Shown here: positions 1 to 64,000 of the stretch, in pieces | Numbering within the stretch: the stretch's first letter is position 1 | Layout: the number at the start of each line of letters is the position of its first letter | Notes under the pieces: model-generated | What the model saw: the letters and a program-made list of their open reading frames with translations, nothing else | What the model was told of the DNA's origin: nothing | Databases searched by the model: none | Assembly: GCA_030390025.1 (NCBI GenBank) | Contig: CM059427.1 | Span: forward strand, 186,558,001 to 186,622,000 | DNA from: Squalus acanthias | Taxonomy: Eukaryota | Reading direction: 5' to 3' | Length of the DNA: 64,000 bases | Made by a program: the position numbers and the translations under genes

Positions 1-1115
1 TTTCATCGGTCCACAATTGGCGATCGTGCCTTCAGCTGCCTAAGCCCTAAGCTCTGGAATTCCCACACTAAGGCCGGAATTTTAATTGGGAGGCTGGTTG
101 GGAGTGGTGGGGGCATTGCTAGGAAGCGGTCGGGAAACCCGGGACAGTGGGTTTCCTGCAGGCCCTGGCGAATTTAACGGCAGTACCTGATTAGCATTTC
201 ATAGGTCTATTTCCCACCCATAGCCAGCCAGATAGAGAGGCTGGCTAGCTGCGGGCGGGTAGGCCTGTGGCACTAGGCCGCAGAGATGAGTGAGGGAGGG
301 ATTGGGTTGGGGCTGGCGGATGGTGGGGAGACAGAGGAGGTTTGGCGGCGAGGAAAGCTTCGGGGCCGGAGGATCGATGGGGGTGGGGGGAGGGAATGGA
401 AGCATCTGGGCTGGACGATCAGGGGGAAGGGAAGCATGGGGGCCAGAGCAACGGGGGGAGGAGAGGATCAGGGCTGGAGGAGCATCTGGGCTGAAGGCGG
501 GAGTCAGCGGCCTCGTGTGGTTTTGAGGCCTTGTGGGAGTGATCAGAGGCCTCAGAGCTCGTGGGGAGCTCGGAGGCCTCAAGGGGGGGATCGGAGGCCT
601 CGTGGGGGGTCTCCGATCGCGGGTGTGGGTCAGGCAGCAACGCTGGATCCAGCAAGTAAGTATAAAGGCACTTACCTCCTGGATCTAGCAGTCCTCTCCT
701 TCCTTTAGCTGGCGGGTTCCCCGAGGCCTGAGAAACCCTCCATGGCCTCGCTCCTTCCTATCTCTGTAATCTCCTTCAGCCCCACAACCCCTCGAGATAT
801 CTGCGCTCATCTAATTCTGCCCTCTTGAGCATCCCTGATTATACTCGTTCAACCTTTGGAGGCCGTGCCTTCTGTTGCCTAGGCCCTGAGCTCTGGAATT
901 TCCTGCCTAAACCTCTCCGCCTCGCTACCTCTCTTTCCTCCTTTAAGACGCCCCTTAACACCTACACCTTTACCAAGCTTTTGGGCACCTGCCCTAATTT
1001 ATCCTTATGTGGCTTGGTGTCAAATTATTTTTTTTGTCTTTAATAATCCAGTGAAGCGCCTTGGGATGTTTTACTACATTAAAGGCGCTATATAAATACA
1101 AGTTGTTGTAGTTGT
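1..1115 (+). mobile_element. L2-type LINE 3' end interrupted by a GC-rich MITE-like insert (~72-740)
   Basis: GGRAFCCLGPELWNFLPKPLRLATSLSSFK C-terminus and tail gtgaagcgccttgggatg...aagttgttg; insert begins ggccggaatttt. Confidence 0.75.
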
Positions 1116-1570
1116 TGTACTATTCCATGATTCTAAAGACGCTATATCAATTCAAGTTGTTGTTTTTCGCTTTATGTATTTTTTCACTCTTTGTCAAGTG
1201 CCTTGGAACTTTCCTTTCATTAAAAGTGCTATATAAATGTAAGTATTATTTGTTAAATCTTTGGGGGCTGAGACAATGTCTGAGAAACCACAATCCATTA
1301 TAGTAAGTGTATCTATAGGAAATTGACTTTCGCTCTTTGTTCTATGCAGCTTCTTACTGGGGAGTGTATGTGCTGTGTCACTTTGGAAATGAATCATAAC
1401 TAATAATTTACCTAGGAACATAGGAACAGGAGTAGGCCATTTAGCCCCTTGAGCCTGTTCCACCATTCAATGAGATTATGGCTGATCTGTGACCTAATTC
1501 CATATATTCGCCTTTGCCCCATATCCCTTAATACCTTTGGTTAACAAAAATGAATTCTCTACAGTATTAC

Positions 1571-2030
1571 AGTGTCAGCCGTCACAGAGTTGGTAGCAAT
1601 CTTGTCTCTGAGTCAGAAGGTTGTGGGTTCAAGTCCCACTGCAGAGACTTGAGTGCAAAAATCTAGACTGACACTCCAGTGCAGTACTGAGGGAGTGCTG
1701 CATGGTTGGATCTGCTGTCTTTTGGATGAGATGTTAAAACGAGGTTGTGTCTGCAGTCTCAGGTGGAAGTAAAATATCCCATGGCACTATTTCGAAGTTA
1801 TCCCCGATGTCCTGGCCAATATTCATCCCTCAATCAACTTCACTAAAACAGATTATCTGGTCATTATCACATTGCTGTTTGTGGGAGCTTGCTGTCGCTG
1901 TCGCTGCCATGGTTCCTACATTACAACAGTGACCACACCTCAAAAGTACTTTCATTGGCTGTAAAGCACTTTGGGACGTCCCGAGGTCCTGAAAGGTGCG
2001 ATAGAAATGCAAGTTTTTCTTTCTTTTTAC
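1571..2030 (+). mobile_element. tRNA-derived Deu-domain SINE (SacSINE1/AmnSINE1-like)
   Basis: tRNA-like head with B box ggttcaagtcc, core gtgcagtactgagggagtgctgca...gatgagatgttaaa, L2-like tail; further copies ~17040-18215(-), 22300-22625, 45913-46360, 50363-50760. Confidence 0.75.
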
Positions 2031-2089
2031 ACAGATCGGATTGAGAAGTTGCTCTCTGATTTTAAAATGCTGGTTCTCCTTTCTTGCAG

Positions 2090-2434
2090 GAAGCCAGAAT
2101 TATATCTATTTTTTCCATCAGGAAGGGAACTTTGAATTGAAAGGCCCAGACAATCCTGGAAATGGCTCCATTGTCTGGGAATGGAGACCACACTCAGGGC
2201 AACAAACTACAAAGCAATTGGGAACTTTTCACAGAGAAGATCAGCGGTGGACCGTGCAATGGAGCGAGGAGTACAATAATATACCAGGCATTTCTCAGAG
2301 GATACGTGAGGACTGGGGGACCCTTAATCTGAGAATCAGAAACCCCACCTTTGAACTTGCGGGATTGTTCACCTGGAGTCAGACGCAGCCCAGTAAGAAA
2401 ATCCTGAAACAGTATGAAATATTTGGGCTCAAAG
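2090..2434 (+). CDS. Ig-receptor exon A: V-like Ig domain lacking both canonical cysteines (first exon of the gene visible in the window)
   Basis: ttcttgcag acceptor, AAAG|gtaagt donor, 345 bp, phase 1-1; GSQNYIYFF...IVWEW...LNLRIRNPTFELAGLFTWSQ...YEIFGLK shows V-set strand pattern (C-strand W, LxI, xxGxFxW in place of DxGxYxC). Confidence 0.88.
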
Positions 2435-2659
2435 GTAAGTAGCACAACAAATGGAAAGGATTCAATCATATGATTTTTTGTGAGTAATTCCACAAATATT
2501 CCTAACAGAATGTTGGGATCATGTCATGATCCTCCAGTTCTATTATCCAGCCCAGAATGAATCTCTCATTAAAAACAGCCATTTAGGTAAAAATTCTCTG
2601 TGCATTAGAACTAGTGGATGCACTCAGGGCTAGTAATTTTGATTGTTCACATTAGCACA

Positions 2660-3317
2660 AGAGGCCAGATTCAGAGGAACAGAGAGTTCTTTAGTGGCTT
2701 TAGGGCTGGAGGAGGTTGCAGAAATAGGGAGCGGGGTGGCCATGAGGATTTAAACAGGAAGATGAGAATTTTATATTGGATGTATTGGGGGACCAGGAGC
2801 CAATGTAGGTCGACAAGGACAGGAGTGATGGATGAGAGGGATTGGTGCACGATAGAATATGGGCAGATGATTTTTGGATGAGCTGAGTGATAGAGGATAG
2901 AAGGCCAGCCAGGGGAGTAGTCGCGTTTGGAGGTGTCAAATGTGTGGATGAGAGGTTAAGCAGCAGATGGGGTGAGGCAGGGGAATAGGGTGGGTGATGT
3001 TATGGAGGTGGAAGTAGGTGATCTTTGTGATGTAGAGGATGTGAGGTCAGAAACTTAACACAGTGCCAAAGAGTCTGGTCCATCCCCAGACAATAGCCAG
3101 GGAGAGGGATGGAGCTGGTGGCACTGGTATGAAGTTCGTGGTGAGGGTTGATACGATGCCTTTGGCGTTCCAAATATTTAACTGGAAAATTACGGCTCAT
3201 TGAAGACTAGATGTTAGACAAGCAATCTGACAGCACAGAGGCAATTGAAGGGTCGAGAGAGGTGGTGCAGTGGTAGAGCTCAGTGTCGTGAATATACATG
3301 TGGGAGCTGACCCAATG
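2660..3317 (-). mobile_element. Degenerate L2 LINE fragment
   Basis: Similar to L2 copies at 38560-39530 and 43633-44210. Confidence 0.6.
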
Positions 3318-3349
3318 TCTTTGGTGATCACTTACTAGAATGGTACCAG

Positions 3350-4752
3350 AAGCATAGAAGCATAGAAGATAGGAGCAGTAGTAGGTCATTCGGCCCCTCG
3401 AGCCTGCTCCGCCATTTAATGAGATCATGGCTGATCATCCAAATTCAGTACCCTGTCCCTGCTTTCTCCCCATATCCCTTGATCCCTTTAGCCTTAAGAA
3501 ATATATCTATCTCCTTCTTGAATATATTTAATGAATTGGCCTCAACTGCCTTCTGTGGTAGAGAATTCCACAGGTTCACCACTCTCTGGGTGAAGAAATT
3601 CCTCCTCATCTCAGTCCTAAATGGCTTACCCCTTATCCTTAGACTGTGACCTCTGGTTCTGGACTCCCCCGCCATCGGGAACATCCTTCCTGCATCTAGT
3701 CTGTCTAGTTCTGTTAGAATTTTATAAGTTTCAATGAGATCCCCTCTCATTCTTCGAAACTCTAGCGAATATAAGCCTAATAGACCCAATCTCTCTTCAT
3801 ACGTCATTCCTGCCATCCCAGGTTTCAGTCTGGTAAATCTTCGCTGCACTCCCTCCATGGCAAGAACATCCTTCCTCAGATAAGGCGACCAAAACTGTAC
3901 ACAATACTCAAGGTGTGGTCTCACCAAGGCCTTGTACAACTGCAGCAAGACATCCTTGCTCCTGTACTCGAATCCTCTCGCTATGAAGGCCAACATACCA
4001 TTTGCCTTCTTAACCGCCCGCTGCACCTGCAGGCTTACCTTCAGCGACTGGTGCACAAGGACTCCCAGATCACGTTGCACTTCCCCTTTTCCCAATCTAT
4101 TGTCGTTCAGATAATAAACTGTCTTCCTGTTTTTGCCACCAAAGTGGATAACCTTGCATTTATCCATATTATACTGCATCTGCCATGCATCTGCCCAATC
4201 ACCCAACCTGTCCAAATCATACTGGAGTTTCTCTGAATCCTCCTCACAGCACACACGCCCACCCAGCTTTGCGTCCTCTGCAAAATTAGAGATATTACAT
4301 CTAGTTCCCTCGTCTAGATCATTAATATATATTGTGAATAGCTGGGGTCCTAGCACCGATCCCTGTGGTACCCCACTAGTCACTGCCTGCCACTCGGAAA
4401 AAGACCCGTTTATTCCAACTCATTGCTTCCTGTCTGCCAACCAGTTCTCTATCCAAATCAGTACCTTACCCCCAATCCCATGTGCTTTAACTTTGCATGC
4501 TAATCTCTTATGCGGGACCTTATCGAAAGCCTTCTGAAAGTTCAAATACACCACATCCACTGTTTCTCCCTTATCTATTCTACCAGTTACATCCTCAAAA
4601 AATTCCAGTAGATTAGTCAGGCATGATTTCCCTTTTGTAAATACATGTTGACTTTGTCCAATCCTGTCACTGTTTTCCAAGTGCTGTGCTATTACATCTT
4701 TTATAATGGACTCTAGCATTTTGCCCACTACCGATGTCAGGCTTACCCACTA
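3350..4752 (-). mobile_element. 5'-truncated CR1 LINE (RT C-terminal part + 3' tail) with 32-bp flanking duplication
   Basis: ORFs 3445-4383 and 4420-4728 (GVPQGSVLGP, RPHLEYCVQFWSP), cttctatg tail; direct repeat 3318-3349 / 4753-4784. Confidence 0.93.
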
Positions 4753-5063
4753 TCTTTGGTGATCACTTACTAAAATGGTACCAGGGATGAGGGTCTTCAG
4801 TTAAGTGGAGAGACTGGAGAATCCGGGGTTGTCCTCCTTAGAGCAGAAAAGATTAAGAGGAGATTTGATGGAGGTGTTCAAAATAATGAATGAGCCAAGG
4901 GGGACAAGTGGACATTATCTGGGAAATGTTCATAGTCAGCACTAAGCACGGCTGGTCAGCATTTGTCTGATTGTGTCTGTTTGTAGGAAAAGAAAATTCT
5001 GAATGCAATAGTTCAGAAAGTTTATAGAAAGCTATACTTCACGTCATTTATCTGTTTTTACAG

Positions 5064-5336
5064 TTGAGACAGATTCCCAGAGGCCTATAATGGGCAGTGA
5101 CATCACCCTCAGTTGTACCGTCTCTAGACTCTCAGATACAGTCAGTCTTCACTGGAAATCAAGAGACTCATCTCAGCAGAACAGGAGGAACAACACTGAT
5201 GAGATCCATCTGAATAACACGGTCTATCTGATAGTCAGACACGTTGGAGCAGAAAATCAGAATTTGTACACATGGGAAGTGCAGGAAAATGACTCCATTG
5301 TTCTCACTGGAAACACAAATGTTGATGTGGATCAGA
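5064..5336 (+). CDS. Ig-receptor exon B: C2-like Ig domain (B-strand Cys present, F-strand Cys replaced by Trp)
   Basis: tttttacag acceptor, CAGA|gtaagt donor, 273 bp, phase 1-1; VETDSQRPIMGSDITLSCTVS...SLHW...NLYTWEV...VDVDQ. Confidence 0.9.
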
Positions 5337-5980
5337 GTAAGTCCAGAGCTAGCTTGCAGTAGGTGTTAAATAGTTACTGATATAAAACGGTTACACACAA
5401 AGTACAGCGAGCACAGGCACCACTGTGGGCTTTTACTGCAGAATGTGGTCCTTGTTTTTGCCCTGGAACATGGGTGTAAATATAAAATGGTGACATTAAG
5501 AGCTGATGTAAACAACCAGGTGAACTCAATGGATTCATTTCGATTCACATGTATGAATCAAAAAGAATAAAATCCCTCAATCTATAAAAAGCAACTGCCA
5601 TTCCAGTCTATATTGGAACAGAGAAATACAAACAAATTAAATGAACCCAACACAGGTGTTACAAGATTCAGGTCATTCCTGAGACATTCTCTTGGGTACA
5701 GTGGTGCTGCTCACTCACAAAACTGGTCTGAGTGTCTTACATTTAGTGATGTTCTCATACTGCCCAATATCTGACTATATGACAGCATAAGCTAAGGGTA
5801 TAAGAATAAGACCTCCTTGTGAACTGAACTGATAATTTGTGTCTATCGCACGTGTACTTCTTTAGTCTCTTTGAAAACGGTCCAATAAAAAGCCTTTGGT
5901 GAGACAAGGCCAATAATGAATTGTGAAACTGCTTTAGTTCACAGCGACTGAAGATAGAGAAAGTTATGTTCAGAGACACT

Positions 5981-6269
5981 GGGCTGGATTTTGTCTTGGG
6001 GTCGGGTTGGGGTCGTGTTACCTGCATTTCGTGTTGCCCCCCCCCCCCCCCCGACTCCAGATTAATGTGGATGAATGATGCAATTTTCACTTAATTGGGC
6101 AATTGAGTTCCAGCATGTGGGAACCCATGAACCAATTAGTGGTTTCAGACTGAAAGTCGCCTCTGATGATGTCATCATTGCAGGGACCATCATTGCAGAG
6201 ACTGCCTGGTCTCAGAGATTGCCTGGCATTTGCTGTGAGAGAACCTGGATGCAAAATGAGCAGCATCTC

Positions 6270-6300
<31 letters not shown>

Positions 6301-6772
6301 ATTTTTTTTGCAACCAAGTCCTCCCAGGCAGTCTCTGAAGACATTCAATGCAGCAGCATCAGAGGCGACTTTCAGACCTAATACTACTACTACCTTCATC
6401 ACAATACTACTACTGCCTTCATCACATCTCTGTTGTAATAGTGGACCTGCAGCTGATAGTCAGCTATCCAGTTGTGCTCCCGCCAGGTTTCACTGGCGTG
6501 TTTCACATCAGGCGTACTTCACATCGGAAAAGGGTTAAACTAGCTAAAACGTTGCAAAATGGCATTACAGAGCCAATTTAGGGCTTGTTAAGGGCTTTAA
6601 TGGCCTCTCCCGCCTCTTGGAGGCGGGACAGAGTCGGGAACCCGCGACCGATTTTGTCAAAATTGTGTGGAGGCGGGATGGAGTCGGGATGGGGTCGGGA
6701 CCCCCGAATCTGCAACTTTAACCCCCCACATGCCTCCAAACCCGACTCCACGGGTCATTGAAAATCCAGCCC
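5981..6772. mobile_element. PIF/Harbinger-type MITE
   Basis: TIR GGGCTGGATTTT / AAAATCCAGCCC; 3-bp TSD ACT on both sides. Confidence 0.88.
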
Positions 6773-7019
6773 ACTTAATTCAATCAGTATAAACTGTCTT
6801 TGTGTACAAGAACAAGATAACAAACATCTTGCACTTTCCCACACCAGTGGGTCAACTGTCTGAGTTAAATAAATTAACTCCAACTACCCTCCTACGTACT
6901 AAACTTCTGAGCCTGGCCCAAGCTTGCCCTTGCAGCTTTATGTATCAAGGCAGACTGACGTTGCACCCTTTGATGGACCTGCTGGATTGACTATATCTCT
7001 GTCTCTATTTTATCTCCTT

Positions 7020-7680
7020 CTGGGGCTTGAGCTGGGGCTGGGGCTGGGGCTTGAACTGGGTCTGGGGCTTGAACTGGGTCTGGGTCTGGGGCTGGGGCTG
7101 GGTCTGGGTCTGGGTCTGGGGCTGGGTCTGGGTCTGGGTCTGGGTCTGGGTCTGGGGCTGGGCTGGGTCTGGGTCTGGGGCTGGGTCTGGGTCTGGGTCT
7201 GGGTCTGGGGCTGGGCTGGGTCTGGGTCTGGGGCTGGGGCTGGGTCTGGGTCTGGGGCTGGGCTGGGTCTGGGTCTGGGGCAGGGGCCTGGGTCTGGGGC
7301 AGGGGCTGGGTCTGGGGCAGGNNNNNNNNNNNNNNNNNNNNNNNNNNNNNNNNNNNNNNNNNNNNNNNNNNNNNNNNNNNNNNNNNNNNNNNNNNNNNNN
7401 NNNNNNNNNNNNNNNNNNNNNNNNNNNNNNNNNNNNNNNNNNNNNNNNNNNNNNNNNNNNNNNNNNNNNNNNNNNNNNNNNNNNNNNNNNNNNNNNNNNT
7501 CTGGGGCTGGGGCTGGGTCTGGGTCTGGGGCTGGGCTGGGTCTGGGTCTGGGGCTGGGGCTGGGTCTGGGGCTGGGTCTGGGTCTGGGGCTGGGCTGGGT
7601 CTGGGTCTGGGTCTGGGTCTGGGGCTGGGCTGGGTCTGGGTCTGGGGCTGGGGCTGGGTCTGGGGCTGGGTCTGGGGCTG
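7020..7680. repeat. G-rich hexamer array (GGGTCT/GGGGCT)n containing an assembly gap (N run 7322-7499)
   Basis: Seen directly. Confidence 0.95.
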
Positions 7681-8126
7681 CAACGGGGGCAAAAAAAAAG
7701 AAAAAAATACGGCATGGGTCAATGGGCCGAATGGCCTCCTTCTGTGCTGTAACCATTCTATGATTCTGTTATCAACCCGAGGGAACCAAAGATGCCGAAC
7801 ACAATGGGTATGAGGCATTTATTGATAATCGATTGCTGAGACAGTTTAACAAATTGATTATCTATAGTCCATGGGGAAATAACATCACTTTGACGGGGGC
7901 CATGATTGGGGCAGATGGACTTTGTAGCACAACCCGGCGTTTAAACAATGGGCAGCCTGGGCCGGCAGCCAGTGTATCCGGGTCCCAGCCGATTTCCCTG
8001 TCCCAATGCTGCACTCCCAGCTGGCTTATGCCAGGAGAACGCTGAATGGCCCTGTGGGAATTCAGAACATCTGTATCTCAGCAGCTATATAAATCTAACA
8101 CCTTGTTTCCTGTCTCTCTATTTCAG

Positions 8127-8465
8127 ATTTACGCAATAAGAGTTACACACTTTATCGGTCAGGCACAGATCACAGTGAACTCTCCCTGATTTGTGAAGCT
8201 GAATCTGAGATCATTAAAACTAACTGGACTTGGAGGTCACGTCATTTTCAGAATCAAGAGAAAGAAATAGCTTCTACTTTCAGATCTAAGCCTATCGAAG
8301 TAAACAGGACCTACTTTGGGAGTCGACTGGTGCCCACAGTGGGAAATCTTAATGGCAAGAACTTCAGTGTGAGGATTGTCCCCGTACTGTTTGAAGATGC
8401 AGGAGTTTACACTTGTTCTCTGGGGTTATTGAATTATGTGACCATTAAACTAATCACAGTTAAAG
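8127..8465 (+). CDS. Ig-receptor exon C: canonical V-set Ig domain
   Basis: tatttcag acceptor, AAAG|gtagg donor, 339 bp, phase 1-1; LSLICEAE...NWTW...NFSVRIVPVLFEDAGVYTCSLG...KLITVK. Confidence 0.92.
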
Positions 8466-8506
8466 GTAGGAGACAGAATGCTGCAGGTGTTTTCAATGAT
8501 AAAGTC

Positions 8507-9883
8507 GGGTAGAGTTTCCGCTTTGGGCACAATCAGCGATTCTGTCGCAAGTTGCACTCAAAATTCCACCTGTTTTGAAAAGTTTCCACTCAAACCCATT
8601 TACATATTACATATCGCCGAATCTGAAATCAGCCCTGAACCAGCGCAATCGAGCAGCGTTTTAAAACTTAACGGGGGGAAAATTCGGTTGATTTGCGCCT
8701 TCCGTTCGCGCTCTACAAGGCAACTAGTGCCCAGGCGTGGCGCCGCTAACGCCTCCCGCAAAATTTAGTGGGAGGTTAGCGGTGGCGGTAGCCGTTAGCG
8801 CCCCGCGGCGCTGCGCCTCCAGCGATGACGTCAACACCATGCGCAGCGTCCCGCTCGTCCCCCGGCCGTGAACTTCAGTAGCACCCCCTGACTTACCGCC
8901 AGATGCTATGTCTGACAGGGTCAGGGTCATGGGGGCCCACCTGTGGCCGGGGCAGCGCAAATTAAAGGGGAGGTGCCGGGCGGCCATTTTTGTTGCTGGC
9001 CGCCTGCCAGCACCTGACCCAGCTGGGCTCCGAGTCACACGGAGCAAGCCCCCTCCCCTTTAATAAGGGGAGGAAGGCCTGTAGTACCGCCGCATGTAGC
9101 GCCGCGATATTCACTGGTAGCACCCCAAGAGGGAGGGGGAGCGCTTCTAGTCGCGCCCCACCTCCGTCTTGGGGCGCTACCAGTTAATTTCGGGCGTGGG
9201 GGGGTGCTAACTTTTTCGGGACGCTAACAGTAGCGCCCTGACGAAGTTAGCGCACCAAAGGGGGCGCGACCCAATTTTGCCCCCAATTTTTATTTAAAAT
9301 TTTTGCTTCAAAATGTGTTCCTTGATATATGTAAGAGTGGTAACTTAGTGCAGTTTTATTAATACAGCTGAAAATGGGTTTATCACAAAAAGGAACTTTT
9401 TAAATCACATTGTCCATCTACCACCTGAGTAACTCAATTTTAAATGATTGAAAATGACTTTTAAAAAATGTACAAGACAATTTTCTAGTTAGATTGGGAT
9501 AAAGTAGTCAGTTGCTTAGTAAACTTAAAATTAAATTTCATTCAAAACGTTTCAAAATGTAGATATTAATTTCCTTGTGCCCAAAAATTCCATCTTATTT
9601 CTTGGAGGCTCCTCGAAGGTCTGCAAAAGAGCCCAATTAGTGGAAACTCCTGATGGTGATTAATTCACCCTGGGGGTGTGGACAGTTATGTGGGCAGGGC
9701 CAGCTATGTAGGCGGGGCCTGCTTCTAGTGTGGTGTTTTTTAAACTAGCGCAAAAGATCGTGGAAACTCCAGTTGCGCTGAACGTAATTTGCGCTTAAAT
9801 CTTCCCGATCTTCTGCGCCAGTTATGCCGATATCAAGCGAATCGCATCGAAAAAAACAGCGCAATCGAGCGGAAACTCCAGGT
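8507..9883. mobile_element. MITE-like element with a second GC-rich MITE nested at ~8673-9284
   Basis: Outer termini gagtttccgct / agcggaaactc; inner termini gggggaaaattcgg / cccaattttgccccc. Confidence 0.65.
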
Positions 9884-9920
9884 CTTGTTTAAAATCTAAA
9901 TGATTTTCTTCTTTACCTAG

Positions 9921-10190
9921 TCACAGCTGAACCATCTGATGCAGTGACTGAGGGAGACACCGTTACCCTGACCTGCTCTGTCTCTGATGTCACTGAATCA
10001 ATGAGACTTGTTTGGATCAGTAGTGATGGCAAAACTGTTGAAGAGAAAACTTTTAAGGACCAGAAGCAGGAAGAGGATTTGTTACGGCTGAGTATTCAGA
10101 AAGCTGATAGAGGCAGAAGGAACTGGACATGTGTTTTGTTTCATCAAAACATGCCCAGCGTTTTAATTCCATATTATCTGAAGGTTAACA
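9921..10190 (+). CDS. Ig-receptor exon D: C2-set Ig domain with F-strand WxC
   Basis: ctttacctag acceptor, AACA|gtaagt donor, 270 bp, phase 1-1; VTAEPSDAVTEGDTVTLTCSVS...RLVW...RNWTCVLF...YYLKVN. Confidence 0.92.
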
Positions 10191-10974
10191 GTAAGTGTCT
10201 CAGGTTTTGCTCTTTTAACCTCCATAGAAAGTTCTTGTCACTCACTGCTCTTTTATTATGATAACCTCTTACTTTTCAGATCCTATTGCACTCCACATTA
10301 CTCAGAGTTCAGTCATAGGTGTTCACATATAAACAATTTAACATCAAAAATCAAACTATACAATCAAAGCAATAGAGAGGAGCTAAAGTGGGATTTTTAT
10401 TTTAATATATCTTTGGGGTCCATTACACTCCTGTAAGGAGTCTTTTAAATGTTAAATCCCCTCCTGCCCACTGTAATAAGACTAGATGCCAGTAACAGAA
10501 TGGTTTTCCTTGCATCCAGTGTTGCTCCTCTTTTCATCAAACCTATTAAGTTAAAGGGCCGTCGAAATCAAATTAAAATTTACTGCAGGTTGACATCTTT
10601 TGTCAACCATTGACTTAAAGGACCTTCAAATTAAGAGAATCAAATTAAAATTTTGTCGGCCCGCGAGATGATGCACTCCAGTCCCCGCGACGCCCACCTG
10701 TCCCGGAAGGCCACGAGCTTGCGGACACTGCGTGCTCCATCTCCAGGGCCACCTGGCCGCGGAAGAGAGGCAGGCAATCGGCCCGGACGACCCCCTCGAC
10801 CGCCCGCTGCCTGGACCTATTAATGGCCACTTTGGCCAGGGCATCCAGTGTTGCTATGGTGGGTAATGATGGAAATTGTGACACATTATGTCACTCTGTC
10901 CCTGCTACTCATTTGGATATGAACCACACTTGACCAATGTCACTTCTGGATCAAAATCCTGGAAGTGGCGGTAA

Positions 10975-12168
10975 TTGGCCGGGGAATGATTGGCCAGGAA
11001 TGATTGGCCTTGGAATGATTGGCCAGGGAATGATTGGCCTTGGAATGATTGGCCAGGAATGATTGGCCTTGGAATGATTGGCCAGGAATGATTGGCCGGG
11101 AATGATTGGCCTTGGAATGATTGGCCAGGAATGATTGGCCGGGAATGATTGGCCTTGGAATGATTGGCCAGGAATGATTGGCCGGGAATGATTGGCCTTG
11201 GAATGATTGGCCGGGAATGATTCGCCGGGAATGATTGGCCTTGGAATGATTGGCCGGGAATGATTGGCCTTGGAATGATTGGCCTTGGAATGATTCGCCG
11301 GGAATGATTGGCCTTGGAATGATTGGCCAGGAATGATTGGCCTTGGAATGATTGGCCGGGAATGATTGGCCGGGAATGATTGGCCTTGGAATGATTGGCC
11401 AGGAATGATTGGCCGGGAATGATTGGCCTTGGAATGATTGGCCTTGGAATGATTCGCCGGGAATGATTGGCCTTGGAATGATTGGCCAGGGAATGATTGG
11501 CCTTGGAATGATTGGCCGGGAATGATTGGCCTTGGAATGATTGGCCAGGGAATGATTGGCCTTGGAATGATTGGCCGGGAATGATTGGCCTTGGAATGAT
11601 TGGCCGGGAATGATTGGCCTTGCAATGATTGGCCGGGAATGATTGGCCGGGGAATGATTGGCCTTGCAATGATTGGCCGGGAATGATTGGCCGGGAATGA
11701 TTGGCCTTGGAATGATTCGCCGGGAATGATTGGCCTTGGAATGATTGGCCGGGAATGATTGGCCGGGGAATGATTGGCCTTGCAATGATTGGCCGGGAAT
11801 GATTGGCCGGGGAATGATTGGCCAGGGAATGATTGGCCTTGGAATGATTGGCCTTTAAATGATTGGCCGGGGAATGATTGGCCTTTAAATGATTGGCCGG
11901 GGAATGATTGGCCTTGGAATGATTGGCCGGGGAATGATTGGTCGGGGAATGATTGGCCTTGGAATGATTGGCCTTGGAATGATTGGCCGGGGAATGATTG
12001 GTCGGGGAATGATTGGCCGGGGAATGATTGGTCGGGGAATGATTGGCTGGGGAATGATTGGCCTTGGAATGATTGGCCGGGGAATGATTGGTCGGGGAAT
12101 GATTGGCCGGGGAATGATTGGTCGGGGAATGATTGGTCGGGGAATGATTGGTCGGGGAATGATTGGCC
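10975..12168. repeat. Minisatellite of 14-15-bp units, core GGAATGATTGGCC, about 80 copies
   Basis: Seen directly; explains the repetitive ORFs at 10905-12446. Confidence 0.97.
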
Positions 12169-12733
12169 GTCTCGCTGACATATTGCCCCAAATCCATGCG
12201 AAATCGGATTGGGAAGGGAGCAGAAATAACTTGCTTGCTATTTACTCTTACAATGTTAACTTTATTGCTCTGGAGGCTACAGCTCCAGGTTTCTTGTTTT
12301 GGAGTAAATTTGCCTCTGAATTGCTCCCAGCAATAGACTGGGGAATCTGAGTGCACAGGACTCTGACACTCAGGGCTGGATTGTTCCAACCTCGGTGGGT
12401 CTGCGGCGTGTGGGGACCTCGCATCTGTCTCGATCCCGGCCTCCAACTAGATTTTACGTTGATTGGGCTTCTTAAGCCCGCCCTGCGATGTTCCCGGCCA
12501 ATTAATAGGAAGCAGGTCTGATGATGCCATTTGATGATGCATCATCAGCTGATTTCCTTAAAGGGGCCATGTCCAAAATGATTTTGACAATTCTGCTGTC
12601 AGTGTTCTACAGCATTGAGGTGCTGCAAACACTGCACAAAGGTGCACAGCTGCACCCAGGCTTTCCCATGACTCCCTCCATATGCTTATGCAGGGAGACA
12701 CAGCATGCAGGGAGGTTCTCTTCCCTTCCCATG

Positions 12734-12864
12734 TAACTCTACCTGACGAAGGGGCAACAGCTCCGAAAGCTTGTAATTTTAAATAAATCTGTTGGACTAT
12801 AACCTGGTGTTGTGCGACTTCTCATTTTTGTCCAGCCCAGTCCAACACCGGCATCTCCGCATCA
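12734..12864 (+). mobile_element. 131-bp Penelope pLTR 3' fragment with hammerhead motif
   Basis: 9-bp TSD CTTCCCATG (12725-12733 / 12865-12873); matches pLTR ends at 37893 and 51327. Confidence 0.85.
12740..12775 (+). ncRNA. Minimal hammerhead ribozyme motif
   Basis: TAC-CTGACGA-A-GGGGC/GCTCC-GAAA-GCT-T-GTA. Confidence 0.7.
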
Positions 12865-14619
12865 CTTCCCATGGGTGGAAGAGTCCTCCCCAGTATACCA
12901 AGACAGCCTGGTTGCACATTGCACAGGAGGACACAAGCAGGGATGTTGTCAGGAGAACCAGACTGCAGTGGCGCAAACCTTTCAATGATCTCAGTAGATC
13001 ACGGAACCTTACTGCAAAGCCACACTCAACCTCATCCTGCTGTGCCTCTCATCACATCCCCATCACCCTGCCTTCCCTACCCTACTCCTACACATCCTTA
13101 CTCACACCAACTTACCTTTCATCTCCACCCATCCCTCTGTATCTACATTATCACTTCCCAATCTCACTAGCCACCCCTCGCACTCACCCTCACCCTAATG
13201 CAATCATACCAACTAACAACACACAAGGGTAGGCACTTGTGTGTTTTAGCCAATGTTCGTGTAAACTTTCTGTTATTGTGTTGTCAAGCATTGAAATCCT
13301 TATTGTCACCACTTTGTCTTCTTGCACAGATTTGTGTGCACCTTTGAAAGTGTCTTAGTGAGTTCCAGTGAATGGTGAGACATAACTTCCCCCTGCCCCA
13401 CCACTGCCCCTATGGTGATGAGTGTGAAAGGAATGGTTTGGACATTGTAGGGATGCTTTATGGTGCTGGTGTGTGGTGGTGCCAACCTGGTGCATCATGT
13501 GGCAGTCAGAGTGTTCAGTGTTAAGTGAAGCATATCTGGACATGGCATGGCCATTGCTGGTGTCCCGGGCATCAATGTGCATGGGTGATGATTCTCCGTG
13601 TCCAGTGCAGCATCAGTTGATTGCGGAGAAGGTTGGTGTGGATGTTGGTGCTGCTGGTGTGTCTGGTGATGTTGGTGTTGGGGCTGATCGTGGTGGGATT
13701 CTGAGGACCAAGGTGAGATTTTTTTCAAGGGCACTGATGCTGCTGGAATAGATGGCAGGTGAGGTTGAGATGACAGAAGTAATCTGTCAATGTTGAGATA
13801 GGTTGTTCCATGGAGGTGACAGTGGATAGAGAGATTAATCCAAATACTTCAAAAGGGAACATTTTTCTTTTGTTATCCCATCTTTTACACCATGTCCTAC
13901 CGGAGACAGTGTGGACAGACAGCCTATTTCCAGGACTTTACCAAAGGTACCCTCCAACCTGCCACAGGGAGGTGCATGAGGTGAGTTGTTGCCGCTGTAT
14001 CTTTTCACCCTCCCTGGGGAATGCCCATCCACACATTTCCTACCTCCTTCTGAAACCTGGACTGAGATCGTATATTTGATTTGTGACACATCATGGACAC
14101 AAACTCATTCCATGGTCGTGTCTTGCTGCTGTAATATGCATTGTGGTGCCATTCCCGAGAAGCACTGTCATGGATTAATTCTTGCTCAATCAAGATCTAC
14201 CCCGTTGAGTGCAGTTCTCATTCAAGTAGCCATTATTCAAGTACAAGCCTAGACAATGAGGATCATTCGCCTATTGTACAGCGGGAAGCATCACAGCTGA
14301 ATCGGATCCTTTACTTACCAGTCATCTGCACACATCTCCTCTCCAGAAGGAATCACCGGATTGGAACCAGGAACTAGAACCCAGTGTGATTTTTTTCCTG
14401 TCCCTAACTGAAGGCACTGAGGACAGTTGTAGCACTCCAATGTTCCTGAGTGAGGTCAGTGAACTTGGATCAGGAATTAAACCGAGGGCCTTCTGGTCTG
14501 TACGGCTTAATGGTAAATCAGACAGTAGGGTTATCTACTGGGCCATTAGGGGAGCTTAATTTTTTTTAAGAAGTTAATCTATAAACTAAATGTGAAATAT
14601 ATGCTTATTCTTCTGACAG

Positions 14620-14727
14620 GTGGTTACACTTTTAAACATATCATTGTCGTTATTTTCGGGAGTCTGGCTCTTCTCCTCTTCATTATCCTGGCAGTGGTGC
14701 TGTGTCTGAGAAAGTGCAAGGTTGCAG
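14620..14727 (+). CDS. Ig-receptor transmembrane exon
   Basis: ttctgacag acceptor, GCAG|gtaag donor, 108 bp, phase 1-1; SGYTFKH-IIVVIFGSLALLLFIILAVVLCL-RKCKVA: hydrophobic span with no charged residue, followed by basic stop-transfer. Confidence 0.9.
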
Positions 14728-14984
14728 GTAAGATATGTAGATTGCTAAAACCAATTTCAGGTTTCATACATGCAAACAAATGTGAATGTGGCACATGATT
14801 CCAAAAATTAAGAATGACAATTATATCCTTGTTTAAAATTAAACAATGTAATCCACTAGGATTGGATAATCAGATGTGTTTGTGTTTTTATGTGTCAAAT
14901 ATTCCAGGAAGGCATTAGGTCCTGAACTGCTAGAATGATGGGAGTTCGATACTGGGTTATGCAACTGGTCACAGATGAATAATA

Positions 14985-15410
14985 AGAACAACAACGTGCA
15001 TTAATATAGCGCCTTTAAGGTATTAAAACCTCCCAAGGCACATCACAGAAGCATTCTAAAATAAAATTTGACTCTGAGCCACCTAAGGAGATATTAGGAC
15101 TGGTGACCAAAAGCTTGGTCCAAGAGATCTGTTTTAAAGGGCGTCTTAAAGGAGAAAGAGGTAGCGAGGCGGAGAGATTTGGGGAGGGAATTCCAGTGCT
15201 TACAGTCTAGCCAGCTGAAGGCACGGCCACCAATGGTGGAGCGATGAAAATCGGGGATGTGCAAGAGGCCGGAATTGGAGGAACGCAGAGATCTCGGAGC
15301 GTTGTAGGGCTGGAAGAGTTTACAGAGGTAGGGAGGGGCGAGGCCATGGAGGGATTTGAAAACAAGGATGATAATTTTAAAACTGAGTCTTTGCCAGACT
15401 GGGCACAGTA
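14985..15410 (-). mobile_element. L2 LINE 3' end
   Basis: Reverse of L2 tail (aacaacaac...atatagcgcctttaa) and C-terminal coding remnant. Confidence 0.7.
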
Positions 15411-17360
15411 TAGGTTACAAGGTTAGATGGGTGTTCTGGATATTTTCTCAGTTATCTTTTAAACAAGGGGAAACATAATTTGGGACATTTAGTAAGTTGG
15501 GTGGATTTCACAAAACAATCATCGATACATGGTCTACAGGAGGAATGGGTTTAATGGGCGAATGATCTTCATATATCAGACATTTTGCACTTATTTTGGT
15601 TATATCTGGCAATGAAAATATTTGAAGGGCACAGGGATAAGCCAATATATTATAATCTATATAGCTCCATTCATTTTCTGACTGTAAGGAATTTTACCTG
15701 TGAAATGTAACACGCTGAGTTGAATAATGTTGATTTATCCTAGAGTTTTTCACCAAATGTGTGGATGGGCACATTTGTTGAAAACAGGATTGGTCTCAAC
15801 TGTGATGCCTCCTGAGAATCTTGACTCTCTAGGTTCATAGAGGAAGGCTGGTTGCTTAGGTAACAGGCACCCTAGAGAAACAGTGAAAACAGATCGTGTT
15901 GATTCATTCAGATGCAAATTAGATAGATTCCTTTCAGAAAATAACATTTTGGGAAATAGTAGAAGAGTAATTTGACACATAACATATGGTAAGCGTAACG
16001 TGCTTGGGAGGAACAGGTGATCTTGGACCTGTGGCTCCCAAAGCTCTCCACCACTGGGGTTTTCCTCGCCTCATGCCTGGGTCTGTTGTAGACTAATTGA
16101 TAGAGATTGACTCCTATGATTAGTCAACAACTCCATTATTGCGAATATGAATACCAGGATGGTAGAAGTTGATCTAAATGGACCTTGCTCTTTTTTCGAC
16201 TAGCAGTTCCTATGTTCTTATGTTAAGTATTGAAGGGCTGATTTCATCCATAGAAGCAACAAGAAGTACTTTTGGGAAAGGGAGAAAAAAAAATATCGAG
16301 GCTGATGCTTATAAAAGCTTTTTAGTCTGGAACAGTTTTTACTCTACTATTGACAGTTGTCTTTGTAACAAAGTTTTCTGCAATGTCAAGCTGGGGGTAT
16401 ATCACCAGAGTGGTTTCCCTCGTCTCCTGCCCTCCTCGGGAAGAGAAGTGCCTCTGATTGGTGGATGTGCGTGTATGATGATATTTGATGAGGACACAAT
16501 TAGTCTCAGCTGTGCTGATGTCCACAGAAGAGTGATCCAACTCTGCACATCGTCCATTCCCACAGAGGTAGCAACAGTCTGTTACTGCCCATGGAACTGT
16601 ACTCCTATAATTGGGGAAAGAAAATAAGACATCTTATCACATGTGAAGTAAAGGAAAGAGAGAGCCTCCATTTCTATAGCATCATCTTAAAAATAATAAT
16701 TCTCAGGATGTGGGGGTTGCTGGCATTTACTGTCTATCCCTAGATGCCCACAATACAAATGGGTGGCATGCTAGGCCACCTCAGAGGGCAGTTAAGAGTC
16801 AACCAAGTTTGTGGGGGACTGGAATTACATAGGCCAGACTGGGTAAGGGTGGCATGTTTCCCTCCCTGAAGGACATTAGTGAATAAGTTGGGTTTTTGCA
16901 ACAATCCAATAGCTTCATGGTCACTCTCACTGATACCAGCTCTTTATTTCCAGATTTATTTTTTAAACTGAATTCAAATTCTCAAACTGCCATGGTGGGA
17001 TTTCAACTCACGTTCTCTGGATTATTAGTCCAAGCTTCTGGTCCTCAAGATGTCCTATAGCAATTCTCGGCCAATCAATTACATATGAAGTGTAGTTACT
17101 GTTGTTATCGAGGCAAACATAGCAATCAAATTGATCTAATGAAGATCCTGCAACAGTAAATGAGATGAATGATCACCTAGTCTGTTTCTTGGTGCTGTTG
17201 GTTGATGGAGAAATTTTGGCCAGGACACTGGAAGAACTCTGTGCATGCTTTGATCTTTGACACCCAACTGAATGGACAGACAGAGTCTGAATTTAATATC
17301 CTATTCACCTCTGACAATGCAGCACTGAGGTATCAGCCTAGATTATGCGCTCATGTCCGA

Positions 17361-18184
17361 GGGCTGGATTTTGCCAATGGGGAGCTTTTGGAGGCGGGAC
17401 TCCCACTTGTCGGGGTTCAGTCCCGCCTCCATCAACTTCTGGCCAACCCACGGTAATTTCCCTTGATTGACCTTGTTAAACCTGCCCAGCGGGCTTAGCA
17501 GGCCAATTAAGGGAAAGTCGGTTACAGAGAACGTCAAAAATTTTTGACAGATGAATTGTCATCGTTTGACAGCTCTGTGAAGCTGTCAAACACTGACATT
17601 CTCTGTAGTTTGATGAGTTCTTGAATTCAAGACCTCATCAAACCTCTTTCTTTTGCAGAAATTAGATGGTTGTTGCACTGGAGAATGCAACGGCCATCTG
17701 TCATCTCTACCACGGAGGTGCGAGACTCTCCGCATACCCACCGTCTGAAGCCCGCAGGAAGAAACAAAGGTAAGTACACTCTTTCTAACACTTTCCGCTT
17801 ACCTCACATACTCACCTCTCCAAACTTGCACCCATCACTTACCTTCACAGCGCACTTTTGGACCCCCCCGACCCCCGCAGACCCACTACTCGCCTCGGTG
17901 AACCTGGCGGGTTTCGGAGCCTTTGGGTAGCCCGCACTTGTGTGGGCAAAATGGGAATAATCCTCTTATCTGCCTGTTTACTACCTGTTAACAGGCAGTT
18001 AAGTGGCTGTAATCCCTTCCCGCCTCCAAGGAGACAGGACCCGGCGCGGGACGGCTTCCCACCTCCTGGCAAGATGGCATGGAGGCGGGTTGGGTATGGG
18101 TTGGGCACCCGGCCCAAGATTCTGCCATTTTCCCGGCAGTCCCGTCTCCAAACCCGCCTCCCCAGGGCTGGCAAAATCCAGCCC
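17361..18184. mobile_element. PIF/Harbinger-type MITE inserted in a Deu-SINE
   Basis: TIR GGGCTGGATTTTGCCA / TGGCAAAATCCAGCCC. Confidence 0.85.
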
Positions 18185-18477
18185 CTGGAGTGGGGCTTGA
18201 ACCCACAACCTTCAACAACAAGTGAATAAAAACAGAAAATGCTGGAAATACTCAGCAGGTCAGGCAGCATCAAGTGAATAAGTTGGCCTGCAATGTATCA
18301 CCAAGTCTATATCTAGGGTTAACAGAGATATCAATGATATCTTGTCACAATGTGTTTCATACTTAAAAAAGATATCTGTGCGAATGGTCCATTTTATTAC
18401 TGAGCTTGTTTATTAGAATGCCTGAAATTTATAAGGAAAGCTGAATGCATTTTAATCGGTGACCTCTGTATGAACAG

Positions 18478-18576
18478 GTTTGGGAAATCAAAGACAGAAA
18501 CCTCTGCAACCAGGAGAAAATATAGAAGATGCATCTCCGCTTTATTCAAATGCTAATGAAATGCAGCAAATCCAAG
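18478..18576 (+). CDS. Ig-receptor cytoplasmic exon 1 (PLYSN motif)
   Basis: tgaacag acceptor, CAAG|gtaata donor, 99 bp, phase 1-1, open: GLGNQRQKPLQPGENIEDASPLYSNANEMQQIQ. Confidence 0.75.
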
Positions 18577-19189
18577 GTAATATTTAAACACTAATAACAT
18601 AGTAGGAGTTTTACAAGTGCTCTGCTCCATTTGTTCATGGTTATTATGAATCCCCTTTGTAATTTTCAGTTACACTTAAAAGACACTCAAACACAGAAAT
18701 GTTGTGTTTTTATTCTGTCACATCCAAATATCCTTTAGAATGCAAGTGCATATTCTTATCCTTCATAAGCACTTCCCATTTTTAATAATATGTCATCATT
18801 GCAGACTCTTCTTATTAAGCTTAGATCCTCGGATACCGTGGGACATAGACTACTCAAAGTCACAATTATCAGCTCTTCCTAAACAACACCCAGGAGTAAG
18901 ATTACTGATGGTGAGACTGGTCGCAGTTACCCATCCAAAAACCTGTTGAAGCTCATTCATTGAAAGTATTTGGAACTCAAGACTGGGAATTAATCTGGAA
19001 CCTTCTACGTCTTGATGTAATTTCAACTATTTGTCATACTTCATATAAATTTGCAGGGTTACGGGCAAAGGGCGGGGGAGTGGGATTGGCTGAAGTGCTC
19101 TTGCAGAGAGCCGGCATGGGCTCGATGGGCCGAATGGCCTTCTTCCGTGCTGTAACCATTCTATGATTTTACGATTCTATATGCATGGC

Positions 19190-20385
19190 ATTTTACAACA
19201 ACAACTTGTATTTATATAGCGCGTTTAACGTAGTAAAACATCCCAAGGCACTTCACAAGAGTGTCATCAAACAAAATTTGACACTGAACAACATGAGGAG
19301 ATATAGGGCAGATGGTCAAAAGCTTGGTCAAAGATTAGGCTTTAAGGAGCGTCTTGAAGGAGGAACAAGAGGTAGAGAGGCATAGAGGTTTAGGGAGGGA
19401 ATTCCAGAGCTTAGGGCGTTCGCAGCTGAAGGCAAGGCTGCCAATGGTGGAGCAATTAAAATCGGGGACATAAGAGCATAAGAACTTTAGAAATAGGAGC
19501 AGGAGTCGGCCATTCGGCCCCTCGAACCTGCTCTGCCATTCAATAAGATCATGGCTGATCTTCTACCTCATCTCCACTTTCCTGCACTATCCCCATATCC
19601 CTTGATTCCATAATATCCAAAAATCTAGCGATCTCTGTCTTGAATATACTCAACGACTGAGCATCTACAGCCCTCTGGGGTAGAGAATTCCAAAGATTCA
19701 CCACCCTCTGAGTGAAGAAATTTCTCCTCATCTCAGTCCTGAATGGACTACCCCTTATTTTGAGACTGTGACCCCTGGTTCTAGACTCCCCAGCCAGGGG
19801 AAACATCTACCCTGTCAAGCCCTGTAAGAATTTTGTATGTTTCAATGAGATCACTCCTCATTCTTCTAAACTCTGGAGAATACAGGCCTAGTCTCCTCAA
19901 TCTGTCCTCATAGGACAATCCCCCCATCCCAGGAACCAGTCTGGTGAACCTTTGTTGCACTCCCTCTATGGCAATTAGATCCTTCTTTAGGTAAGGAGAC
20001 CAAAACTGTACACAATACTCCAGGTGTGATCTCATCAGGGCCCTATATAATTGCAATAAGATGTCTTTACTCTTATACCCAAATCCTCTTGTAACAAAGG
20101 CCAATATACCATTTGCTTTCCTAATTGTTTGCTGTATCCGCATGTTAACTTTCAGTGATTCGTAAACAAGGACGCCAGGTCCCTCTGACCACTAACATTT
20201 CCGAATCCCTCACTGTTTAAAAAATGCTCTGCTTTTTCAAGAGTCCAGCATTGGAGGAGCGCAGATATCTCAGAGGGTTGTAGGGCTGGAGGAGATTACA
20301 GAGAAAGGGAGCAGCAAGGCCATGGAGGGATTTGAAAACAAGGATGAGAATTTAAAAATCATTACTTAACCAGGAGCCAATTTAA
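19190..20385 (-). mobile_element. L2 3' end with a nested CR1 3' fragment (~19470-20237)
   Basis: CR1 RT C-terminal ORFs 19549-19806 and 19781-20143; L2 sequence resumes after 20237. Confidence 0.85.
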
Positions 20386-20490
20386 CCAATTTTAACACAG
20401 TCCAATCGTCATTTGGAGACTTTCAAACAATTAACATTAATAAAAGACACCACACAACAATAGTCTGTGCTCCTTTAAATCTCACTTATC

Positions 20491-21256
20491 GGGCCAGAAA
20501 TTCGGGTCGGAGGCTTCCCGCGGGTGCAAGCCCCCGACCTGCACTTACCTAGCACGCCTGCCGTTGTGCTCTGGGCCCGCGTGGAATTCCGATCCTGGGC
20601 CTCCTCCAGCTGCCGGCGCGCAGTGCTTGCGTATCCCAGGGGCGCAGTTAGTTCGAAGCATCCCCAGGGATCACGTGGGCCATGGAGAGCCAATCAGATC
20701 AGGGAATCTCCATTCATAGATTTGACAGGAAGACCTGTCAAATCTATGAATAGAGATCGGCCCCAAAACCTCACTAATACTTCAAATACATTTTTTTTTT
20801 TAAATCACATTTTTAAAATAACTATAAATTACACAAAATAACTATTTTAAACAATAATTTAAATTTTTGAAAAAATTAATTACAGTTTTTAACGGGGCTA
20901 AAAATAAACTTACCTTTCTTTAAAGTATTTAAAAATAATAAACCTGTGGAAAAAATGTTTTAATTTTACTTAATTCACCACTTACCTTGTTAAAAGCAGG
21001 CCTTGTGCCTGCTTTTTCCCCGCGCAGCTGCTGGGGACTTACCCTCACACAGAAACCTGAAAAAAAAACCGGAAGTTCGATGCATGCGCGCTGCCTCTCC
21101 GGCGCACGCGTTTGACCTCCGAACCCCTTCTTTCAAGGGAACGGAAGTTCCGGTTTCCAGCGCATGCGCAGTACATGCGCGAAACCGGCACTTTCATTTG
21201 GTCTACGAGTGAGTACACAGCGCGTACTCACCCGTGGAGACCCGAATTTCTGGCCC
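20491..21256. mobile_element. MITE with 18-bp perfect TIR
   Basis: GGGCCAGAAATTCGGGTC / GACCCGAATTTCTGGCCC; internally related to 33958-34722 and 53308-54056. Confidence 0.88.
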
Positions 21257-21632
21257 TAGTGTGTTATAGTTTGCTGTGTGTCCCAATTCACAGTGGGATT
21301 AATTGTTTCATTTTGAGTCCTTAACACTTTCCCTCTAAAAGAGAGCTCACACATTTCCTCAGATATCACCCTACAACCATTAGATTCCTCCAACACACGT
21401 CACAAATACTCTAGTGTTTCTAAAACCACTTGAGACAACTAGTGCCAAAGATTCAGAACTTCATGAATATCTTTTTTAGACATTAATGTTTCCTCTGAAG
21501 GACTGATCCCACTTTCCTGATCATTCGAATATATCTCATTAGCAATGGAGCAGTTTTTGTATAAATGCCTGATACAGCTTTTTGAAAATCAGACCATGCT
21601 AATGCGTTAATCAGAAAAATATTTTTTCCCAG

Positions 21633-21710
21633 GAGATAACGAGACACCGGTGCCTGAGACAAGTAGATTTGCTGAATATGCAACTGTCAGTAGAAAGGCA
21701 AAAGAAGACA
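21633..21710 (+). CDS. Ig-receptor cytoplasmic exon 2 (ITSM-like AEYATV)
   Basis: ttttttcccag acceptor, GACA|gtaagt donor, 78 bp, phase 1-1: GDNETPVPETSRFAEYATVSRKAKED. Confidence 0.82.
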
Positions 21711-22691
21711 GTAAGTAGATGAATCATATTATGTGGCTCTATCAGTGGAAGTATTGTTAACATAGAAACTGTCAGATTTCATTGAGTTAAAACATTGGTT
21801 CTAGTTTAAAACTTTGGCTCGGAAGCTCTTCAGAGAGGCAATGATAAATTCTGAGATATTTTAACAACCCTTAGTAAAATAGATCTTTGTGTTTCTGGTC
21901 CTCTATAAAAGGCTTCAAGCACAATACAGCTGCCTATTTATTCAGTCATTTTAGTCATTGTGTAGAACACAAGTTTGCAAATAGAATGGCTGTTTAGAAA
22001 TAATATGAATCACTAAAATAAAGTAAACAGTTAGCAACAAGTGCAGTTGTCAGGATCACATTTGGCTTTGAGACTCCAGATGATCATATTGCTTCCCAAC
22101 ACTTCATATCCAGACTCACAGATGAAGAATCAATATTTGAGTTATTTACTGGAGGACTGGAACCAGAACCTAGTGAGAGTCAGGAGAAGTGGGAGTAAAG
22201 AGAATAAAGAGTAATGTTGGAAAAAATATAATGATTAGCGAGCTATGTTTTTAATTTACATTGTTTAGTAAATCTGCAGCAACAGATGCTTATTCTCCAA
22301 CTTATGAGTCAACTTGGCAGCACTGTCACTTCGGAGACAGAAATTTATGGGTTCAAGCCCCATTACAGACTTTGAGCATGTACTCTAGACTGACACTTCA
22401 GTGGGAAGACTGCACTTTTGAAAGTGTTGTTTTATCAGTTGAGAACTGTTTCGGTGAATGTTAAAGATACCATCATATCATTTGAAGGAGAGCAGGAAGT
22501 TGTGCTGACAAAGATTCTTCTCTCAACCAACAGCACCACAAGAGATTAACTGGTTGTTATCTCATTTCCTGCTTTTGGGACCTTGAATGGTGTTTGTTTA
22601 CCGAACAACAGGACTTACACTTTAAAAGATATAAATATATATATAGATACATATAGATGCAAACTCTTTATTTCCATCTTATTCTCTGCAG

Positions 22692-22748
22692 ACACAGAAA
22701 GAGAAGATATTCATTACGGATCTATCGTTTTTCAGAAAGAAGCACCAG
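22692..22748 (+). CDS. Ig-receptor cytoplasmic exon 3 (ITIM IHYGSI)
   Basis: attctctgcag acceptor, CCAG|gtagtg donor, 57 bp, phase 1-1: NTEREDIHYGSIVFQKEAP. Confidence 0.82.
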
Positions 22749-23986
22749 GTAGTGAAAACTAACATTTTTCATTTTTTTTCATTTTTGTGTTAATCCAGGT
22801 GAGGAATGTTAGGGCTGGGTAATAAAACTCATTATATTTAGGCCCCTCATGTCAGCATCAGGCACTCCTCGGGTAAAGCTCCTCATACTCTGCCCCGTCA
22901 AAGTGTCCCGTCGCCAATCTCAGAAGGGCACCAGTGGGCCATTTTTCCATTTGCCACACACAGACATCTTGTGCCCTCTCTGAGTGAAATGGCCAATAAT
23001 GTTGAATTAGAGAAAGAATTGTGCTGCAGGTCTGTTCATAGTAGGAACTGCTCTGAGACTGTAGAACTAGAAATAAGAAATATTAACGTACCTCAACAGT
23101 AAGACACAGTATTGTGGTGACTACGGGACTGGACTAAAAACCGGAAATTCAGGAGTTCCAATCATACCATGGTATGCAGTGAATTTGAATCAAATATATC
23201 TCACAATTTATAGGCCAGCACCAGGGAAATGATAATTGGGTTTACTAATGTCCTTCAGGGAAACGCATCTGCCTTGTGGCTTAAATGGGTCTCTAATCCA
23301 CACTATGTAGTTAACGCTTTCTGCTCCCCGAAGCATATAATTGCTTCAGGAAGAATGTCCACTGCCTTCTTAGGGCAACTAGGGATGGGCAATAAATGTG
23401 ACTCTGAGAATAAACATATAAAATATTGTAGGATGGCGAAGGGCCCTTAAGACCAGTGCATTCTCCTGCACAGACAATAAAGCACGGTAACTGTTGGCGA
23501 TATTGTATACTTTATTAATAGAATCGGTGTAGTCTTTCCAATTGGAACTTTTTCTAGAAAAAAGTTGACGTGATAGACAACCTCTATTATTGTAACTAAT
23601 TTTGAACTAAATGTTGAAGTTATTAGCAATATGGAACCATAGTAAGAGGAAAACATCTGACATTTTGGAATCATATCACACCAAATATTGCACAGGTGGC
23701 GTAGAACTTGATTCAGCCTTCTGAGGGCCGGCTTTACTTAGGGGGTCACCCTCTCACCTCTGAGAAAGAAGGTCATGGGTTCACACCTTGCTTGCTGCAA
23801 TCTACACAGAGGGACTGTTGCATTGTTGGAGGTGCGATGTCTAGAACAGTGACTAAACTATAAAAGTGTTTATTTTGCTTTGGGATGCCTTGAAGATGTG
23901 AAAGACACTGTGAAAATTCTTCCCAAGTTGATATAAGTAAAGCTGATATTCCTATCAGTGGCGAGGAAACAATTATTCCCTGGGTC

Positions 23987-26793
23987 AAGAGCCAAGAGCG
24001 AGAGTCCCGAAGGCTGTGTTGCCTGCCCGGTGCCAGGGTTAAGGACATCTCCTCTGGGCTGGAGAGAAACTTGGAGTGGGAGGGGGAGGATCCAGTTGTC
24101 GTGGTCCATGTTGGTACCAATGACATAGATAGGACAAGGAAAGAGGTTCTGCTGAGGGAGTTTGAGCAGCTAGGGGCCAAATTAAAAAGCAGAACCTCGA
24201 GGGTAATAATCTCTGGATTACTACCTGAGCCACGAGCAAATTTGGCTAGGGTAAATAAAATCAGGGAGTTGAATGCGTGGCTCAAAGACTGGTGTGGGAA
24301 AAATGGGTTTTGCTTCTTGGGACACTGGCACCAGTACTGGGGCAGGAGAGAGCTGTTCCGTTGGGACGGACTTCACTTGGCCAGTGCTGGGACTAGTGTC
24401 CTGGCGAATCGAATAACTAGGGCTGTGGAGAGGGCTTTAAACTAATTAGTGGGGGGGAGGTTTCAAGAGAGCAAAAAATAAAAATGACAACAGAGAGGGT
24501 CATAGACATAGGTAGCATGATCAGTGGTGTACATTCAAGGAGTTATTTTACAACTTCCAAAAAAAATATATTCCACTGAAAAGAAAAGGGTGTAAAAGAA
24601 AGGACAGTCATCCGTGGCTAAGTAAAGAAATTAAGGATAGTATTCGACTAAAAACAAGGGCATATAAGGTAGCGAAATCTAGTGGGAGGACAGAGGATTG
24701 GGAAAACTTTAAAAGGCAGCAAAAAATAACAAAAAGATTGATTAAGAAAGGGAAGATAGATTATGAAAGTAAATTAGCAAAAAATATAAAAACAGATAGT
24801 AAGAGTTTTTATAGTTATATAAAAAGAAAAAGGGTGGCTAAAGTAAATGTTGGTCCCTTAGAGGATGAGACCGGGAAATTAATGGTGGGAAATATGGAGA
24901 TGGCAAAAACACTGAATGAATATTTTGTATCAGTCTTTACAGTAGAGGACACTAAGAATATCCCAACACTGGACAAACAGGGGGCTATAGGGGGAGAGGA
25001 GCTAAACACGATCAAAATCACGAAGGAAGTGGTACTCGGTAAAATAATGGGACTCAAGGCGGATAAATCACCTGGACCTGATGGCTTACATCCTAGAGTC
25101 TTGAAGGAAGTGGCGGTAGGGATTGTAGATGCATTGGTAATAATTTTTCAAAACTCCCTGGATTCCGCTAAGGTCCCGGCAGACTGGAAAACTGCTAATG
25201 TAACACCCTTATTTAAAAAGGGCAGTAGACAGAAGGCTGGTAACTATAGACCGGTTAGCCTAAAATCTGTGGTAGGTAAAATTTTGGAGTCCATTATTAA
25301 GGAAACAGTAACAGGACATTTGGATAATCATAATTTAATAGGACAAAGTCAGCATGGTTTTATGAAGGGGAAGTCATGTTTGACAAATTTGCTGGAGTTC
25401 TTTGAGGAAGTAACATATAGAGTGGATAAAGGGGAACCAGTGGACGTAGTGTATTTAGACTTCCAAAAGGCATTTGACAAGGTGCCACACAAAAGATTAT
25501 TGCTTAAGGTAAAAAATCACGGGATTGGGGGTAATATTCTGGCATGGATAGAGGATTGGCTATCTAACAGAAAGCAAAGAGTTGGGATAAATGGTTCATT
25601 CTCAGACTGGCAATCAGTAACTAGTGGTGTTCCACAGGGGTCAGTGCTGGGTCCCCAACTCTTCACAATCTATATTAACGATTTGGAGGAAGGGACCAAG
25701 TGTAACATATCAAAATTTGCAGATGATACAAAGATGGGAGGGAAAGTAGTGAGTGAGGAGGACATAAAAAACCTGCAAGGGGACATAGACAGGCTAAGTA
25801 AGTGGGCAGAGATTTGGCAGATGGAATACAACACTGGAAAGTGTGAGGTGATGCACTTTGGCAGGAAAAATCCTAGAGCAATTTATTATCTTAATGGCAA
25901 GAAACTGGAGAGTACTGAAGTGCAAAGGGATCTGGGGGTCCTGGTGCACGAAACTCAAAAGGTTAGTATGCAGGTGCAGCAAGTGATTAAGAAGGCAAAT
26001 GGAATGTTGGCTTTCATTGCTAGGGGGATAGAATATAAAAATAGGGAGGTATTGCTTCAGTTGTACAAGGTATTGGTGAGACCGCACCTGGAATACTGCA
26101 TACAGTTTTGGTGTCCTTACTTAAGGAAAGACATCCTTGCTCTCGAGGCAGTGCAAAAAAGGTTCACTCGGTTAATCCCGGGGATGAGGGGGTGGTCATA
26201 TGAGGAGAGGTTGGGTAGATTGGGACTCTACTCATTGGAGTTCAGAAGAATGAGAGGCGATCTTATTGAAACATATAAGATTGTGAAGGGGTTGGATCGG
26301 GTGGATGCGGGGAGGATGTTCCCGATGACGGGTGAGACGAGAACTAGGGGACATAGTCTTAGAATAAGGGGCTGCTCTTTCAAAACTGAGATGAGGAGGA
26401 ACTACTTCACTCAGAGGGTGGTAGGTCCATGGAATATGCTGCCACAAAAAGCTGTAGAAGCTACAACATTAATTAAATTTAAAACAGAAATAGACAGTTT
26501 CCTAGAAGTAAAGGGCATTAAGGGTTACGGGGAGCGGGCAGGAATTTGGACATGAGTCTAGGTTCGGATCGGTCATGGCCCTGTGGGTAGTGGAGCGGGC
26601 CCAGGGACTGTGTAGCCTGATTCTGCTCCTATTTCGTGTGTGCAATTCTGTTAGATGCAGGAGATGGTTCTGTGATAGATAGTAGATTGGCGGTTAGGAT
26701 CAGATCAGCCATGATCTTATTGAATGGCGGAGCAGGCTCGAGGGGCCGATTGGCCTACTCCTGCTCCTATTTCTTATGTTCTTATGTTCCTTA
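23987..26793 (+). mobile_element. Young CR1 LINE: ORF1 esterase remnant, endonuclease deleted, uninterrupted RT ORF (24738-26555)
   Basis: SGNH-like VVVHVGTND...DGLHL (24071-24445); 605-aa RT ORF with FADD; ttcttatg tail; TSD TGGGTC (23981-86 / 26794-99); empty site seen at ~44260. Confidence 0.93.
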
Positions 26794-27236
26794 TGGGTCT
26801 TAATGCTAGGAAAAGGGGTGGTGATCTGTGACACGGGTCCTCCATTCCTTTTATGTTGTCCCCATGCTTCAATGGAATTAAGACTGAAGGAGCAGTTCCA
26901 CTTCCTTCAGCCTCACTTTCCTGTGGTTTCATCCGAAGAGCTCCCACTTCCAACAGCACCTGAATGAGCTAGCAGTGGGTCATGCAATCGCCCAACACTC
27001 ATGGAAGTAGCTTAGTTCATTTAGGACCATCCCAATGGCTCACTGTGTAAATGCTTAGAGTGGATCTGAATCATACAGAGGCCAACTGGGTTCACGGTCA
27101 ATCAATGTCTTGCTGATCCATTGGCTGTACCAGTGAAATGCAGTAAATTGCGGACACTTATATGCCAATTGTCAGTTTTTTGTCAGTCCAGTTCCTCAAT
27201 GTTATTTTTTAATTGTGATGTTTGCAATTATCACAG

Positions 27237-27280
27237 GGACCAGACATGGTACACAGTGCAATAAGCAATCTTCAGAAACT
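27237..27280 (+). CDS. Ig-receptor cytoplasmic exon 4
   Basis: attatcacag acceptor, ACT|gtaagt donor, 44 bp, phase 1-0: GTRHGTQCNKQSSET; phases link exon 3 to the terminal exon. Confidence 0.78.
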
Positions 27281-27418
27281 GTAAGTATATCAATTGCTAT
27301 TGGTGAAATCACACAACCTACAATATTAATATCTAACAAATTTGTAAGGTTGTTATCTGAGGTAAAGAGATGCAATAATAGATCACATTATTATAAATGC
27401 TTAATTTCTCTCTTGCAG

Positions 27419-27490
27419 AACCTGGCTCCTTCAAAGGAAGATGATTCATCTGTCATCTATGCACAAATAGCACAAGCAAAATATAAATAA
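27419..27490 (+). CDS. Ig-receptor terminal coding exon (ITIM-like VIYAQI, stop TAA)
   Basis: tttctctcttgcag acceptor, phase 0: NLAPSKEDDSSVIYAQIAQAKYK*. Confidence 0.85.
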   Translation, partial: NLAPSKEDDSSVIYAQIAQAKYK

Positions 27491-28292
27491 TCTGGACAGG
27501 ACAGAGAGGAAGAGCTTGGAGTTCGATATGTGGAATATAACATTTTTGGGAATTGATATTTTCACCTGAGAACACATATGCAGCTTTCTTCCTATGTATC
27601 TGCTCTGATTTAACACAATCATTGCATCACACTGTTCAAACATGAACATAACTTTTGAATGATAACTTGCAATAGAAATGGTTCTCTTAATATTGTTTCA
27701 ACAATCCTTTCACAGCTTCTGCTGATGCTATGTATAAAAAAGCAGCTACATTATGAAAATAAATTGGACGTTACATGTAATTTTGTTGCCCACTCAATTA
27801 ATATCTCAAGTCTAATAACCAACAATGATAATTCAACGATGCAATGCATCACTTAAGCTTGAGCATTTCCATCTCTGACTGGGTCAATGTGGGTAAATTC
27901 ATCCCTTAATAGCCACCAGCATTCAATTAATTCACTCAATGATGCACCTACTGCTGTTATCCTTGTTTACCAGTGTGAGTTATATCTTATGCTGCCATTT
28001 TTCAGGACACCCCGATTAAACACTCGAAATTAAAAATCAACTTTTTACATAGAATTACATAGAATATACAGCACACAAACAGGCCATTCAGTTCATGCAT
28101 ACTCTGTTATGCATCATATGTATATATTTGGCAATGCTACAAGTTCTTTTCAGAAAAATCAAATGGCATAACCTGAATCATTGTAGAACACACTGTTTGC
28201 TGTAAATTTTGCTGTAACTTGAAAAGTTGACCTCATTTTATGTACCATCATGCTTCGCGAGGCCAAGAGACTGGTTGCTGAGATGCTACGGT

Positions 28293-28889
28293 TGTAAGCT
28301 GTGAAAGCTGCCAATTCTCTTACAACAGATATGGAAAACAGACTTTTAAAGTTCTGTGGGAACAGATGATTGAGCTGAGGAATCAGTGCAAAAACAGAAA
28401 CATCTTCAGACTATGGAATGTAACTAGTCTTGAAGCCCACGGATGCTTAACAGACTATTGATAAGAGTAACGTAAAAACAACTGATGCCGTATAGTTAGG
28501 GACACATACGCAGTGCGGGGGTGAGGGGGGGGGGGGGTTGCCAAGTTTTGGGGTATAAAAGATGCTGTTTCAAGACACTCGGGGCTGCAGCCGGGCGAGC
28601 TGGTCAGTTGCCAGAAATCATACGTCTAGTCACTGCCGGATTGACCAGTCACTGGTGTTAGTACATATGTGGTGCTTTGTTTGAGCTTAATTAAAGGGGT
28701 AGCTCTGTGTATGCTGAGGTATAATTGGGAATTATTATACACCACATCAGATGCTTACTTGTAATCTCTTGCTGATTTTTAAGTAAAAGAGGTTTTCACA
28801 GATTCATTGGTTTATGTGTTGTCTGTTCGACGGGTCTGAACTTTGGAAACTGTTTGAAGGGACGAGGGGCGATTTCCGCACATCTTACA
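28293..28889 (+). repeat. 5' LTR of an endogenous retrovirus
   Basis: Terminal inverted repeat TGTAAG...CTTACA, TATAAAA at 28554, PBS immediately downstream; 5' boundary inferred because no second LTR is visible. Confidence 0.65.
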
Positions 28890-28894
28890 GATTT

Positions 28895-28912
28895 TGGCGC
28901 CCGGACAGGGAC
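28895..28912 (+). promoter_or_regulatory. Retroviral primer-binding site, tRNA-Lys3 type
   Basis: TGGCGCCCGGACAGGGAC, 17/18 match to TGGCGCCCGAACAGGGAC. Confidence 0.88.
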
Positions 28913-29794
28913 CCGTTCAGAGCAGACAATGGCAAAGACAATGGATGAGTTAGTCACTAAGTATGTGGCAGGGAAGTTTCCTCTTCGAGAGAGGTGGATC
29001 CGGGTCATTATAGATGGTTATGATCCAGTATTGGAGGCTGAACAGTGGACACAAAGGTCCATGTGTCAGCAAAGGTTAAGGAAATCCATTTGGTTACTGG
29101 CTCATCAGAGGCCAGTTAAATCTGATGAAAGGGTAAAGATCAAGTTAAGGAAAGAAACAGAGGAAGAAATGGAAGGTAGGAAAATGCTCGAGGAAAAGTT
29201 GGAATAAAGAACAATACTTCGAGAGCCAGTGTATAAATAATCAGAATCAGTGCGATGCCTTGTCAAAAGAATTATCCAAACAGAGACATCGGGCAAAGCA
29301 GGCAGTAAAGATCAATGAGGACCTGAAGGTTGCATTTAGGGTCACCCAGAAACAGGCTCTAGAGGAACGGAGTGCTTGTGGGGATCACACTGAATGTAAT
29401 AAGTGGATTAAGAAACTGGAGGTGAAGCATAAAGAGCAGGAGAGAGAGTGGGAGATAAAAATGGAAAAAGATCTAAGTTGCAGGCTAACCAATCTGAAAA
29501 CTCAGCAAAGAAAGGAAAAAAACAAGGATTTGGTGAGCCAGGAAAAGCTGCTGATATGACGACTTTATAAAAAAAAGGAAAAAAAGAGAAACTTAAAGTT
29601 TTACCGACACAGAAGCTATCCGCTTCTGTGCTGAGACAAATAAAACACAAGATTTACTGAGTGAAAGGAACCTTAAAGGATGCTGGAATTTCAGTTTGTG
29701 TGAAGGTGTATATTAAAGAGTTGAAGTTTTCCTGACTATGAATTTTAAGAAGTTACAGTATTCCTTTTGTCTGAAAGTCTGTCTTTGAAAGAAA

Positions 29795-30203
29795 AGGCTG
29801 GATTTTCTGAATGAGAAGCTTTTGGAGGCGGGACTGCTGCTTGTCGGCTTTCAATCCCGCCTCCATCAGCTTCTGGCCAACCAGCGGGATTTTCCTCTGA
29901 CCTCCTTCTCATCTCCTGCACCCTGGTGGGGTTCTCCCAGGTCGGGAAGCCTGCACTTCGGAACTAAAAATGGGGATAATCCTATTTTCTGCCTGTTAAC
30001 TACCTGTTAACAAACAGTTAATAGGATTTAATCTCTTTCCCGCCTCGAGGAGACGGGACCCGGGGCAGGACGGCTTCCCGCCTCCTGGCAAGAGGACATG
30101 GAGGCGGGTTGGATGCGGGTTTGCCACCCGCCCCCAAATTCTGCAACTTTACCGGCAGTCCCGCCTCCATACCCGCCTCCTCATGGCTGACAAAATCCAA
30201 CCC
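29795..30203. mobile_element. Short Harbinger-type MITE (deletion relative of 17361-18184)
   Basis: aggctggatttt / aaaatccaaccc termini, TSD AAA. Confidence 0.8.
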
Positions 30204-33200
30204 AAAGTGTCTGTTGTGTTTGTTTTAGCTCCACCCACTTCGCTGTGCATGGAGCTAAAAGCCGTTTAACCCTTTTTAGTCATGTCTTGATTGTTAGAAG
30301 TTTTAAGAAAGTATGAATGTGTTTAATATGTTCATTTCAAGTTAAAATTGTTCACCTAGAAGTGGGAGAAACTTTGTGATTTGCATTTTTAAGTTACAGA
30401 CACTGCTGTGGATATATTTTAACTGGGACGGCTTCTACAACAAACTGTAAATCACAGGCAGTTTGTTTTATAAAAGATAAGCTTCAGCCTTGAAGTTACG
30501 GTTGCCATGGTTACTGATCGTTTCTTGTCGAAAATGAATCTGGATTTTTTGAAAGTACTTGTTTTAATTGGATAATAAAATTGCTATTGTTTGATTTTAT
30601 TTTCAAATTAATTTGAACATTTACAATGCAATGTCTTCTTAATTTGATTACTGCAAGTCCAAGACACCCACTTTCTAAGTTTTTGACAAATAGCCTATGG
30701 TGAAATAAAGACAGGAGGAAAGGTAGGATTCTGGCCCTAGGCTAATTTCAGTGTAGTGATGTCTGAAAAAACAACTTGTATGAATGTTTCGAAGCTACAA
30801 GCTGAGGGAAGCTCCTCCCTCTTTTTCAAGTGGAACTGGTTAGTTTAAGATCTTAGTTTGAATTAAATTGGAGTTATTGAGGTTAATTAACCTGTTTAAA
30901 CCAGGCTTTTATTGTAGCCACGGTGAAATTCTGGTTGGTGTAAATTGTGTGAAAGCCTCTAGTTCCGGACATGAGGCAATCACATCAACAATTGGCATTT
31001 TTTTTAAAATTTCTGACCAATTTCAAGTATGTGTGACCAGGAAAAAAAAAGGAAATGCTATCGTTGTGCGTGGAGTTGTTTCACAGAATGTTTATAATGT
31101 TTGAAGTTTTTACCTGCTGAATTGAATTGATCAGAATCTTTGCAAGTTTTAAAGGCACAAAGATTTTGCAAAAGTAACAGTGTTTTTATTGACGAGTTTT
31201 TAAATTTACTTGAAAGCTGCAAGAAGCTTGTGACACAAGCTGACATTGACTGATGATGTTTAGTTTGTCTTCTTCTGAAAAAAAAGTGAACTAACCTGTT
31301 AAATTGTGAAAACCCAACTGTCTTTTTCGATCGGGAAAGTTTTTTTAAATTTACGTGAAGTGACGCAATTGCGTGCGTCTGACAATTTGCTCCGCCTTCT
31401 TAAAAACCTGCAAAGGAGTTAACCCTTTCCGCTGACAGCTGCTTTTTAAAAATTCACCACACAACAACTTTTCATTGCTGAATTACATTTTAAGATATTG
31501 GACATTATTAAATTAAAGGTTTTTAACTTGAGTGGATATTTCCCCACAGTGACAGAAGGGAATCAGGAATTGATGAATTAACCCATTAGACTGGCAGAAA
31601 AGCCACAATGGATTGTCTGTTTTTCTTTTAAGCAGAGGGCCAGATGAGTGTTGATGGTGCAAGATTACCAGGTGGGTAGAAGCCTTCCCGTGCACATCGG
31701 CCACAGCCTCATGGATGGCCAAGACCCTAGTTAGAGAGGTATTCTCCAGATGGGGACTTCCTCGCATGGTAGAGTCGGACCAGGGAGTCATTTCACAGGT
31801 CAGGTAATGCAAGCCACTCTGAAATTGCTAGGAATTGAAGGGAAATGGCTCGTGACCCACAACCCGCAGTCATCGGGAATTGTGGAAAGAATGAACCGTA
31901 CGTTGAAGTTGGCCCTGCGAAAGTAATTAAATGAACAGCACACTAAGTGGGATGAGATACTTCCCCTAATCCTTATGGGAATACACAGTAAAGAATCCAA
32001 AGAAATGGGTCACTCCCCACATGAATTGGTAATGGGGAGACCCATGTGAACCCCCACCCACCTGTTGGTCCCCACTCTGACTGATAAACAAATTAAGGAG
32101 GTGACTCGGGAAACATTCCTGAGCGACCTGTGGGGAACTTTGAAAGAACTGAACTTGAGGGCCACCCACAACATTGGGAAGGCTCACCAACACAACTGAC
32201 TATACTTGGCTCCGAGTAAACCCCAGGAATGGGAAAGTAGGGAGCCAGGTAATGGTATGAAACTATGTGAGGGTGGGTGTCTTTGAACCCCTGTACAAAG
32301 GGCCGTATAGCATTGTTGATAAAGCTAGTCCCATTGGTGTATGCTGTTCAGTTACCGAAGAAAATTAAATGGTTTCATATTAACCAGATGAAGCTTTTTC
32401 AGCCCACTAGCAGGTCAAGAAGACAACAAGCCACGATTATGAGCATGGTGAGCTGGATTTATCCTCTCCAATGGGATGATGCAGAGGGGATGCCCAACAG
32501 GGAACCCCACCCAATGAGGTGCCCTTGCCTGAAGTGACGCCTCCACAGGTACAGTATGATTCAAATGAAGGTGTACAGGACGTGGGAGCTGTAGAAACCT
32601 CCTCGTCCCCAGGTCCGGAACCACCTCCTGTCCACAGACGAGTCCAACAGGCCCCTCCTACCCCATGGCAGCGTAGTAAAAGAAATAAAAAGACCCCCTT
32701 GAAGCATTGTCAGTGGCAGGAGTGAGAAAATTGTCCAATGCAGGAAAAATAAAAGTTGGAAGCCCCGTTTTGCTTTGTTTTTAAAAATACATCAGTATTG
32801 AGAGCCTGAACTAATGGGTGTATATAGGGTGCAAGGCCGGGAGTCACATTCCGTTTTTGTCCCTTATCCCCACAGGCAAGAAGATAAATAAAATGAAGGA
32901 ATTATTCTGGCCAATGATCGGGATTCTGCTCTATCTCGAAGATTCCACATCAGCCTATTCGGCATACTGGACCACCACTAACTATTTTCCCTATAATAGT
33001 TCGATTGCGGTTGCCCCAGAGACACCACCCCAAGGCACCACTCAAAACATTACCGTCCAGTACATCAGGGGTGATTGCAAGACTGTGTGTTCGGATACAG
33101 TATTGGTTACCACTTATGAGGTCCAGGAGGGTGTGCATTAGATGCAAAGATCGCCCCACCGGGCCAAGGGTGTGGTTCTTACAAGCAGAACCAAGTGACC

Positions 33201-33957
33201 ATTCAAAGTATTTATCAGATAGGGAACCCTCGAGGAAATGTAGGAAGCCTGACCCAATCCCGAGCAGTGGGAGACACCCTGCTGTGTTGGCCCCGATGGT
33301 GGAAAATTCATGAGGCAATTTACAGAGGTGTAAGCCTAAGTAGGGTGACAGATAAGTTCCAGTCAGATGATTCATATGGCTTGTCCATGATTGAAAGGGA
33401 TGTGATCAGTTCTACGATGTTTGCCCACAATAGTGCTAAGGAACTCTATCAATGTTATAGCAACGATAATGTTATTAGCACCTGTCACGTAAGGGGATGT
33501 GGTAACGGAAGTGCGGTTATACATGCAATAGAATTAAAATAGGATAGAAGGGAGATGGGGAAAAATGATCTTGCTCTGCACCTCCCCCCACCCCCCAACT
33601 TCCCATGCAAATGAAGTTATCCTTTTTTCCCTTGGAACCCATGTCCAATAATGGAGGCAATAGCACTGACACATGCTTGATGTTTGTAAATTGGTAAATA
33701 TTGATCCCATAATGTTTAAAACTGGGCCATACTGAAGAGTCAAATGGACTTTTTATGTCATAATGCTCTTTGTCACTATTCCTCTAACAGCAATAATTAC
33801 ATTTTGCATCAGATACTCTCTAATAAATGTAACCTAGCAAGTAGTGCTTGTAATATTAGGGTGTGAATACTCAATAGGTTCAGATGATATTCCTTTGACT
33901 TATATTTTAACAGAGGCATTAACCTGTTTATTTTGAATGGATTACTGCCTCTGACCC

Positions 33958-34722
33958 AATGGCCCAGAAATTAAACAGTGAGGGTTCACGCGGGGATAAG
34001 GCTTCCCCGCGATATCTCACTCCGCGCCTACCTTTTTCCTCCGGGCCCACACGAACTTTAGTTTCAAGGCCAGTCCCACATGCAGCTGTGCAGTGCTTGC
34101 GTGACCCAGAGACGCAATTAGTTCGTGCGAGCTCTGGGATCACGTGTTTCAGTTAGAGCCAATGGCAGCACACCATCTTTCATTCATAGTTTTAACAGCA
34201 AGGGCTGTCAAAGCTATGAATCCTACACACCCCCAAAAGAACAGCTAAACCTCAATTTAAAAAAAAGCCATCACATTAATAAAATAAGTAGTTAAATAAA
34301 TTAACCACTTTAAACAAAAAATTAAATTTTAGAAAAAATTTAAAATCTTTTTAAAAGTTATAAAAATAAACTTACCTTTCTTTAAAGTTTCTAAAAAAGA
34401 TAAACCTGTTGAAAAAAATTTAAAATATTACTTAATTAACTACTGTATTTACCTTGTTAAAAGAGGGTCTTACGCCTCCTTTCTTTGTGTAAAATCTTCC
34501 ATGCTTACCTGCGCGTTCATAGCTGCAAAAATAACTAAGTGCACTGCGTGCGGCAGCCTGTAGCGCGCACGCGGTTCACTTAGGAACCGCCCCTTTTGAA
34601 TTCACTAAGTGCCTGGTTTCCCGCGCATGCGCAGTGCATGCAGGAAACCAGCAATTGGAGACCTAAAACGCGAGAGTACACAGTGCGTACTCTCGCGTAT
34701 TAGGTCTAATTTTTGGGCCATT
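33958..34722. mobile_element. MITE inserted in ERV env-like region
   Basis: AATGGCCCAGAAATTA / TAATTTTTGGGCCATT; same family in opposite orientation at 53308-54056. Confidence 0.85.
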
Positions 34723-35269
34723 AGCAGAGGAGTGTCATACGAACAAGAAAAGTATTTGAACACCAATATAGCACAAATATAATTTCCGGGCTTACACTTT
34801 TGCAGCATAGAAGGTGACACTGATCCACCAGTGGCAGACACCTGATACACAGCAAGTCATTAAGTCAGTTGGAATTTAGAGGTCAAAGACAGGTTAATGT
34901 CTTGGGTGGGTACTCCTCATGGAATAACAATGTGTGTATCATCTTGGATATATAAGGTATCACAGCCATATGCCACAATATTCGACCAACAACTGTGTCT
35001 ATAAGACACTAGATAGAAGAACATCTGCCATTGTAGCACCAACATGGTTGTCCTACACTTTAATATCAGTTACTCTGCTGTGCTGGCAGAGAAATTAAAC
35101 AAATACTTTGGTTCTGTCTTCACAGAAGAGGACACAAATAACTTCCCAGAAATGCTAGGGAACCAAGGGTCTAGTGAGAAGGAGGAATTAAAGGAAATTA
35201 GTATTAGTAAAAAAATAGTGCTGGAGAAATTAATGGGACTGAAAGCCGATAAAACCCCAGGGCTTGGTA

Positions 35270-36890
35270 AGCAGCAGAGGCAGCTGAATGTATGGTCACA
35301 ATTTTATTGACAAAGAATTCCATGAGCTCATCGCACTTTTTGTTGGAGGTGAGGGTGGAGGGGGCAGGGGAGAGGGGTTTAAGAAGATGGTTTGTCGTGG
35401 AGAAGAGAAGCCAGGGGTTATCTTTGTATTCTGTGATGATCCTGGAATAGTGAGCAGTTTTGGCAGTGGACCTGATCGTGCTTTATGTGGTCCAGCCACA
35501 TCTGGCCATGAATGGCTAAACCAGTTGTCCACCATAAATGTTCAAGTCTGCGTCCATTGGACTTAAGGGAATGGAAATGAGGGCCGTACTAGGGGGAATG
35601 ACCAGAGTGAGAGAGCGTAATGGATTAATGGGGACAAGGGCGTCAAAAGTGGAGGTGAGGGTGTGATTATGCAGAAATGTCATGGTGAATGAAGGATAAA
35701 AGCTAGACTGTTGGGAATTTGAAAATGCCATTGTAAATGACTTGGGAAGAGTTTTTCCAGGGTCGGACACAGAAGGAAGTGGGATTGGGACGGGGAAGGG
35801 GGATGTGAGTGGAGATGGATACAAGGAAGTGGTCAGAGATGGCCTTATCTGTGATTGACACAAGGGAATAGAGAGACCACATGAGATGGCAAGGTGAAGG
35901 GGGTGGCCGTTAATATGGGTAGGGGAGTTTATATGGAAGGAGAGATTAAGGGAGAATAGGAGGACAGTGAACTCAGAGGAGAGAGGGCATGGTGAGTTGA
36001 GATGGAGGTTGAAATCATTGAGGATGAGAAGTCGCTTGGTGCAGATGCTGAATGAAGAAATCAGTGAAGATATATTGGTCAGAAACTTGGCATGGTACTT
36101 GGGTAGGCGGTAGCGAACAAGGATTTAAATGAGAGGCAAGAAGGGTGGGACAAGGTGAAATGCTCAAAGAAGGAAAAGGTGCCAGAGGAGTAGGGAGACA
36201 GACCAAGGTGTGATTTGATATTAGGGCCACACCAGCACCGCGGTGGTTCGGGCGGGGCAAGTGGTGGAAGGTATAGCAAGGTGGGGAGGTTTCAGTAAGA
36301 GGGAAGATACCATCACCTGTCAGCCAAGTTTCTGTCAAGGCCATGATGTCGATGCAATCAGCCATAATAAGCTCATGGATGACAAGGGCCTTGTTCACAA
36401 GTGAACAGAATTCTAGAGGGAGATGCAGAGAGGGGCGGTGATAGCTGATCCACTGGCAGAGTCCGCAGGGTTAGTGCTGGGAGTGAATGGGGCGGAAAGG
36501 AGGTAGGAAGGATTAGCCCCTAGTGGGCGAGCTGGTCAAAAAGGTCAGTGAGAGAGTAGGATGGGGCATTTGGGTTTGCTGCTCAGAAGGAGGCCATGAC
36601 GAGTGCCTCGATGGGCCCTTTGGAGGATGGAAAAAGAGGCACAGAGGGGAGCTGTAGGCTTATCTAAGAGGGAGTCAAATCTGGGATGGTGGCAGGAGAG
36701 TCGGAAGGTCGAGGAGTGCTAAAGGCTTAGGGTACAGATTTTCGGGGCAGAGTGCCCGAGAGGGGAGTAATGAAAGGAGGCGTGACAACAGTAGAGAGGG
36801 GCCTATGAGGGTTAATAAGAAAAGGAGAAAAAAGGAAATAGGAGTGATGGTTTGGGTCCGGAGTGGCAGCCAAAACGTGCACTATTTTGG
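35270..36890 (-). mobile_element. L2 LINE 5' part (endonuclease region), preceded by a short + strand CR1 fragment at 35087-35265
   Basis: NKALVIHELI...IDIMALTETWL...RGAGVA apurinic endonuclease motifs (ORF 36015-36398). Confidence 0.8.
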
Positions 36891-37980
36891 TAAACAACTT
36901 GTCCTTGAATACACAGGTTGCGGTTATAACTTTTGAGCAGTTCCATTTATCTCGTCAGAAGTGAACACTTTGGATGGGGCTGGATTTCAATCCCTGAATG
37001 TCTTCACCAGAACATTTTAGGACTAGCCCAACACAGAGCGGTACTAAGTTGACGTTAACTTTTCTCAAATTGGGTGCCTTTGGATTGACCTTCGGGCCAT
37101 TTTTACAAGTTAATGAAGCCATTCGAAGATATGAGCAGACATCCCTTTACCTGCATTATCTGAGTGACTCCAGGTGTGAGTGCAAACTTAACATGGCAGC
37201 TCCTAGATGAAGGACAATGACTCACTAAAAATACCTCATCAATCTTCATTTTGTGTTTTTGATTTCTGTTTTTAAATGTTAGCTATCAGAGTTTGTATTT
37301 TGTACTGAAACTACTCTCCCTGTGTTTCTTTCTCCTATAATGGTGAGCACTGGTAACGTGGAAAGGCTTCATATTTTGTGAGCTGTTCCAATCTTCCAAG
37401 GATTGACGAGGCAATGCAGAACTAGAGTGGCAGCGCAAAGCTCTTGCCATTTTAAAAACTCAGTTTGGTCGCCGTCAACCAATTCTTGTATTGCAGCTTT
37501 CACTATTTTCTATTCCTCAGATTTTTTTTTTCTAAACTTCAAGAATGAGCAGCAAGAATCTGGAATTGACACTGAATATTCCTTATAGTCGTTGGTCTAC
37601 ACGCTGGCCGGGTCATTGCAACATAGCTACAATAACAATGAGGAAACTTCTTCACTGCCCACTTCCTCCTTTAGGTTAACAGGAACTGACAGTTTGAAAG
37701 CAGGAATTAACTTTTCAAGTTGCCAAAGATGGAAGCAAGTGATAGATGCCCACCCCCAGCACCAACGGCCACTTCTATTTCTATACCGCCTTCAATATAG
37801 AAAAACAAGGCGTTTCACAGGGGAATAATGGTCCAAGTATACGCTGAACTAAAGCAGGAGATATTTGGAGGGCTGTCCACAATCTTGATCAAGATGCGGA
37901 GATGCCGGTGTTGGACTGGGGTGGACAAAAATGAGAAGTCGCACAACACCAGGTTATAGTCCAACAGTTTTATTTAAAAT

Positions 37981-38015
37981 TACGAGCTTTCGGAGCGCTG
38001 CTCCTTCTTCAGGTA
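37981..38015 (-). ncRNA. Minimal hammerhead ribozyme motif
   Basis: Reverse complement TAC-CTGAAGA-A-GGAGC/GCTCC-GAAA-GCT-C-GTA. Confidence 0.75.
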
Positions 38016-38129
38016 CAAGTACAGTGAGGGAATCTATTACACAGTATAAAAACACAGCAATCAAGGGTTTCTGCAGACCTTTGATTTCTGTGTATATATA
38101 CTGTGTAATAGATTCCCTCACTGTACTTG

Positions 38130-38164
38130 TACCTGAAGAAGGAGCAGCGCTCCGAAAGCTCGTA
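38130..38164 (+). ncRNA. Minimal hammerhead ribozyme motif
   Basis: TAC-CTGAAGA-A-GGAGC/GCTCC-GAAA-GCT-C-GTA. Confidence 0.75.
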
Positions 38165-38214
38165 ATTTTAAATAAAACTGTTGGACTATAACCTGGTGTT
38201 GTGCGACTTCTCAT

Positions 38215-39530
38215 CAAAATCTTGATGAAAGAGGTGGGTGGGTTTAGGAAGGGAATTCCGGAGCATGGGGCCGAGTCAGCTCAAGGTCCAGCTGGCAATG
38301 GTGGGGGGAAAGAAGGGAAGCTGGTGCACAAGAGGCTGGATCAGAGGAATGGAGAGTTCGGTGGGGGTGGGGTGGGGTTGGAGCACTTGAGGAAGCTACA
38401 GAGATAGGAAAGGAGAGACTGTGAAGAGATTTAAACATCAGGGTGAGAATTTTAAATTGGAGGTGTTGAGCCACTGAGGACAGGGGTGATAAGTGAGCAG
38501 GACTTGGTGTAGGAAAGGATATGGGCAGCAGAGTTTTGGATAGAGGGTCGAGGCCTTGCATTTATATAGCACCGTTAATGTAGGAAAACATCCCAAGGTG
38601 CTTCACAGGAGCTTAATCAGCTGAAGGAGGAGATATTAGCAGGGTGCTTAAAAGCTTGGTCAAAATGTTAGGTTTTAAGGAGGGTCTTAAAGGAGGAGAG
38701 AGAGGTGCAAAGAGGTTTAGGGGGGGACTTCCAGAGCTTAGGGCCCAGATGACTGAAGGCACAGTCGCCAATGGTGGGGTGAAGGGAGTGGCGGATGCTC
38801 AAGAGGCCAGAATTGAAGCTGCGCAGATTTCTCAGAGGGTTGCAGGGCTGGAGGAGGTTACAGAGATAGAGAGGAGCAAGGCAATGGAGGGATTTGAATG
38901 CAAGGCGTTAGTGAACAAGGAACCAATGTAGGTCAGCAAACACAGGAGTGATGGGTGAGCGGACTTGGTACAGGTTAGGATAGGGGCAGTGGAGTTTTGG
39001 ATGACCTCAAATTTATATAGGGTGGAAGATGAGAGACGGGTCAGAAGAGTGTTGGAATAGTCAACTCCTGAGGTAACAAAAGCATCGATGAATATTTCAG
39101 CAGCGGAGATGGGTGATGTTCCAGAGGAAGACGGTCTTTGTTATAGAGAGGATAGACGGTTCGAAGCTCAGTCCAAGGTCAAATAGGATGCTTAGTTTGC
39201 ACACCGACTGCTTGAACTTAAGACTGTTTCGGGGAGGTGGATGGAATGGTGGCGAGGGAGCGGAGTTTGTGGTGGGAGCTAAAGGCAGTCGCTTTGGTCT
39301 TCCCAATGTTTAATTGGAGAGAATTCTGGCTCATCCAAGACCGGATGTCGGACAAGCAGTCAGACAACACAGAGGCAGTGGAGGGATTGAGAGAGATGGT
39401 GGTGAAGTAGAGCTATGTGTCGTCAGCAGACATGTGCAATCTGACATCATGTCTTCGGATAATGTCGCCGAGCAGCAGCATGTAGATGAGAAACAGGAAG
39501 GGGCCAAGAATAGATCCCCGTGGAACTGTA
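38215..39530 (-). mobile_element. Two tandem degenerate L2 3' fragments
   Basis: FKILTLMFKSLH-type C-terminus; second tail starts ~38556. Confidence 0.7.
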
Positions 39531-41399
39531 GAGATAATGTTGCATAGTGAGATACCTGGACAAAGGGTGGCTCTATTAGAAGGATCGAGACACCCAAGGG
39601 CAACCTTTTAATTTTAATGTTAGGCCTCCCCTGTTTCCAATGGAGAACTGCTCCAGGGCTTTGGCCTAATTTAAATAATAAGTGAGATCTTAAAGAGCCT
39701 TGCACACAGTCAGTTCACAGGCTTCTAGTGCGCTAAGTTCTGTCTGTCTTCATTTCCATTGGAATAGGTGCACATTAGGGCCTGATCTCCATCTCCAATT
39801 ATACCTGGTGCTGGTGACATTTTTAATTCTCAGGATGTGGGCGTCGCTGGCAAGGCCGGCATTTATTGCCCATCCCTAGTTGCCTTTAACTGAGTGACAT
39901 GCTAGGCCACTTCACAGGGCAGTTAAGAGTCAACCACGTTGACTTCTAAAGCACTACAGAGTCATGGACTGCATTATGCACCCATAATGCTTTTGTAACC
40001 CAAACACTAAACAGAAAAACAATTGAAACCTCAGGATTTTACATTCAGTCATGGTCAAATTCCACGAGAATTTTTTTATGAAGCTGTCGTGGTTACTGTC
40101 CTGAGTACACTCATATATAGTGTTAATATTTTCACAGCTAAAATTTGCATCAGAAACAAGACTTAGTGGTTTACGAGAAAACAAACTGTCGTGTTTTTTT
40201 GGACAGCTGAAAACACAAAATCTGTCGATGTGAGTCAGCAACAGGATCTGACTCAATATTGGCTTGTTTTGTGGTTAACCACACGGAGCTAAGATACTCA
40301 TTTGACGGTTTCCACAGAGCCGTAGTGAAAACACAGCCTAGAAACTCGTTAAGCCGTTTATATTGTGGTAAATGGGCGCAGATGAATAATCCCAGTGCCC
40401 GAAGACGTTGGTCCGAGGATCGCAAGAAATTGGTCCTCGGGCCTCATCTCAGTATTCAGGGCAGCTGTCAACACCTCTCGCACCTCCACAGGTAGCTCGC
40501 CCGAGGGGGGCCGTTTGCGGCCGATACTGGTTATTGGAAGCACTGTGGAGCCGTGAGGAGCACTCCTGCTCCTCCTGACTCCACAGAAATTTAAAAATTA
40601 ATCTTTCACTTACCTTTTCGGTGGCGGCCGTTGGTTAGGCCGCATCTATGTCCCAAAAACCTGAACCGTGCAGGCCCAAGGCCTGCTCTGCTCAAGGCAA
40701 CCTAATTTCTTGTAAGGTTCCTTAAACAGGCATTAGGCCCACCCATTGGCATATGAAAAGGGGTTTAATGCCTATTTTAGGCAGCCGTGTCGTCTAGACC
40801 CAATTTCCGGTCAGGCTTTTTTCAGGCATTCTTGGGGCACAGAGTGTTGCGCACAAATTGGTCCTTTTTGCACCTGTTTTATGCCTGAATTTCTTTTTTT
40901 AGTTTTGAACCCACATCAGCTTGTTCTGTATTATTTGCATATTGGGTTACTCCTCATAGAGAAATGAAGCTCCATGGTTGATGGCATCGTTTTAATGCCC
41001 TGCGCAAAAACACCATACAAGTTGGAGCTAAACTCCTTCATGCTCTCTGCCATTGTGTGCAGGCTCATTGGAAGGCAGCCCAGTGCACTTAGAGGGTCCT
41101 GGGTGTCTATCCGTCAGTCTTCTTTTAAAGGCTGGGCTCTCAAAGTCTTCACCTGTGCCCTCTGCAGTAGGACGAGGATACGAGCTCTCCCTCCAGCGAG
41201 CTGCTTCGCCGGCCATCCTATTCCCCTGACCTTGCTCCTGGGCTCCAGTGCTTGCTGTATCTCGCAGTTAAGACAACTCTAAGACAACCTTCTGAACGAT
41301 GCGGTGTGCCAATCTCTGAGCTGATGCCTTTAAGGGTAAGGTTGATATCCCCTTCATCTTCATTTGCGCTGCCCTCTTCATGCTCTGCTCTCTCAGACA

Positions 41400-42829
41400 G
41401 GCAAAGTTGAAGGCACTTTATCTAAATGCACGTAGCATTCGCAACAAGGTGGATGAATTAATGGCACTAATAGAAGTAAATGGGTTTGATGTAATTGCCA
41501 TTACAGAGACATGGTTGCAGGGTAACCAAAGCTGGAAACTGAATGTACCAGGGTACTCAACATTTAGGAAGGACAGACGAAAAGGAAAAGGAGGTGGCGT
41601 AGTGCTGTTAATAAGGGATGAGATCAGTAGAGATAAAAGATTTTGGCTTGGCTGATCGTGATGTAGAACTGGAATCAGTTTGGGTGGAGCTAAGAAACAG
41701 CAAAGGGCAGAAAACATTGGTGGGAGTTGTGTATAGGCCTGCAATCAGTAGTGGTAATGTAGGGCACAGTATCAATCAAGAAATTAGAAGTGCATGTAAC
41801 AAGGGCATTACGGTAATCATGGGGGACTTTAATCTACATATTGACTGGGCAAATCAAATTACCACTAATGGTGTGGAGGATGAATTCTTGGAATGCATGC
41901 GAGATGGTTTCCTGGATCAGTATGTGGAGGAACCAATCAGGGAACAGGCTATTCTGGATCTGGTACTGTGTAATGAGAAAGGGCTAATCAATAATCTTGT
42001 GGTAAAGGGGCCTTTAGGGACAAGTGACCATAATATGATTGAATTTTACATTAAGTTTGAGAGTGATGTAGTCCAATCTGAAACTAAGTTCTTCAATCTA
42101 AACAGAGGAAACTACAAGGGTCTGAAGGACAAGTTGGCCATGGTAGATTGGGAGACTACACTAAAAGGTATGAAGGTGGACATACAATGGCTAACATTCA
42201 AGGAAATAATGCATAATTTGCAACAAACATATATTCCTCTAGGGCATAAAAAGCCAAAAGGAAAAGTGATCCAACCATGGCTAACAAAAGAAATTAAAGC
42301 TAGTATTAAGTAAAAGGAGGAAGCTTATAAAGTTGCCAGAAAAAGCGGCCAGCCTGAAGATTGGGATCTTTTTAGAAATCAGCAAAGGGGGACCAAGAAA
42401 TTGATAAAGAAAGGGAAAATGGAGTTTGAGCACAAACTAGCGAAAAATATAAAAACGGATTGTCAAAGCTTCTGTAGGTATGTGAAAAGGAAAAGACTGG
42501 CAAAGGTAAATCTCGGTCCTTTACCGTCAGAGACGGGAGAATTTATAATGGGGAATGAGGAAATGGACGGGAAATTAAATAAATACTTTGTTTCTGTCTT
42601 CACGGAGGAAGACACAAAAAACCTCCCAGAAATATGAGAAAACCAAGGGCGTGGTGAGAATGAGGAACTTAAAGAAATTATTATTGGTAAAAAAACAGTA
42701 CCAGCAAAATTAATGGGACTGAAAGTCGATAAATCCCAAGGACCGGATGACCTACATCCTAGGGTTTTGAAAGAGGTGGCCATTGGGATAGTGGACGCAT
42801 TGGTTGTCATCTTCCAAAATTCTATAGTC
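41400..42829 (+). mobile_element. CR1 LINE ORF2 5' part (endonuclease + linker), truncated at the duplication breakpoint
   Basis: LYLNARSIRNK...IAITETW...MGDFN...SDHN motifs. Confidence 0.9.
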
Positions 42830-43632
42830 AGACACAGTATTGTGGTGCAGGACTACGGTGCAGGACCAAAAAACCGGAAAGTCAGGAGTTCCAATCATAC
42901 CATGGTATGCTGTGAAACCGAATCTTTTAAACCTCACACTTTGTGGCCAGCACCAGGGAACTCTAGATAATTGGGTTTACTAATGTCCTTCAGGGAAATG
43001 CACTTGTCTTGTCACTTAAATTGGACTCTAAACCACACTTGCTCTCTGAAGTATACAACTGCTTCAAGAAGAATGTCCACGGCCTTCTTAGGGCAACTGG
43101 GGATGGGCATTAAATGTGATTCTGATCAGGGTCAGCCACATCCTGAGAATAAACATATAAAATGGTGTAGGATGGCGAAGGGCCCTTAAGACTATTGGCA
43201 ACATTGTATACTTTATTAATAGAATCGGTAGTGTCTTTCTAATTGCAACTTTTTCGAGAAAAACAGGTGACGTGATAGACAACCTCTGTATTTGTAACTA
43301 ATTTTGAACAAAAGGTTGACGTTATTAGCAATATGGAAACATAGTCAGAGGAAATCATCTGACATTCTTGAATGATGTCACAACAAATATTGCACATGTG
43401 ACGTAGAACTTGATTCAGCCTTTTGAGGGCCAGCTTGGCTCAGGGGTCGCCCTCTCACCTCTGAGAAAGAAGGTCATGGGTTCACGCCTGGCTTGGTGCA
43501 ATCTACACAGAGGGACTGTTGCATTGTTGGAGGCCTAGAACAATGACTAAACTATAAAAGTGTTTAATTTGCTTTGGGACGTCCTGAGGATGTGAAAGGC
43601 ACGATGAAAAATTCTTTCCAAGGTGTTATAAG

Positions 43633-44212
43633 TAAACAACAACAACTTGTATTTATATAGTGCCTTTAACGTAGTAAAATGTCCCAAGGTGCTACACATC
43701 AGTATTTTAAGACAAAAAATTTGACACCGATCCACATAAGGATAAATTAGGGCAGGTGACCAAAAGCTTGGTCAAAGAGGTAGGTTTTAAGGAGCGCCTT
43801 AATGGAGGAAAGAGAGGTTGTGAGGCGGACAGGTTTAGGCAGGGAATTCCAGAGCTTAGGGCCGAGGCAACAAAAGGAACGGCCACCAAAGGTTGAGCGA
43901 TTATCATCAGGGATGCTCAAGAGGGCAGAATTAGAGGAGCGGAGATATCTCGGGGGGGTTGTTGGGCTGAAGGAGATTACAGAGATAGGAAGGGTCGAGG
44001 CCTGGGAGGGATTTGAAAACAAGGATGATCATTTTGAAATCGAGGCACTGCTTAACCGGGAGCCAATGTAGGTCAGCGAGCACAGGGGTGATGGGTGAAC
44101 GGGACTTGGTGTGAGTTAGGACACGGGCAGCCGAGTTTTCGATGACCTCAAGTTTACGTAGGGTGGAATGTAGGAGGACAGCCAGGAGTGCGTTGGAATA
44201 GTCAAGTCTGAT
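43633..44212 (-). mobile_element. L2 3' end specific to the duplicated copy
   Basis: Absent at the homologous position ataagtaaagctgat (~23933-23947). Confidence 0.85.
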
Positions 44213-45211
44213 TTCACTTAAAGCTGATTGTCCTATCAGTAGCTAGAAAACACTTATTCCCTGGGCCTTAATGATAGGAAAAAGGGGTGGTGATCTGTGA
44301 CATGGGACCTCTATCCCTTTTATGTTGCCTGCATGCTTCAATGGAGATACGATTGGAGGAGCAGTTCCCGCTACCTCCAGCCTCACATTCCTGTGGTTTC
44401 ACCTGAAGGGCACCCACTTCCAACAGCACCTCAATGAGCTCGCAGTGGGTCATGCAATCTCCCAACAATCATGGAAGCCTGAACTAAGCCTTGTGACTGA
44501 TGGTCAACAGCCAGAACGCCCCGAGACCGGTGGCCCATCCCACGGTTGCAGGTCCTCTCAGGCCTGCAGATGTGGTTTGTATTCTGTCCGTTTCCCAGGG
44601 GACGGCTCTTCTAGGAAGTGGGCCTGCAACAGTAGTTCAATCAGACCATGCTAATGACCTGACCAACCAGATTAAGACACTCTGAGGCCTGGACAGACAG
44701 ATCCCTCTTTGAGTCTGCTCCACATGTGCAGCACTCGGGCAAGGAGGGACCAGGAGAAACAAGCTCAACATCTAATATAGCATAAATTGTAAATGGGGTT
44801 TATAAAAGATTAGTGGGAAAAGGCAGGGAAATGGGATTAGAATAGGGGGCTGCAGTTGAACAGCTAGCACCAACCTAGCTACAATGGGCCAAATGGCCTC
44901 TTGCTGTGCTGTAATTTCTTTGCCTTCTAACGCTGCAGCAGCAATGCAACTCTCAAACTCTGCAGAGTAGTGTAAGGAGCTTTGTTCATTTATGACCATC
45001 CCTGTGGCTCACTGTGTAAATGCAGTGCTTCGTGTGGATCTGAGTCATACAGAGGCCAACTGGGTTCACCGTCAATCAATGTCTTGCTGATCCATTGGCT
45101 GTACCAGTGAAATGCAGTAAATTGCGGACATTTGTATGCCAATTGTCAGTTTTTTTGTCAGTCCGGTCCATCAATGTTATCCTTTAATTGTGATGTTTGC
45201 AATTATCACAG

Positions 45212-45255
45212 GGTCCAGACATGGTACCGAGTGCAATAAGCAATCTTCAGATACT
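45212..45255 (+). CDS. Duplicated copy of cytoplasmic exon 4 (alternative or orphan exon)
   Basis: Same splice sites as 27237-27280; GSRHGTECNKQSSDT; 4 nt differences. Confidence 0.5.
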
Positions 45256-45395
45256 GTAAGTATATCAATTCCTATTGGTGAAATCACACGACCTACAATA
45301 TGAATATCTGTAACAAATTTGTAAAGTTGTTATCTGATGTAAAGAGATGCAATAATAGATCACATTATTATAAATGGTTAATTTCTCTCTTGCAG

Positions 45396-45467
45396 AACCT
45401 GGCTCCTTCAAAGGAAGATGATTCATCTGTCATCTATGCACAAATAGCACCAGCAAAATATAAATGA
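45396..45467 (+). CDS. Duplicated copy of terminal ITIM exon (alternative or orphan exon)
   Basis: Same acceptor as 27419; NLAPSKEDDSSVIYAQIAPAKYK* (TGA); 2 nt differences in 72. Confidence 0.5.
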   Translation, partial: NLAPSKEDDSSVIYAQIAPAKYK

Positions 45468-45912
45468 TCTGCACAGGACAGAGAGGAAGAGCTTGAAGTT
45501 TGATATGTGGAATATAACATTTTTGGGAACTGATATTTTTACCTGAGAACAGATATGTAGCTTTCTTCCTATGTATCTGCTCTGATATAACACAATCATT
45601 GCATCACGCTGTTCAAACATGAACATAACTTACGAATGATAACTTGAAATAGAAATCGTTCTCTTAGTATAGTTTCAACAATCCTTTCACAACTTTTACA
45701 GATGCTATGTAAAAAAATCAGCTATTTTATGAAAATAAATGAATGTCTCAGAAGTGTAATAACCAACAATGATGATTCAACTATGCAATGTGTCGCTTAA
45801 GCTTGAGTTTTTCTGTCTCCGACTGGGTCAATGTGAGTAAATTCATCTGTTAATAGCCACCAACATTTAATTAATTCACTCAGTGATGCACCGACTGCTC
45901 TTGTTATCCTTG

Positions 45913-46360
45913 TGTCAAGCGTGGCTCAGTTGGTAGCACTATTGCATCTGAGTTATGAGGTTGTTGGTTCAAATTCCACTTCAAAGATTTAATCACAAAA
46001 CTCTAATCTGACACTCCCGTGCAGTGCTGAGGGAGTGCTGCACTGTGGGAGGTTCTGTCTTTTGGACGAGAGCTTGAAGCGAGGCCCCGTCTGCTCTCTC
46101 AGGTGGACGTCAAAGATACCATTGCATTATTTCAAAGCAGAGCAGGGAAGTTATCCCTCAATCAATGTCACTAAAGCAGATCACCTGGTCATTATCACAT
46201 TGCTGTTTGTGGGAGCTTGCTGTGCACAGGTTGGTTGCCACATTTTCTACATTACAACGATGACTACACTGCAAAAGTCCTTCATTGGTTGCAAAGTGCC
46301 TTGGGACGTCCTGAGGTTGTGAAAGGCGCTATATAATACAAATCTTTCTTATCATTCTTT
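45913..46360 (+). mobile_element. Deu-domain SINE in the duplicated 3'UTR
   Basis: TSD TCCTTG (45907-12 / 46361-66); empty site at ~27960. Confidence 0.85.
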
Positions 46361-46539
46361 TCCTTGGTTACCAGTGTGAGTTCCATCTTAGGCGGCCATT
46401 TATCAGTCCCTGCCCATTAAACACTCCAATTCACAAATCAATTTCATGCATGCTCTGTGTTATCCATCATATTTGGTAATGTTACAAGTTCTTTTCAGAA
46501 GAAATAAATAGCATAATGTGATCAACACAGATACTTAAA

Positions 46540-48156
46540 TACTCGGAATATTGTCCCTTGGAATCAGGCTCATATCCATGGGTGAAAATGAGTTCGAGCA
46601 AGACTTCTTCGCTGCACAGGACCTCCAGCCAACGCTGTACACCAGATACATCGACGACATTTTCTTCCTTTGGACCCATGGCGAAGGATCACTGAAAAGA
46701 CTACACGATAACATAAACAAGTTCCATCCCACCATCAAACTCACCATGGACTACTCCTCAGAATCGGTTTCATTCCTGGACACACGAATCTCCATCAAAG
46801 ACGGACACCTCAGCACTTCACTCTACCGCAAGCCCACGGACAACCTCACGATGCTCCACTTCTCCAGCTTCCACCCTAACCATGTTAAAGAAGCCATCCC
46901 CTATGGACAAGCCCTGCGAATACACAGGATCTGCTCAGACGAGGAGGAACGGGATGGACACCTACGGACGCTGAAAAACGCCCTCGTAAGAACGGGATAT
47001 GACGATCGACTCATCGATCGACAGTTCCGACGGGCCACAGCGAAAAATCGCATAGGCCTCCTCAGAAGGCAAACACGGGACACAACCAACAGGGTACCCT
47101 ATGTCGTCCAGTACTTCCCCGGAGCGGAGAAACTACGCCATTTTCTTCGCAGCCTTCAACATGTCATCGATGACGACAAACACCTCGCTAAGGCCATCCC
47201 CACGCCTCCACTACTTGCCTTCAAACAGCCACCTAACCTCAGAAGTACCATCGTTCGCAGCAAATTACCCAGCTTTCAGGATAACAGCGACCACGACACC
47301 ACACAACCCTGCCACGGCAAACTCTGCAAGACATGCCAGATCATCAACACAGATACCACCATCACACGTGAGGACACTACCCACCAGGTACATGGTACAT
47401 ACTCATGTGACTCGGCCAACGTTGTCTACCTCATACGTTGCAGGAAAGAATGCACCGCGGCATGGTACATCGGCGAGACCATGCAGACACTGAGACAACG
47501 TATGAACGAGCACCGCTCAACAATCACCAGGCAGGATTGTTACCTCCCAGTCGGGGAACACTTCAGCAGTCAAGGACATTCAGCCTCGGATCTGCGGGTA
47601 AGCGTTCTCCAAGGCAACCTTAGGAACACACGACAACGCATAATCATCGAGCAGAAACTGATAGCCAAGTTCCGCACTCATGAAGACAGTCTCAACCGGG
47701 ATCTTGGGTTTATGTCACGATACATGACGTGATCCGGACTCGAGTCGTCGTTGGCTTGTTCACAGATGTGATTCCCAGTAAAAAAGTAAAAATTTTCCCA
47801 GTAAAAAAGTAAAAATTTTACAGCTTATCGTTTTACATACAGACGGCAGCTTTTGACTCGTTAGACCCCCTGCGACTCCACCTCATTGTCTCAGTTGTAT
47901 CTTGCTATGACTTTGATGTGGTACCTTCCTGGCTGACCTGATTAACTTTATCACACCTCGGCAGATAGTCAGGATGATTTAATTTAGTTGTCTGCAATTG
48001 TAAGGTACACATGCATTGTTCTCTATCTATATATGCTTTGTCGAGTCTGTATTTCTTTACTTCACCTGAGGAAGGGGCGATCGATAGCTCCGAAAGCTTT
48101 GATTTCAAATAAAACTGTTGGACTATAACCTGGTGTTGTGCGACCTCTCAATTTTG
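46540..48156 (+). mobile_element. 5'-truncated Penelope-like retroelement (RT C-terminal part + GIY-YIG endonuclease, then pLTR)
   Basis: 393-aa ORF 46551-47732: YTRYIDDIF, LYRKPT, NVVYLIRC...WYIGET...RMNEHR; pLTR with hammerhead at 48062-48102. Confidence 0.93.
48062..48102 (+). ncRNA. Hammerhead ribozyme motif (helix I weakened)
   Basis: TCAC-CTGAGGA-A-GGGGC/GCTCC-GAAA-GCT-T-TGA. Confidence 0.6.
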
Positions 48157-48209
48157 AAAATGATTGACAGCATTGATGTGCATTATATCATGTGCAGTGG
48201 ATTCCGGGG

Positions 48210-48350
48210 TCACTGTGCTATTTCCTCATGTTACACTGGAGTTGATACAATGAAACTCCACCATTAAACCATTCCCCTGACCTAGCTTGGGTCTAATGGT
48301 GGAGTTGCATTGTGTCAAACTCCAATCCAAGATGAGGAAATAGCAGAGTG
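48210..48350. repeat. Imperfect ~140-bp palindrome (old hairpin MITE-like)
   Basis: tgctatttcctcat...ggagttgatacaatgaaactccaccatta / taatggtggagttgcattgtgtcaaactcc...atgaggaaatagca. Confidence 0.8.
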
Positions 48351-48993
48351 CTCCATGATTTATCCATCCCTCATTGTACCATTTCCTCCCAGAAATACCT
48401 TGGGTGAAAATAGAACAATCAAGGATGGATAATTCATAATCCGATGAATGTGGTGTGAAATTCCTTCAAATTAGCAGGCCATAAAGACCTCCAGTAACAT
48501 TTACAATAATAGATCCCAAGACTGACCCCTTACCTGTAGCGGTCATCTCCCGATCCTTATCACCTGGAGTGGATCGAGGGGGAATCACAGATTAACCTTA
48601 CAGGTGTGATGCAATCGCCCGAACGTGCTAATGAACCCATCCCCGGGATTTGGGGAGGGGTCAACGTTTATGGCTGGAGGTGGCAGGGAGTCCCGGTCTG
48701 TCCTTATTCTGTAGCGGAGCTGGAATCCCAGAATTTCGACCCCAGGCACTTCATGGTATAACACTCCTTTCATTATAAAACAGCAGATTCTCCGATTTGC
48801 CATGAGCTCTGCCATTTGAGATCCTCCAGTAACATTTACAATAACAGATCGCAAGACTGACCCCTTTGCTACCCATCCTGAAATGTTTTTGAGCTTGATT
48901 TTGAGCTACCCTCTGGTTTTTTTTGGAGCCAGTTTTCGATCTCAGCTCAAATGTGTACAACAACAATGATGTCTGAACCCTGAGCTGAAAGGG

Positions 48994-49021
48994 AAGAGGA
49001 AGCTCGCCTGCCCTGTGGTTT
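48994..49021 (+). promoter_or_regulatory. Candidate leukocyte promoter: ETS/PU.1-like AAGAGGAAG next to RUNX TGTGGTTT
   Basis: Both motifs lie within 65 bp upstream of a signal-peptide-like reading frame; motif matches only. Confidence 0.4.
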
Positions 49022-49056
49022 CACAAGAGACAGCGTCAATTACTTTGTGCAGAGCA

Positions 49057-49146
49057 ACGACTGAGAACCTCAGTGTGTTGTGTGTCGCTGTGCTGGGAGC
49101 TTTGCTGCTCAGCCTCTGGACTTCTTCACTCATCTCTTCCCACAAG
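49057..49146 (+). other. Candidate leader (signal peptide) exon of a downstream gene or pseudogene, starting ACG
   Basis: gcaACGa then TENLSVLCVAVLGALLLSLWTSSLISSHK and AAG|gtaggc donor; no in-frame ATG after the upstream TGA at 48967. Confidence 0.45.
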
Positions 49147-49974
49147 GTAGGCAATCTTACTGCAATCATTCTTTTTAAAGGATTGATTTAAATGTGGTTT
49201 GAATAACTGATCACATTTTTCAAAGATGTTGCACCCTTTAGACTAAACAAGGGCATCAAGTGCTTCTTTATATGGTTTAATCTCCTTTTTCATAAAACTC
49301 CAATAAGGGGGTTTCTTACAAATTAATGACTGCCGTCTGCTATTTTACACATTTTAAGCTTTCCTGCTTGTTGCCTGGTTGATATAAAATTTTCGTCTTT
49401 CACTGGATTTGTTTTTTCTGGTTTCCCAAGTGATGCTCTGGTTCTGTTTGAGGTTTTCATTGTCCTTCAATGTTCTGCTGGCGATTCAGTTCTTTGACTA
49501 ATCAGTGATGCCCAATTTAGTTGAAAACGTCTCCCAGAGAAATAGGAAGTAAAAGAGTGAAAAACTAAAATGTGAGAGAAGAGATGAACCATTACGGGCA
49601 AACTTGATTGGCAGCCCTTAGTGTGGGCTTGACGACTGCCCCTACGTTTAGTTCAGCTCCTCCAGTGAATATGATACAGGGAAAAGCAGAAGCTCTAATT
49701 GAACTGAGGATCTGCCTGAAACCCGTTACCTTCTAATTGAGCTCGGAAAGCACAGCAATTACACCTTGCAGTCTGAAATCGCCACATTGAGCTTTCATAG
49801 TTTCCCTTTATCGGCACAGTAATACAGTGTGTGTGAGATGGTACAATGCTCCTGCCCTTGTAAACCAGCCTCTGACCTACTGTGAGCAACACCATAGCAG
49901 ATACACTACCTTTAAAGAATTCTGTTTGGAAATCTATAAACCAAAGGATTATGGCCTATTTACGGTCATTTGGA

Positions 49975-50256
49975 TTTTTTAAATGTTAAACAATAATAAA
50001 ATCATCGTGGGCTTGTTTAACTGCTCTTGATTCAGGCCATGTGAGTAACCCAAAGCAGTAGATGGTTCTCTTAATGTCACAGTTTTAGATGAAGCACATT
50101 TGAGCGTTAGGTAGATCGCTGAAGGATGTCGATGTAGTTAATCTAAAACTGTGACAATAAGATAACCATCTACTGCTTTGGGTTAGTCACATGACGTAAC
50201 TGAGGACCATTTAGACAAGCCCATGACCATTTCATTATTATCTGACATTAAAAAAA
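49975..50256. repeat. Imperfect ~280-bp palindrome (old hairpin MITE-like)
   Basis: catgtgagtaacccaaagcagtagatggtt...tgtcacagttttagat / atctaaaactgtgaca...aaccatctactgctttgggttagtcacatg. Confidence 0.85.
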
Positions 50257-50765
50257 ATTGTTTTTACGTATGTTTCAGACTTGATATATACTTTATTTGT
50301 AATTCCAAATATAAAAATTATTAGTTTCACATAACTTGCAGACAAAACACTCAAAATATAAGGTGTCAGCTATGGCTCAGTGGTAGCACTCTCGCATCTG
50401 AGTAAGAAGATTGTGGTTTAATGTCCGACTCCAGAGACTTGAGCACATAATCTCGGCTGATACTTCAGTGCAGTATTGAGGGAGTGCTGCACTGTTGGAG
50501 GTGTCGTCTTTCGGATGACCTATCTGCCCTATCAGGTAAACGTTAATGATCCCAGGGCACTATTTGAAGAAGAGCAGGGCTGTTCTCGTGTTGTCCTGGT
50601 CAACATTTATTCCTTCCCCAAAATCTAAAAAAGATGTTCTGGTCATAAATTTAATTAATGTTTGTGAAACTTGCTGTGCGCAGATTGGCTGCCGCGTTTA
50701 CTACATAACAAATGTAATTTATTGTAAAGTGTTTTGGGATGTCTTGAGGTTGTGAAAGATATTAT

Positions 50766-51104
50766 GGGCTGGATTTTACCGATCTCGGTGGGTCCGTGGC
50801 GGGCGACGTCGGTGCCGGGTCCTGGCCCCACTGAAGGCTCCAGCCCACTGTGCAGAATGAATTTCCCTTGATTGGGCTTGTTAAGCCCGTCCAGCACGTT
50901 TCCAGGCCATATATAAGAAGCGGGTCTGGTGACGTCATTTGATGATGCGTCATCAGCCGGTTACCTTAAAGGGGCCATGGCCAACTTTAATTTGACATTT
51001 TTGCTGTCATTGATTTACAGCATTGAGGTGCTGCAAACACTGACAAGCACTGCACAGGGGCACAGGGCTGCACCCAGGCTCTCTCACAACTCCCTCCATA
51101 TGCT
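50766..51104 (+). mobile_element. Left end of a Harbinger element (related to 12373)
   Basis: GGGCTGGATTTT terminus, start of Myb ORF remnant (HRAAPRLSHNSLHML). Confidence 0.7.
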
Positions 51105-51409
51105 TAGTCCTAGTCTACTCAATCTCTCCTCATTGGACAATCCCCCTATCCCAGGAACCAGTCTGGTGAACTTTCGTTGCACTCCCTCTAAGGCAAGTAT
51201 ATCCTTCCTTAAGTCAGGAGACCAAAACTGTACACAATACTCCAGTTGTGTTCTCACCAGGGCCCTATTTAATTGCAGTAAGACGTCTTTACTCTTATAC
51301 TCAAATTCTCTTGTAATAAACATGATGTGTAATGCCGGTGTTGGACTGGGGTGGACAAAAGTGAGAAGTCGCACAACACCAGGTTATAGTCCAACAGTTT
51401 TATTTGAAA

Positions 51410-51447
51410 TCACAAGCTTTCGGAGCGGCTGCTCCTTCGTCAGGTGA
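51410..51447 (-). ncRNA. Minimal hammerhead ribozyme motif
   Basis: Reverse complement TCAC-CTGACGA-A-GGAGC/GCTCC-GAAA-GCT-T-GTGA. Confidence 0.75.
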
Positions 51448-53163
51448 AGTGAAGAAATACAAATTGGCACAGCATATATAGACAGAGAACAATGCCTGTG
51501 CAGAGAACAATGCCAGACGACTGCAGTTAATCTTTCTGACTGCCTTTTATCACACCTCGGCAGAGAGACAATCAGGTCAGTCAGGAAGACATTATATCAA
51601 AGACATAGCAAAATACAACTAAGACAATGAGGTGGGGTCACAGGGGGTCTAATGTATCAGATGCTGCAGTCTGTATGGAAAACCAAAAACTTTAAACTTT
51701 TTTTTACTTTTTTTACTGGAAGTCACATCTGTTAACAAGACAACGACAACTCGAGTCTGGATGACTCTACGTCAGGTGGGGTTACATGTAGTGTGACATG
51801 AACCAAAGATCCCGGTTGAGGCCGTCCTCATGGGATGGAACTTGGCTATCAGTTTCTGCTCGATGATTGTGCGTTGTCGTGTGTCTCGAAGGCCGCCTTG
51901 GAGAACGCTTACCCGAAGATCCGAGGCTGAATGTCCTTGACTGCTGAACTGTTCCCCAACTGAGAGGTAACATTCCTGCCTGGCGATTGTTGCGCGGTGT
52001 CCGTTCATACGTTGTCGCAGTGTCTGCATGGTCTCGCCGAAGTACCATGCTCCGGGGCATCCTTTCCTGTAACGTATGAGGTAGACAACGTTGGCCGAGT
52101 CACATGAGTATGTACCATGTACCTAGTGGGTAGTGACCTCACGTGTGATGATGGTATCTGTGTTGATGATCTGGCATGTCTTGCAGAGGTTGCCGTGGCA
52201 GGGTTGTGTGGTGTCGTGGTCGCTGTTCTCCTGAAAGCTGGGTAATTTGCTGCGAACGATGGTACTTTTGAGGTTAGGCGGCTGTTTGAAGGCGAGTAGT
52301 GGAGGCGTGGGGATGGCCTTAGCGAGGTGTTCGTCCTCATCTATGACATGTTGAAGGCTGCGAAGAAAATGGCGTAGTTTCTCCGCTCCAGGGAAGTACT
52401 GGACAACGTAGGGTACTCTGTTGGTTGTGTCCCGTGTTCGCCTTCTGAGGAGGTCTATGCGATTTTTCGCTGTGGCCCGTCGGAACTGTCGATCGACGAG
52501 TCGAGCGTCATATCCCTTTCTTATGAGGGCGTCTTTCAGCGTCCGTAGGTGTCCATCGCGTTCCTCCTCGTCTGAGCAGATCCTGTGTATTCGCAGGGCT
52601 TGTCCATAGGGGATGGCTTCTTTAACGTGGTTACGGTGGAAGCTGGAGAAGTGGAGAATCGTGAGGTTGTCCATGGGCTTGCGGTAGAGTGAAGTGCTGA
52701 GGTGTCTGTCTTTGATGGAGATTCATGTGTCCAAGAATGAAACCGATTCATCGATCAGAAACTGATAGCCAAGTTCTGCACCCATGAGGACGGCCTCAAC
52801 CGGGATCTTGGGTTCATGTCACGCTACATGTAACCCCACCTGACGTAGAGTCATCCAGACTCGAGTCGTCATTGATTGTTCACAGATGTGATTTCCAGTA
52901 AAAAAAGTAAAAAGTTTAAAGATTCTGGTTTTCCATACAGACTGCAGCATCTGACACAGTAGACCCCCTGTGACCCCACCTCATTGTCTCAGTTGTATCT
53001 TGCTATGTCTTTGATATAATGTCTTCCTGACTGACCTGGTTGTCTCTCTGCCGAGGTGTGATTAAAGGCAATCAGAAAGATTAACTGTAGTCGTCTGACA
53101 TTGTTCTCTGCACAGGCATTGTTCTCTGTCTATATATGCTGTGCCGATTTGTATTTCTTCACT

Positions 53164-53201
53164 TCACCTGACGAAGGAGCAGCCGCTCCGAAAGCTTGTG
53201 A
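53164..53201 (+). ncRNA. Minimal hammerhead ribozyme motif
   Basis: TCAC-CTGACGA-A-GGAGC/GCTCC-GAAA-GCT-T-GTGA. Confidence 0.75.
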
Positions 53202-53307
53202 TTTCAAATAAAACTGTTGAACTATAACCTGGTGTTGTGCAACTTCTCCCTCTTGTAATAAAGGCCAACATACCATTTGCTTTCCTAATTGCTTGCTGTA
53301 CCTGCAT

Positions 53308-54056
53308 AATGGCCCAAAAATTAGTGTTGCTACGCGAGAGTACGCACTGTGTACTCTCGCGTATTCTGTCTCCAATTGCCGGTTTTCTGCATGCACTGCG
53401 CATGCGCTGAAAACCGGCACTTGGTGATTTCAAAAGGGGGCGGTTCCTAGGTGAACCGCGTGCGCGCTACAGGCTGCGCGCACGCAGTGCACTTAGTGCT
53501 TTGAACGCGCAGGTAAGTATGGAAGATTTTGCACATAAAGAAAGGAGGCGTAAGACCCTCTTTTAACAAGGTAAGTAGTTAATTAAGTATTATTTTGAAT
53601 TTTTTTCAACAGCTATATCTTTTTTAGAGACTTTAAAGAAAGGTAAGTTTATTTTTATAACTTTTTAAAAGATTTAAAAAATTTTCAAAAATTTAATTTT
53701 TTGTTTAAAATGGTTAATTTATTTAACTATACTTATTTTATTAATGTGATGGGTTTTTTAAAAAATTTAATTGAGGTTTAGCTGTTCTTTTGGGGGGGTA
53801 TAGATTCATAGCTTTCACAGCACTTGTTGTGAAAGCATGAATGAAAGATGGTGTGCTGCCATTGGCTCTAACTGAGTCACGTGATCCCACAGCTCGCACA
53901 AATTAACTGCGCCTGTGGGATACGGAAGCCCTGCACAGCTGCTGTCCAGAACATCAAGTTCGTGCGAGCTGGGAATGAAAAAGCCAGCGCGCAGTGAGAG
54001 ATCGCGGGGAAGCCTTACCCTCGCACGAAGGCTCACTCACTAATTTTTGGGCCATT
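53308..54056. mobile_element. MITE (same family as 33958-34722)
   Basis: AATGGCCCAAAAATTAGTG / CACTAATTTTTGGGCCATT. Confidence 0.88.
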
Positions 54057-55374
54057 AACTTTCAGTGATTCTTGTGCAAGGACACCCGGGTCCCTCTGAA
54101 AACCAACATTTCCCAATCTCCCAATCTCTCACCATTTAAAAAATAGTCTGCTTTTCTATTTTTCCTACAAAAGCGAATAACATTTCTCCATATTATATTC
54201 CATTTGCCATGTTCTTGCCCACTCACTTAGTCTGTCTATCTCCCCTTGAAGCCTCCTTGCATCCTCCTCATAACTTACACACCCAGCTTACCACCCAGCT
54301 TTGTATCATCAGTAAATTTGGATATATTACATTTCATCCCTTCATCAAAATCATTGATGTAGATTGTGAATAGCTGAGGACCTAGCACTGATCCTTGCGG
54401 TACCCCACTAGTTAAAGCCTGCCAACACGAAAATAACCCGTTTATTCCTACTCTCTGTTTTCTGTCTGTTAACCTATCCTCAATCTATGCTAGTATATTA
54501 CCCCCAATCAAATGAGCCCTAATTTTGTTTAATAACCTCATGTGTGGCATCTTATCGAATGCCTTCTGAAAATTCAAATACCACATCCACTGGTTCCCCC
54601 TTATCTATTCTGCTAGTTACAACCTCAAAAAAATCTAACAGATTCGTCAAACACGATTTCCCTTTCATAAATCCGTGTTGACTCTGCCCAATCCTATTAT
54701 TATTTTCGAAGTGCCCTGTTACCACGTCCTTAATAATAGATTCTAGCATTTTCCCGACTACTGATGTCAGGCTAACTGGTCTGTAATTCCCCGTTTTCTC
54801 TCTTCCTCCTTTCTTAAATAGTGGGGTTACATTTGCTACCTTCCAATCCACAGGAACCATTCTAGAATCTATGGAATTTTGGAAAATGACAACCAATGCA
54901 TCCACTATCTCTATAGCCACCTCTTTGAAAATCCTAGGATGCAGGCCATCAGCTCCAGGAGATTTATCGGCTTTCAGTCCCATTAATTTCTCCAGTACTA
55001 TTTTTTTACTAATACTAATTTCTTTCAGTTCTTCATTCTCGCTTGAGCCTTGGTTTTCCACTATTTGCGGGAAATTTTTTGCATCTTCTTTCGTGAAGAC
55101 AGACACAAAGGCCGCGATTTTACCATCGGCAGCGGGTTGGAGCCAGGTTGGCTGTTCGGCGGGTTCCAATCCCGCTGCCGGTTTCAGCTGCTCTGAATTA
55201 ACTATTTTCCTTTAAGTGGGCTTATTAAGCCCGTTGTTACCCGGCCCAATCAGTGGGTTCAGGTCTGCTGCTCGCCTCTGCTGACGTCTTCCATCCAGCT
55301 GCATTTAAGGGGCCCTTGCAGCCTTGTGGTTTTTCATTCCTATTCTGATGCTTCTCAGAGTGGCAGATAGCGAA

Positions 55375-57273
55375 ATGACTGCTTCAAGAGCAAAGGCCTC
55401 TCCAAGATTCGATGATGACTCCCTCCATGCTCTTGTGGAGGGAGTGAGAGGGCACCAAGAGGTACTGGTCCCCTCAAATGGACGGAGGAAGCCTCCTCAG
55501 CAAACCAAGGCAGCCTGGCTGCCAATTGCTGAGGAGGTGAGCGCCAGGTCTTTGTGTGCACGCACCTGGGTTCAGTGCAGCAAAAGGTTCAATGATCTGC
55601 TACGTACAGCAAAAGTGAGTATAACATCACACTTACCTTCAATCTGCTCCCCATCTCCTCTCATCACCAGCACTCTGCATTGTCAACCTACTCCTGCACA
55701 TCCCAACTTACCCTTACATCCCTTGCACCCTTAACCATCCCTCTCTCTCTATGTACAGAATCGCTTCACCATTCTACTATGCACCCCTCACACTCGCTAT
55801 CACTGTTATGCAATGACAACAACTAACAACGCACAGGGATGGCCCTTGGTGTTGGCACCTCACTCCATCTTTGTCTCCCTCTAAGCATCTATGCTGTAGA
55901 TTCTCTACACTCACTCCAACATTCTCACTCAAACTCCACTTGTGTCCCTCATTGCAGGAAAAGAGAGCCCACAATAAGAGGGAGAGGGCAGGACAGGAGG
56001 AGGGCCACCTTCCATGGCGCATTTGAACACCGCTGAGGAGGCTGCTATCGACATCGTCGGAGGTGCTGAGGAGCTGGAAGTGGGGGACGGAGAGACGGGC
56101 ACAGTAGAGCAAGCTGGTGACAGAATAGATTTGCAACCCTCTCATTTAGATTGCATGAGTGACTGATATGGCATCTGATGTTCATACAGATTGAGTTCTG
56201 ATCATCTGCACAATGGGATGTGTCTGCTACGTTAATATCACATGTCTAACTCATGCCTTTACTCCCCCACAGGACCATCGAGAGCCCCCCTCCCCACTGT
56301 CCAGGAGGAAGAGCCAGAAGACTTCCCAGAGGAAGCTGCAACCTCTGAGGGTGCAGTGTCAGCAGAATTGAGAGCACCCAGCACCAGCACAGAGACGCGC
56401 ACCTTGGTGGGTCATTCGTGAGATAGATTAGTGTTTTCACCTGGTGTATCACAGCTCACAAGTGAGCATCAGCAGATGGTGGAGACAGGGACAGCAGGGG
56501 AGAGTCCTCGTCAGAGGGCGCAGGGCGCTCCTAGCTCTGCTCAGCTGCATGTGGACCCTGTGCCTCTGGGGCCATCCAGAAAGAGAGCGGTGCTGGAACT
56601 TCAGGAACAAGTGCAGGAGTCTCTGACAGGGTTTGCAACCACTGTAACTGCGAGTGTGCAGAGAATGGAGGAGTCCATCCCAAACATGAGCAATGCCATG
56701 GTGCACTCAATGGCGAATGTAGGTGCTGCCATGGAAAGGATGGCAACCTCCATGGAGGACATAAATCGCCAGATGCAAATGAACATGGTGACTCTTCTAA
56801 ATAGATGGTCTGCTATGGAGGATAGATGGACATCTATTGAGGAGAGGAACCAGAGGTACATGGGGACTGTCAGTACAGAGACAGGTCCTCATGTCCCCAC
56901 TGATGTGCAGCAAGGTGCTCTCCAGCTACTTGCTAGCAGTGAAGTGCTGGCGACCCATGAGAGGGATGTTGGTGGTCGACAACAAGGAAGTGTGGGCCCC
57001 TCTCCAAGCGCTCACGCTCCCATGCCACTGCAGAGCCCTCGGTCAGAGCCCTAGATTCCTCACCAACTGAGATGGCCATCTCAGCCCCTGCACAGCCGTA
57101 GGAGGAGCAGACTGTTGCTGAGCCCTCCCAGGCTCCCAAACCCAGAGGACGCCCGTCAAAGGTGTCGAAGCAGGAGCAGTATGAAAGTGAGCAAGGTGCC
57201 TCAACATCTGCTGAAGCCACAGGGGAAGCACCATGTAGAAGCACTCGTAAGAGAAAGTTAACATGCAAATAGT
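55375..57273 (+). pseudogene. Harbinger Myb/SANT-like DNA-binding gene, 3 exons (55375-55614, 55958-56116, 56273-), disrupted
   Basis: PRFDDDSLHALVEGV...AWLPIAEEV...RTWVQCSKRFNDL; exon 2 EKRAHNKRER/TGGGPP with 1-nt frameshift; in-frame TGA at 56419. Confidence 0.82.
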
Positions 57274-57478
57274 CACAAGGGTAGTCACTTGTGTGTTCTG
57301 ATCTAATACAAAGTGAAGATTATCATCGTTATTTCAATTGTAATAAAGAAATGCAATGGCGTATGTGTGCCCAGAAATGGACGTGTCACAGTGAGTGGTC
57401 AGGGCACCTCTCATCTGTAATGATGGTGGCGAGAGTGATAGGAACCCACAGTTTATTGTACAGATGCTGTATGATGTG

Positions 57479-58758
57479 TTAAGAAGGTCGGCCAGACACA
57501 CATTTCCATGTGGTAGCCACATGAGTTTGCTTTGTAAACTTACGCGAATCTGGCTGGATTAGTGCATCCCTTTCCTCACGGCCAGCAATGTGCTCGCGTG
57601 CTGGTGGAACTGTCACATCTGCCTCTGCAAGGTCTTCCTCCTCTGAGGAGGAGGAGGAGGAGGAGGCTGGGCATTGAGCCAGTTGTTCCTCAGGCAGCGG
57701 TAAGCCACGATGCTGTGCGATGTTGTGCAGTGCACAGCAGACCACGTTGATTCTGGAGACCCTGGCCAGTGAGGACTGTAGGGCTCCACCTGATCTGTCG
57801 AGGCATCTGAATCGCATTTTGAGCAAGCCAATGGTTTGCTCCATGATGCTTCTGGTGGAAATGTGGCTGGCATTGTAGCGCTCCTCAGCTTCATTTGATG
57901 GCCTCCTCATCGGTGTCATTAGCCACGTCTTCAGGGGATAGCCCTTGTCTCCAAGGAGCCATCCGGAAAGATGGGTTGGCAGATTGAACAGCTGAGGCAC
58001 AGTAGACTGCCGCAGGATGAACGAGTCATGACAACTGCCAGGGAATTTGGCGCAAACATGCATAATGTTCTTCCTGTAATTACACACCAGCTGGACGTTA
58101 AGGGAGTGGGAGCCCTTGCAGTTGACAAATAAAGCTGGGTTGTGATGGGGTGCCCTAATGGCCACATGTGTGCAGTCTACAATGCCCTGCACCCTTGGCA
58201 AGCCTGCCATATTTGCAAAGTCAACCGCACACACGGTTACACTTGCTTCATCCATAGAGAAGTGGATGTAATTGAGCGACTTTGCAAAGAGGGCATCGGT
58301 AACCTGTGTGATGCAAGTGTCCGTGGCCGACTGGAGATGCAGCTGATGTCTGCTGCTGATCCCTGAAAGGACCCTGAAGCAAAAAAGTTGAATGCGGTGG
58401 TGACTTTGACAGCCACTGGTCAGGAGTGTCCACCCGCTCCTCTGGGCTCCAGGTGTTGGTGCAGCATTGCGCAGATGTCAGCGACTACCTTTCGCGAATG
58501 TCTCAGCCTCCTTTGGCACTGCTGCTCAGTCATGTTGAGGAAGCTCATCCTCTGCCTGTAAACCCTGTGTTGGGGGTATCTCCTGTGACGCGGTGCAGCC
58601 CTGCGCGGACGCCCTCTGCCCTGTGCAGCATCAGGTGGGTGAGGAGAAGTTTGGTGCTCCTGTTGTTGCTGCTGCTGTTGTGCCTGGTTCTGCTGCTGCC
58701 GCAGCTGCTCTTCCTCCAATTCTGAGGACCAGGATGAGAGAGTATAAATGGTTCCCAT
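57479..58758 (-). pseudogene. Harbinger (HARBI1-like) DDE transposase, disrupted
   Basis: [50 protein letters not shown]; stop at 58420 and frameshift near 58300. Confidence 0.9.
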
Positions 58759-59919
58759 TCCACTGGTATATATCTCAGTTGAGGAATAGACATTATAAGC
58801 GCTCAGTAAATGTGGGGAGAGGGTTTTCCAAGGAGGTCACAGTGCATATGGTTCTCAGCTTAAACACTTACAAGCTCAATAGATCTGGAAAATGTGTTCC
58901 AAAACCTCAAAACACAAAGTTCTGGCATCTGAAAGTCAGCCATGTTACAGGTCCGCTTTTATGCTGCAGGTGCAGCGGTCAAGAATTCAGCGAGTTGCTG
59001 AACCCGGCACAATCAGCTGGCATGTTTGTCGCACAACGTGCAACATGCTGAAAATGTCGTAAAATGGGAAGAGCCTGTTAAAATGGGATTATGTAGGCAA
59101 TTAACAAGCTGTTAACTGCCTTAATCGCCTCTCCCGCCGCTTGGTGTCGGGTCTGATCGGGAACTCGGAGACCCGACACTTTGCAAAGTTGCGTGGAGGT
59201 GGGATGGCGGCGGGTTCGCAACCTGCCATTAATCATTTAGTTTTTCACTCCTGACCCACCTCCCAACCCGCCCTCTGAGCACCAGCAAAATCGTGACCAA
59301 AGTATTTGTTTAATTTCCAGCCTTTTCCTTATTCCCCATTATAATTTCTCCTGTCTCAGCCTGTAAGGGACCCACATTTACTTTCGCTAACCTTTTCCTA
59401 TTTACATACCTATAGAACCTTTTACAGTCTGTTTTTATGTCTCTCGCTAGTTTACTCTCATATTCTATTTTCCCTTTCTTTATCAATTTCTTGGTCCTCC
59501 TTTGCTGAACTCTAAAATCCTCCCAATCCTCAGGTGTACTACTCTGGTTGGCAACATTATAAGCCTCTTCCTTTGATCTAATACTATCTTTAACTTCTCT
59601 TGTTAGCCACGGTTGGACCACTTTTCCAGTGGGGTTTTTGTGCCTTAAAGGAATGTATAGTTGTTGTAAATTATGTATTAATTCTTTAAATGCTAGACAT
59701 TGCTTGTCTACCGTCAAACCTTTTAATGAAGTATCCCAATCTACCTTAGCCAACTCGCCCCTCATACCTACATAGATTGCTTTGTTTAGATTTAAGACCC
59801 TAGTTTCGGATTTAACTAAATCACTTTCAAACTCAATATAAAATACTATGGTCACTCTTCCTTAAAGGACCCTTTACTACAAGGTTATTAATTAACCCTT
59901 TCTCATTGTACAATACTAG

Positions 59920-61652
59920 ACAAATACTTTGGTTCTGTCTTCATGGAAGAGGACACAAATAACTTCCCCGAAATGCAAGGGAACCAAGGGTCTAATGAGA
60001 AGGAGGAATGAAAGGAAATTAGTATTTGTAAAAAAATAGTGCTGGAGAAATTAATGGAACTGAAAGCTGATAAATCCCCAGAGCCTGATAATCTGCATCC
60101 CAGAGTACTAAAAGAGGTAGCCATGGAAATAGTGGATGCATTGGTTGTCATCTTTCAAAATTCTATAGATTATGGAACAGTTCCAGCAGATTGGAGGGTA
60201 GCAAATGTAACCTCACTATTTAAAGAAGGAGGGAGAGAGAAAACAGGGAACTACAGACCGGTTAGCCGAATATCAGTATTAGGAAAAATGCTAGAGTCTA
60301 TTATAAAGGTTGTGATAACAGGACACTTAGAAAATATCAACGGGATTAGACAAAGTCAACATGGATTTATGAAAGGGAAATCGTGTTTGACAAACCTACT
60401 GGAGTTTTTTGAGGATGTAACTGGTAGAATAGATAAGGGAGAACCAGTGAATGTGGTGTATTTGGATTTTCAGAAGGTCTTTGATAAAGTCCCACATAAG
60501 GGGTTAGTGTGCAAAATTAAAGCACATGGGATTGGAGGTAATATACTGGCATGGATTGAAAATTGGTTAACAGACAGGAAACAGAGAGTAGGAATAAATG
60601 GATCTTTTTCGGGGTGGCAGGCGGTGACTAGTGGGGTACCGCAGGGATCAGTGCTTGGGCCCCAGCTATTCACAATATATATCAATGATTTGGATGAGGG
60701 AACCAAATGTAATATTTCCAAGTTTGCTGATGACACGAAACTAGGTGGGATTGTGAGTTGTGAGGCAGATGCAAGGAGGCTTCAAGGCGATTTAGAAAAG
60801 TTGAGTGAGTGGGCAAATACATGGCAGATGCAGTACAACGTGGATAAATGTGAAGTTATCCACTTCGGTAGGAAAAACAGAAAGGCAGAGTATTATTTAA
60901 ATGGTGATAGATTGTGAAATGCTGATGTACAAAGGGACCTGGGTGTCCTTGTACACCAGTCACTGAAAGCAAACATGCAGGTGCAGCAAGCAGTTTAGAA
61001 GGCAAATGGTATGTTGGCCTTCATTGCAAGAGGATTTGAGTACAGGAGCAAAGATGTCTTACTACAGTTATACAGGGCCTTGGTGAGACCACACCTGGAG
61101 TACTGTGTGCAGTTTTGGTCTCCTTACCTAAGAAAGGATATACTTGCCATAGAGGGAGTGCAGCGAAGGTTCACCAGACTGATTCCTAGGATGGCAGGAC
61201 TGTCGTATGAGGAGAGATTGGGTCGACTAGGCCTGTATTCACTAGAGTTTAGAAGAATCAGAGGGGATCTCATTGAAACGTATAAAATTCTGACAGGGCT
61301 AGACAGACTGGATGCAGGGAGGATGTTTCCCCTGGCTGTGGGGTCTAGAACGAGGGGTCACAGTCTCAGGATACGGGGTAGGACATCTAGGACTGAGATG
61401 AGGAGAAATTTCTTCACTCAGAGGGTGATGAACCTGTGGAATTCTCTACCACAGAAGGCTGTGGAGGCCAAGTCACTGAATATATATAAGAAGGAGATAG
61501 ATAGATTTCTAGACACAAAAGTCATCAAGGATATGGGGAGAGAGCGGGAATATGGTATTGAGATAGAGGACCAGCCATGATCATATTGAATGGTGGAGCA
61601 GGCTCGAAGGGCCAAATAGCCTACTCCTGCTCCTATTTTTCCATGTTTCTAT
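59920..61652 (+). mobile_element. 5'-truncated CR1 LINE nested antisense in the host CR1
   Basis: RT ORFs 60039-60917 and 61011-61580; ttctatg tail. Confidence 0.92.
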
Positions 61653-62731
61653 GTTCTATCTAAAAAGCTAGTTGGTTCGTCAACATACTGATCTAGAAAA
61701 CTGTCTTGCACACATTCCATGAATTCGTCCTCCACACTATTACTGCAAATTTTGTTTGCCCAGTCTATATGTAGATAAAAGTCCCCCATGATTACTGTAT
61801 TACCCTTGTTACATGTGCCTCTAATTTCCTGATTTATACTCTGCCCTACATTACAACTACTGTTTGGGGGCCTATAAATAAATCCCATTAATATTTTCTG
61901 CCCCTTGCTGTTTCTTAGCTCCACCCAAACTGATTCTACTCCTTGATTTTCGGAGCTAAGATCCTTTCACTTTACTGTCTTTATGCCATCCTTTATTATC
62001 AGAGCTACCCTGCCTCCTTTTCCATTTTGCCTATCTCTTCTAAAAGTTAAGTATCCTGGAATATTTAGTTCACAACCTTGGCCACTTTGCAACCACGACT
62101 CCATTATGGCTATTAGATCAAACATGTTAATTTCTATTTGCGCTATTAATTCATCTATTTTGTTGCAAATTCAGATATAGTGCCTTTAGCTTTCACTTAT
62201 TTCTATTTTTCCCTGATGTCAACTTAGTCACTGATGCCTTATTACCTTTGTTACTCTTTCTGTCCCTTCCTGACCTACTCTGCTTATTTTTACCCAAAAC
62301 TCTACTCTGCTCTAGAGTCTTAACATTTCTCTCGCTGCTTTTAAGTTTGCTCTTTCCTGAATCCACCAAGGAGCCCTAGTAAAACTGAATTCAATGGGGA
62401 TCAGAGGGAATACTCTCCAATATTTGGAGTCAAACCTGGGACAATGGAAAATGGTTGTGGTCATTGGAGGCCAATCATTCCAGCCTGAGGACATTGCTGC
62501 CCACCATTTTGGTAGCTTAGGACGCCATTTTGTGCCCTTAAAACAGGGCTGCATGCTGGAATGTTTTTGGACTATGCGCCCCAGACCCAGATAGGCTGCT
62601 TCCAACTCCAGGCTGCTGATTTGAATCATGTGCAATCTCATTTACAAAGAATTTCATTGTTTAATACAGAGTGCACCAAACTGAGAAAAAATAGCAAATA
62701 GCTCGCACAACTGACAAGCAAAATATATTCA

Positions 62732-62880
62732 AAAGCAAAATACTGCGGATGCTGGAAATCTGAAATAAAAACAGAAAATGTTGGAAATACTCAGCAGGTC
62801 AGGCAGCATCTGTGGAGAGAGAAACAGAGTTAATGCTTCAGGTCGATGACCCTTCGTCAGAACTGGAAAAAGTTGGAAAT
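62732..62880 (-). mobile_element. pLTR end of a second Penelope-like family with a mutated hammerhead (62828-62864)
   Basis: Reverse complement AGTT-CTGACGA-A-GGGTC/GACCT-GAAG(C)ATT-AACT; shorter fragment at 18225-18272. Confidence 0.55.
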
Positions 62881-63139
62881 ATATTGATGCACGGGTATGA
62901 TCGAACTAAGTTGACTCTGATTTGGCTCAGTGTTAGTGCTGAATACACCTTTCCTTTGGTAACTACTTCTTTTAACCCTAAATCTTGGACACCTGCAGCG
63001 TGGGTCCGTGCGGTCATTGCGTGGTTCAGGCGTCAGCTTTTGCGGAGCAGGCTCGAAGGGCCAAATGGCCCACTCCTGCTCCTATATCTTATGTTCTAAT
63101 CCTAACCTGTAGTTTATATTATTTTACATCAGGTTGTTT

Positions 63140-63970
63140 TTTTTAATGTGTTCATTCACGGGATGTAGGCGTCGCTGGCAAGGCCAGCATTTATTGCCCA
63201 TCCCTAAATGCCCTTGTGAAGGTGGTGCCCTGTAATATCCTTTCACTGGGGGGCTAAAAAGCCTTGTAAAGCTTTTTTTTTAAATGCACAGCAAAGATTT
63301 CTTTTAACGAAGTATTCTTGAGATATTGGCATCGCTGGTAAAGCTTGCATTTTTTGCCCATCACCAGTTGCCCTTGAGAAGGTGTGGGTGGGCCTTCTTC
63401 TTGAACCTCTGCAGTCCATGTGTGAAGGTACTCCCACAATTCTTTTAGGTCGGAAGTTCCAGGATTTTGACGCAGCGACAATGACGGAATGGCGATATAT
63501 GTCCAGTTAGGATGGTGTGTGACTTGGAGGGGAACTTGAAGGTGATGGTGTTCCCTTGCACCTGCTGTACTTGTCCTTGGTGATGGAGATCGCAGGTTTT
63601 GGAGGTGCTGCAGAAAATGCCTGGCGAGTTGTGCAGTGCGTCCTTTAGATAGGACACACTGCAGCTACGGTGTGCAAGTGGTGGAAGGCGGGAATGTTTA
63701 AGCTAGTGGATATGTTGCCAATCAAGCGGACCGCTTTGCCCTGGATAGTGTCGAGCTTCTTGCAAGTGGAGAGTATTCCATCACATTCCTGACTGGTGCC
63801 TTGTAGGTGGTGGAGAGGTTTTGGGGAGTCACTTGATACAGCAAACCCAGCATCTGACCTGCGCTAGTAGCCACGGCATTTATATGGCTGGTACAGTTGA
63901 GTTTCTGGTCAATGACGATCCCATGGAAGTAGCTGGTGGGGGATTTGGCGATGATAATGCCATTGAAAGC
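63140..63970 (-). mobile_element. Degenerate LINE 3' fragments
   Basis: Tail gggatgtaggcgtcgctggcaaggccagcatttattgccc shared with 39828-39940 and 16700-16800. Confidence 0.55.
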
Positions 63971-64000
63971 ATGTTATTGTACAGATATTAAAAATAAATG

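What the first reader, a model, noticed from the sequence alone, without database searches (positions are those of the whole stretch)
2090..27490. CD4/LAG-3-like V-C2-V-C2 ectodomain joined to a four-tyrosine ITIM/ITSM tail: candidate undescribed shark inhibitory receptor
Seen: ten exons with GT-AG sites and compatible phases splice into one stop-free frame (Ig-Ig-Ig-Ig-TM-tail). Known: alternating V/C2 domains and an F-strand WxC in the C2 domain (here RNWTCVLF) are CD4/LAG-3 family traits. The tail, however, has neither the CD4 CxC Lck clasp nor the LAG-3 acidic EP repeats. It instead carries PLYSN, AEYATV, IHYGSI and VIYAQI, resembling PD-1/Siglec/CD22 tails, and the TM has no charged residue. 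Inference: an inhibitory receptor built on a CD4-like scaffold, probably one member of a tandem family.
Basis: partly seen in the sequence, partly recalled or inferred. Interest (0 to 1): 0.88.

Follow-up and report, generated by a model that had tools for sequence, protein, structure and literature searches.

The report
Shark inhibitory receptor, CD4-like build
This is the expressed 3' part of a shark immune-receptor gene with CD4/LAG-3-like outer domains and an inhibitory tail, one member of a large, unnamed fish gene family that public databases list only as uncharacterized proteins.

Summary
The ten + strand exons are real. All have AG/GT borders and compatible phases. Contigs with an RNA-like exon/intron depth pattern join the last four exons exactly as predicted. 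The N gap lies inside one microsatellite in intron 2 and hides no exon.

The gene belongs to a large family, 145 stored proteins almost all named "uncharacterized". It occurs in sharks, rays, chimaera, sturgeon, paddlefish, bichir and eel.

The window's four Ig exons match the second V-C2-V-C2 unit of eight-Ig relatives. The gene therefore probably starts upstream of the window.

The CD4/LAG-3 likeness holds best at the fold level. Rat CD4 D3D4 ranks first of 48,161 chains (Z 12.8) for a relative's model. By sequence the link is weak, and the CD4 and LAG-3 tail motifs are absent.

The tail has two canonical ITIMs, one ITIM-like motif and a YxN site. Relatives with a Lys-bearing membrane span and short tails make this a paired inhibitory/activating family.

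I found no paper describing it. First readers of this scan noted similar eight-Ig genes elsewhere on this genome piece.

The parts
2090..2434 (+). Ig exon, cysteine-free V-like domain (Trp at the F-strand Cys place, GLFTW). Phase 1-1. Corresponds to domain 5 of eight-Ig relatives.
   Evidence: AG/GT borders. 88.6% identical to P0052 residues 443-556. 34 library hits with this exon alone. No Pfam hit at E up to 1.
5064..5336 (+). Ig exon, C2-type domain with B-strand Cys but YTW instead of YxC (domain 6).
   Evidence: 94.4% identical to P0052 558-647. The YTW[ED]V motif occurs in 10 of 10 eight-Ig proteins checked and in the partial P0076, and in 0 of 6 shorter ones.
7322..7499 (.). Assembly gap inside a (CTGGGK)n microsatellite in intron 2. 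Not filled and not looked up.
   Evidence: The flanking exons are adjacent in relatives.
8127..8465 (+). Ig exon, V-set domain with the canonical Cys pair (domain 7).
   Evidence: Weak Pfam V-set/Ig_3 hits (E 4.5e-4, below the cut-offs). 77.7-84.8% identical to relatives.
9921..10190 (+). Ig exon, C2 domain with an F-strand WxC (RNWTCVLF) (domain 8).
   Evidence: Pfam ig E 6.6e-8. 88.5% identical to P0060 681-767.
14620..14727 (+). Stalk and membrane-span exon. No charged residue in the span. Juxtamembrane CLRKCK.
18478..18576 (+). Tail exon 1 with PLYSNANE, a YxN site of the Grb2-binding type.
   Evidence: 90.6% identical to P0052 888-919. The motif is conserved across the family.
21633..21710 (+). 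Tail exon 2 with AEYATV. ITIM-like; relatives have S at position -2.
   Evidence: The joint to the next exon appears in 4 of 4 runs.
22692..22748 (+). Tail exon 3 with IHYGSI, a canonical ITIM.
   Evidence: The joint to 27237 appears in 2 of 4 runs.
27237..27280 (+). Tail exon 4, 44 bases, phase 1 to 0. It sets the frame of the last exon.
   Evidence: The joint 27280 to 27419 appears in 4 of 4 runs.
27419..27490 (+). Last coding exon with VIYAQI (canonical ITIM) and the TAA stop. The 3' UTR runs on.
   Evidence: Similarity to the downstream duplicate continues to about 27966.
24531..26789 (.). LINE-type retroelement insertion in the intron between tail exons 3 and 4. Not part of the gene product.
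   Evidence: Repeat matches and reverse-transcriptase-like frames. Very deep repeat contigs.
42826..45913 (+). Partial duplicate of the intron 3' part, tail exons 4-5 and the 3' UTR. Both exons are open with splice sites kept.
   Evidence: 79-88% identity. (95% over the two exons).

Best explanation
The region holds the 3' ten exons of an expressed gene for a type I membrane receptor of the immunoglobulin superfamily. It is the inhibitory-type member of a large, fast-diversifying multigene family of paired receptors. The family is found in cartilaginous fishes and basal ray-finned fishes.

The ectodomain is built from V-C2 modules whose predicted fold is closest to CD4 D3D4/D1D2 and to LAG-3. 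The window's four Ig exons are most probably domains 5-8 of an eight-Ig protein, (V-C2-V-C2)x2. Its leader and first four Ig exons would then lie upstream of the window.

Inferred mechanism, not shown here. Ligand binding by the outer domains brings the tail near Src-family kinases. The phosphorylated ITIMs (IHYGSI, VIYAQI), and perhaps AEYATV, then recruit SHP-1/SHP-2-type phosphatases, and the membrane-near YxN (LYSN) recruits a Grb2-type adaptor. This would damp signals from ITAM-coupled receptors. Those include sister receptors of the same family that have a Lys in the membrane span and short tails. The ligand is unknown.
For: Gene structure: AG/GT at all borders and a closed frame.

Transcripts: the joint of tail exons 2-3 appears in 4 of 4 runs and that of exons 4-5 in 4 of 4 runs. 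The joint of exons 3-4 (22748 to 27237, GT..AG) appears in 2 of 4 runs. Exon bins are at depth 91-963, while non-repeat intron bins read 0-43 apart from one at 27-103.

Family: the D5 exon alone finds 34 proteins at E up to 0.001 among 1.84 billion. P0028 finds 103 proteins at E up to 1e-10.

Colinearity with P0052 (1002 aa): D5 443-556, D6 558-647, D7 649-760, tail 888-1002.

Second-unit identity: the window's exons are 66-70% identical to Mobula P0004 residues 437-842 against 45-62% to residues 31-434. YTW[ED]V occurs only in second units.

Fold (model of relative P0076): Foldseek rank 1 of 350,542 chains is LAG-3 8dgg_A (E 3.6e-9), with CD4 1wio at rank 5. The search independent of Foldseek, over 48,161 chains, gives rank 1 rat CD4 D3D4 (Z 12.8, rmsd 3.0, 168 of 177 residues) and rank 2 CD4 D1D2 (Z 10.2). 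The best non-CD4 row is Z 9.9, and LAG-3 scores 9.7 and 9.6.

Profile A1 against the PDB: LAG-3 E 8.7e-12, with two stretches in which WxC is aligned.

Tail classes among 145 family proteins: 62 ITIM tails, 23 Lys-in-span short tails, 0 with both.
Against: The upstream exons were not seen, because the window starts 2 kb before the first exon. The eight-Ig reading rests on relatives and on unchecked scan notes.

Shorter relatives exist (355-590 aa), so a shorter product is possible.

With the larger profile A2, LAG-3 (5e-9) and CD4 (7e-9) rank only 4-6, behind NCAM, pIgR and PD-L1.

No Pfam CD4-specific family was listed for the exons, for 6 relatives, or among the top 25 of 38 families for 13 more.

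The structure is of a relative (75-91% identical to three of the window's exons), not of the window's protein. It has mean pLDDT 67 and a poor D6.

The runs are labelled 'RNA?' by guess, their organisms are coded, and reads were accepted from 90% likeness. Some contigs may therefore come from paralogues or a close species. They carry other letters at 21661, 27481 and 27489 and, by my reading of the shifted joint, at 21710.

No binding or signalling was tested.
Confidence: 0.7

Rival explanations
1. The gene is complete as a four-Ig V-C2-V-C2 receptor. A short leader exon would lie just upstream, in or before the first 2 kb of the window.
For: Four-Ig and shorter family members with the same tail exist, for example P0094 (554 aa), P0016 (455 aa) and P0099 (355 aa). 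A leader exon of 15-20 residues is easily missed by tblastn.
Against: No leader-like match lies upstream of 2071 with 14 family proteins as queries. The D5-type V exon (YIYFFHQEGNF...GLFTW) and the YTWEV C2 exon occur in relatives only as the second unit, after 'YYLEPSG'. The split first codon reads G-S-Q-N-Y-I-Y-F-F only if the upstream exon gives a G (assumed; that exon was not seen), like the internal G-S-R-N-Y-I-Y-F-F of P0052. Unchecked scan notes report Ig exons 14 and 24 kb upstream.
Confidence: 0.2
2. The CD4/LAG-3 likeness is only generic Ig architecture or convergence. The family would then be nearer to another group, such as teleost G6f-like/G6F, CEACAM, or CD22/Siglec-type receptors.
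For: Profile A2 ranks NCAM, pIgR and PD-L1 above LAG-3 and CD4. CEA is the top hit of profile A1, by the sum of weak stretches. Language-model features put a 'g6f-like' cluster (0.96, 202 of 256 shared) level with CD4 (0.96, 201). G6f-like has four Ig domains and a tail YxN (PMC3528668, passages). Sources name single isoforms CEACAM5-like, VCAM1-like and obscurin-like. The first V domain lacks cysteines, as do CEACAM and CD2/SLAM N domains (recalled, not from a call).
Against: Per-stretch E-values to LAG-3 (1e-4 to 8e-4, across the V/C2 junction, WxC aligned) are better than those to CEA (0.02-0.2). The two-domain superposition on CD4 D3D4 stands 2.9 Z above the best non-CD4 row. No ITAM is present, which G6f-like has. 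The domain order V-C2-V-C2 differs from V-(C2)n of Siglecs and CEACAMs (recalled, not from a call). No G6f-like sequence could be obtained for a direct test.
Confidence: 0.3
3. The locus is a decaying or silent copy (pseudogene), and the transcripts seen come from paralogues.
For: Two Ig domains have lost the canonical disulfide. The contigs differ from the assembly at a few places (21661, 27481, 27489; 21710 by my reading of the joint). The region is riddled with retroelements.
Against: All ten exons are open with intact splice sites. The disulfide losses are conserved in 10 of 10 eight-Ig relatives from sharks and rays, so they are ancestral features. No differences are listed inside exon 27237-27280, where the downstream duplicate differs. 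The joint from 22748, an exon that has no second copy in the window, is seen in 2 runs.
Confidence: 0.05

Closest known systems
CD4 / LAG-3 family
   Same: Alternating V-C2-V-C2 domains, one exon per domain. A long continuous strand runs from the V domain into the C2 domain in the model (residues 368-383). WxC sits in the F strand of the last C2 domain. The best structural matches are CD4 D3D4, CD4 D1D2 and LAG-3. LAG-3 is the best per-stretch sequence match in the PDB.
   Different: The four-domain unit is doubled to eight in most long relatives. The first V of each unit lacks the Cys pair. The other C2 domain has YxC or YTW instead of WxC. There is no Cx(C/H) Lck motif and no (F/Y)xxL(D/E) motif. 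The tail is spread over five exons, against one in shark LAG-3. There are many paralogues, against single CD4 and LAG-3 genes. The Pfam CD4 families are not matched. Identity to CD4/LAG-3 is only 12-23% in structural alignments.
Teleost G6f-like (collagen receptor of thrombocytes) and mammalian G6F
   Same: Four Ig-like domains, one membrane span, and a YxN Grb2-type site as the first tail tyrosine (PMC3528668 passages). A 'g6f-like' cluster is among the nearest by language-model features.
   Different: G6f-like signals through an ITAM. This gene has ITIMs and no ITAM. No sequence comparison could be made here. From memory only, not seen in any call: the original G6F-like description (Ohashi et al. 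2010) reported similarity to CD4/LAG-3.
Paired inhibitory/activating IgSF multigene families (KIR, LILR, SIRP, CD300, fish NITR, LITR, DICP, skate MDIR; names recalled)
   Same: Family members with similar ectodomains carry one of two endings. One is a long ITIM tail on an uncharged span. The other is a short tail on a span with a basic residue (62 and 23 of 145, none with both). There are many paralogues per genome. Long contigs shared by many paralogues of one species suggest clusters.
   Different: Different domain types and order. None of those families, as far as I recall, uses a CD4-like V-C2 rod or an eight-domain doubled unit.
Tails of CD22/Siglecs, CEACAM1, PD-1 (recalled motifs)
   Same: Short tyrosine motifs of the (I/V)xYxx(I/L/V) kind, each on its own small exon, together with a YxN site as in CD22.
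   Different: These are short linear motifs that arise repeatedly. The ectodomains are unrelated in order and type. No call tested these proteins directly beyond their weak PDB hits.

Membership tests
CD4/LAG-3 family | V-C2-V-C2 ectodomain, taken to derive from duplication of a V-C2 pair | tested here: met
   The exon order V, C2, V, C2 is in the window. The unit is doubled in relatives.
CD4/LAG-3 family | WxC motif in strand F of both C2 domains (D2 and D4), as stated in PMC10768021 (passages) | tested here: not met
   Only the last C2 has it (NWTC at 10118). The other C2 reads YTW here and YxC in relatives.
CD4/LAG-3 family | Fold of the V-C2 module like CD4 D1D2/D3D4 | tested here: met
   For the relative P0076: 1cid_A Z 12.8, rmsd 3.0, 168 of 177 residues, rank 1 of 48,161. 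LAG-3 is Foldseek rank 1. The window's own joined protein was not modelled.
CD4/LAG-3 family | Significant, specific sequence similarity (Pfam C2-set PF05790 or CD4-extracellular PF09191, or best hits to CD4/LAG-3) | tested here: inconclusive
   No Pfam CD4 family was listed. LAG-3 ranks 2-4 with profile A1 but 4-5 with profile A2, behind NCAM, pIgR and PD-L1.
CD4 proper | Cytoplasmic Cx(C/H) motif for LCK | tested here: not met
   The tail translations contain no CxC or CxH. The motif definition comes from PMC10768021.
LAG-3 proper | Single-exon tail with (F/Y)xxL(D/E) | tested here: not met
   The tail lies on five exons, and LYSNANE does not fit the motif.
CD4/LAG-3 family | Location in the conserved CD4/LAG-3 genomic neighbourhood | not testable with these tools
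The chromosome is given only in a figure of PMC10768021.
ITIM-bearing inhibitory receptors (functional class) | Type I receptor with an uncharged membrane span and at least one (I/V/L/S)xYxx(I/V/L) in the tail | tested here: met
   IHYGSI and VIYAQI, with no charged residue inside the span. The consensus is recalled.
ITIM-bearing inhibitory receptors (functional class) | Phosphotyrosine-dependent recruitment of SHP-1/SHP-2/SHIP and an inhibitory outcome | not testable with these tools
   This needs biochemistry.
Paired receptor family | Close relatives with an activating-type span (basic residue) and a short tail | tested here: met
   23 of 145 stored family proteins have the SGYL(F/L)VKL-type span, including two sturgeon proteins. 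None of these has an ITIM tail. None lies in this window.
G6f-like / G6F | Tail with YxN followed by an ITAM split over two exons (PMC3528668) | tested here: not met
   The YxN is present (LYSN). No YxxL/I pair at ITAM spacing is present.
G6f-like / G6F | Sequence similarity of the Ig domains | not tested
   No G6f-like sequence was returned by any search. There is only a language-model lead.

The most novel reading that the evidence does not exclude
This family is a third, polygenic branch of the CD4/LAG-3 (and perhaps G6F) lineage. It predates the split of cartilaginous and bony fishes and was lost in tetrapods and most teleosts. It would serve as a paired inhibitory/activating sensor system for MHC or MHC-like ligands. 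That would make it the cartilaginous-fish counterpart of KIR/LILR, built on a doubled CD4 scaffold.
Probability: 0.12. Interest if true: 0.85.

Novelty: new variant of a known kind. Interest (0 to 1): 0.6.

Why it matters
Sharks are the oldest living animals with MHC-based adaptive immunity, yet their germline inhibitory and activating receptor families are poorly charted. This gene comes from a large, expressed family of paired receptors whose modules fold like CD4/LAG-3. The family is shared with sturgeon, bichir and eel, and none of my six searches found a paper on it. If confirmed, it would add a new branch to the CD4/LAG-3 story. It would also offer candidate MHC-binding or other self-sensing receptors in cartilaginous fish. 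Finally, it gives annotators a name and a domain plan for more than a hundred 'uncharacterized' database entries.

Tried and rejected
Leader exon: tblastn with 14 family proteins found nothing upstream of 2071.

Ninth exon: my automatic scan for a phase 1 to 0 exon missed the true 44-base exon because of a pyrimidine-tract filter. I found it from relatives' tails and the sequence.

Single-exon PDB searches. D5 gave no meaningful hit. D6, D7 and D8 gave only generic Ig hits, with no CD4 or LAG-3.

Single-sequence structure of the D5 exon: the model was poor (pLDDT 51.8) and I did not use it.

Protein searches meant to reach CD4, LAG-3 or G6f-like sequences for a profile-profile test both failed. 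The sturgeon member found only 9 family proteins. The 13-sequence profile A3 scored only 4 proteins. So no hhalign or tree against CD4, LAG-3 or G6f-like could be made.

Atlas search with the D5 exon gave only weak generic V-set leads.

CEACAM idea: papers claim CEA homologues in cartilaginous fish. The passages I saw rest on one skate EST and name no accession, so I could not link them to this family.

Literature. Six searches found no paper describing the family. The Venkatesh 2014 main text does not mention 'obscurin', and its supplements were not opened. Supplements of PMC10768021 were not opened either and may bear on whether such genes were seen.

Siglec/CD22 and SLAM kinship were considered from recalled features only and not pursued beyond the structure lists.


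Full report
OBSERVATION. The window (64,000 bases, one N run at 7322-7499) carries ten exons on the + strand: 2090-2434, 5064-5336, 8127-8465, 9921-10190, 14620-14727, 18478-18576, 21633-21710, 22692-22748, 27237-27280 and 27419-27490. 10 of 10 are preceded by AG and 9 of 9 internal ends are followed by GT. The first eight are phase 1-1. The ninth (44 bases) shifts phase 1 to 0. The last ends in TAA at 27488-27490. The lengths sum to 1685, which with one base owed by an upstream exon makes 562 codons. A direct splice of the eighth exon to the last one would hit a stop after eight codons. The small ninth exon is therefore essential. My first scan missed it, and I located it from relatives' tails and the sequence.

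THE GAP. The N run sits in the intron between the second and third exons. It lies within one hexamer microsatellite that continues on both sides, (CTGGGT)n at 7032-7316 and (CTGGGG)n at 7501-7680. The exons on either side match residues 558-647 and 649-760 of the public protein P0052, with only the split codon between them. No coding exon is therefore expected in the gap. I did not fill it or look its letters up.

TRANSCRIPTS. I laid four runs on 21600-27599.
- The joint of tail exons 2 and 3 appears in 4 of 4 runs. It is placed one letter to the left of the predicted border. I read this as the same junction in transcripts that carry G instead of A at 21710. That changes Asn to Asp, the residue relatives have. 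This is an inference.
- The joint 22748 to 27237 (GT..AG after the tool's 'cut +3') appears in 2 of 4 runs (X3, X6) and is absent from X1 and X2.
- The joint 27280 to 27419 (GT..AG) appears in 4 of 4 runs.
- Exon-bearing bins have depth 91-963. Of the intron bins outside the repeats, one reads 27-103 and the rest 0-43.

Caveats: the tool labels the runs 'RNA?' by guess, the organisms are coded, and likeness was set to 90. Some contigs may therefore come from paralogues or a close species, and they differ from the assembly at 21661, 27481 and 27489. The links from the Ig exons to the membrane-span exon and on to the tail were not covered by reads. They rest on colinear public gene models.

WHAT IT BELONGS TO. 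The cysteine-free V exon alone, searched against 1.84 billion representatives, found 34 proteins at E up to 0.001 and 6 at E up to 1e-30. A relative from Scyliorhinus torazame (P0028) found 103 proteins at E up to 1e-10.

Source names are almost all 'uncharacterized protein' or 'hypothetical protein'. Single entries are called obscurin-like, VCAM1-like or CEACAM5-like. The species are:
- twelve sharks;
- nine rays and skates;
- the chimaera Callorhinchus;
- among bony fishes, sturgeons, paddlefish, bichir and an eel.

The closest proteins are from Pristiophorus japonicus and Heptranchias perlo. By exon the identities are D5 88-89%, D6 94%, D7 78-85%, D8 87-89% and tail exons 71-95%. The window therefore comes from a related shark that is not itself matched exactly.

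FOUR OR EIGHT DOMAINS. Most long relatives (843-1033 aa) have eight Ig domains, (V-C2-V-C2)x2, then the membrane span and the same tail.

The window's exons match the second unit:
- Against Mobula P0004 they are 66, 70, 65 and 63% identical to residues 437-842, compared with 45, 55, 46 and 62% to residues 31-434.
- In P0052 the match starts at residue 443.
- The C2 exon with YTWEV is diagnostic. The motif occurs once, in the second unit, in 10 of 10 eight-Ig proteins checked. It also occurs in P0076, which starts inside domain 4. It occurs in 0 of 6 shorter proteins.
- No leader-like match lies upstream of 2071.

First-stage notes of this scan place Ig exons 14 and 24 kb before the window and describe eight-Ig genes of the same kind further along the same piece. 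These notes are unchecked leads. I therefore read the window as the 3' half of an eight-Ig gene, at about 0.7. A four-Ig product with its own leader remains possible.

IS IT CD4/LAG-3-LIKE? By sequence the answer is mixed.
- Pfam gives only generic Ig families. No CD4-specific family is listed for the exons, for six relatives, or among the 25 families shown of 38 for 13 more.
- A nine-sequence family profile against PDB sequences puts LAG-3 at ranks 2-4 (E 8.7e-12). Two stretches run from the end of a V domain through a C2 domain and align the family's WxC with LAG-3's WGC and WQC. CD4 scores 2e-7.
- A 75-sequence profile ranks NCAM, pIgR and PD-L1 above LAG-3 (5e-9) and CD4 (7e-9).

By fold the answer is clearer. 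I modelled the relative P0076 (end of D4, D5-D8 and the span) with the family alignment. Mean pLDDT is 67; D8 is good, D7 fair and D6 poor.
- Foldseek over 350,542 chains ranks LAG-3 first and CD4 fifth.
- The second-look aligner puts CD4 in nine of the top ten rows.
- The search independent of Foldseek, over 48,161 chains, ranks rat CD4 D3D4 first (Z 12.8, rmsd 3.0, 168 of 177 residues). CD4 D1D2 is second (Z 10.2), the best non-CD4 row is Z 9.9, and LAG-3 scores 9.7 and 9.6.
- The model shows one long strand running from D7 into D8 (residues 368-383), the rod-like junction known from CD4.
- Language-model features list CD4 and 'g6f-like' clusters at equal score.

The gene is not CD4 or LAG-3 proper. 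Shark CD4 has a CxH tail. Shark LAG-3 has a single-exon tail with (F/Y)xxL(D/E), and both sit as single genes in a conserved region (PMC10768021, section 3.2 and passages). WxC is present in only one of the two C2 types here.

TAIL AND LIKELY MECHANISM. The consensus definitions used here are recalled.
- The tail holds five tyrosines.
- IHYGSI and VIYAQI fit the ITIM consensus.
- AEYATV fits except at position -2, where many relatives have S.
- PLYSN is a YxN site of the Grb2-binding kind. It is kept as the first tail tyrosine across sharks and rays and in sturgeon and bichir relatives.
- The membrane span is uncharged.
- Among 145 stored family proteins, 62 have ITIM tails. Another 23 have a span with a lysine (SGYLFVKL type) and a short tail, none has both, and 60 are fragments or other forms. 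Sturgeon has both kinds.

This is the pattern of paired inhibitory and activating receptors. I infer that this gene's product recruits SHP-type phosphatases, and a Grb2-type adaptor, after tyrosine phosphorylation, and that it counteracts ITAM-coupled partners. None of this was tested, and the ligand is unknown.

LITERATURE. Six searches found no paper describing this family. PMC10768021 (outline passages and section 3.2 read) treats only CD4 and LAG-3. PMC3528668 (passages) describes G6f-like as a four-Ig receptor with YxN and ITAM. The Venkatesh 2014 main text has no 'obscurin'. CEACAM papers claim cartilaginous-fish homologues on thin grounds in the passages I saw. Supplements were closed and may hold more.

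VERDICT. The gene is an inhibitory receptor on a CD4/LAG-3-like scaffold, but probably eight-domain rather than four. It is not shark-specific, and it is already present in databases as unnamed models. It is a new variant of a known kind, the paired IgSF receptor families. It is of solid interest to comparative immunology. The CD4/LAG-3 kinship and the function still need proof.

Noticed in passing
window 42826-45913: Partial duplicate of the last intron's 3' part, tail exons 4-5 and the 3' UTR. Identity is 79-88% overall and 95% over the two exons. Splice sites and frames are kept, and the stop is TGA instead of TAA. The RNA-like contigs carry G at 27489, as this copy does, but show no listed differences inside exon 27237-27280, where the copies differ.
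   Followed up: partly
window 24531-26789 and 3348-4749, 19491-20236, 60012-61657: Several copies of a LINE-type retroelement with reverse-transcriptase frames. The copy inside the tail intron is covered by very deep contigs (word depth up to about 175,000 at 26600-26799), so the element family appears highly transcribed. Low-depth contigs skip 23980-26794 as an 'empty site' form.
   Followed up: partly
protein P0079 (nurse shark entry named obscurin-like) against window 18479-18550: Its last 24 residues match tail exon 1 read in a shifted frame (75% identity, E 2e-9). That entry therefore either records an alternative splice form with a truncated, motif-free tail or holds a frameshift.
   Followed up: partly
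protein P0001 (Scyliorhinus canicula, 1710 aa) against window 24882-24998, 35083-35169, 42545-42628: Its first 39 residues match retroelement sequence, and it strings four V-C2-V-C2 units together. This public model is probably a fusion of neighbouring paralogues with a transposon-derived start.
   Followed up: no
window 10908-12446, minus strand: A 513-codon open frame made of NHSPT/NHSPA repeats. It is a long tandem repeat in the intron after the fourth Ig exon, not a gene.
   Followed up: no
window 2090-5336: Two consecutive Ig domains lack the B-F disulfide and have Trp at the F-strand Cys place (GLFTW, YTWEV). The second keeps an unpaired B-strand Cys. The feature is conserved in sharks and rays. 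The model of this domain pair is poor.
   Followed up: partly
window exon 8127-8465 against the other Ig exons: The second V domain (D7) is the most divergent Ig exon against the closest relatives (75-85%, compared with 87-94% for D5, D6 and D8). This hints at diversifying selection on a ligand-facing domain. It was not tested.
   Followed up: no

Follow-up and report, generated by a model that had tools for sequence, protein, structure and literature searches.

The closest described counterparts of the insertion studied here are the EN+ PLE insertions Pen2a/Pen2 of Adineta vaga, which combine a head-to-head, inverted and 5'-truncated pLTR with a one-sided tail of 30-40 bp and a TSD (PMC3846280; PMC8557442, Fig. 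2). The TSD of Pen2a is 9 bp, and an overlap or a palindrome lies at the inverted junction (PMC3846280). A second point of reference is PAc, a Poseidon element of Anolis, for which cutting and extension of both strands have been obtained in vitro, with reverse transcription starting at two sites that bracket the tail; the protein is predicted to dimerise, and inverted arms are not modelled in the part of the paper cited here (PMC11167929). Pairs of minimal hammerheads on opposite strands, 100-700 bp apart, occur in PLE remnants, those of Schistosoma included (PMC4209133). Finally, non-LTR retrozymes are non-coding, PLE-derived and equipped with a type I hammerhead (bioRxiv 10.64898/2026.07.22.740005). 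A search of freely readable main texts found no paper that sets out dual priming as the origin of PLE inversions, a proposal that may nonetheless have been published.

We analysed a stretch of 64,000 nt from the genome of Squalus acanthias (the window, to whose first letter all coordinates refer) that contains a small insertion of this kind. Like Pen2a/Pen2, it has a head-to-head, truncated and inverted pLTR, a tail on one side only (38 nt), an overlapping palindrome at the junction and a TSD whose core is 9 bp. Unlike them, it retains no ORF, both of its arms are shorter than 190 nt, and five changes lie on one side of the turn. It shares with the dual hammerheads of PMC4209133 the motif and the arrangement, and with non-LTR retrozymes the traits named above; it differs from the latter in being inverted rather than tandem, single-copy, not amplified as a unit and provided with one sense ribozyme per strand. 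The layout as such has thus been published already (PMC3846280, PMC8557442). What we add is a count of arms from two subfamilies inside single TSDs and a one-sided scar at the junction.

The whole insertion measures 322 nt (37893-38214). Its tailed pLTR arm (37931-38048, minus strand) and its tail-less arm (38097-38214, plus strand) are exact reverse complements of 118 bp each, separated by a centre of 48 nt, as the original prediction had it. The tail-less arm ends at the second fixed end of the PLE family; loose ends of contigs lie at 38213. Only the left arm carries the 38-nt PLE tail (37893-37930, minus strand), again in agreement with what had been claimed, and in full-length copies this tail leads directly into the first ATG of the ORF. 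For all 322 nt taken together, folding gives -243.3 kcal/mol (z = -34.5), a value equalled by none of 100 shuffles.

The centre consists of three parts. At 38070-38077 lies the turning point, the 8-nt self-complementary TCTGCAGA, which is native to the parent element and common to both arms as an 8-nt overlap. The inner end of the tail-less arm (38078-38096, plus strand) is parent sequence without changes. In contrast, the inner end of the tailed arm (38049-38069, minus strand) departs from the parent by four substitutions (38049, 38051, 38058 and 38065) and a 2-nt insertion, and is unique in the genome. The changes adjacent to TCTGCAGA form a one-sided scar, confined to the tailed arm. In RNA of the plus strand, with G-U pairs included, the centre prolongs the stem imperfectly to a 4-nt loop, just as had been predicted; in RNA of the minus strand it closes in an 8-nt loop.

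An imperfect TSD had been proposed for the locus, and the flanking repeat is indeed present, identical at 13 of 15 positions. Contigs of the empty site refined it to an exact core of 9 bp (37881-37889 and 38218-38226, both plus strand) with three extra bases, CAA, beside the core on each side (37890-37892 and 38215-38217). These are either junction filler or the mismatched outer part of a longer TSD, which would reach 12-15 bp if one or two mismatches were allowed. Read as 9 bp with fillers, the TSD is shorter than the family mode of 12. The target region (37700-39500) is presumably a decayed minus-strand LINE, to judge by L2/CR1-type RT-end peptides in its translation. Small inverted repeats are formed with the TSD at both junctions, a 14-nt palindrome at 37884-37897 and a 6-bp stem with a 4-nt loop at 38211-38229. 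Either may be due to chance; on their account, the fillers may have been templated from the target ends.

Two contigs bridge the flanks without the insertion, one from run X11 (organism D, depth 37) and one from run X6 (organism B, depth 2.9). In runs X1 and X3, both from one sample of organism A, a flank contig matches up to 37889 and then continues with 43 other letters, resembling an empty allele, the joint being absent among the matches listed. Given the identical arms and the empty alleles, we infer that the insertion is young and probably polymorphic. The standard ends and the TSD argue against a read chimera, which would be expected to fold back through the flank.

The element that gave rise to the insertion is abundant in this genome of 3.7 Gb: a piece of 84 nt spanning hammerhead and tail has 1042 exact copies. 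One unit is about 3.0 kb long. The parent ORF has at least 819 open codons and encodes a reverse transcriptase (Pfam PF00078) with the motif YIDD, followed by a linker of the form C-X4-C-X2-C and then by a motif of GIY-YIG type whose halves enclose two cysteines; the latter motif was assigned by motif match, the region having no Pfam match to GIY-YIG. The same order of parts is described for Neptune and Nematis PLEs, which have in common a CX2-5CxxC linker and are marked by this linker together with a GIY-YIG endonuclease at the C-terminal end (PMC8557442). Going by a host context of vertebrate type, we would assign the parent to the Neptune type rather than to Nematis. As in PAc, two fixed ends bracket the tail and the pLTR hammerhead stands just before the ORF. 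In PAc, however, helix II contains the start of the ORF, and about 110 nt of the ORF precede the tail (PMC11167929), whereas here the first ATG directly follows the tail.

Among 14 loci fetched for the 5' part of the element, three (L157, L160 and L161) have a direct upstream pLTR that runs into the ORF, its tail reaching the first ATG, and so represent partial tandems. The near full-length copy L160 (219-2675, minus strand) provides the 819 open codons, and the pLTR upstream of it comes from a subfamily further removed (77-88% identity to reference copies). L160 and L161 are 99.9% identical, lie on small contigs and are perhaps a single locus assembled twice. An open frame of 1160 codons in L042 was considered as the parent ORF and rejected, since it is a tandem repeat. 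The window itself holds four further remnants of the family (12732-12863, 48055-48156, 51323-51492 and 53166-53256). It also contains two long inverted pairs of 87-94% identity (46761-48156 with 51356-52749, and 51355-51866 with 52748-53256) and, at 10974-12169, about 1.2 kb of tandemly arrayed repeats. The general identification of the locus as a Penelope retro-insertion with inverted pLTR, tail, TSD and minimal hammerheads has thus held up.

Its central hairpin has a different origin from the one first envisaged. The original prediction saw in it a native imperfect hairpin of the pLTR at which the cDNA had stopped, and named the absence of that hairpin from the parent as evidence against itself; the parent pLTR is indeed without it. 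Parent sequence of a small subfamily makes up the right half of the centre, with six exact matches over 34 nt (this locus included) and ten to a looser pattern. Among ten closest-subfamily loci compared, nine have ordinary pLTR sequence upstream of this half and one is cut short at that point; the hairpin's other half was found in none of the ten, nor in any of a set of 29 relatives, all of which align only from TCTGCAGA or later and continue upstream as ordinary pLTR sequence or flank. Folded as DNA, the centre reaches -10 to -11 kcal/mol, the native region only about -2 to -3 kcal/mol. The left half repeats the right half in inverted form and departs from it, within 21 nt, by the four substitutions and the 2-nt insertion. 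No genomic source of these 21 nt was found at two mismatches in 32 nt or at one mismatch in 22 nt, and they share no word of 10 nt or more with a natural long copy or with the flanks of the locus.

These data also bear on the notion that the locus is a tiny mobile unit resembling a retrozyme. A genome-wide search for copies with the same fold-back centre had been suggested; the centre proved to be single-copy, and the sister stubs described below have no common centre. Retrozymes, moreover, need direct tandem repeats with at least two hammerheads on the same strand (bioRxiv 10.64898/2026.07.22.740005), and no cleavage in vitro was seen for a minimal hammerhead on its own (PMC4209133). What speaks for such a unit are the intact hammerhead cores and a pair of TATA-like and initiator-like words in the right arm. 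We consider this reading, together with that of a native hairpin in the parent, largely refuted and its remaining probability very small.

Each arm does contain one hammerhead core, as had been noted, and thus each strand one. Both are minimal type I hammerheads in the sense of PMC4209133. That on the minus strand (37981-38015) has a helix I of 3 bp, a helix II of 5 bp and the palindromic AGCU in place of helix III, with C3 at 38012 and a predicted cut after 37984; that on the plus strand (38130-38164) has C3 at 38133 and a predicted cut after 38161. The core boxes, the extra base after A9, G10.1-C11.1 and the palindromic 15.2-16.2 agree with the published description, while helix I in the subfamily of the locus, with only 3 bp, falls below the 4-5 bp given there (PMC4209133); the commonest sister haplotype has 4 bp. 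An Rfam scan of positions 36000-40000 at E<=5 returned no hammerhead match and only two chance matches to lncRNAs.

The unit is head-to-head, and each strand therefore reads its antisense arm first. Any read-through RNA would in consequence bury its one sense hammerhead, and the ribozyme is predicted to be locked in the 118-bp duplex; that the sense ribozyme is single and preceded on both strands by perfect antisense also weighs against the retrozyme-like unit originally imagined. The right arm retains a TATA-like word (38093-38100) and an initiator-like word (38118-38122), both on the plus strand ahead of the hammerhead and putatively a promoter, so that an outward transcript lacking the antisense arm might be made. 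In the tailed arm the TATA-like word is disrupted. The same two words have been noted in the pLTR of Adineta Pen2a (PMC3846280). If transcribed, the locus could, like any such stub, be a source of dsRNA or siRNA.

How ordinary the locus is becomes apparent from its family. Within 1.5 kb upstream of 30 consecutive copies on chromosome 1, an inverted pLTR end was present in 20, and in none of the 20 did it carry the tail. An inverted tail-less copy, a tailed copy and a TSD are therefore the commonest layout of this PLE family. A pattern search for head-to-head hammerheads 100-200 nt apart returned 131 loci, of which 50 were listed and 49 others than our locus fetched for the comparison of stubs; L079, L094 and L106 were excluded from the comparisons of arms, their arms being too short or interrupted. 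With six of the 50 loci skipped, a TSD of 11-14 bp (mode 12) was scored in 32 of 44 stubs. Our locus is thus one of hundreds of dead stubs, real and ordinary in kind.

Sister stubs turn at many different places. Of the 30 consecutive copies on chromosome 1 (L107-L136), 14, all among the 20 with an inverted pLTR end, are ultrashort palindromes of 173-227 bp whose turn coincides with the hammerhead core or lies just upstream of it, and all 14 have a TSD of 11-13 bp. Many of these turn at the 4-nt palindrome GTAC beside helix I, and the position of the turn may mark the 5' end of a short RNA driven by the pLTR. At our locus the turn lies 65 nt upstream of C3 of the hammerhead and hence outside this hot spot. 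A second hot spot falls on the (TA)n run within the TATA-like word, at which L059, L062, L088, L091 and L103 turn as perfect or near-perfect palindromes with a spacer of 0-2 nt. The same layout occurs at large size in L039 (4247-6922), where an inverted pair of element 3' ends extends over 2.7 kb, about 7 nt apart, and adjoins a third copy of 1.9 kb. Other sequence interrupts one arm just downstream of the hammerhead in L074, L086, L088 and L092; a GC-rich insert is common to L074, L092 and L143. The flanks of L108 and L115 share with each other, about 1.1-1.4 kb downstream, one end of a GC-rich repeat in opposite orientations.

We propose that the locus is a young, truncated insertion of a Neptune-type PLE in which two separately primed cDNAs were joined at the native palindrome TCTGCAGA, a reading to which we assign a probability of about 0.6. 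The endonuclease of the element would have made a staggered cut, to judge from the TSD; two-strand cutting has been demonstrated in vitro for another PLE, PAc (PMC11167929). Each 3' end would then have served as primer for a cDNA on element RNA, with synthesis starting at the tail site for the left end and, 38 nt upstream, at the tail-less site for the right end. Both cDNAs would have stopped after about 145-185 nt with 3' ends that read TCTGCAGA and, as the 8-nt overlap suggests, annealed by 8 bp. Fill-in and ligation would have yielded the palindrome. The last 21 nt of the tailed cDNA would hold errors, and these would not have passed to the opposite side, since the template of the second arm was RNA rather than the tailed cDNA. 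The product is presumably a dead stub, without ORF and single-copy. Judged by its sequence, TCTGCAGA is better suited to a meeting of two molecules, which could pair over 8 bp, than to a turn within one, where the stem would be 2 bp.

This scheme resembles twin priming of LINE-1, in which both target strands prime cDNA and the inversion is joined at microhomology. In twin priming, however, each of the two cDNAs has its own part of one RNA as template, without overlap, whereas here both copy the same stretch, sometimes from two source copies.

Arm lengths in the sister stubs speak for two primings. Of the 24 stubs with a spacer of at least 11 nt, 14 have as spacer the parent sequence of the tail-less arm and 4 that of the tailed arm, the other 6 being ambiguous; at the extreme, L032 has a tail-less arm of about 1.46 kb and a tailed arm of 124 bp. 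Since a fold-back copy cannot exceed its template, longer tail-less arms argue against folding back of a tailed cDNA. Haplotypes point in the same direction. Different common subfamily haplotypes were found in the two arms of 5 of 13 evaluable ultrashort stubs (L109, L111, L113, L116 and L135), each within one TSD of 11-13 bp. Likewise, the arms differ at two or more diagnostic sites in 6 of 46 longer stubs (L068, L077, L084, L088, L089 and L100); L068, L077 and L084 have clean 12-bp TSDs, and L088, L089 and L100 were skipped in the TSD count or are without a clean one. Together, the arms from two subfamilies and the longer tail-less arms suggest that two primed cDNAs were likely joined at microhomology. 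The two templates may have been two different pLTRs of one tandem transcript, as the foreign-subfamily pLTR upstream in L160 would allow. Discordant arms could also result from later gene conversion.

Most arms, on the other hand, are concordant: 34/43 at loop II, 33/40 at a second site, 36/39 at stem I and 42/44 at a fourth, with random mean concordance of 8.8 at loop II and 5.8 at stem I. Fold-back predicts concordance, as do two readings of a single RNA and a cell in which few sources are active. Together with the identical outer 118 bp at our locus, it counts against the two-cDNA model insofar as fold-back explains these observations too. The model is further weakened by the origin of the in vitro data, a Poseidon-clade element and not the Squalus acanthias family, and by a locus TSD that falls short of the family mode.

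In a fold-back scheme that follows the originally predicted route but dispenses with the native hairpin, a single tailed cDNA turned at TCTGCAGA into a perfect palindrome, and error-prone repair at the tip of the hairpin or cruciform later altered its centre. Repair at the centre is known for perfect palindromes, and the identical outer arms agree with this scheme. Self-priming has, in addition, been inferred from palindromic junctions in Adineta (PMC3846280). Yet it fails to explain why, in almost all loci, the copy ends no more than a few bases from the boundary of the tail, why tail-less arms exceed tailed ones and why one TSD encloses arms of two subfamilies; moreover, L062, L075 and L091 have remained perfect to the tip. 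Direct self-copying of the tailed cDNA, as in the original prediction, would have put the changes into both arms, and they are seen in the tailed arm only. We think a single fold-back with subsequent repair improbable.

The scar itself is not peculiar to the locus. Across 40 other stubs the arms differ at 53 of 2455 positions, a rate at which, by our arithmetic, four or more differences in 22 nt would arise with a chance near 0.002. Five of the 40 (L058, L067, L092, L093 and L103) show at least three differences within 22 nt of the junction, and the error scar thus recurs. The mean gradient towards the junction is weak, at 0.030 differences per base over the inner 10 nt and about 0.02 at greater distance, which counts against the two-cDNA model. 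These five stubs lend some weight to a hybrid of the two schemes, in which the two priming events on RNA are retained and the turn is intramolecular: the tail-less cDNA would snap back at TCTGCAGA and copy its first 21 nt sloppily, and the resulting sense strand would anneal to a second, tail-primed cDNA. The errors fall where extension from the 2-bp stem would begin, and the hybrid accounts both for identical outer arms and for the longer tail-less arm in 14/24 stubs. It requires, however, priming from a stem of 2 bp, and in the five error-rich stubs the changed arm varies by eye. We regard it as unlikely.

There is finally the question of whether the five changes beside the turn are sequencing or consensus errors at a hairpin tip within a real insertion. 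None of the contigs from five runs (X1, X3, X5, X6 and X11) covers the centre or either insertion junction, a gap that by itself proves nothing; because none of these read sets contains the insertion, the altered 21 nt may be a consensus error. The left flank differs from run X1 at 3 of 290 bases, which makes local accuracy of the assembly uncertain. Against this, the same assembly holds several stubs that are perfect to the tip, L062, L075 and L091 among them, and so does not routinely miscall hairpins. A consensus error would, moreover, alter only the joining step, and the parent would still be without the hairpin. On balance, we consider it highly unlikely.

Extended to the family, our reading is that inverted Penelope insertions arise by dual target-primed reverse transcription, in which both strands of one staggered cut prime, one at the tail and one at the tail-less start, often on two RNAs, and in which joining at short palindromes is error-prone. 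Stubs of mixed haplotype in one 12-bp TSD would then be direct genomic proof against the self-priming model, and our locus would keep a scar of the joining; we hold this general scheme to be about an even bet.

The locus itself matters little, the family somewhat more. On how PLEs make their inverted ends, the published texts cited here offer a proposal of self-priming (PMC3846280) and in vitro evidence for two start sites, one way or the other engaging both strands (PMC11167929). With more than a thousand young copies, the genome of Squalus acanthias permits a count that separates the models. In contrast to the interpretation of such junctions in PMC3846280, the first count, and with it the family data, favours two primed cDNAs.
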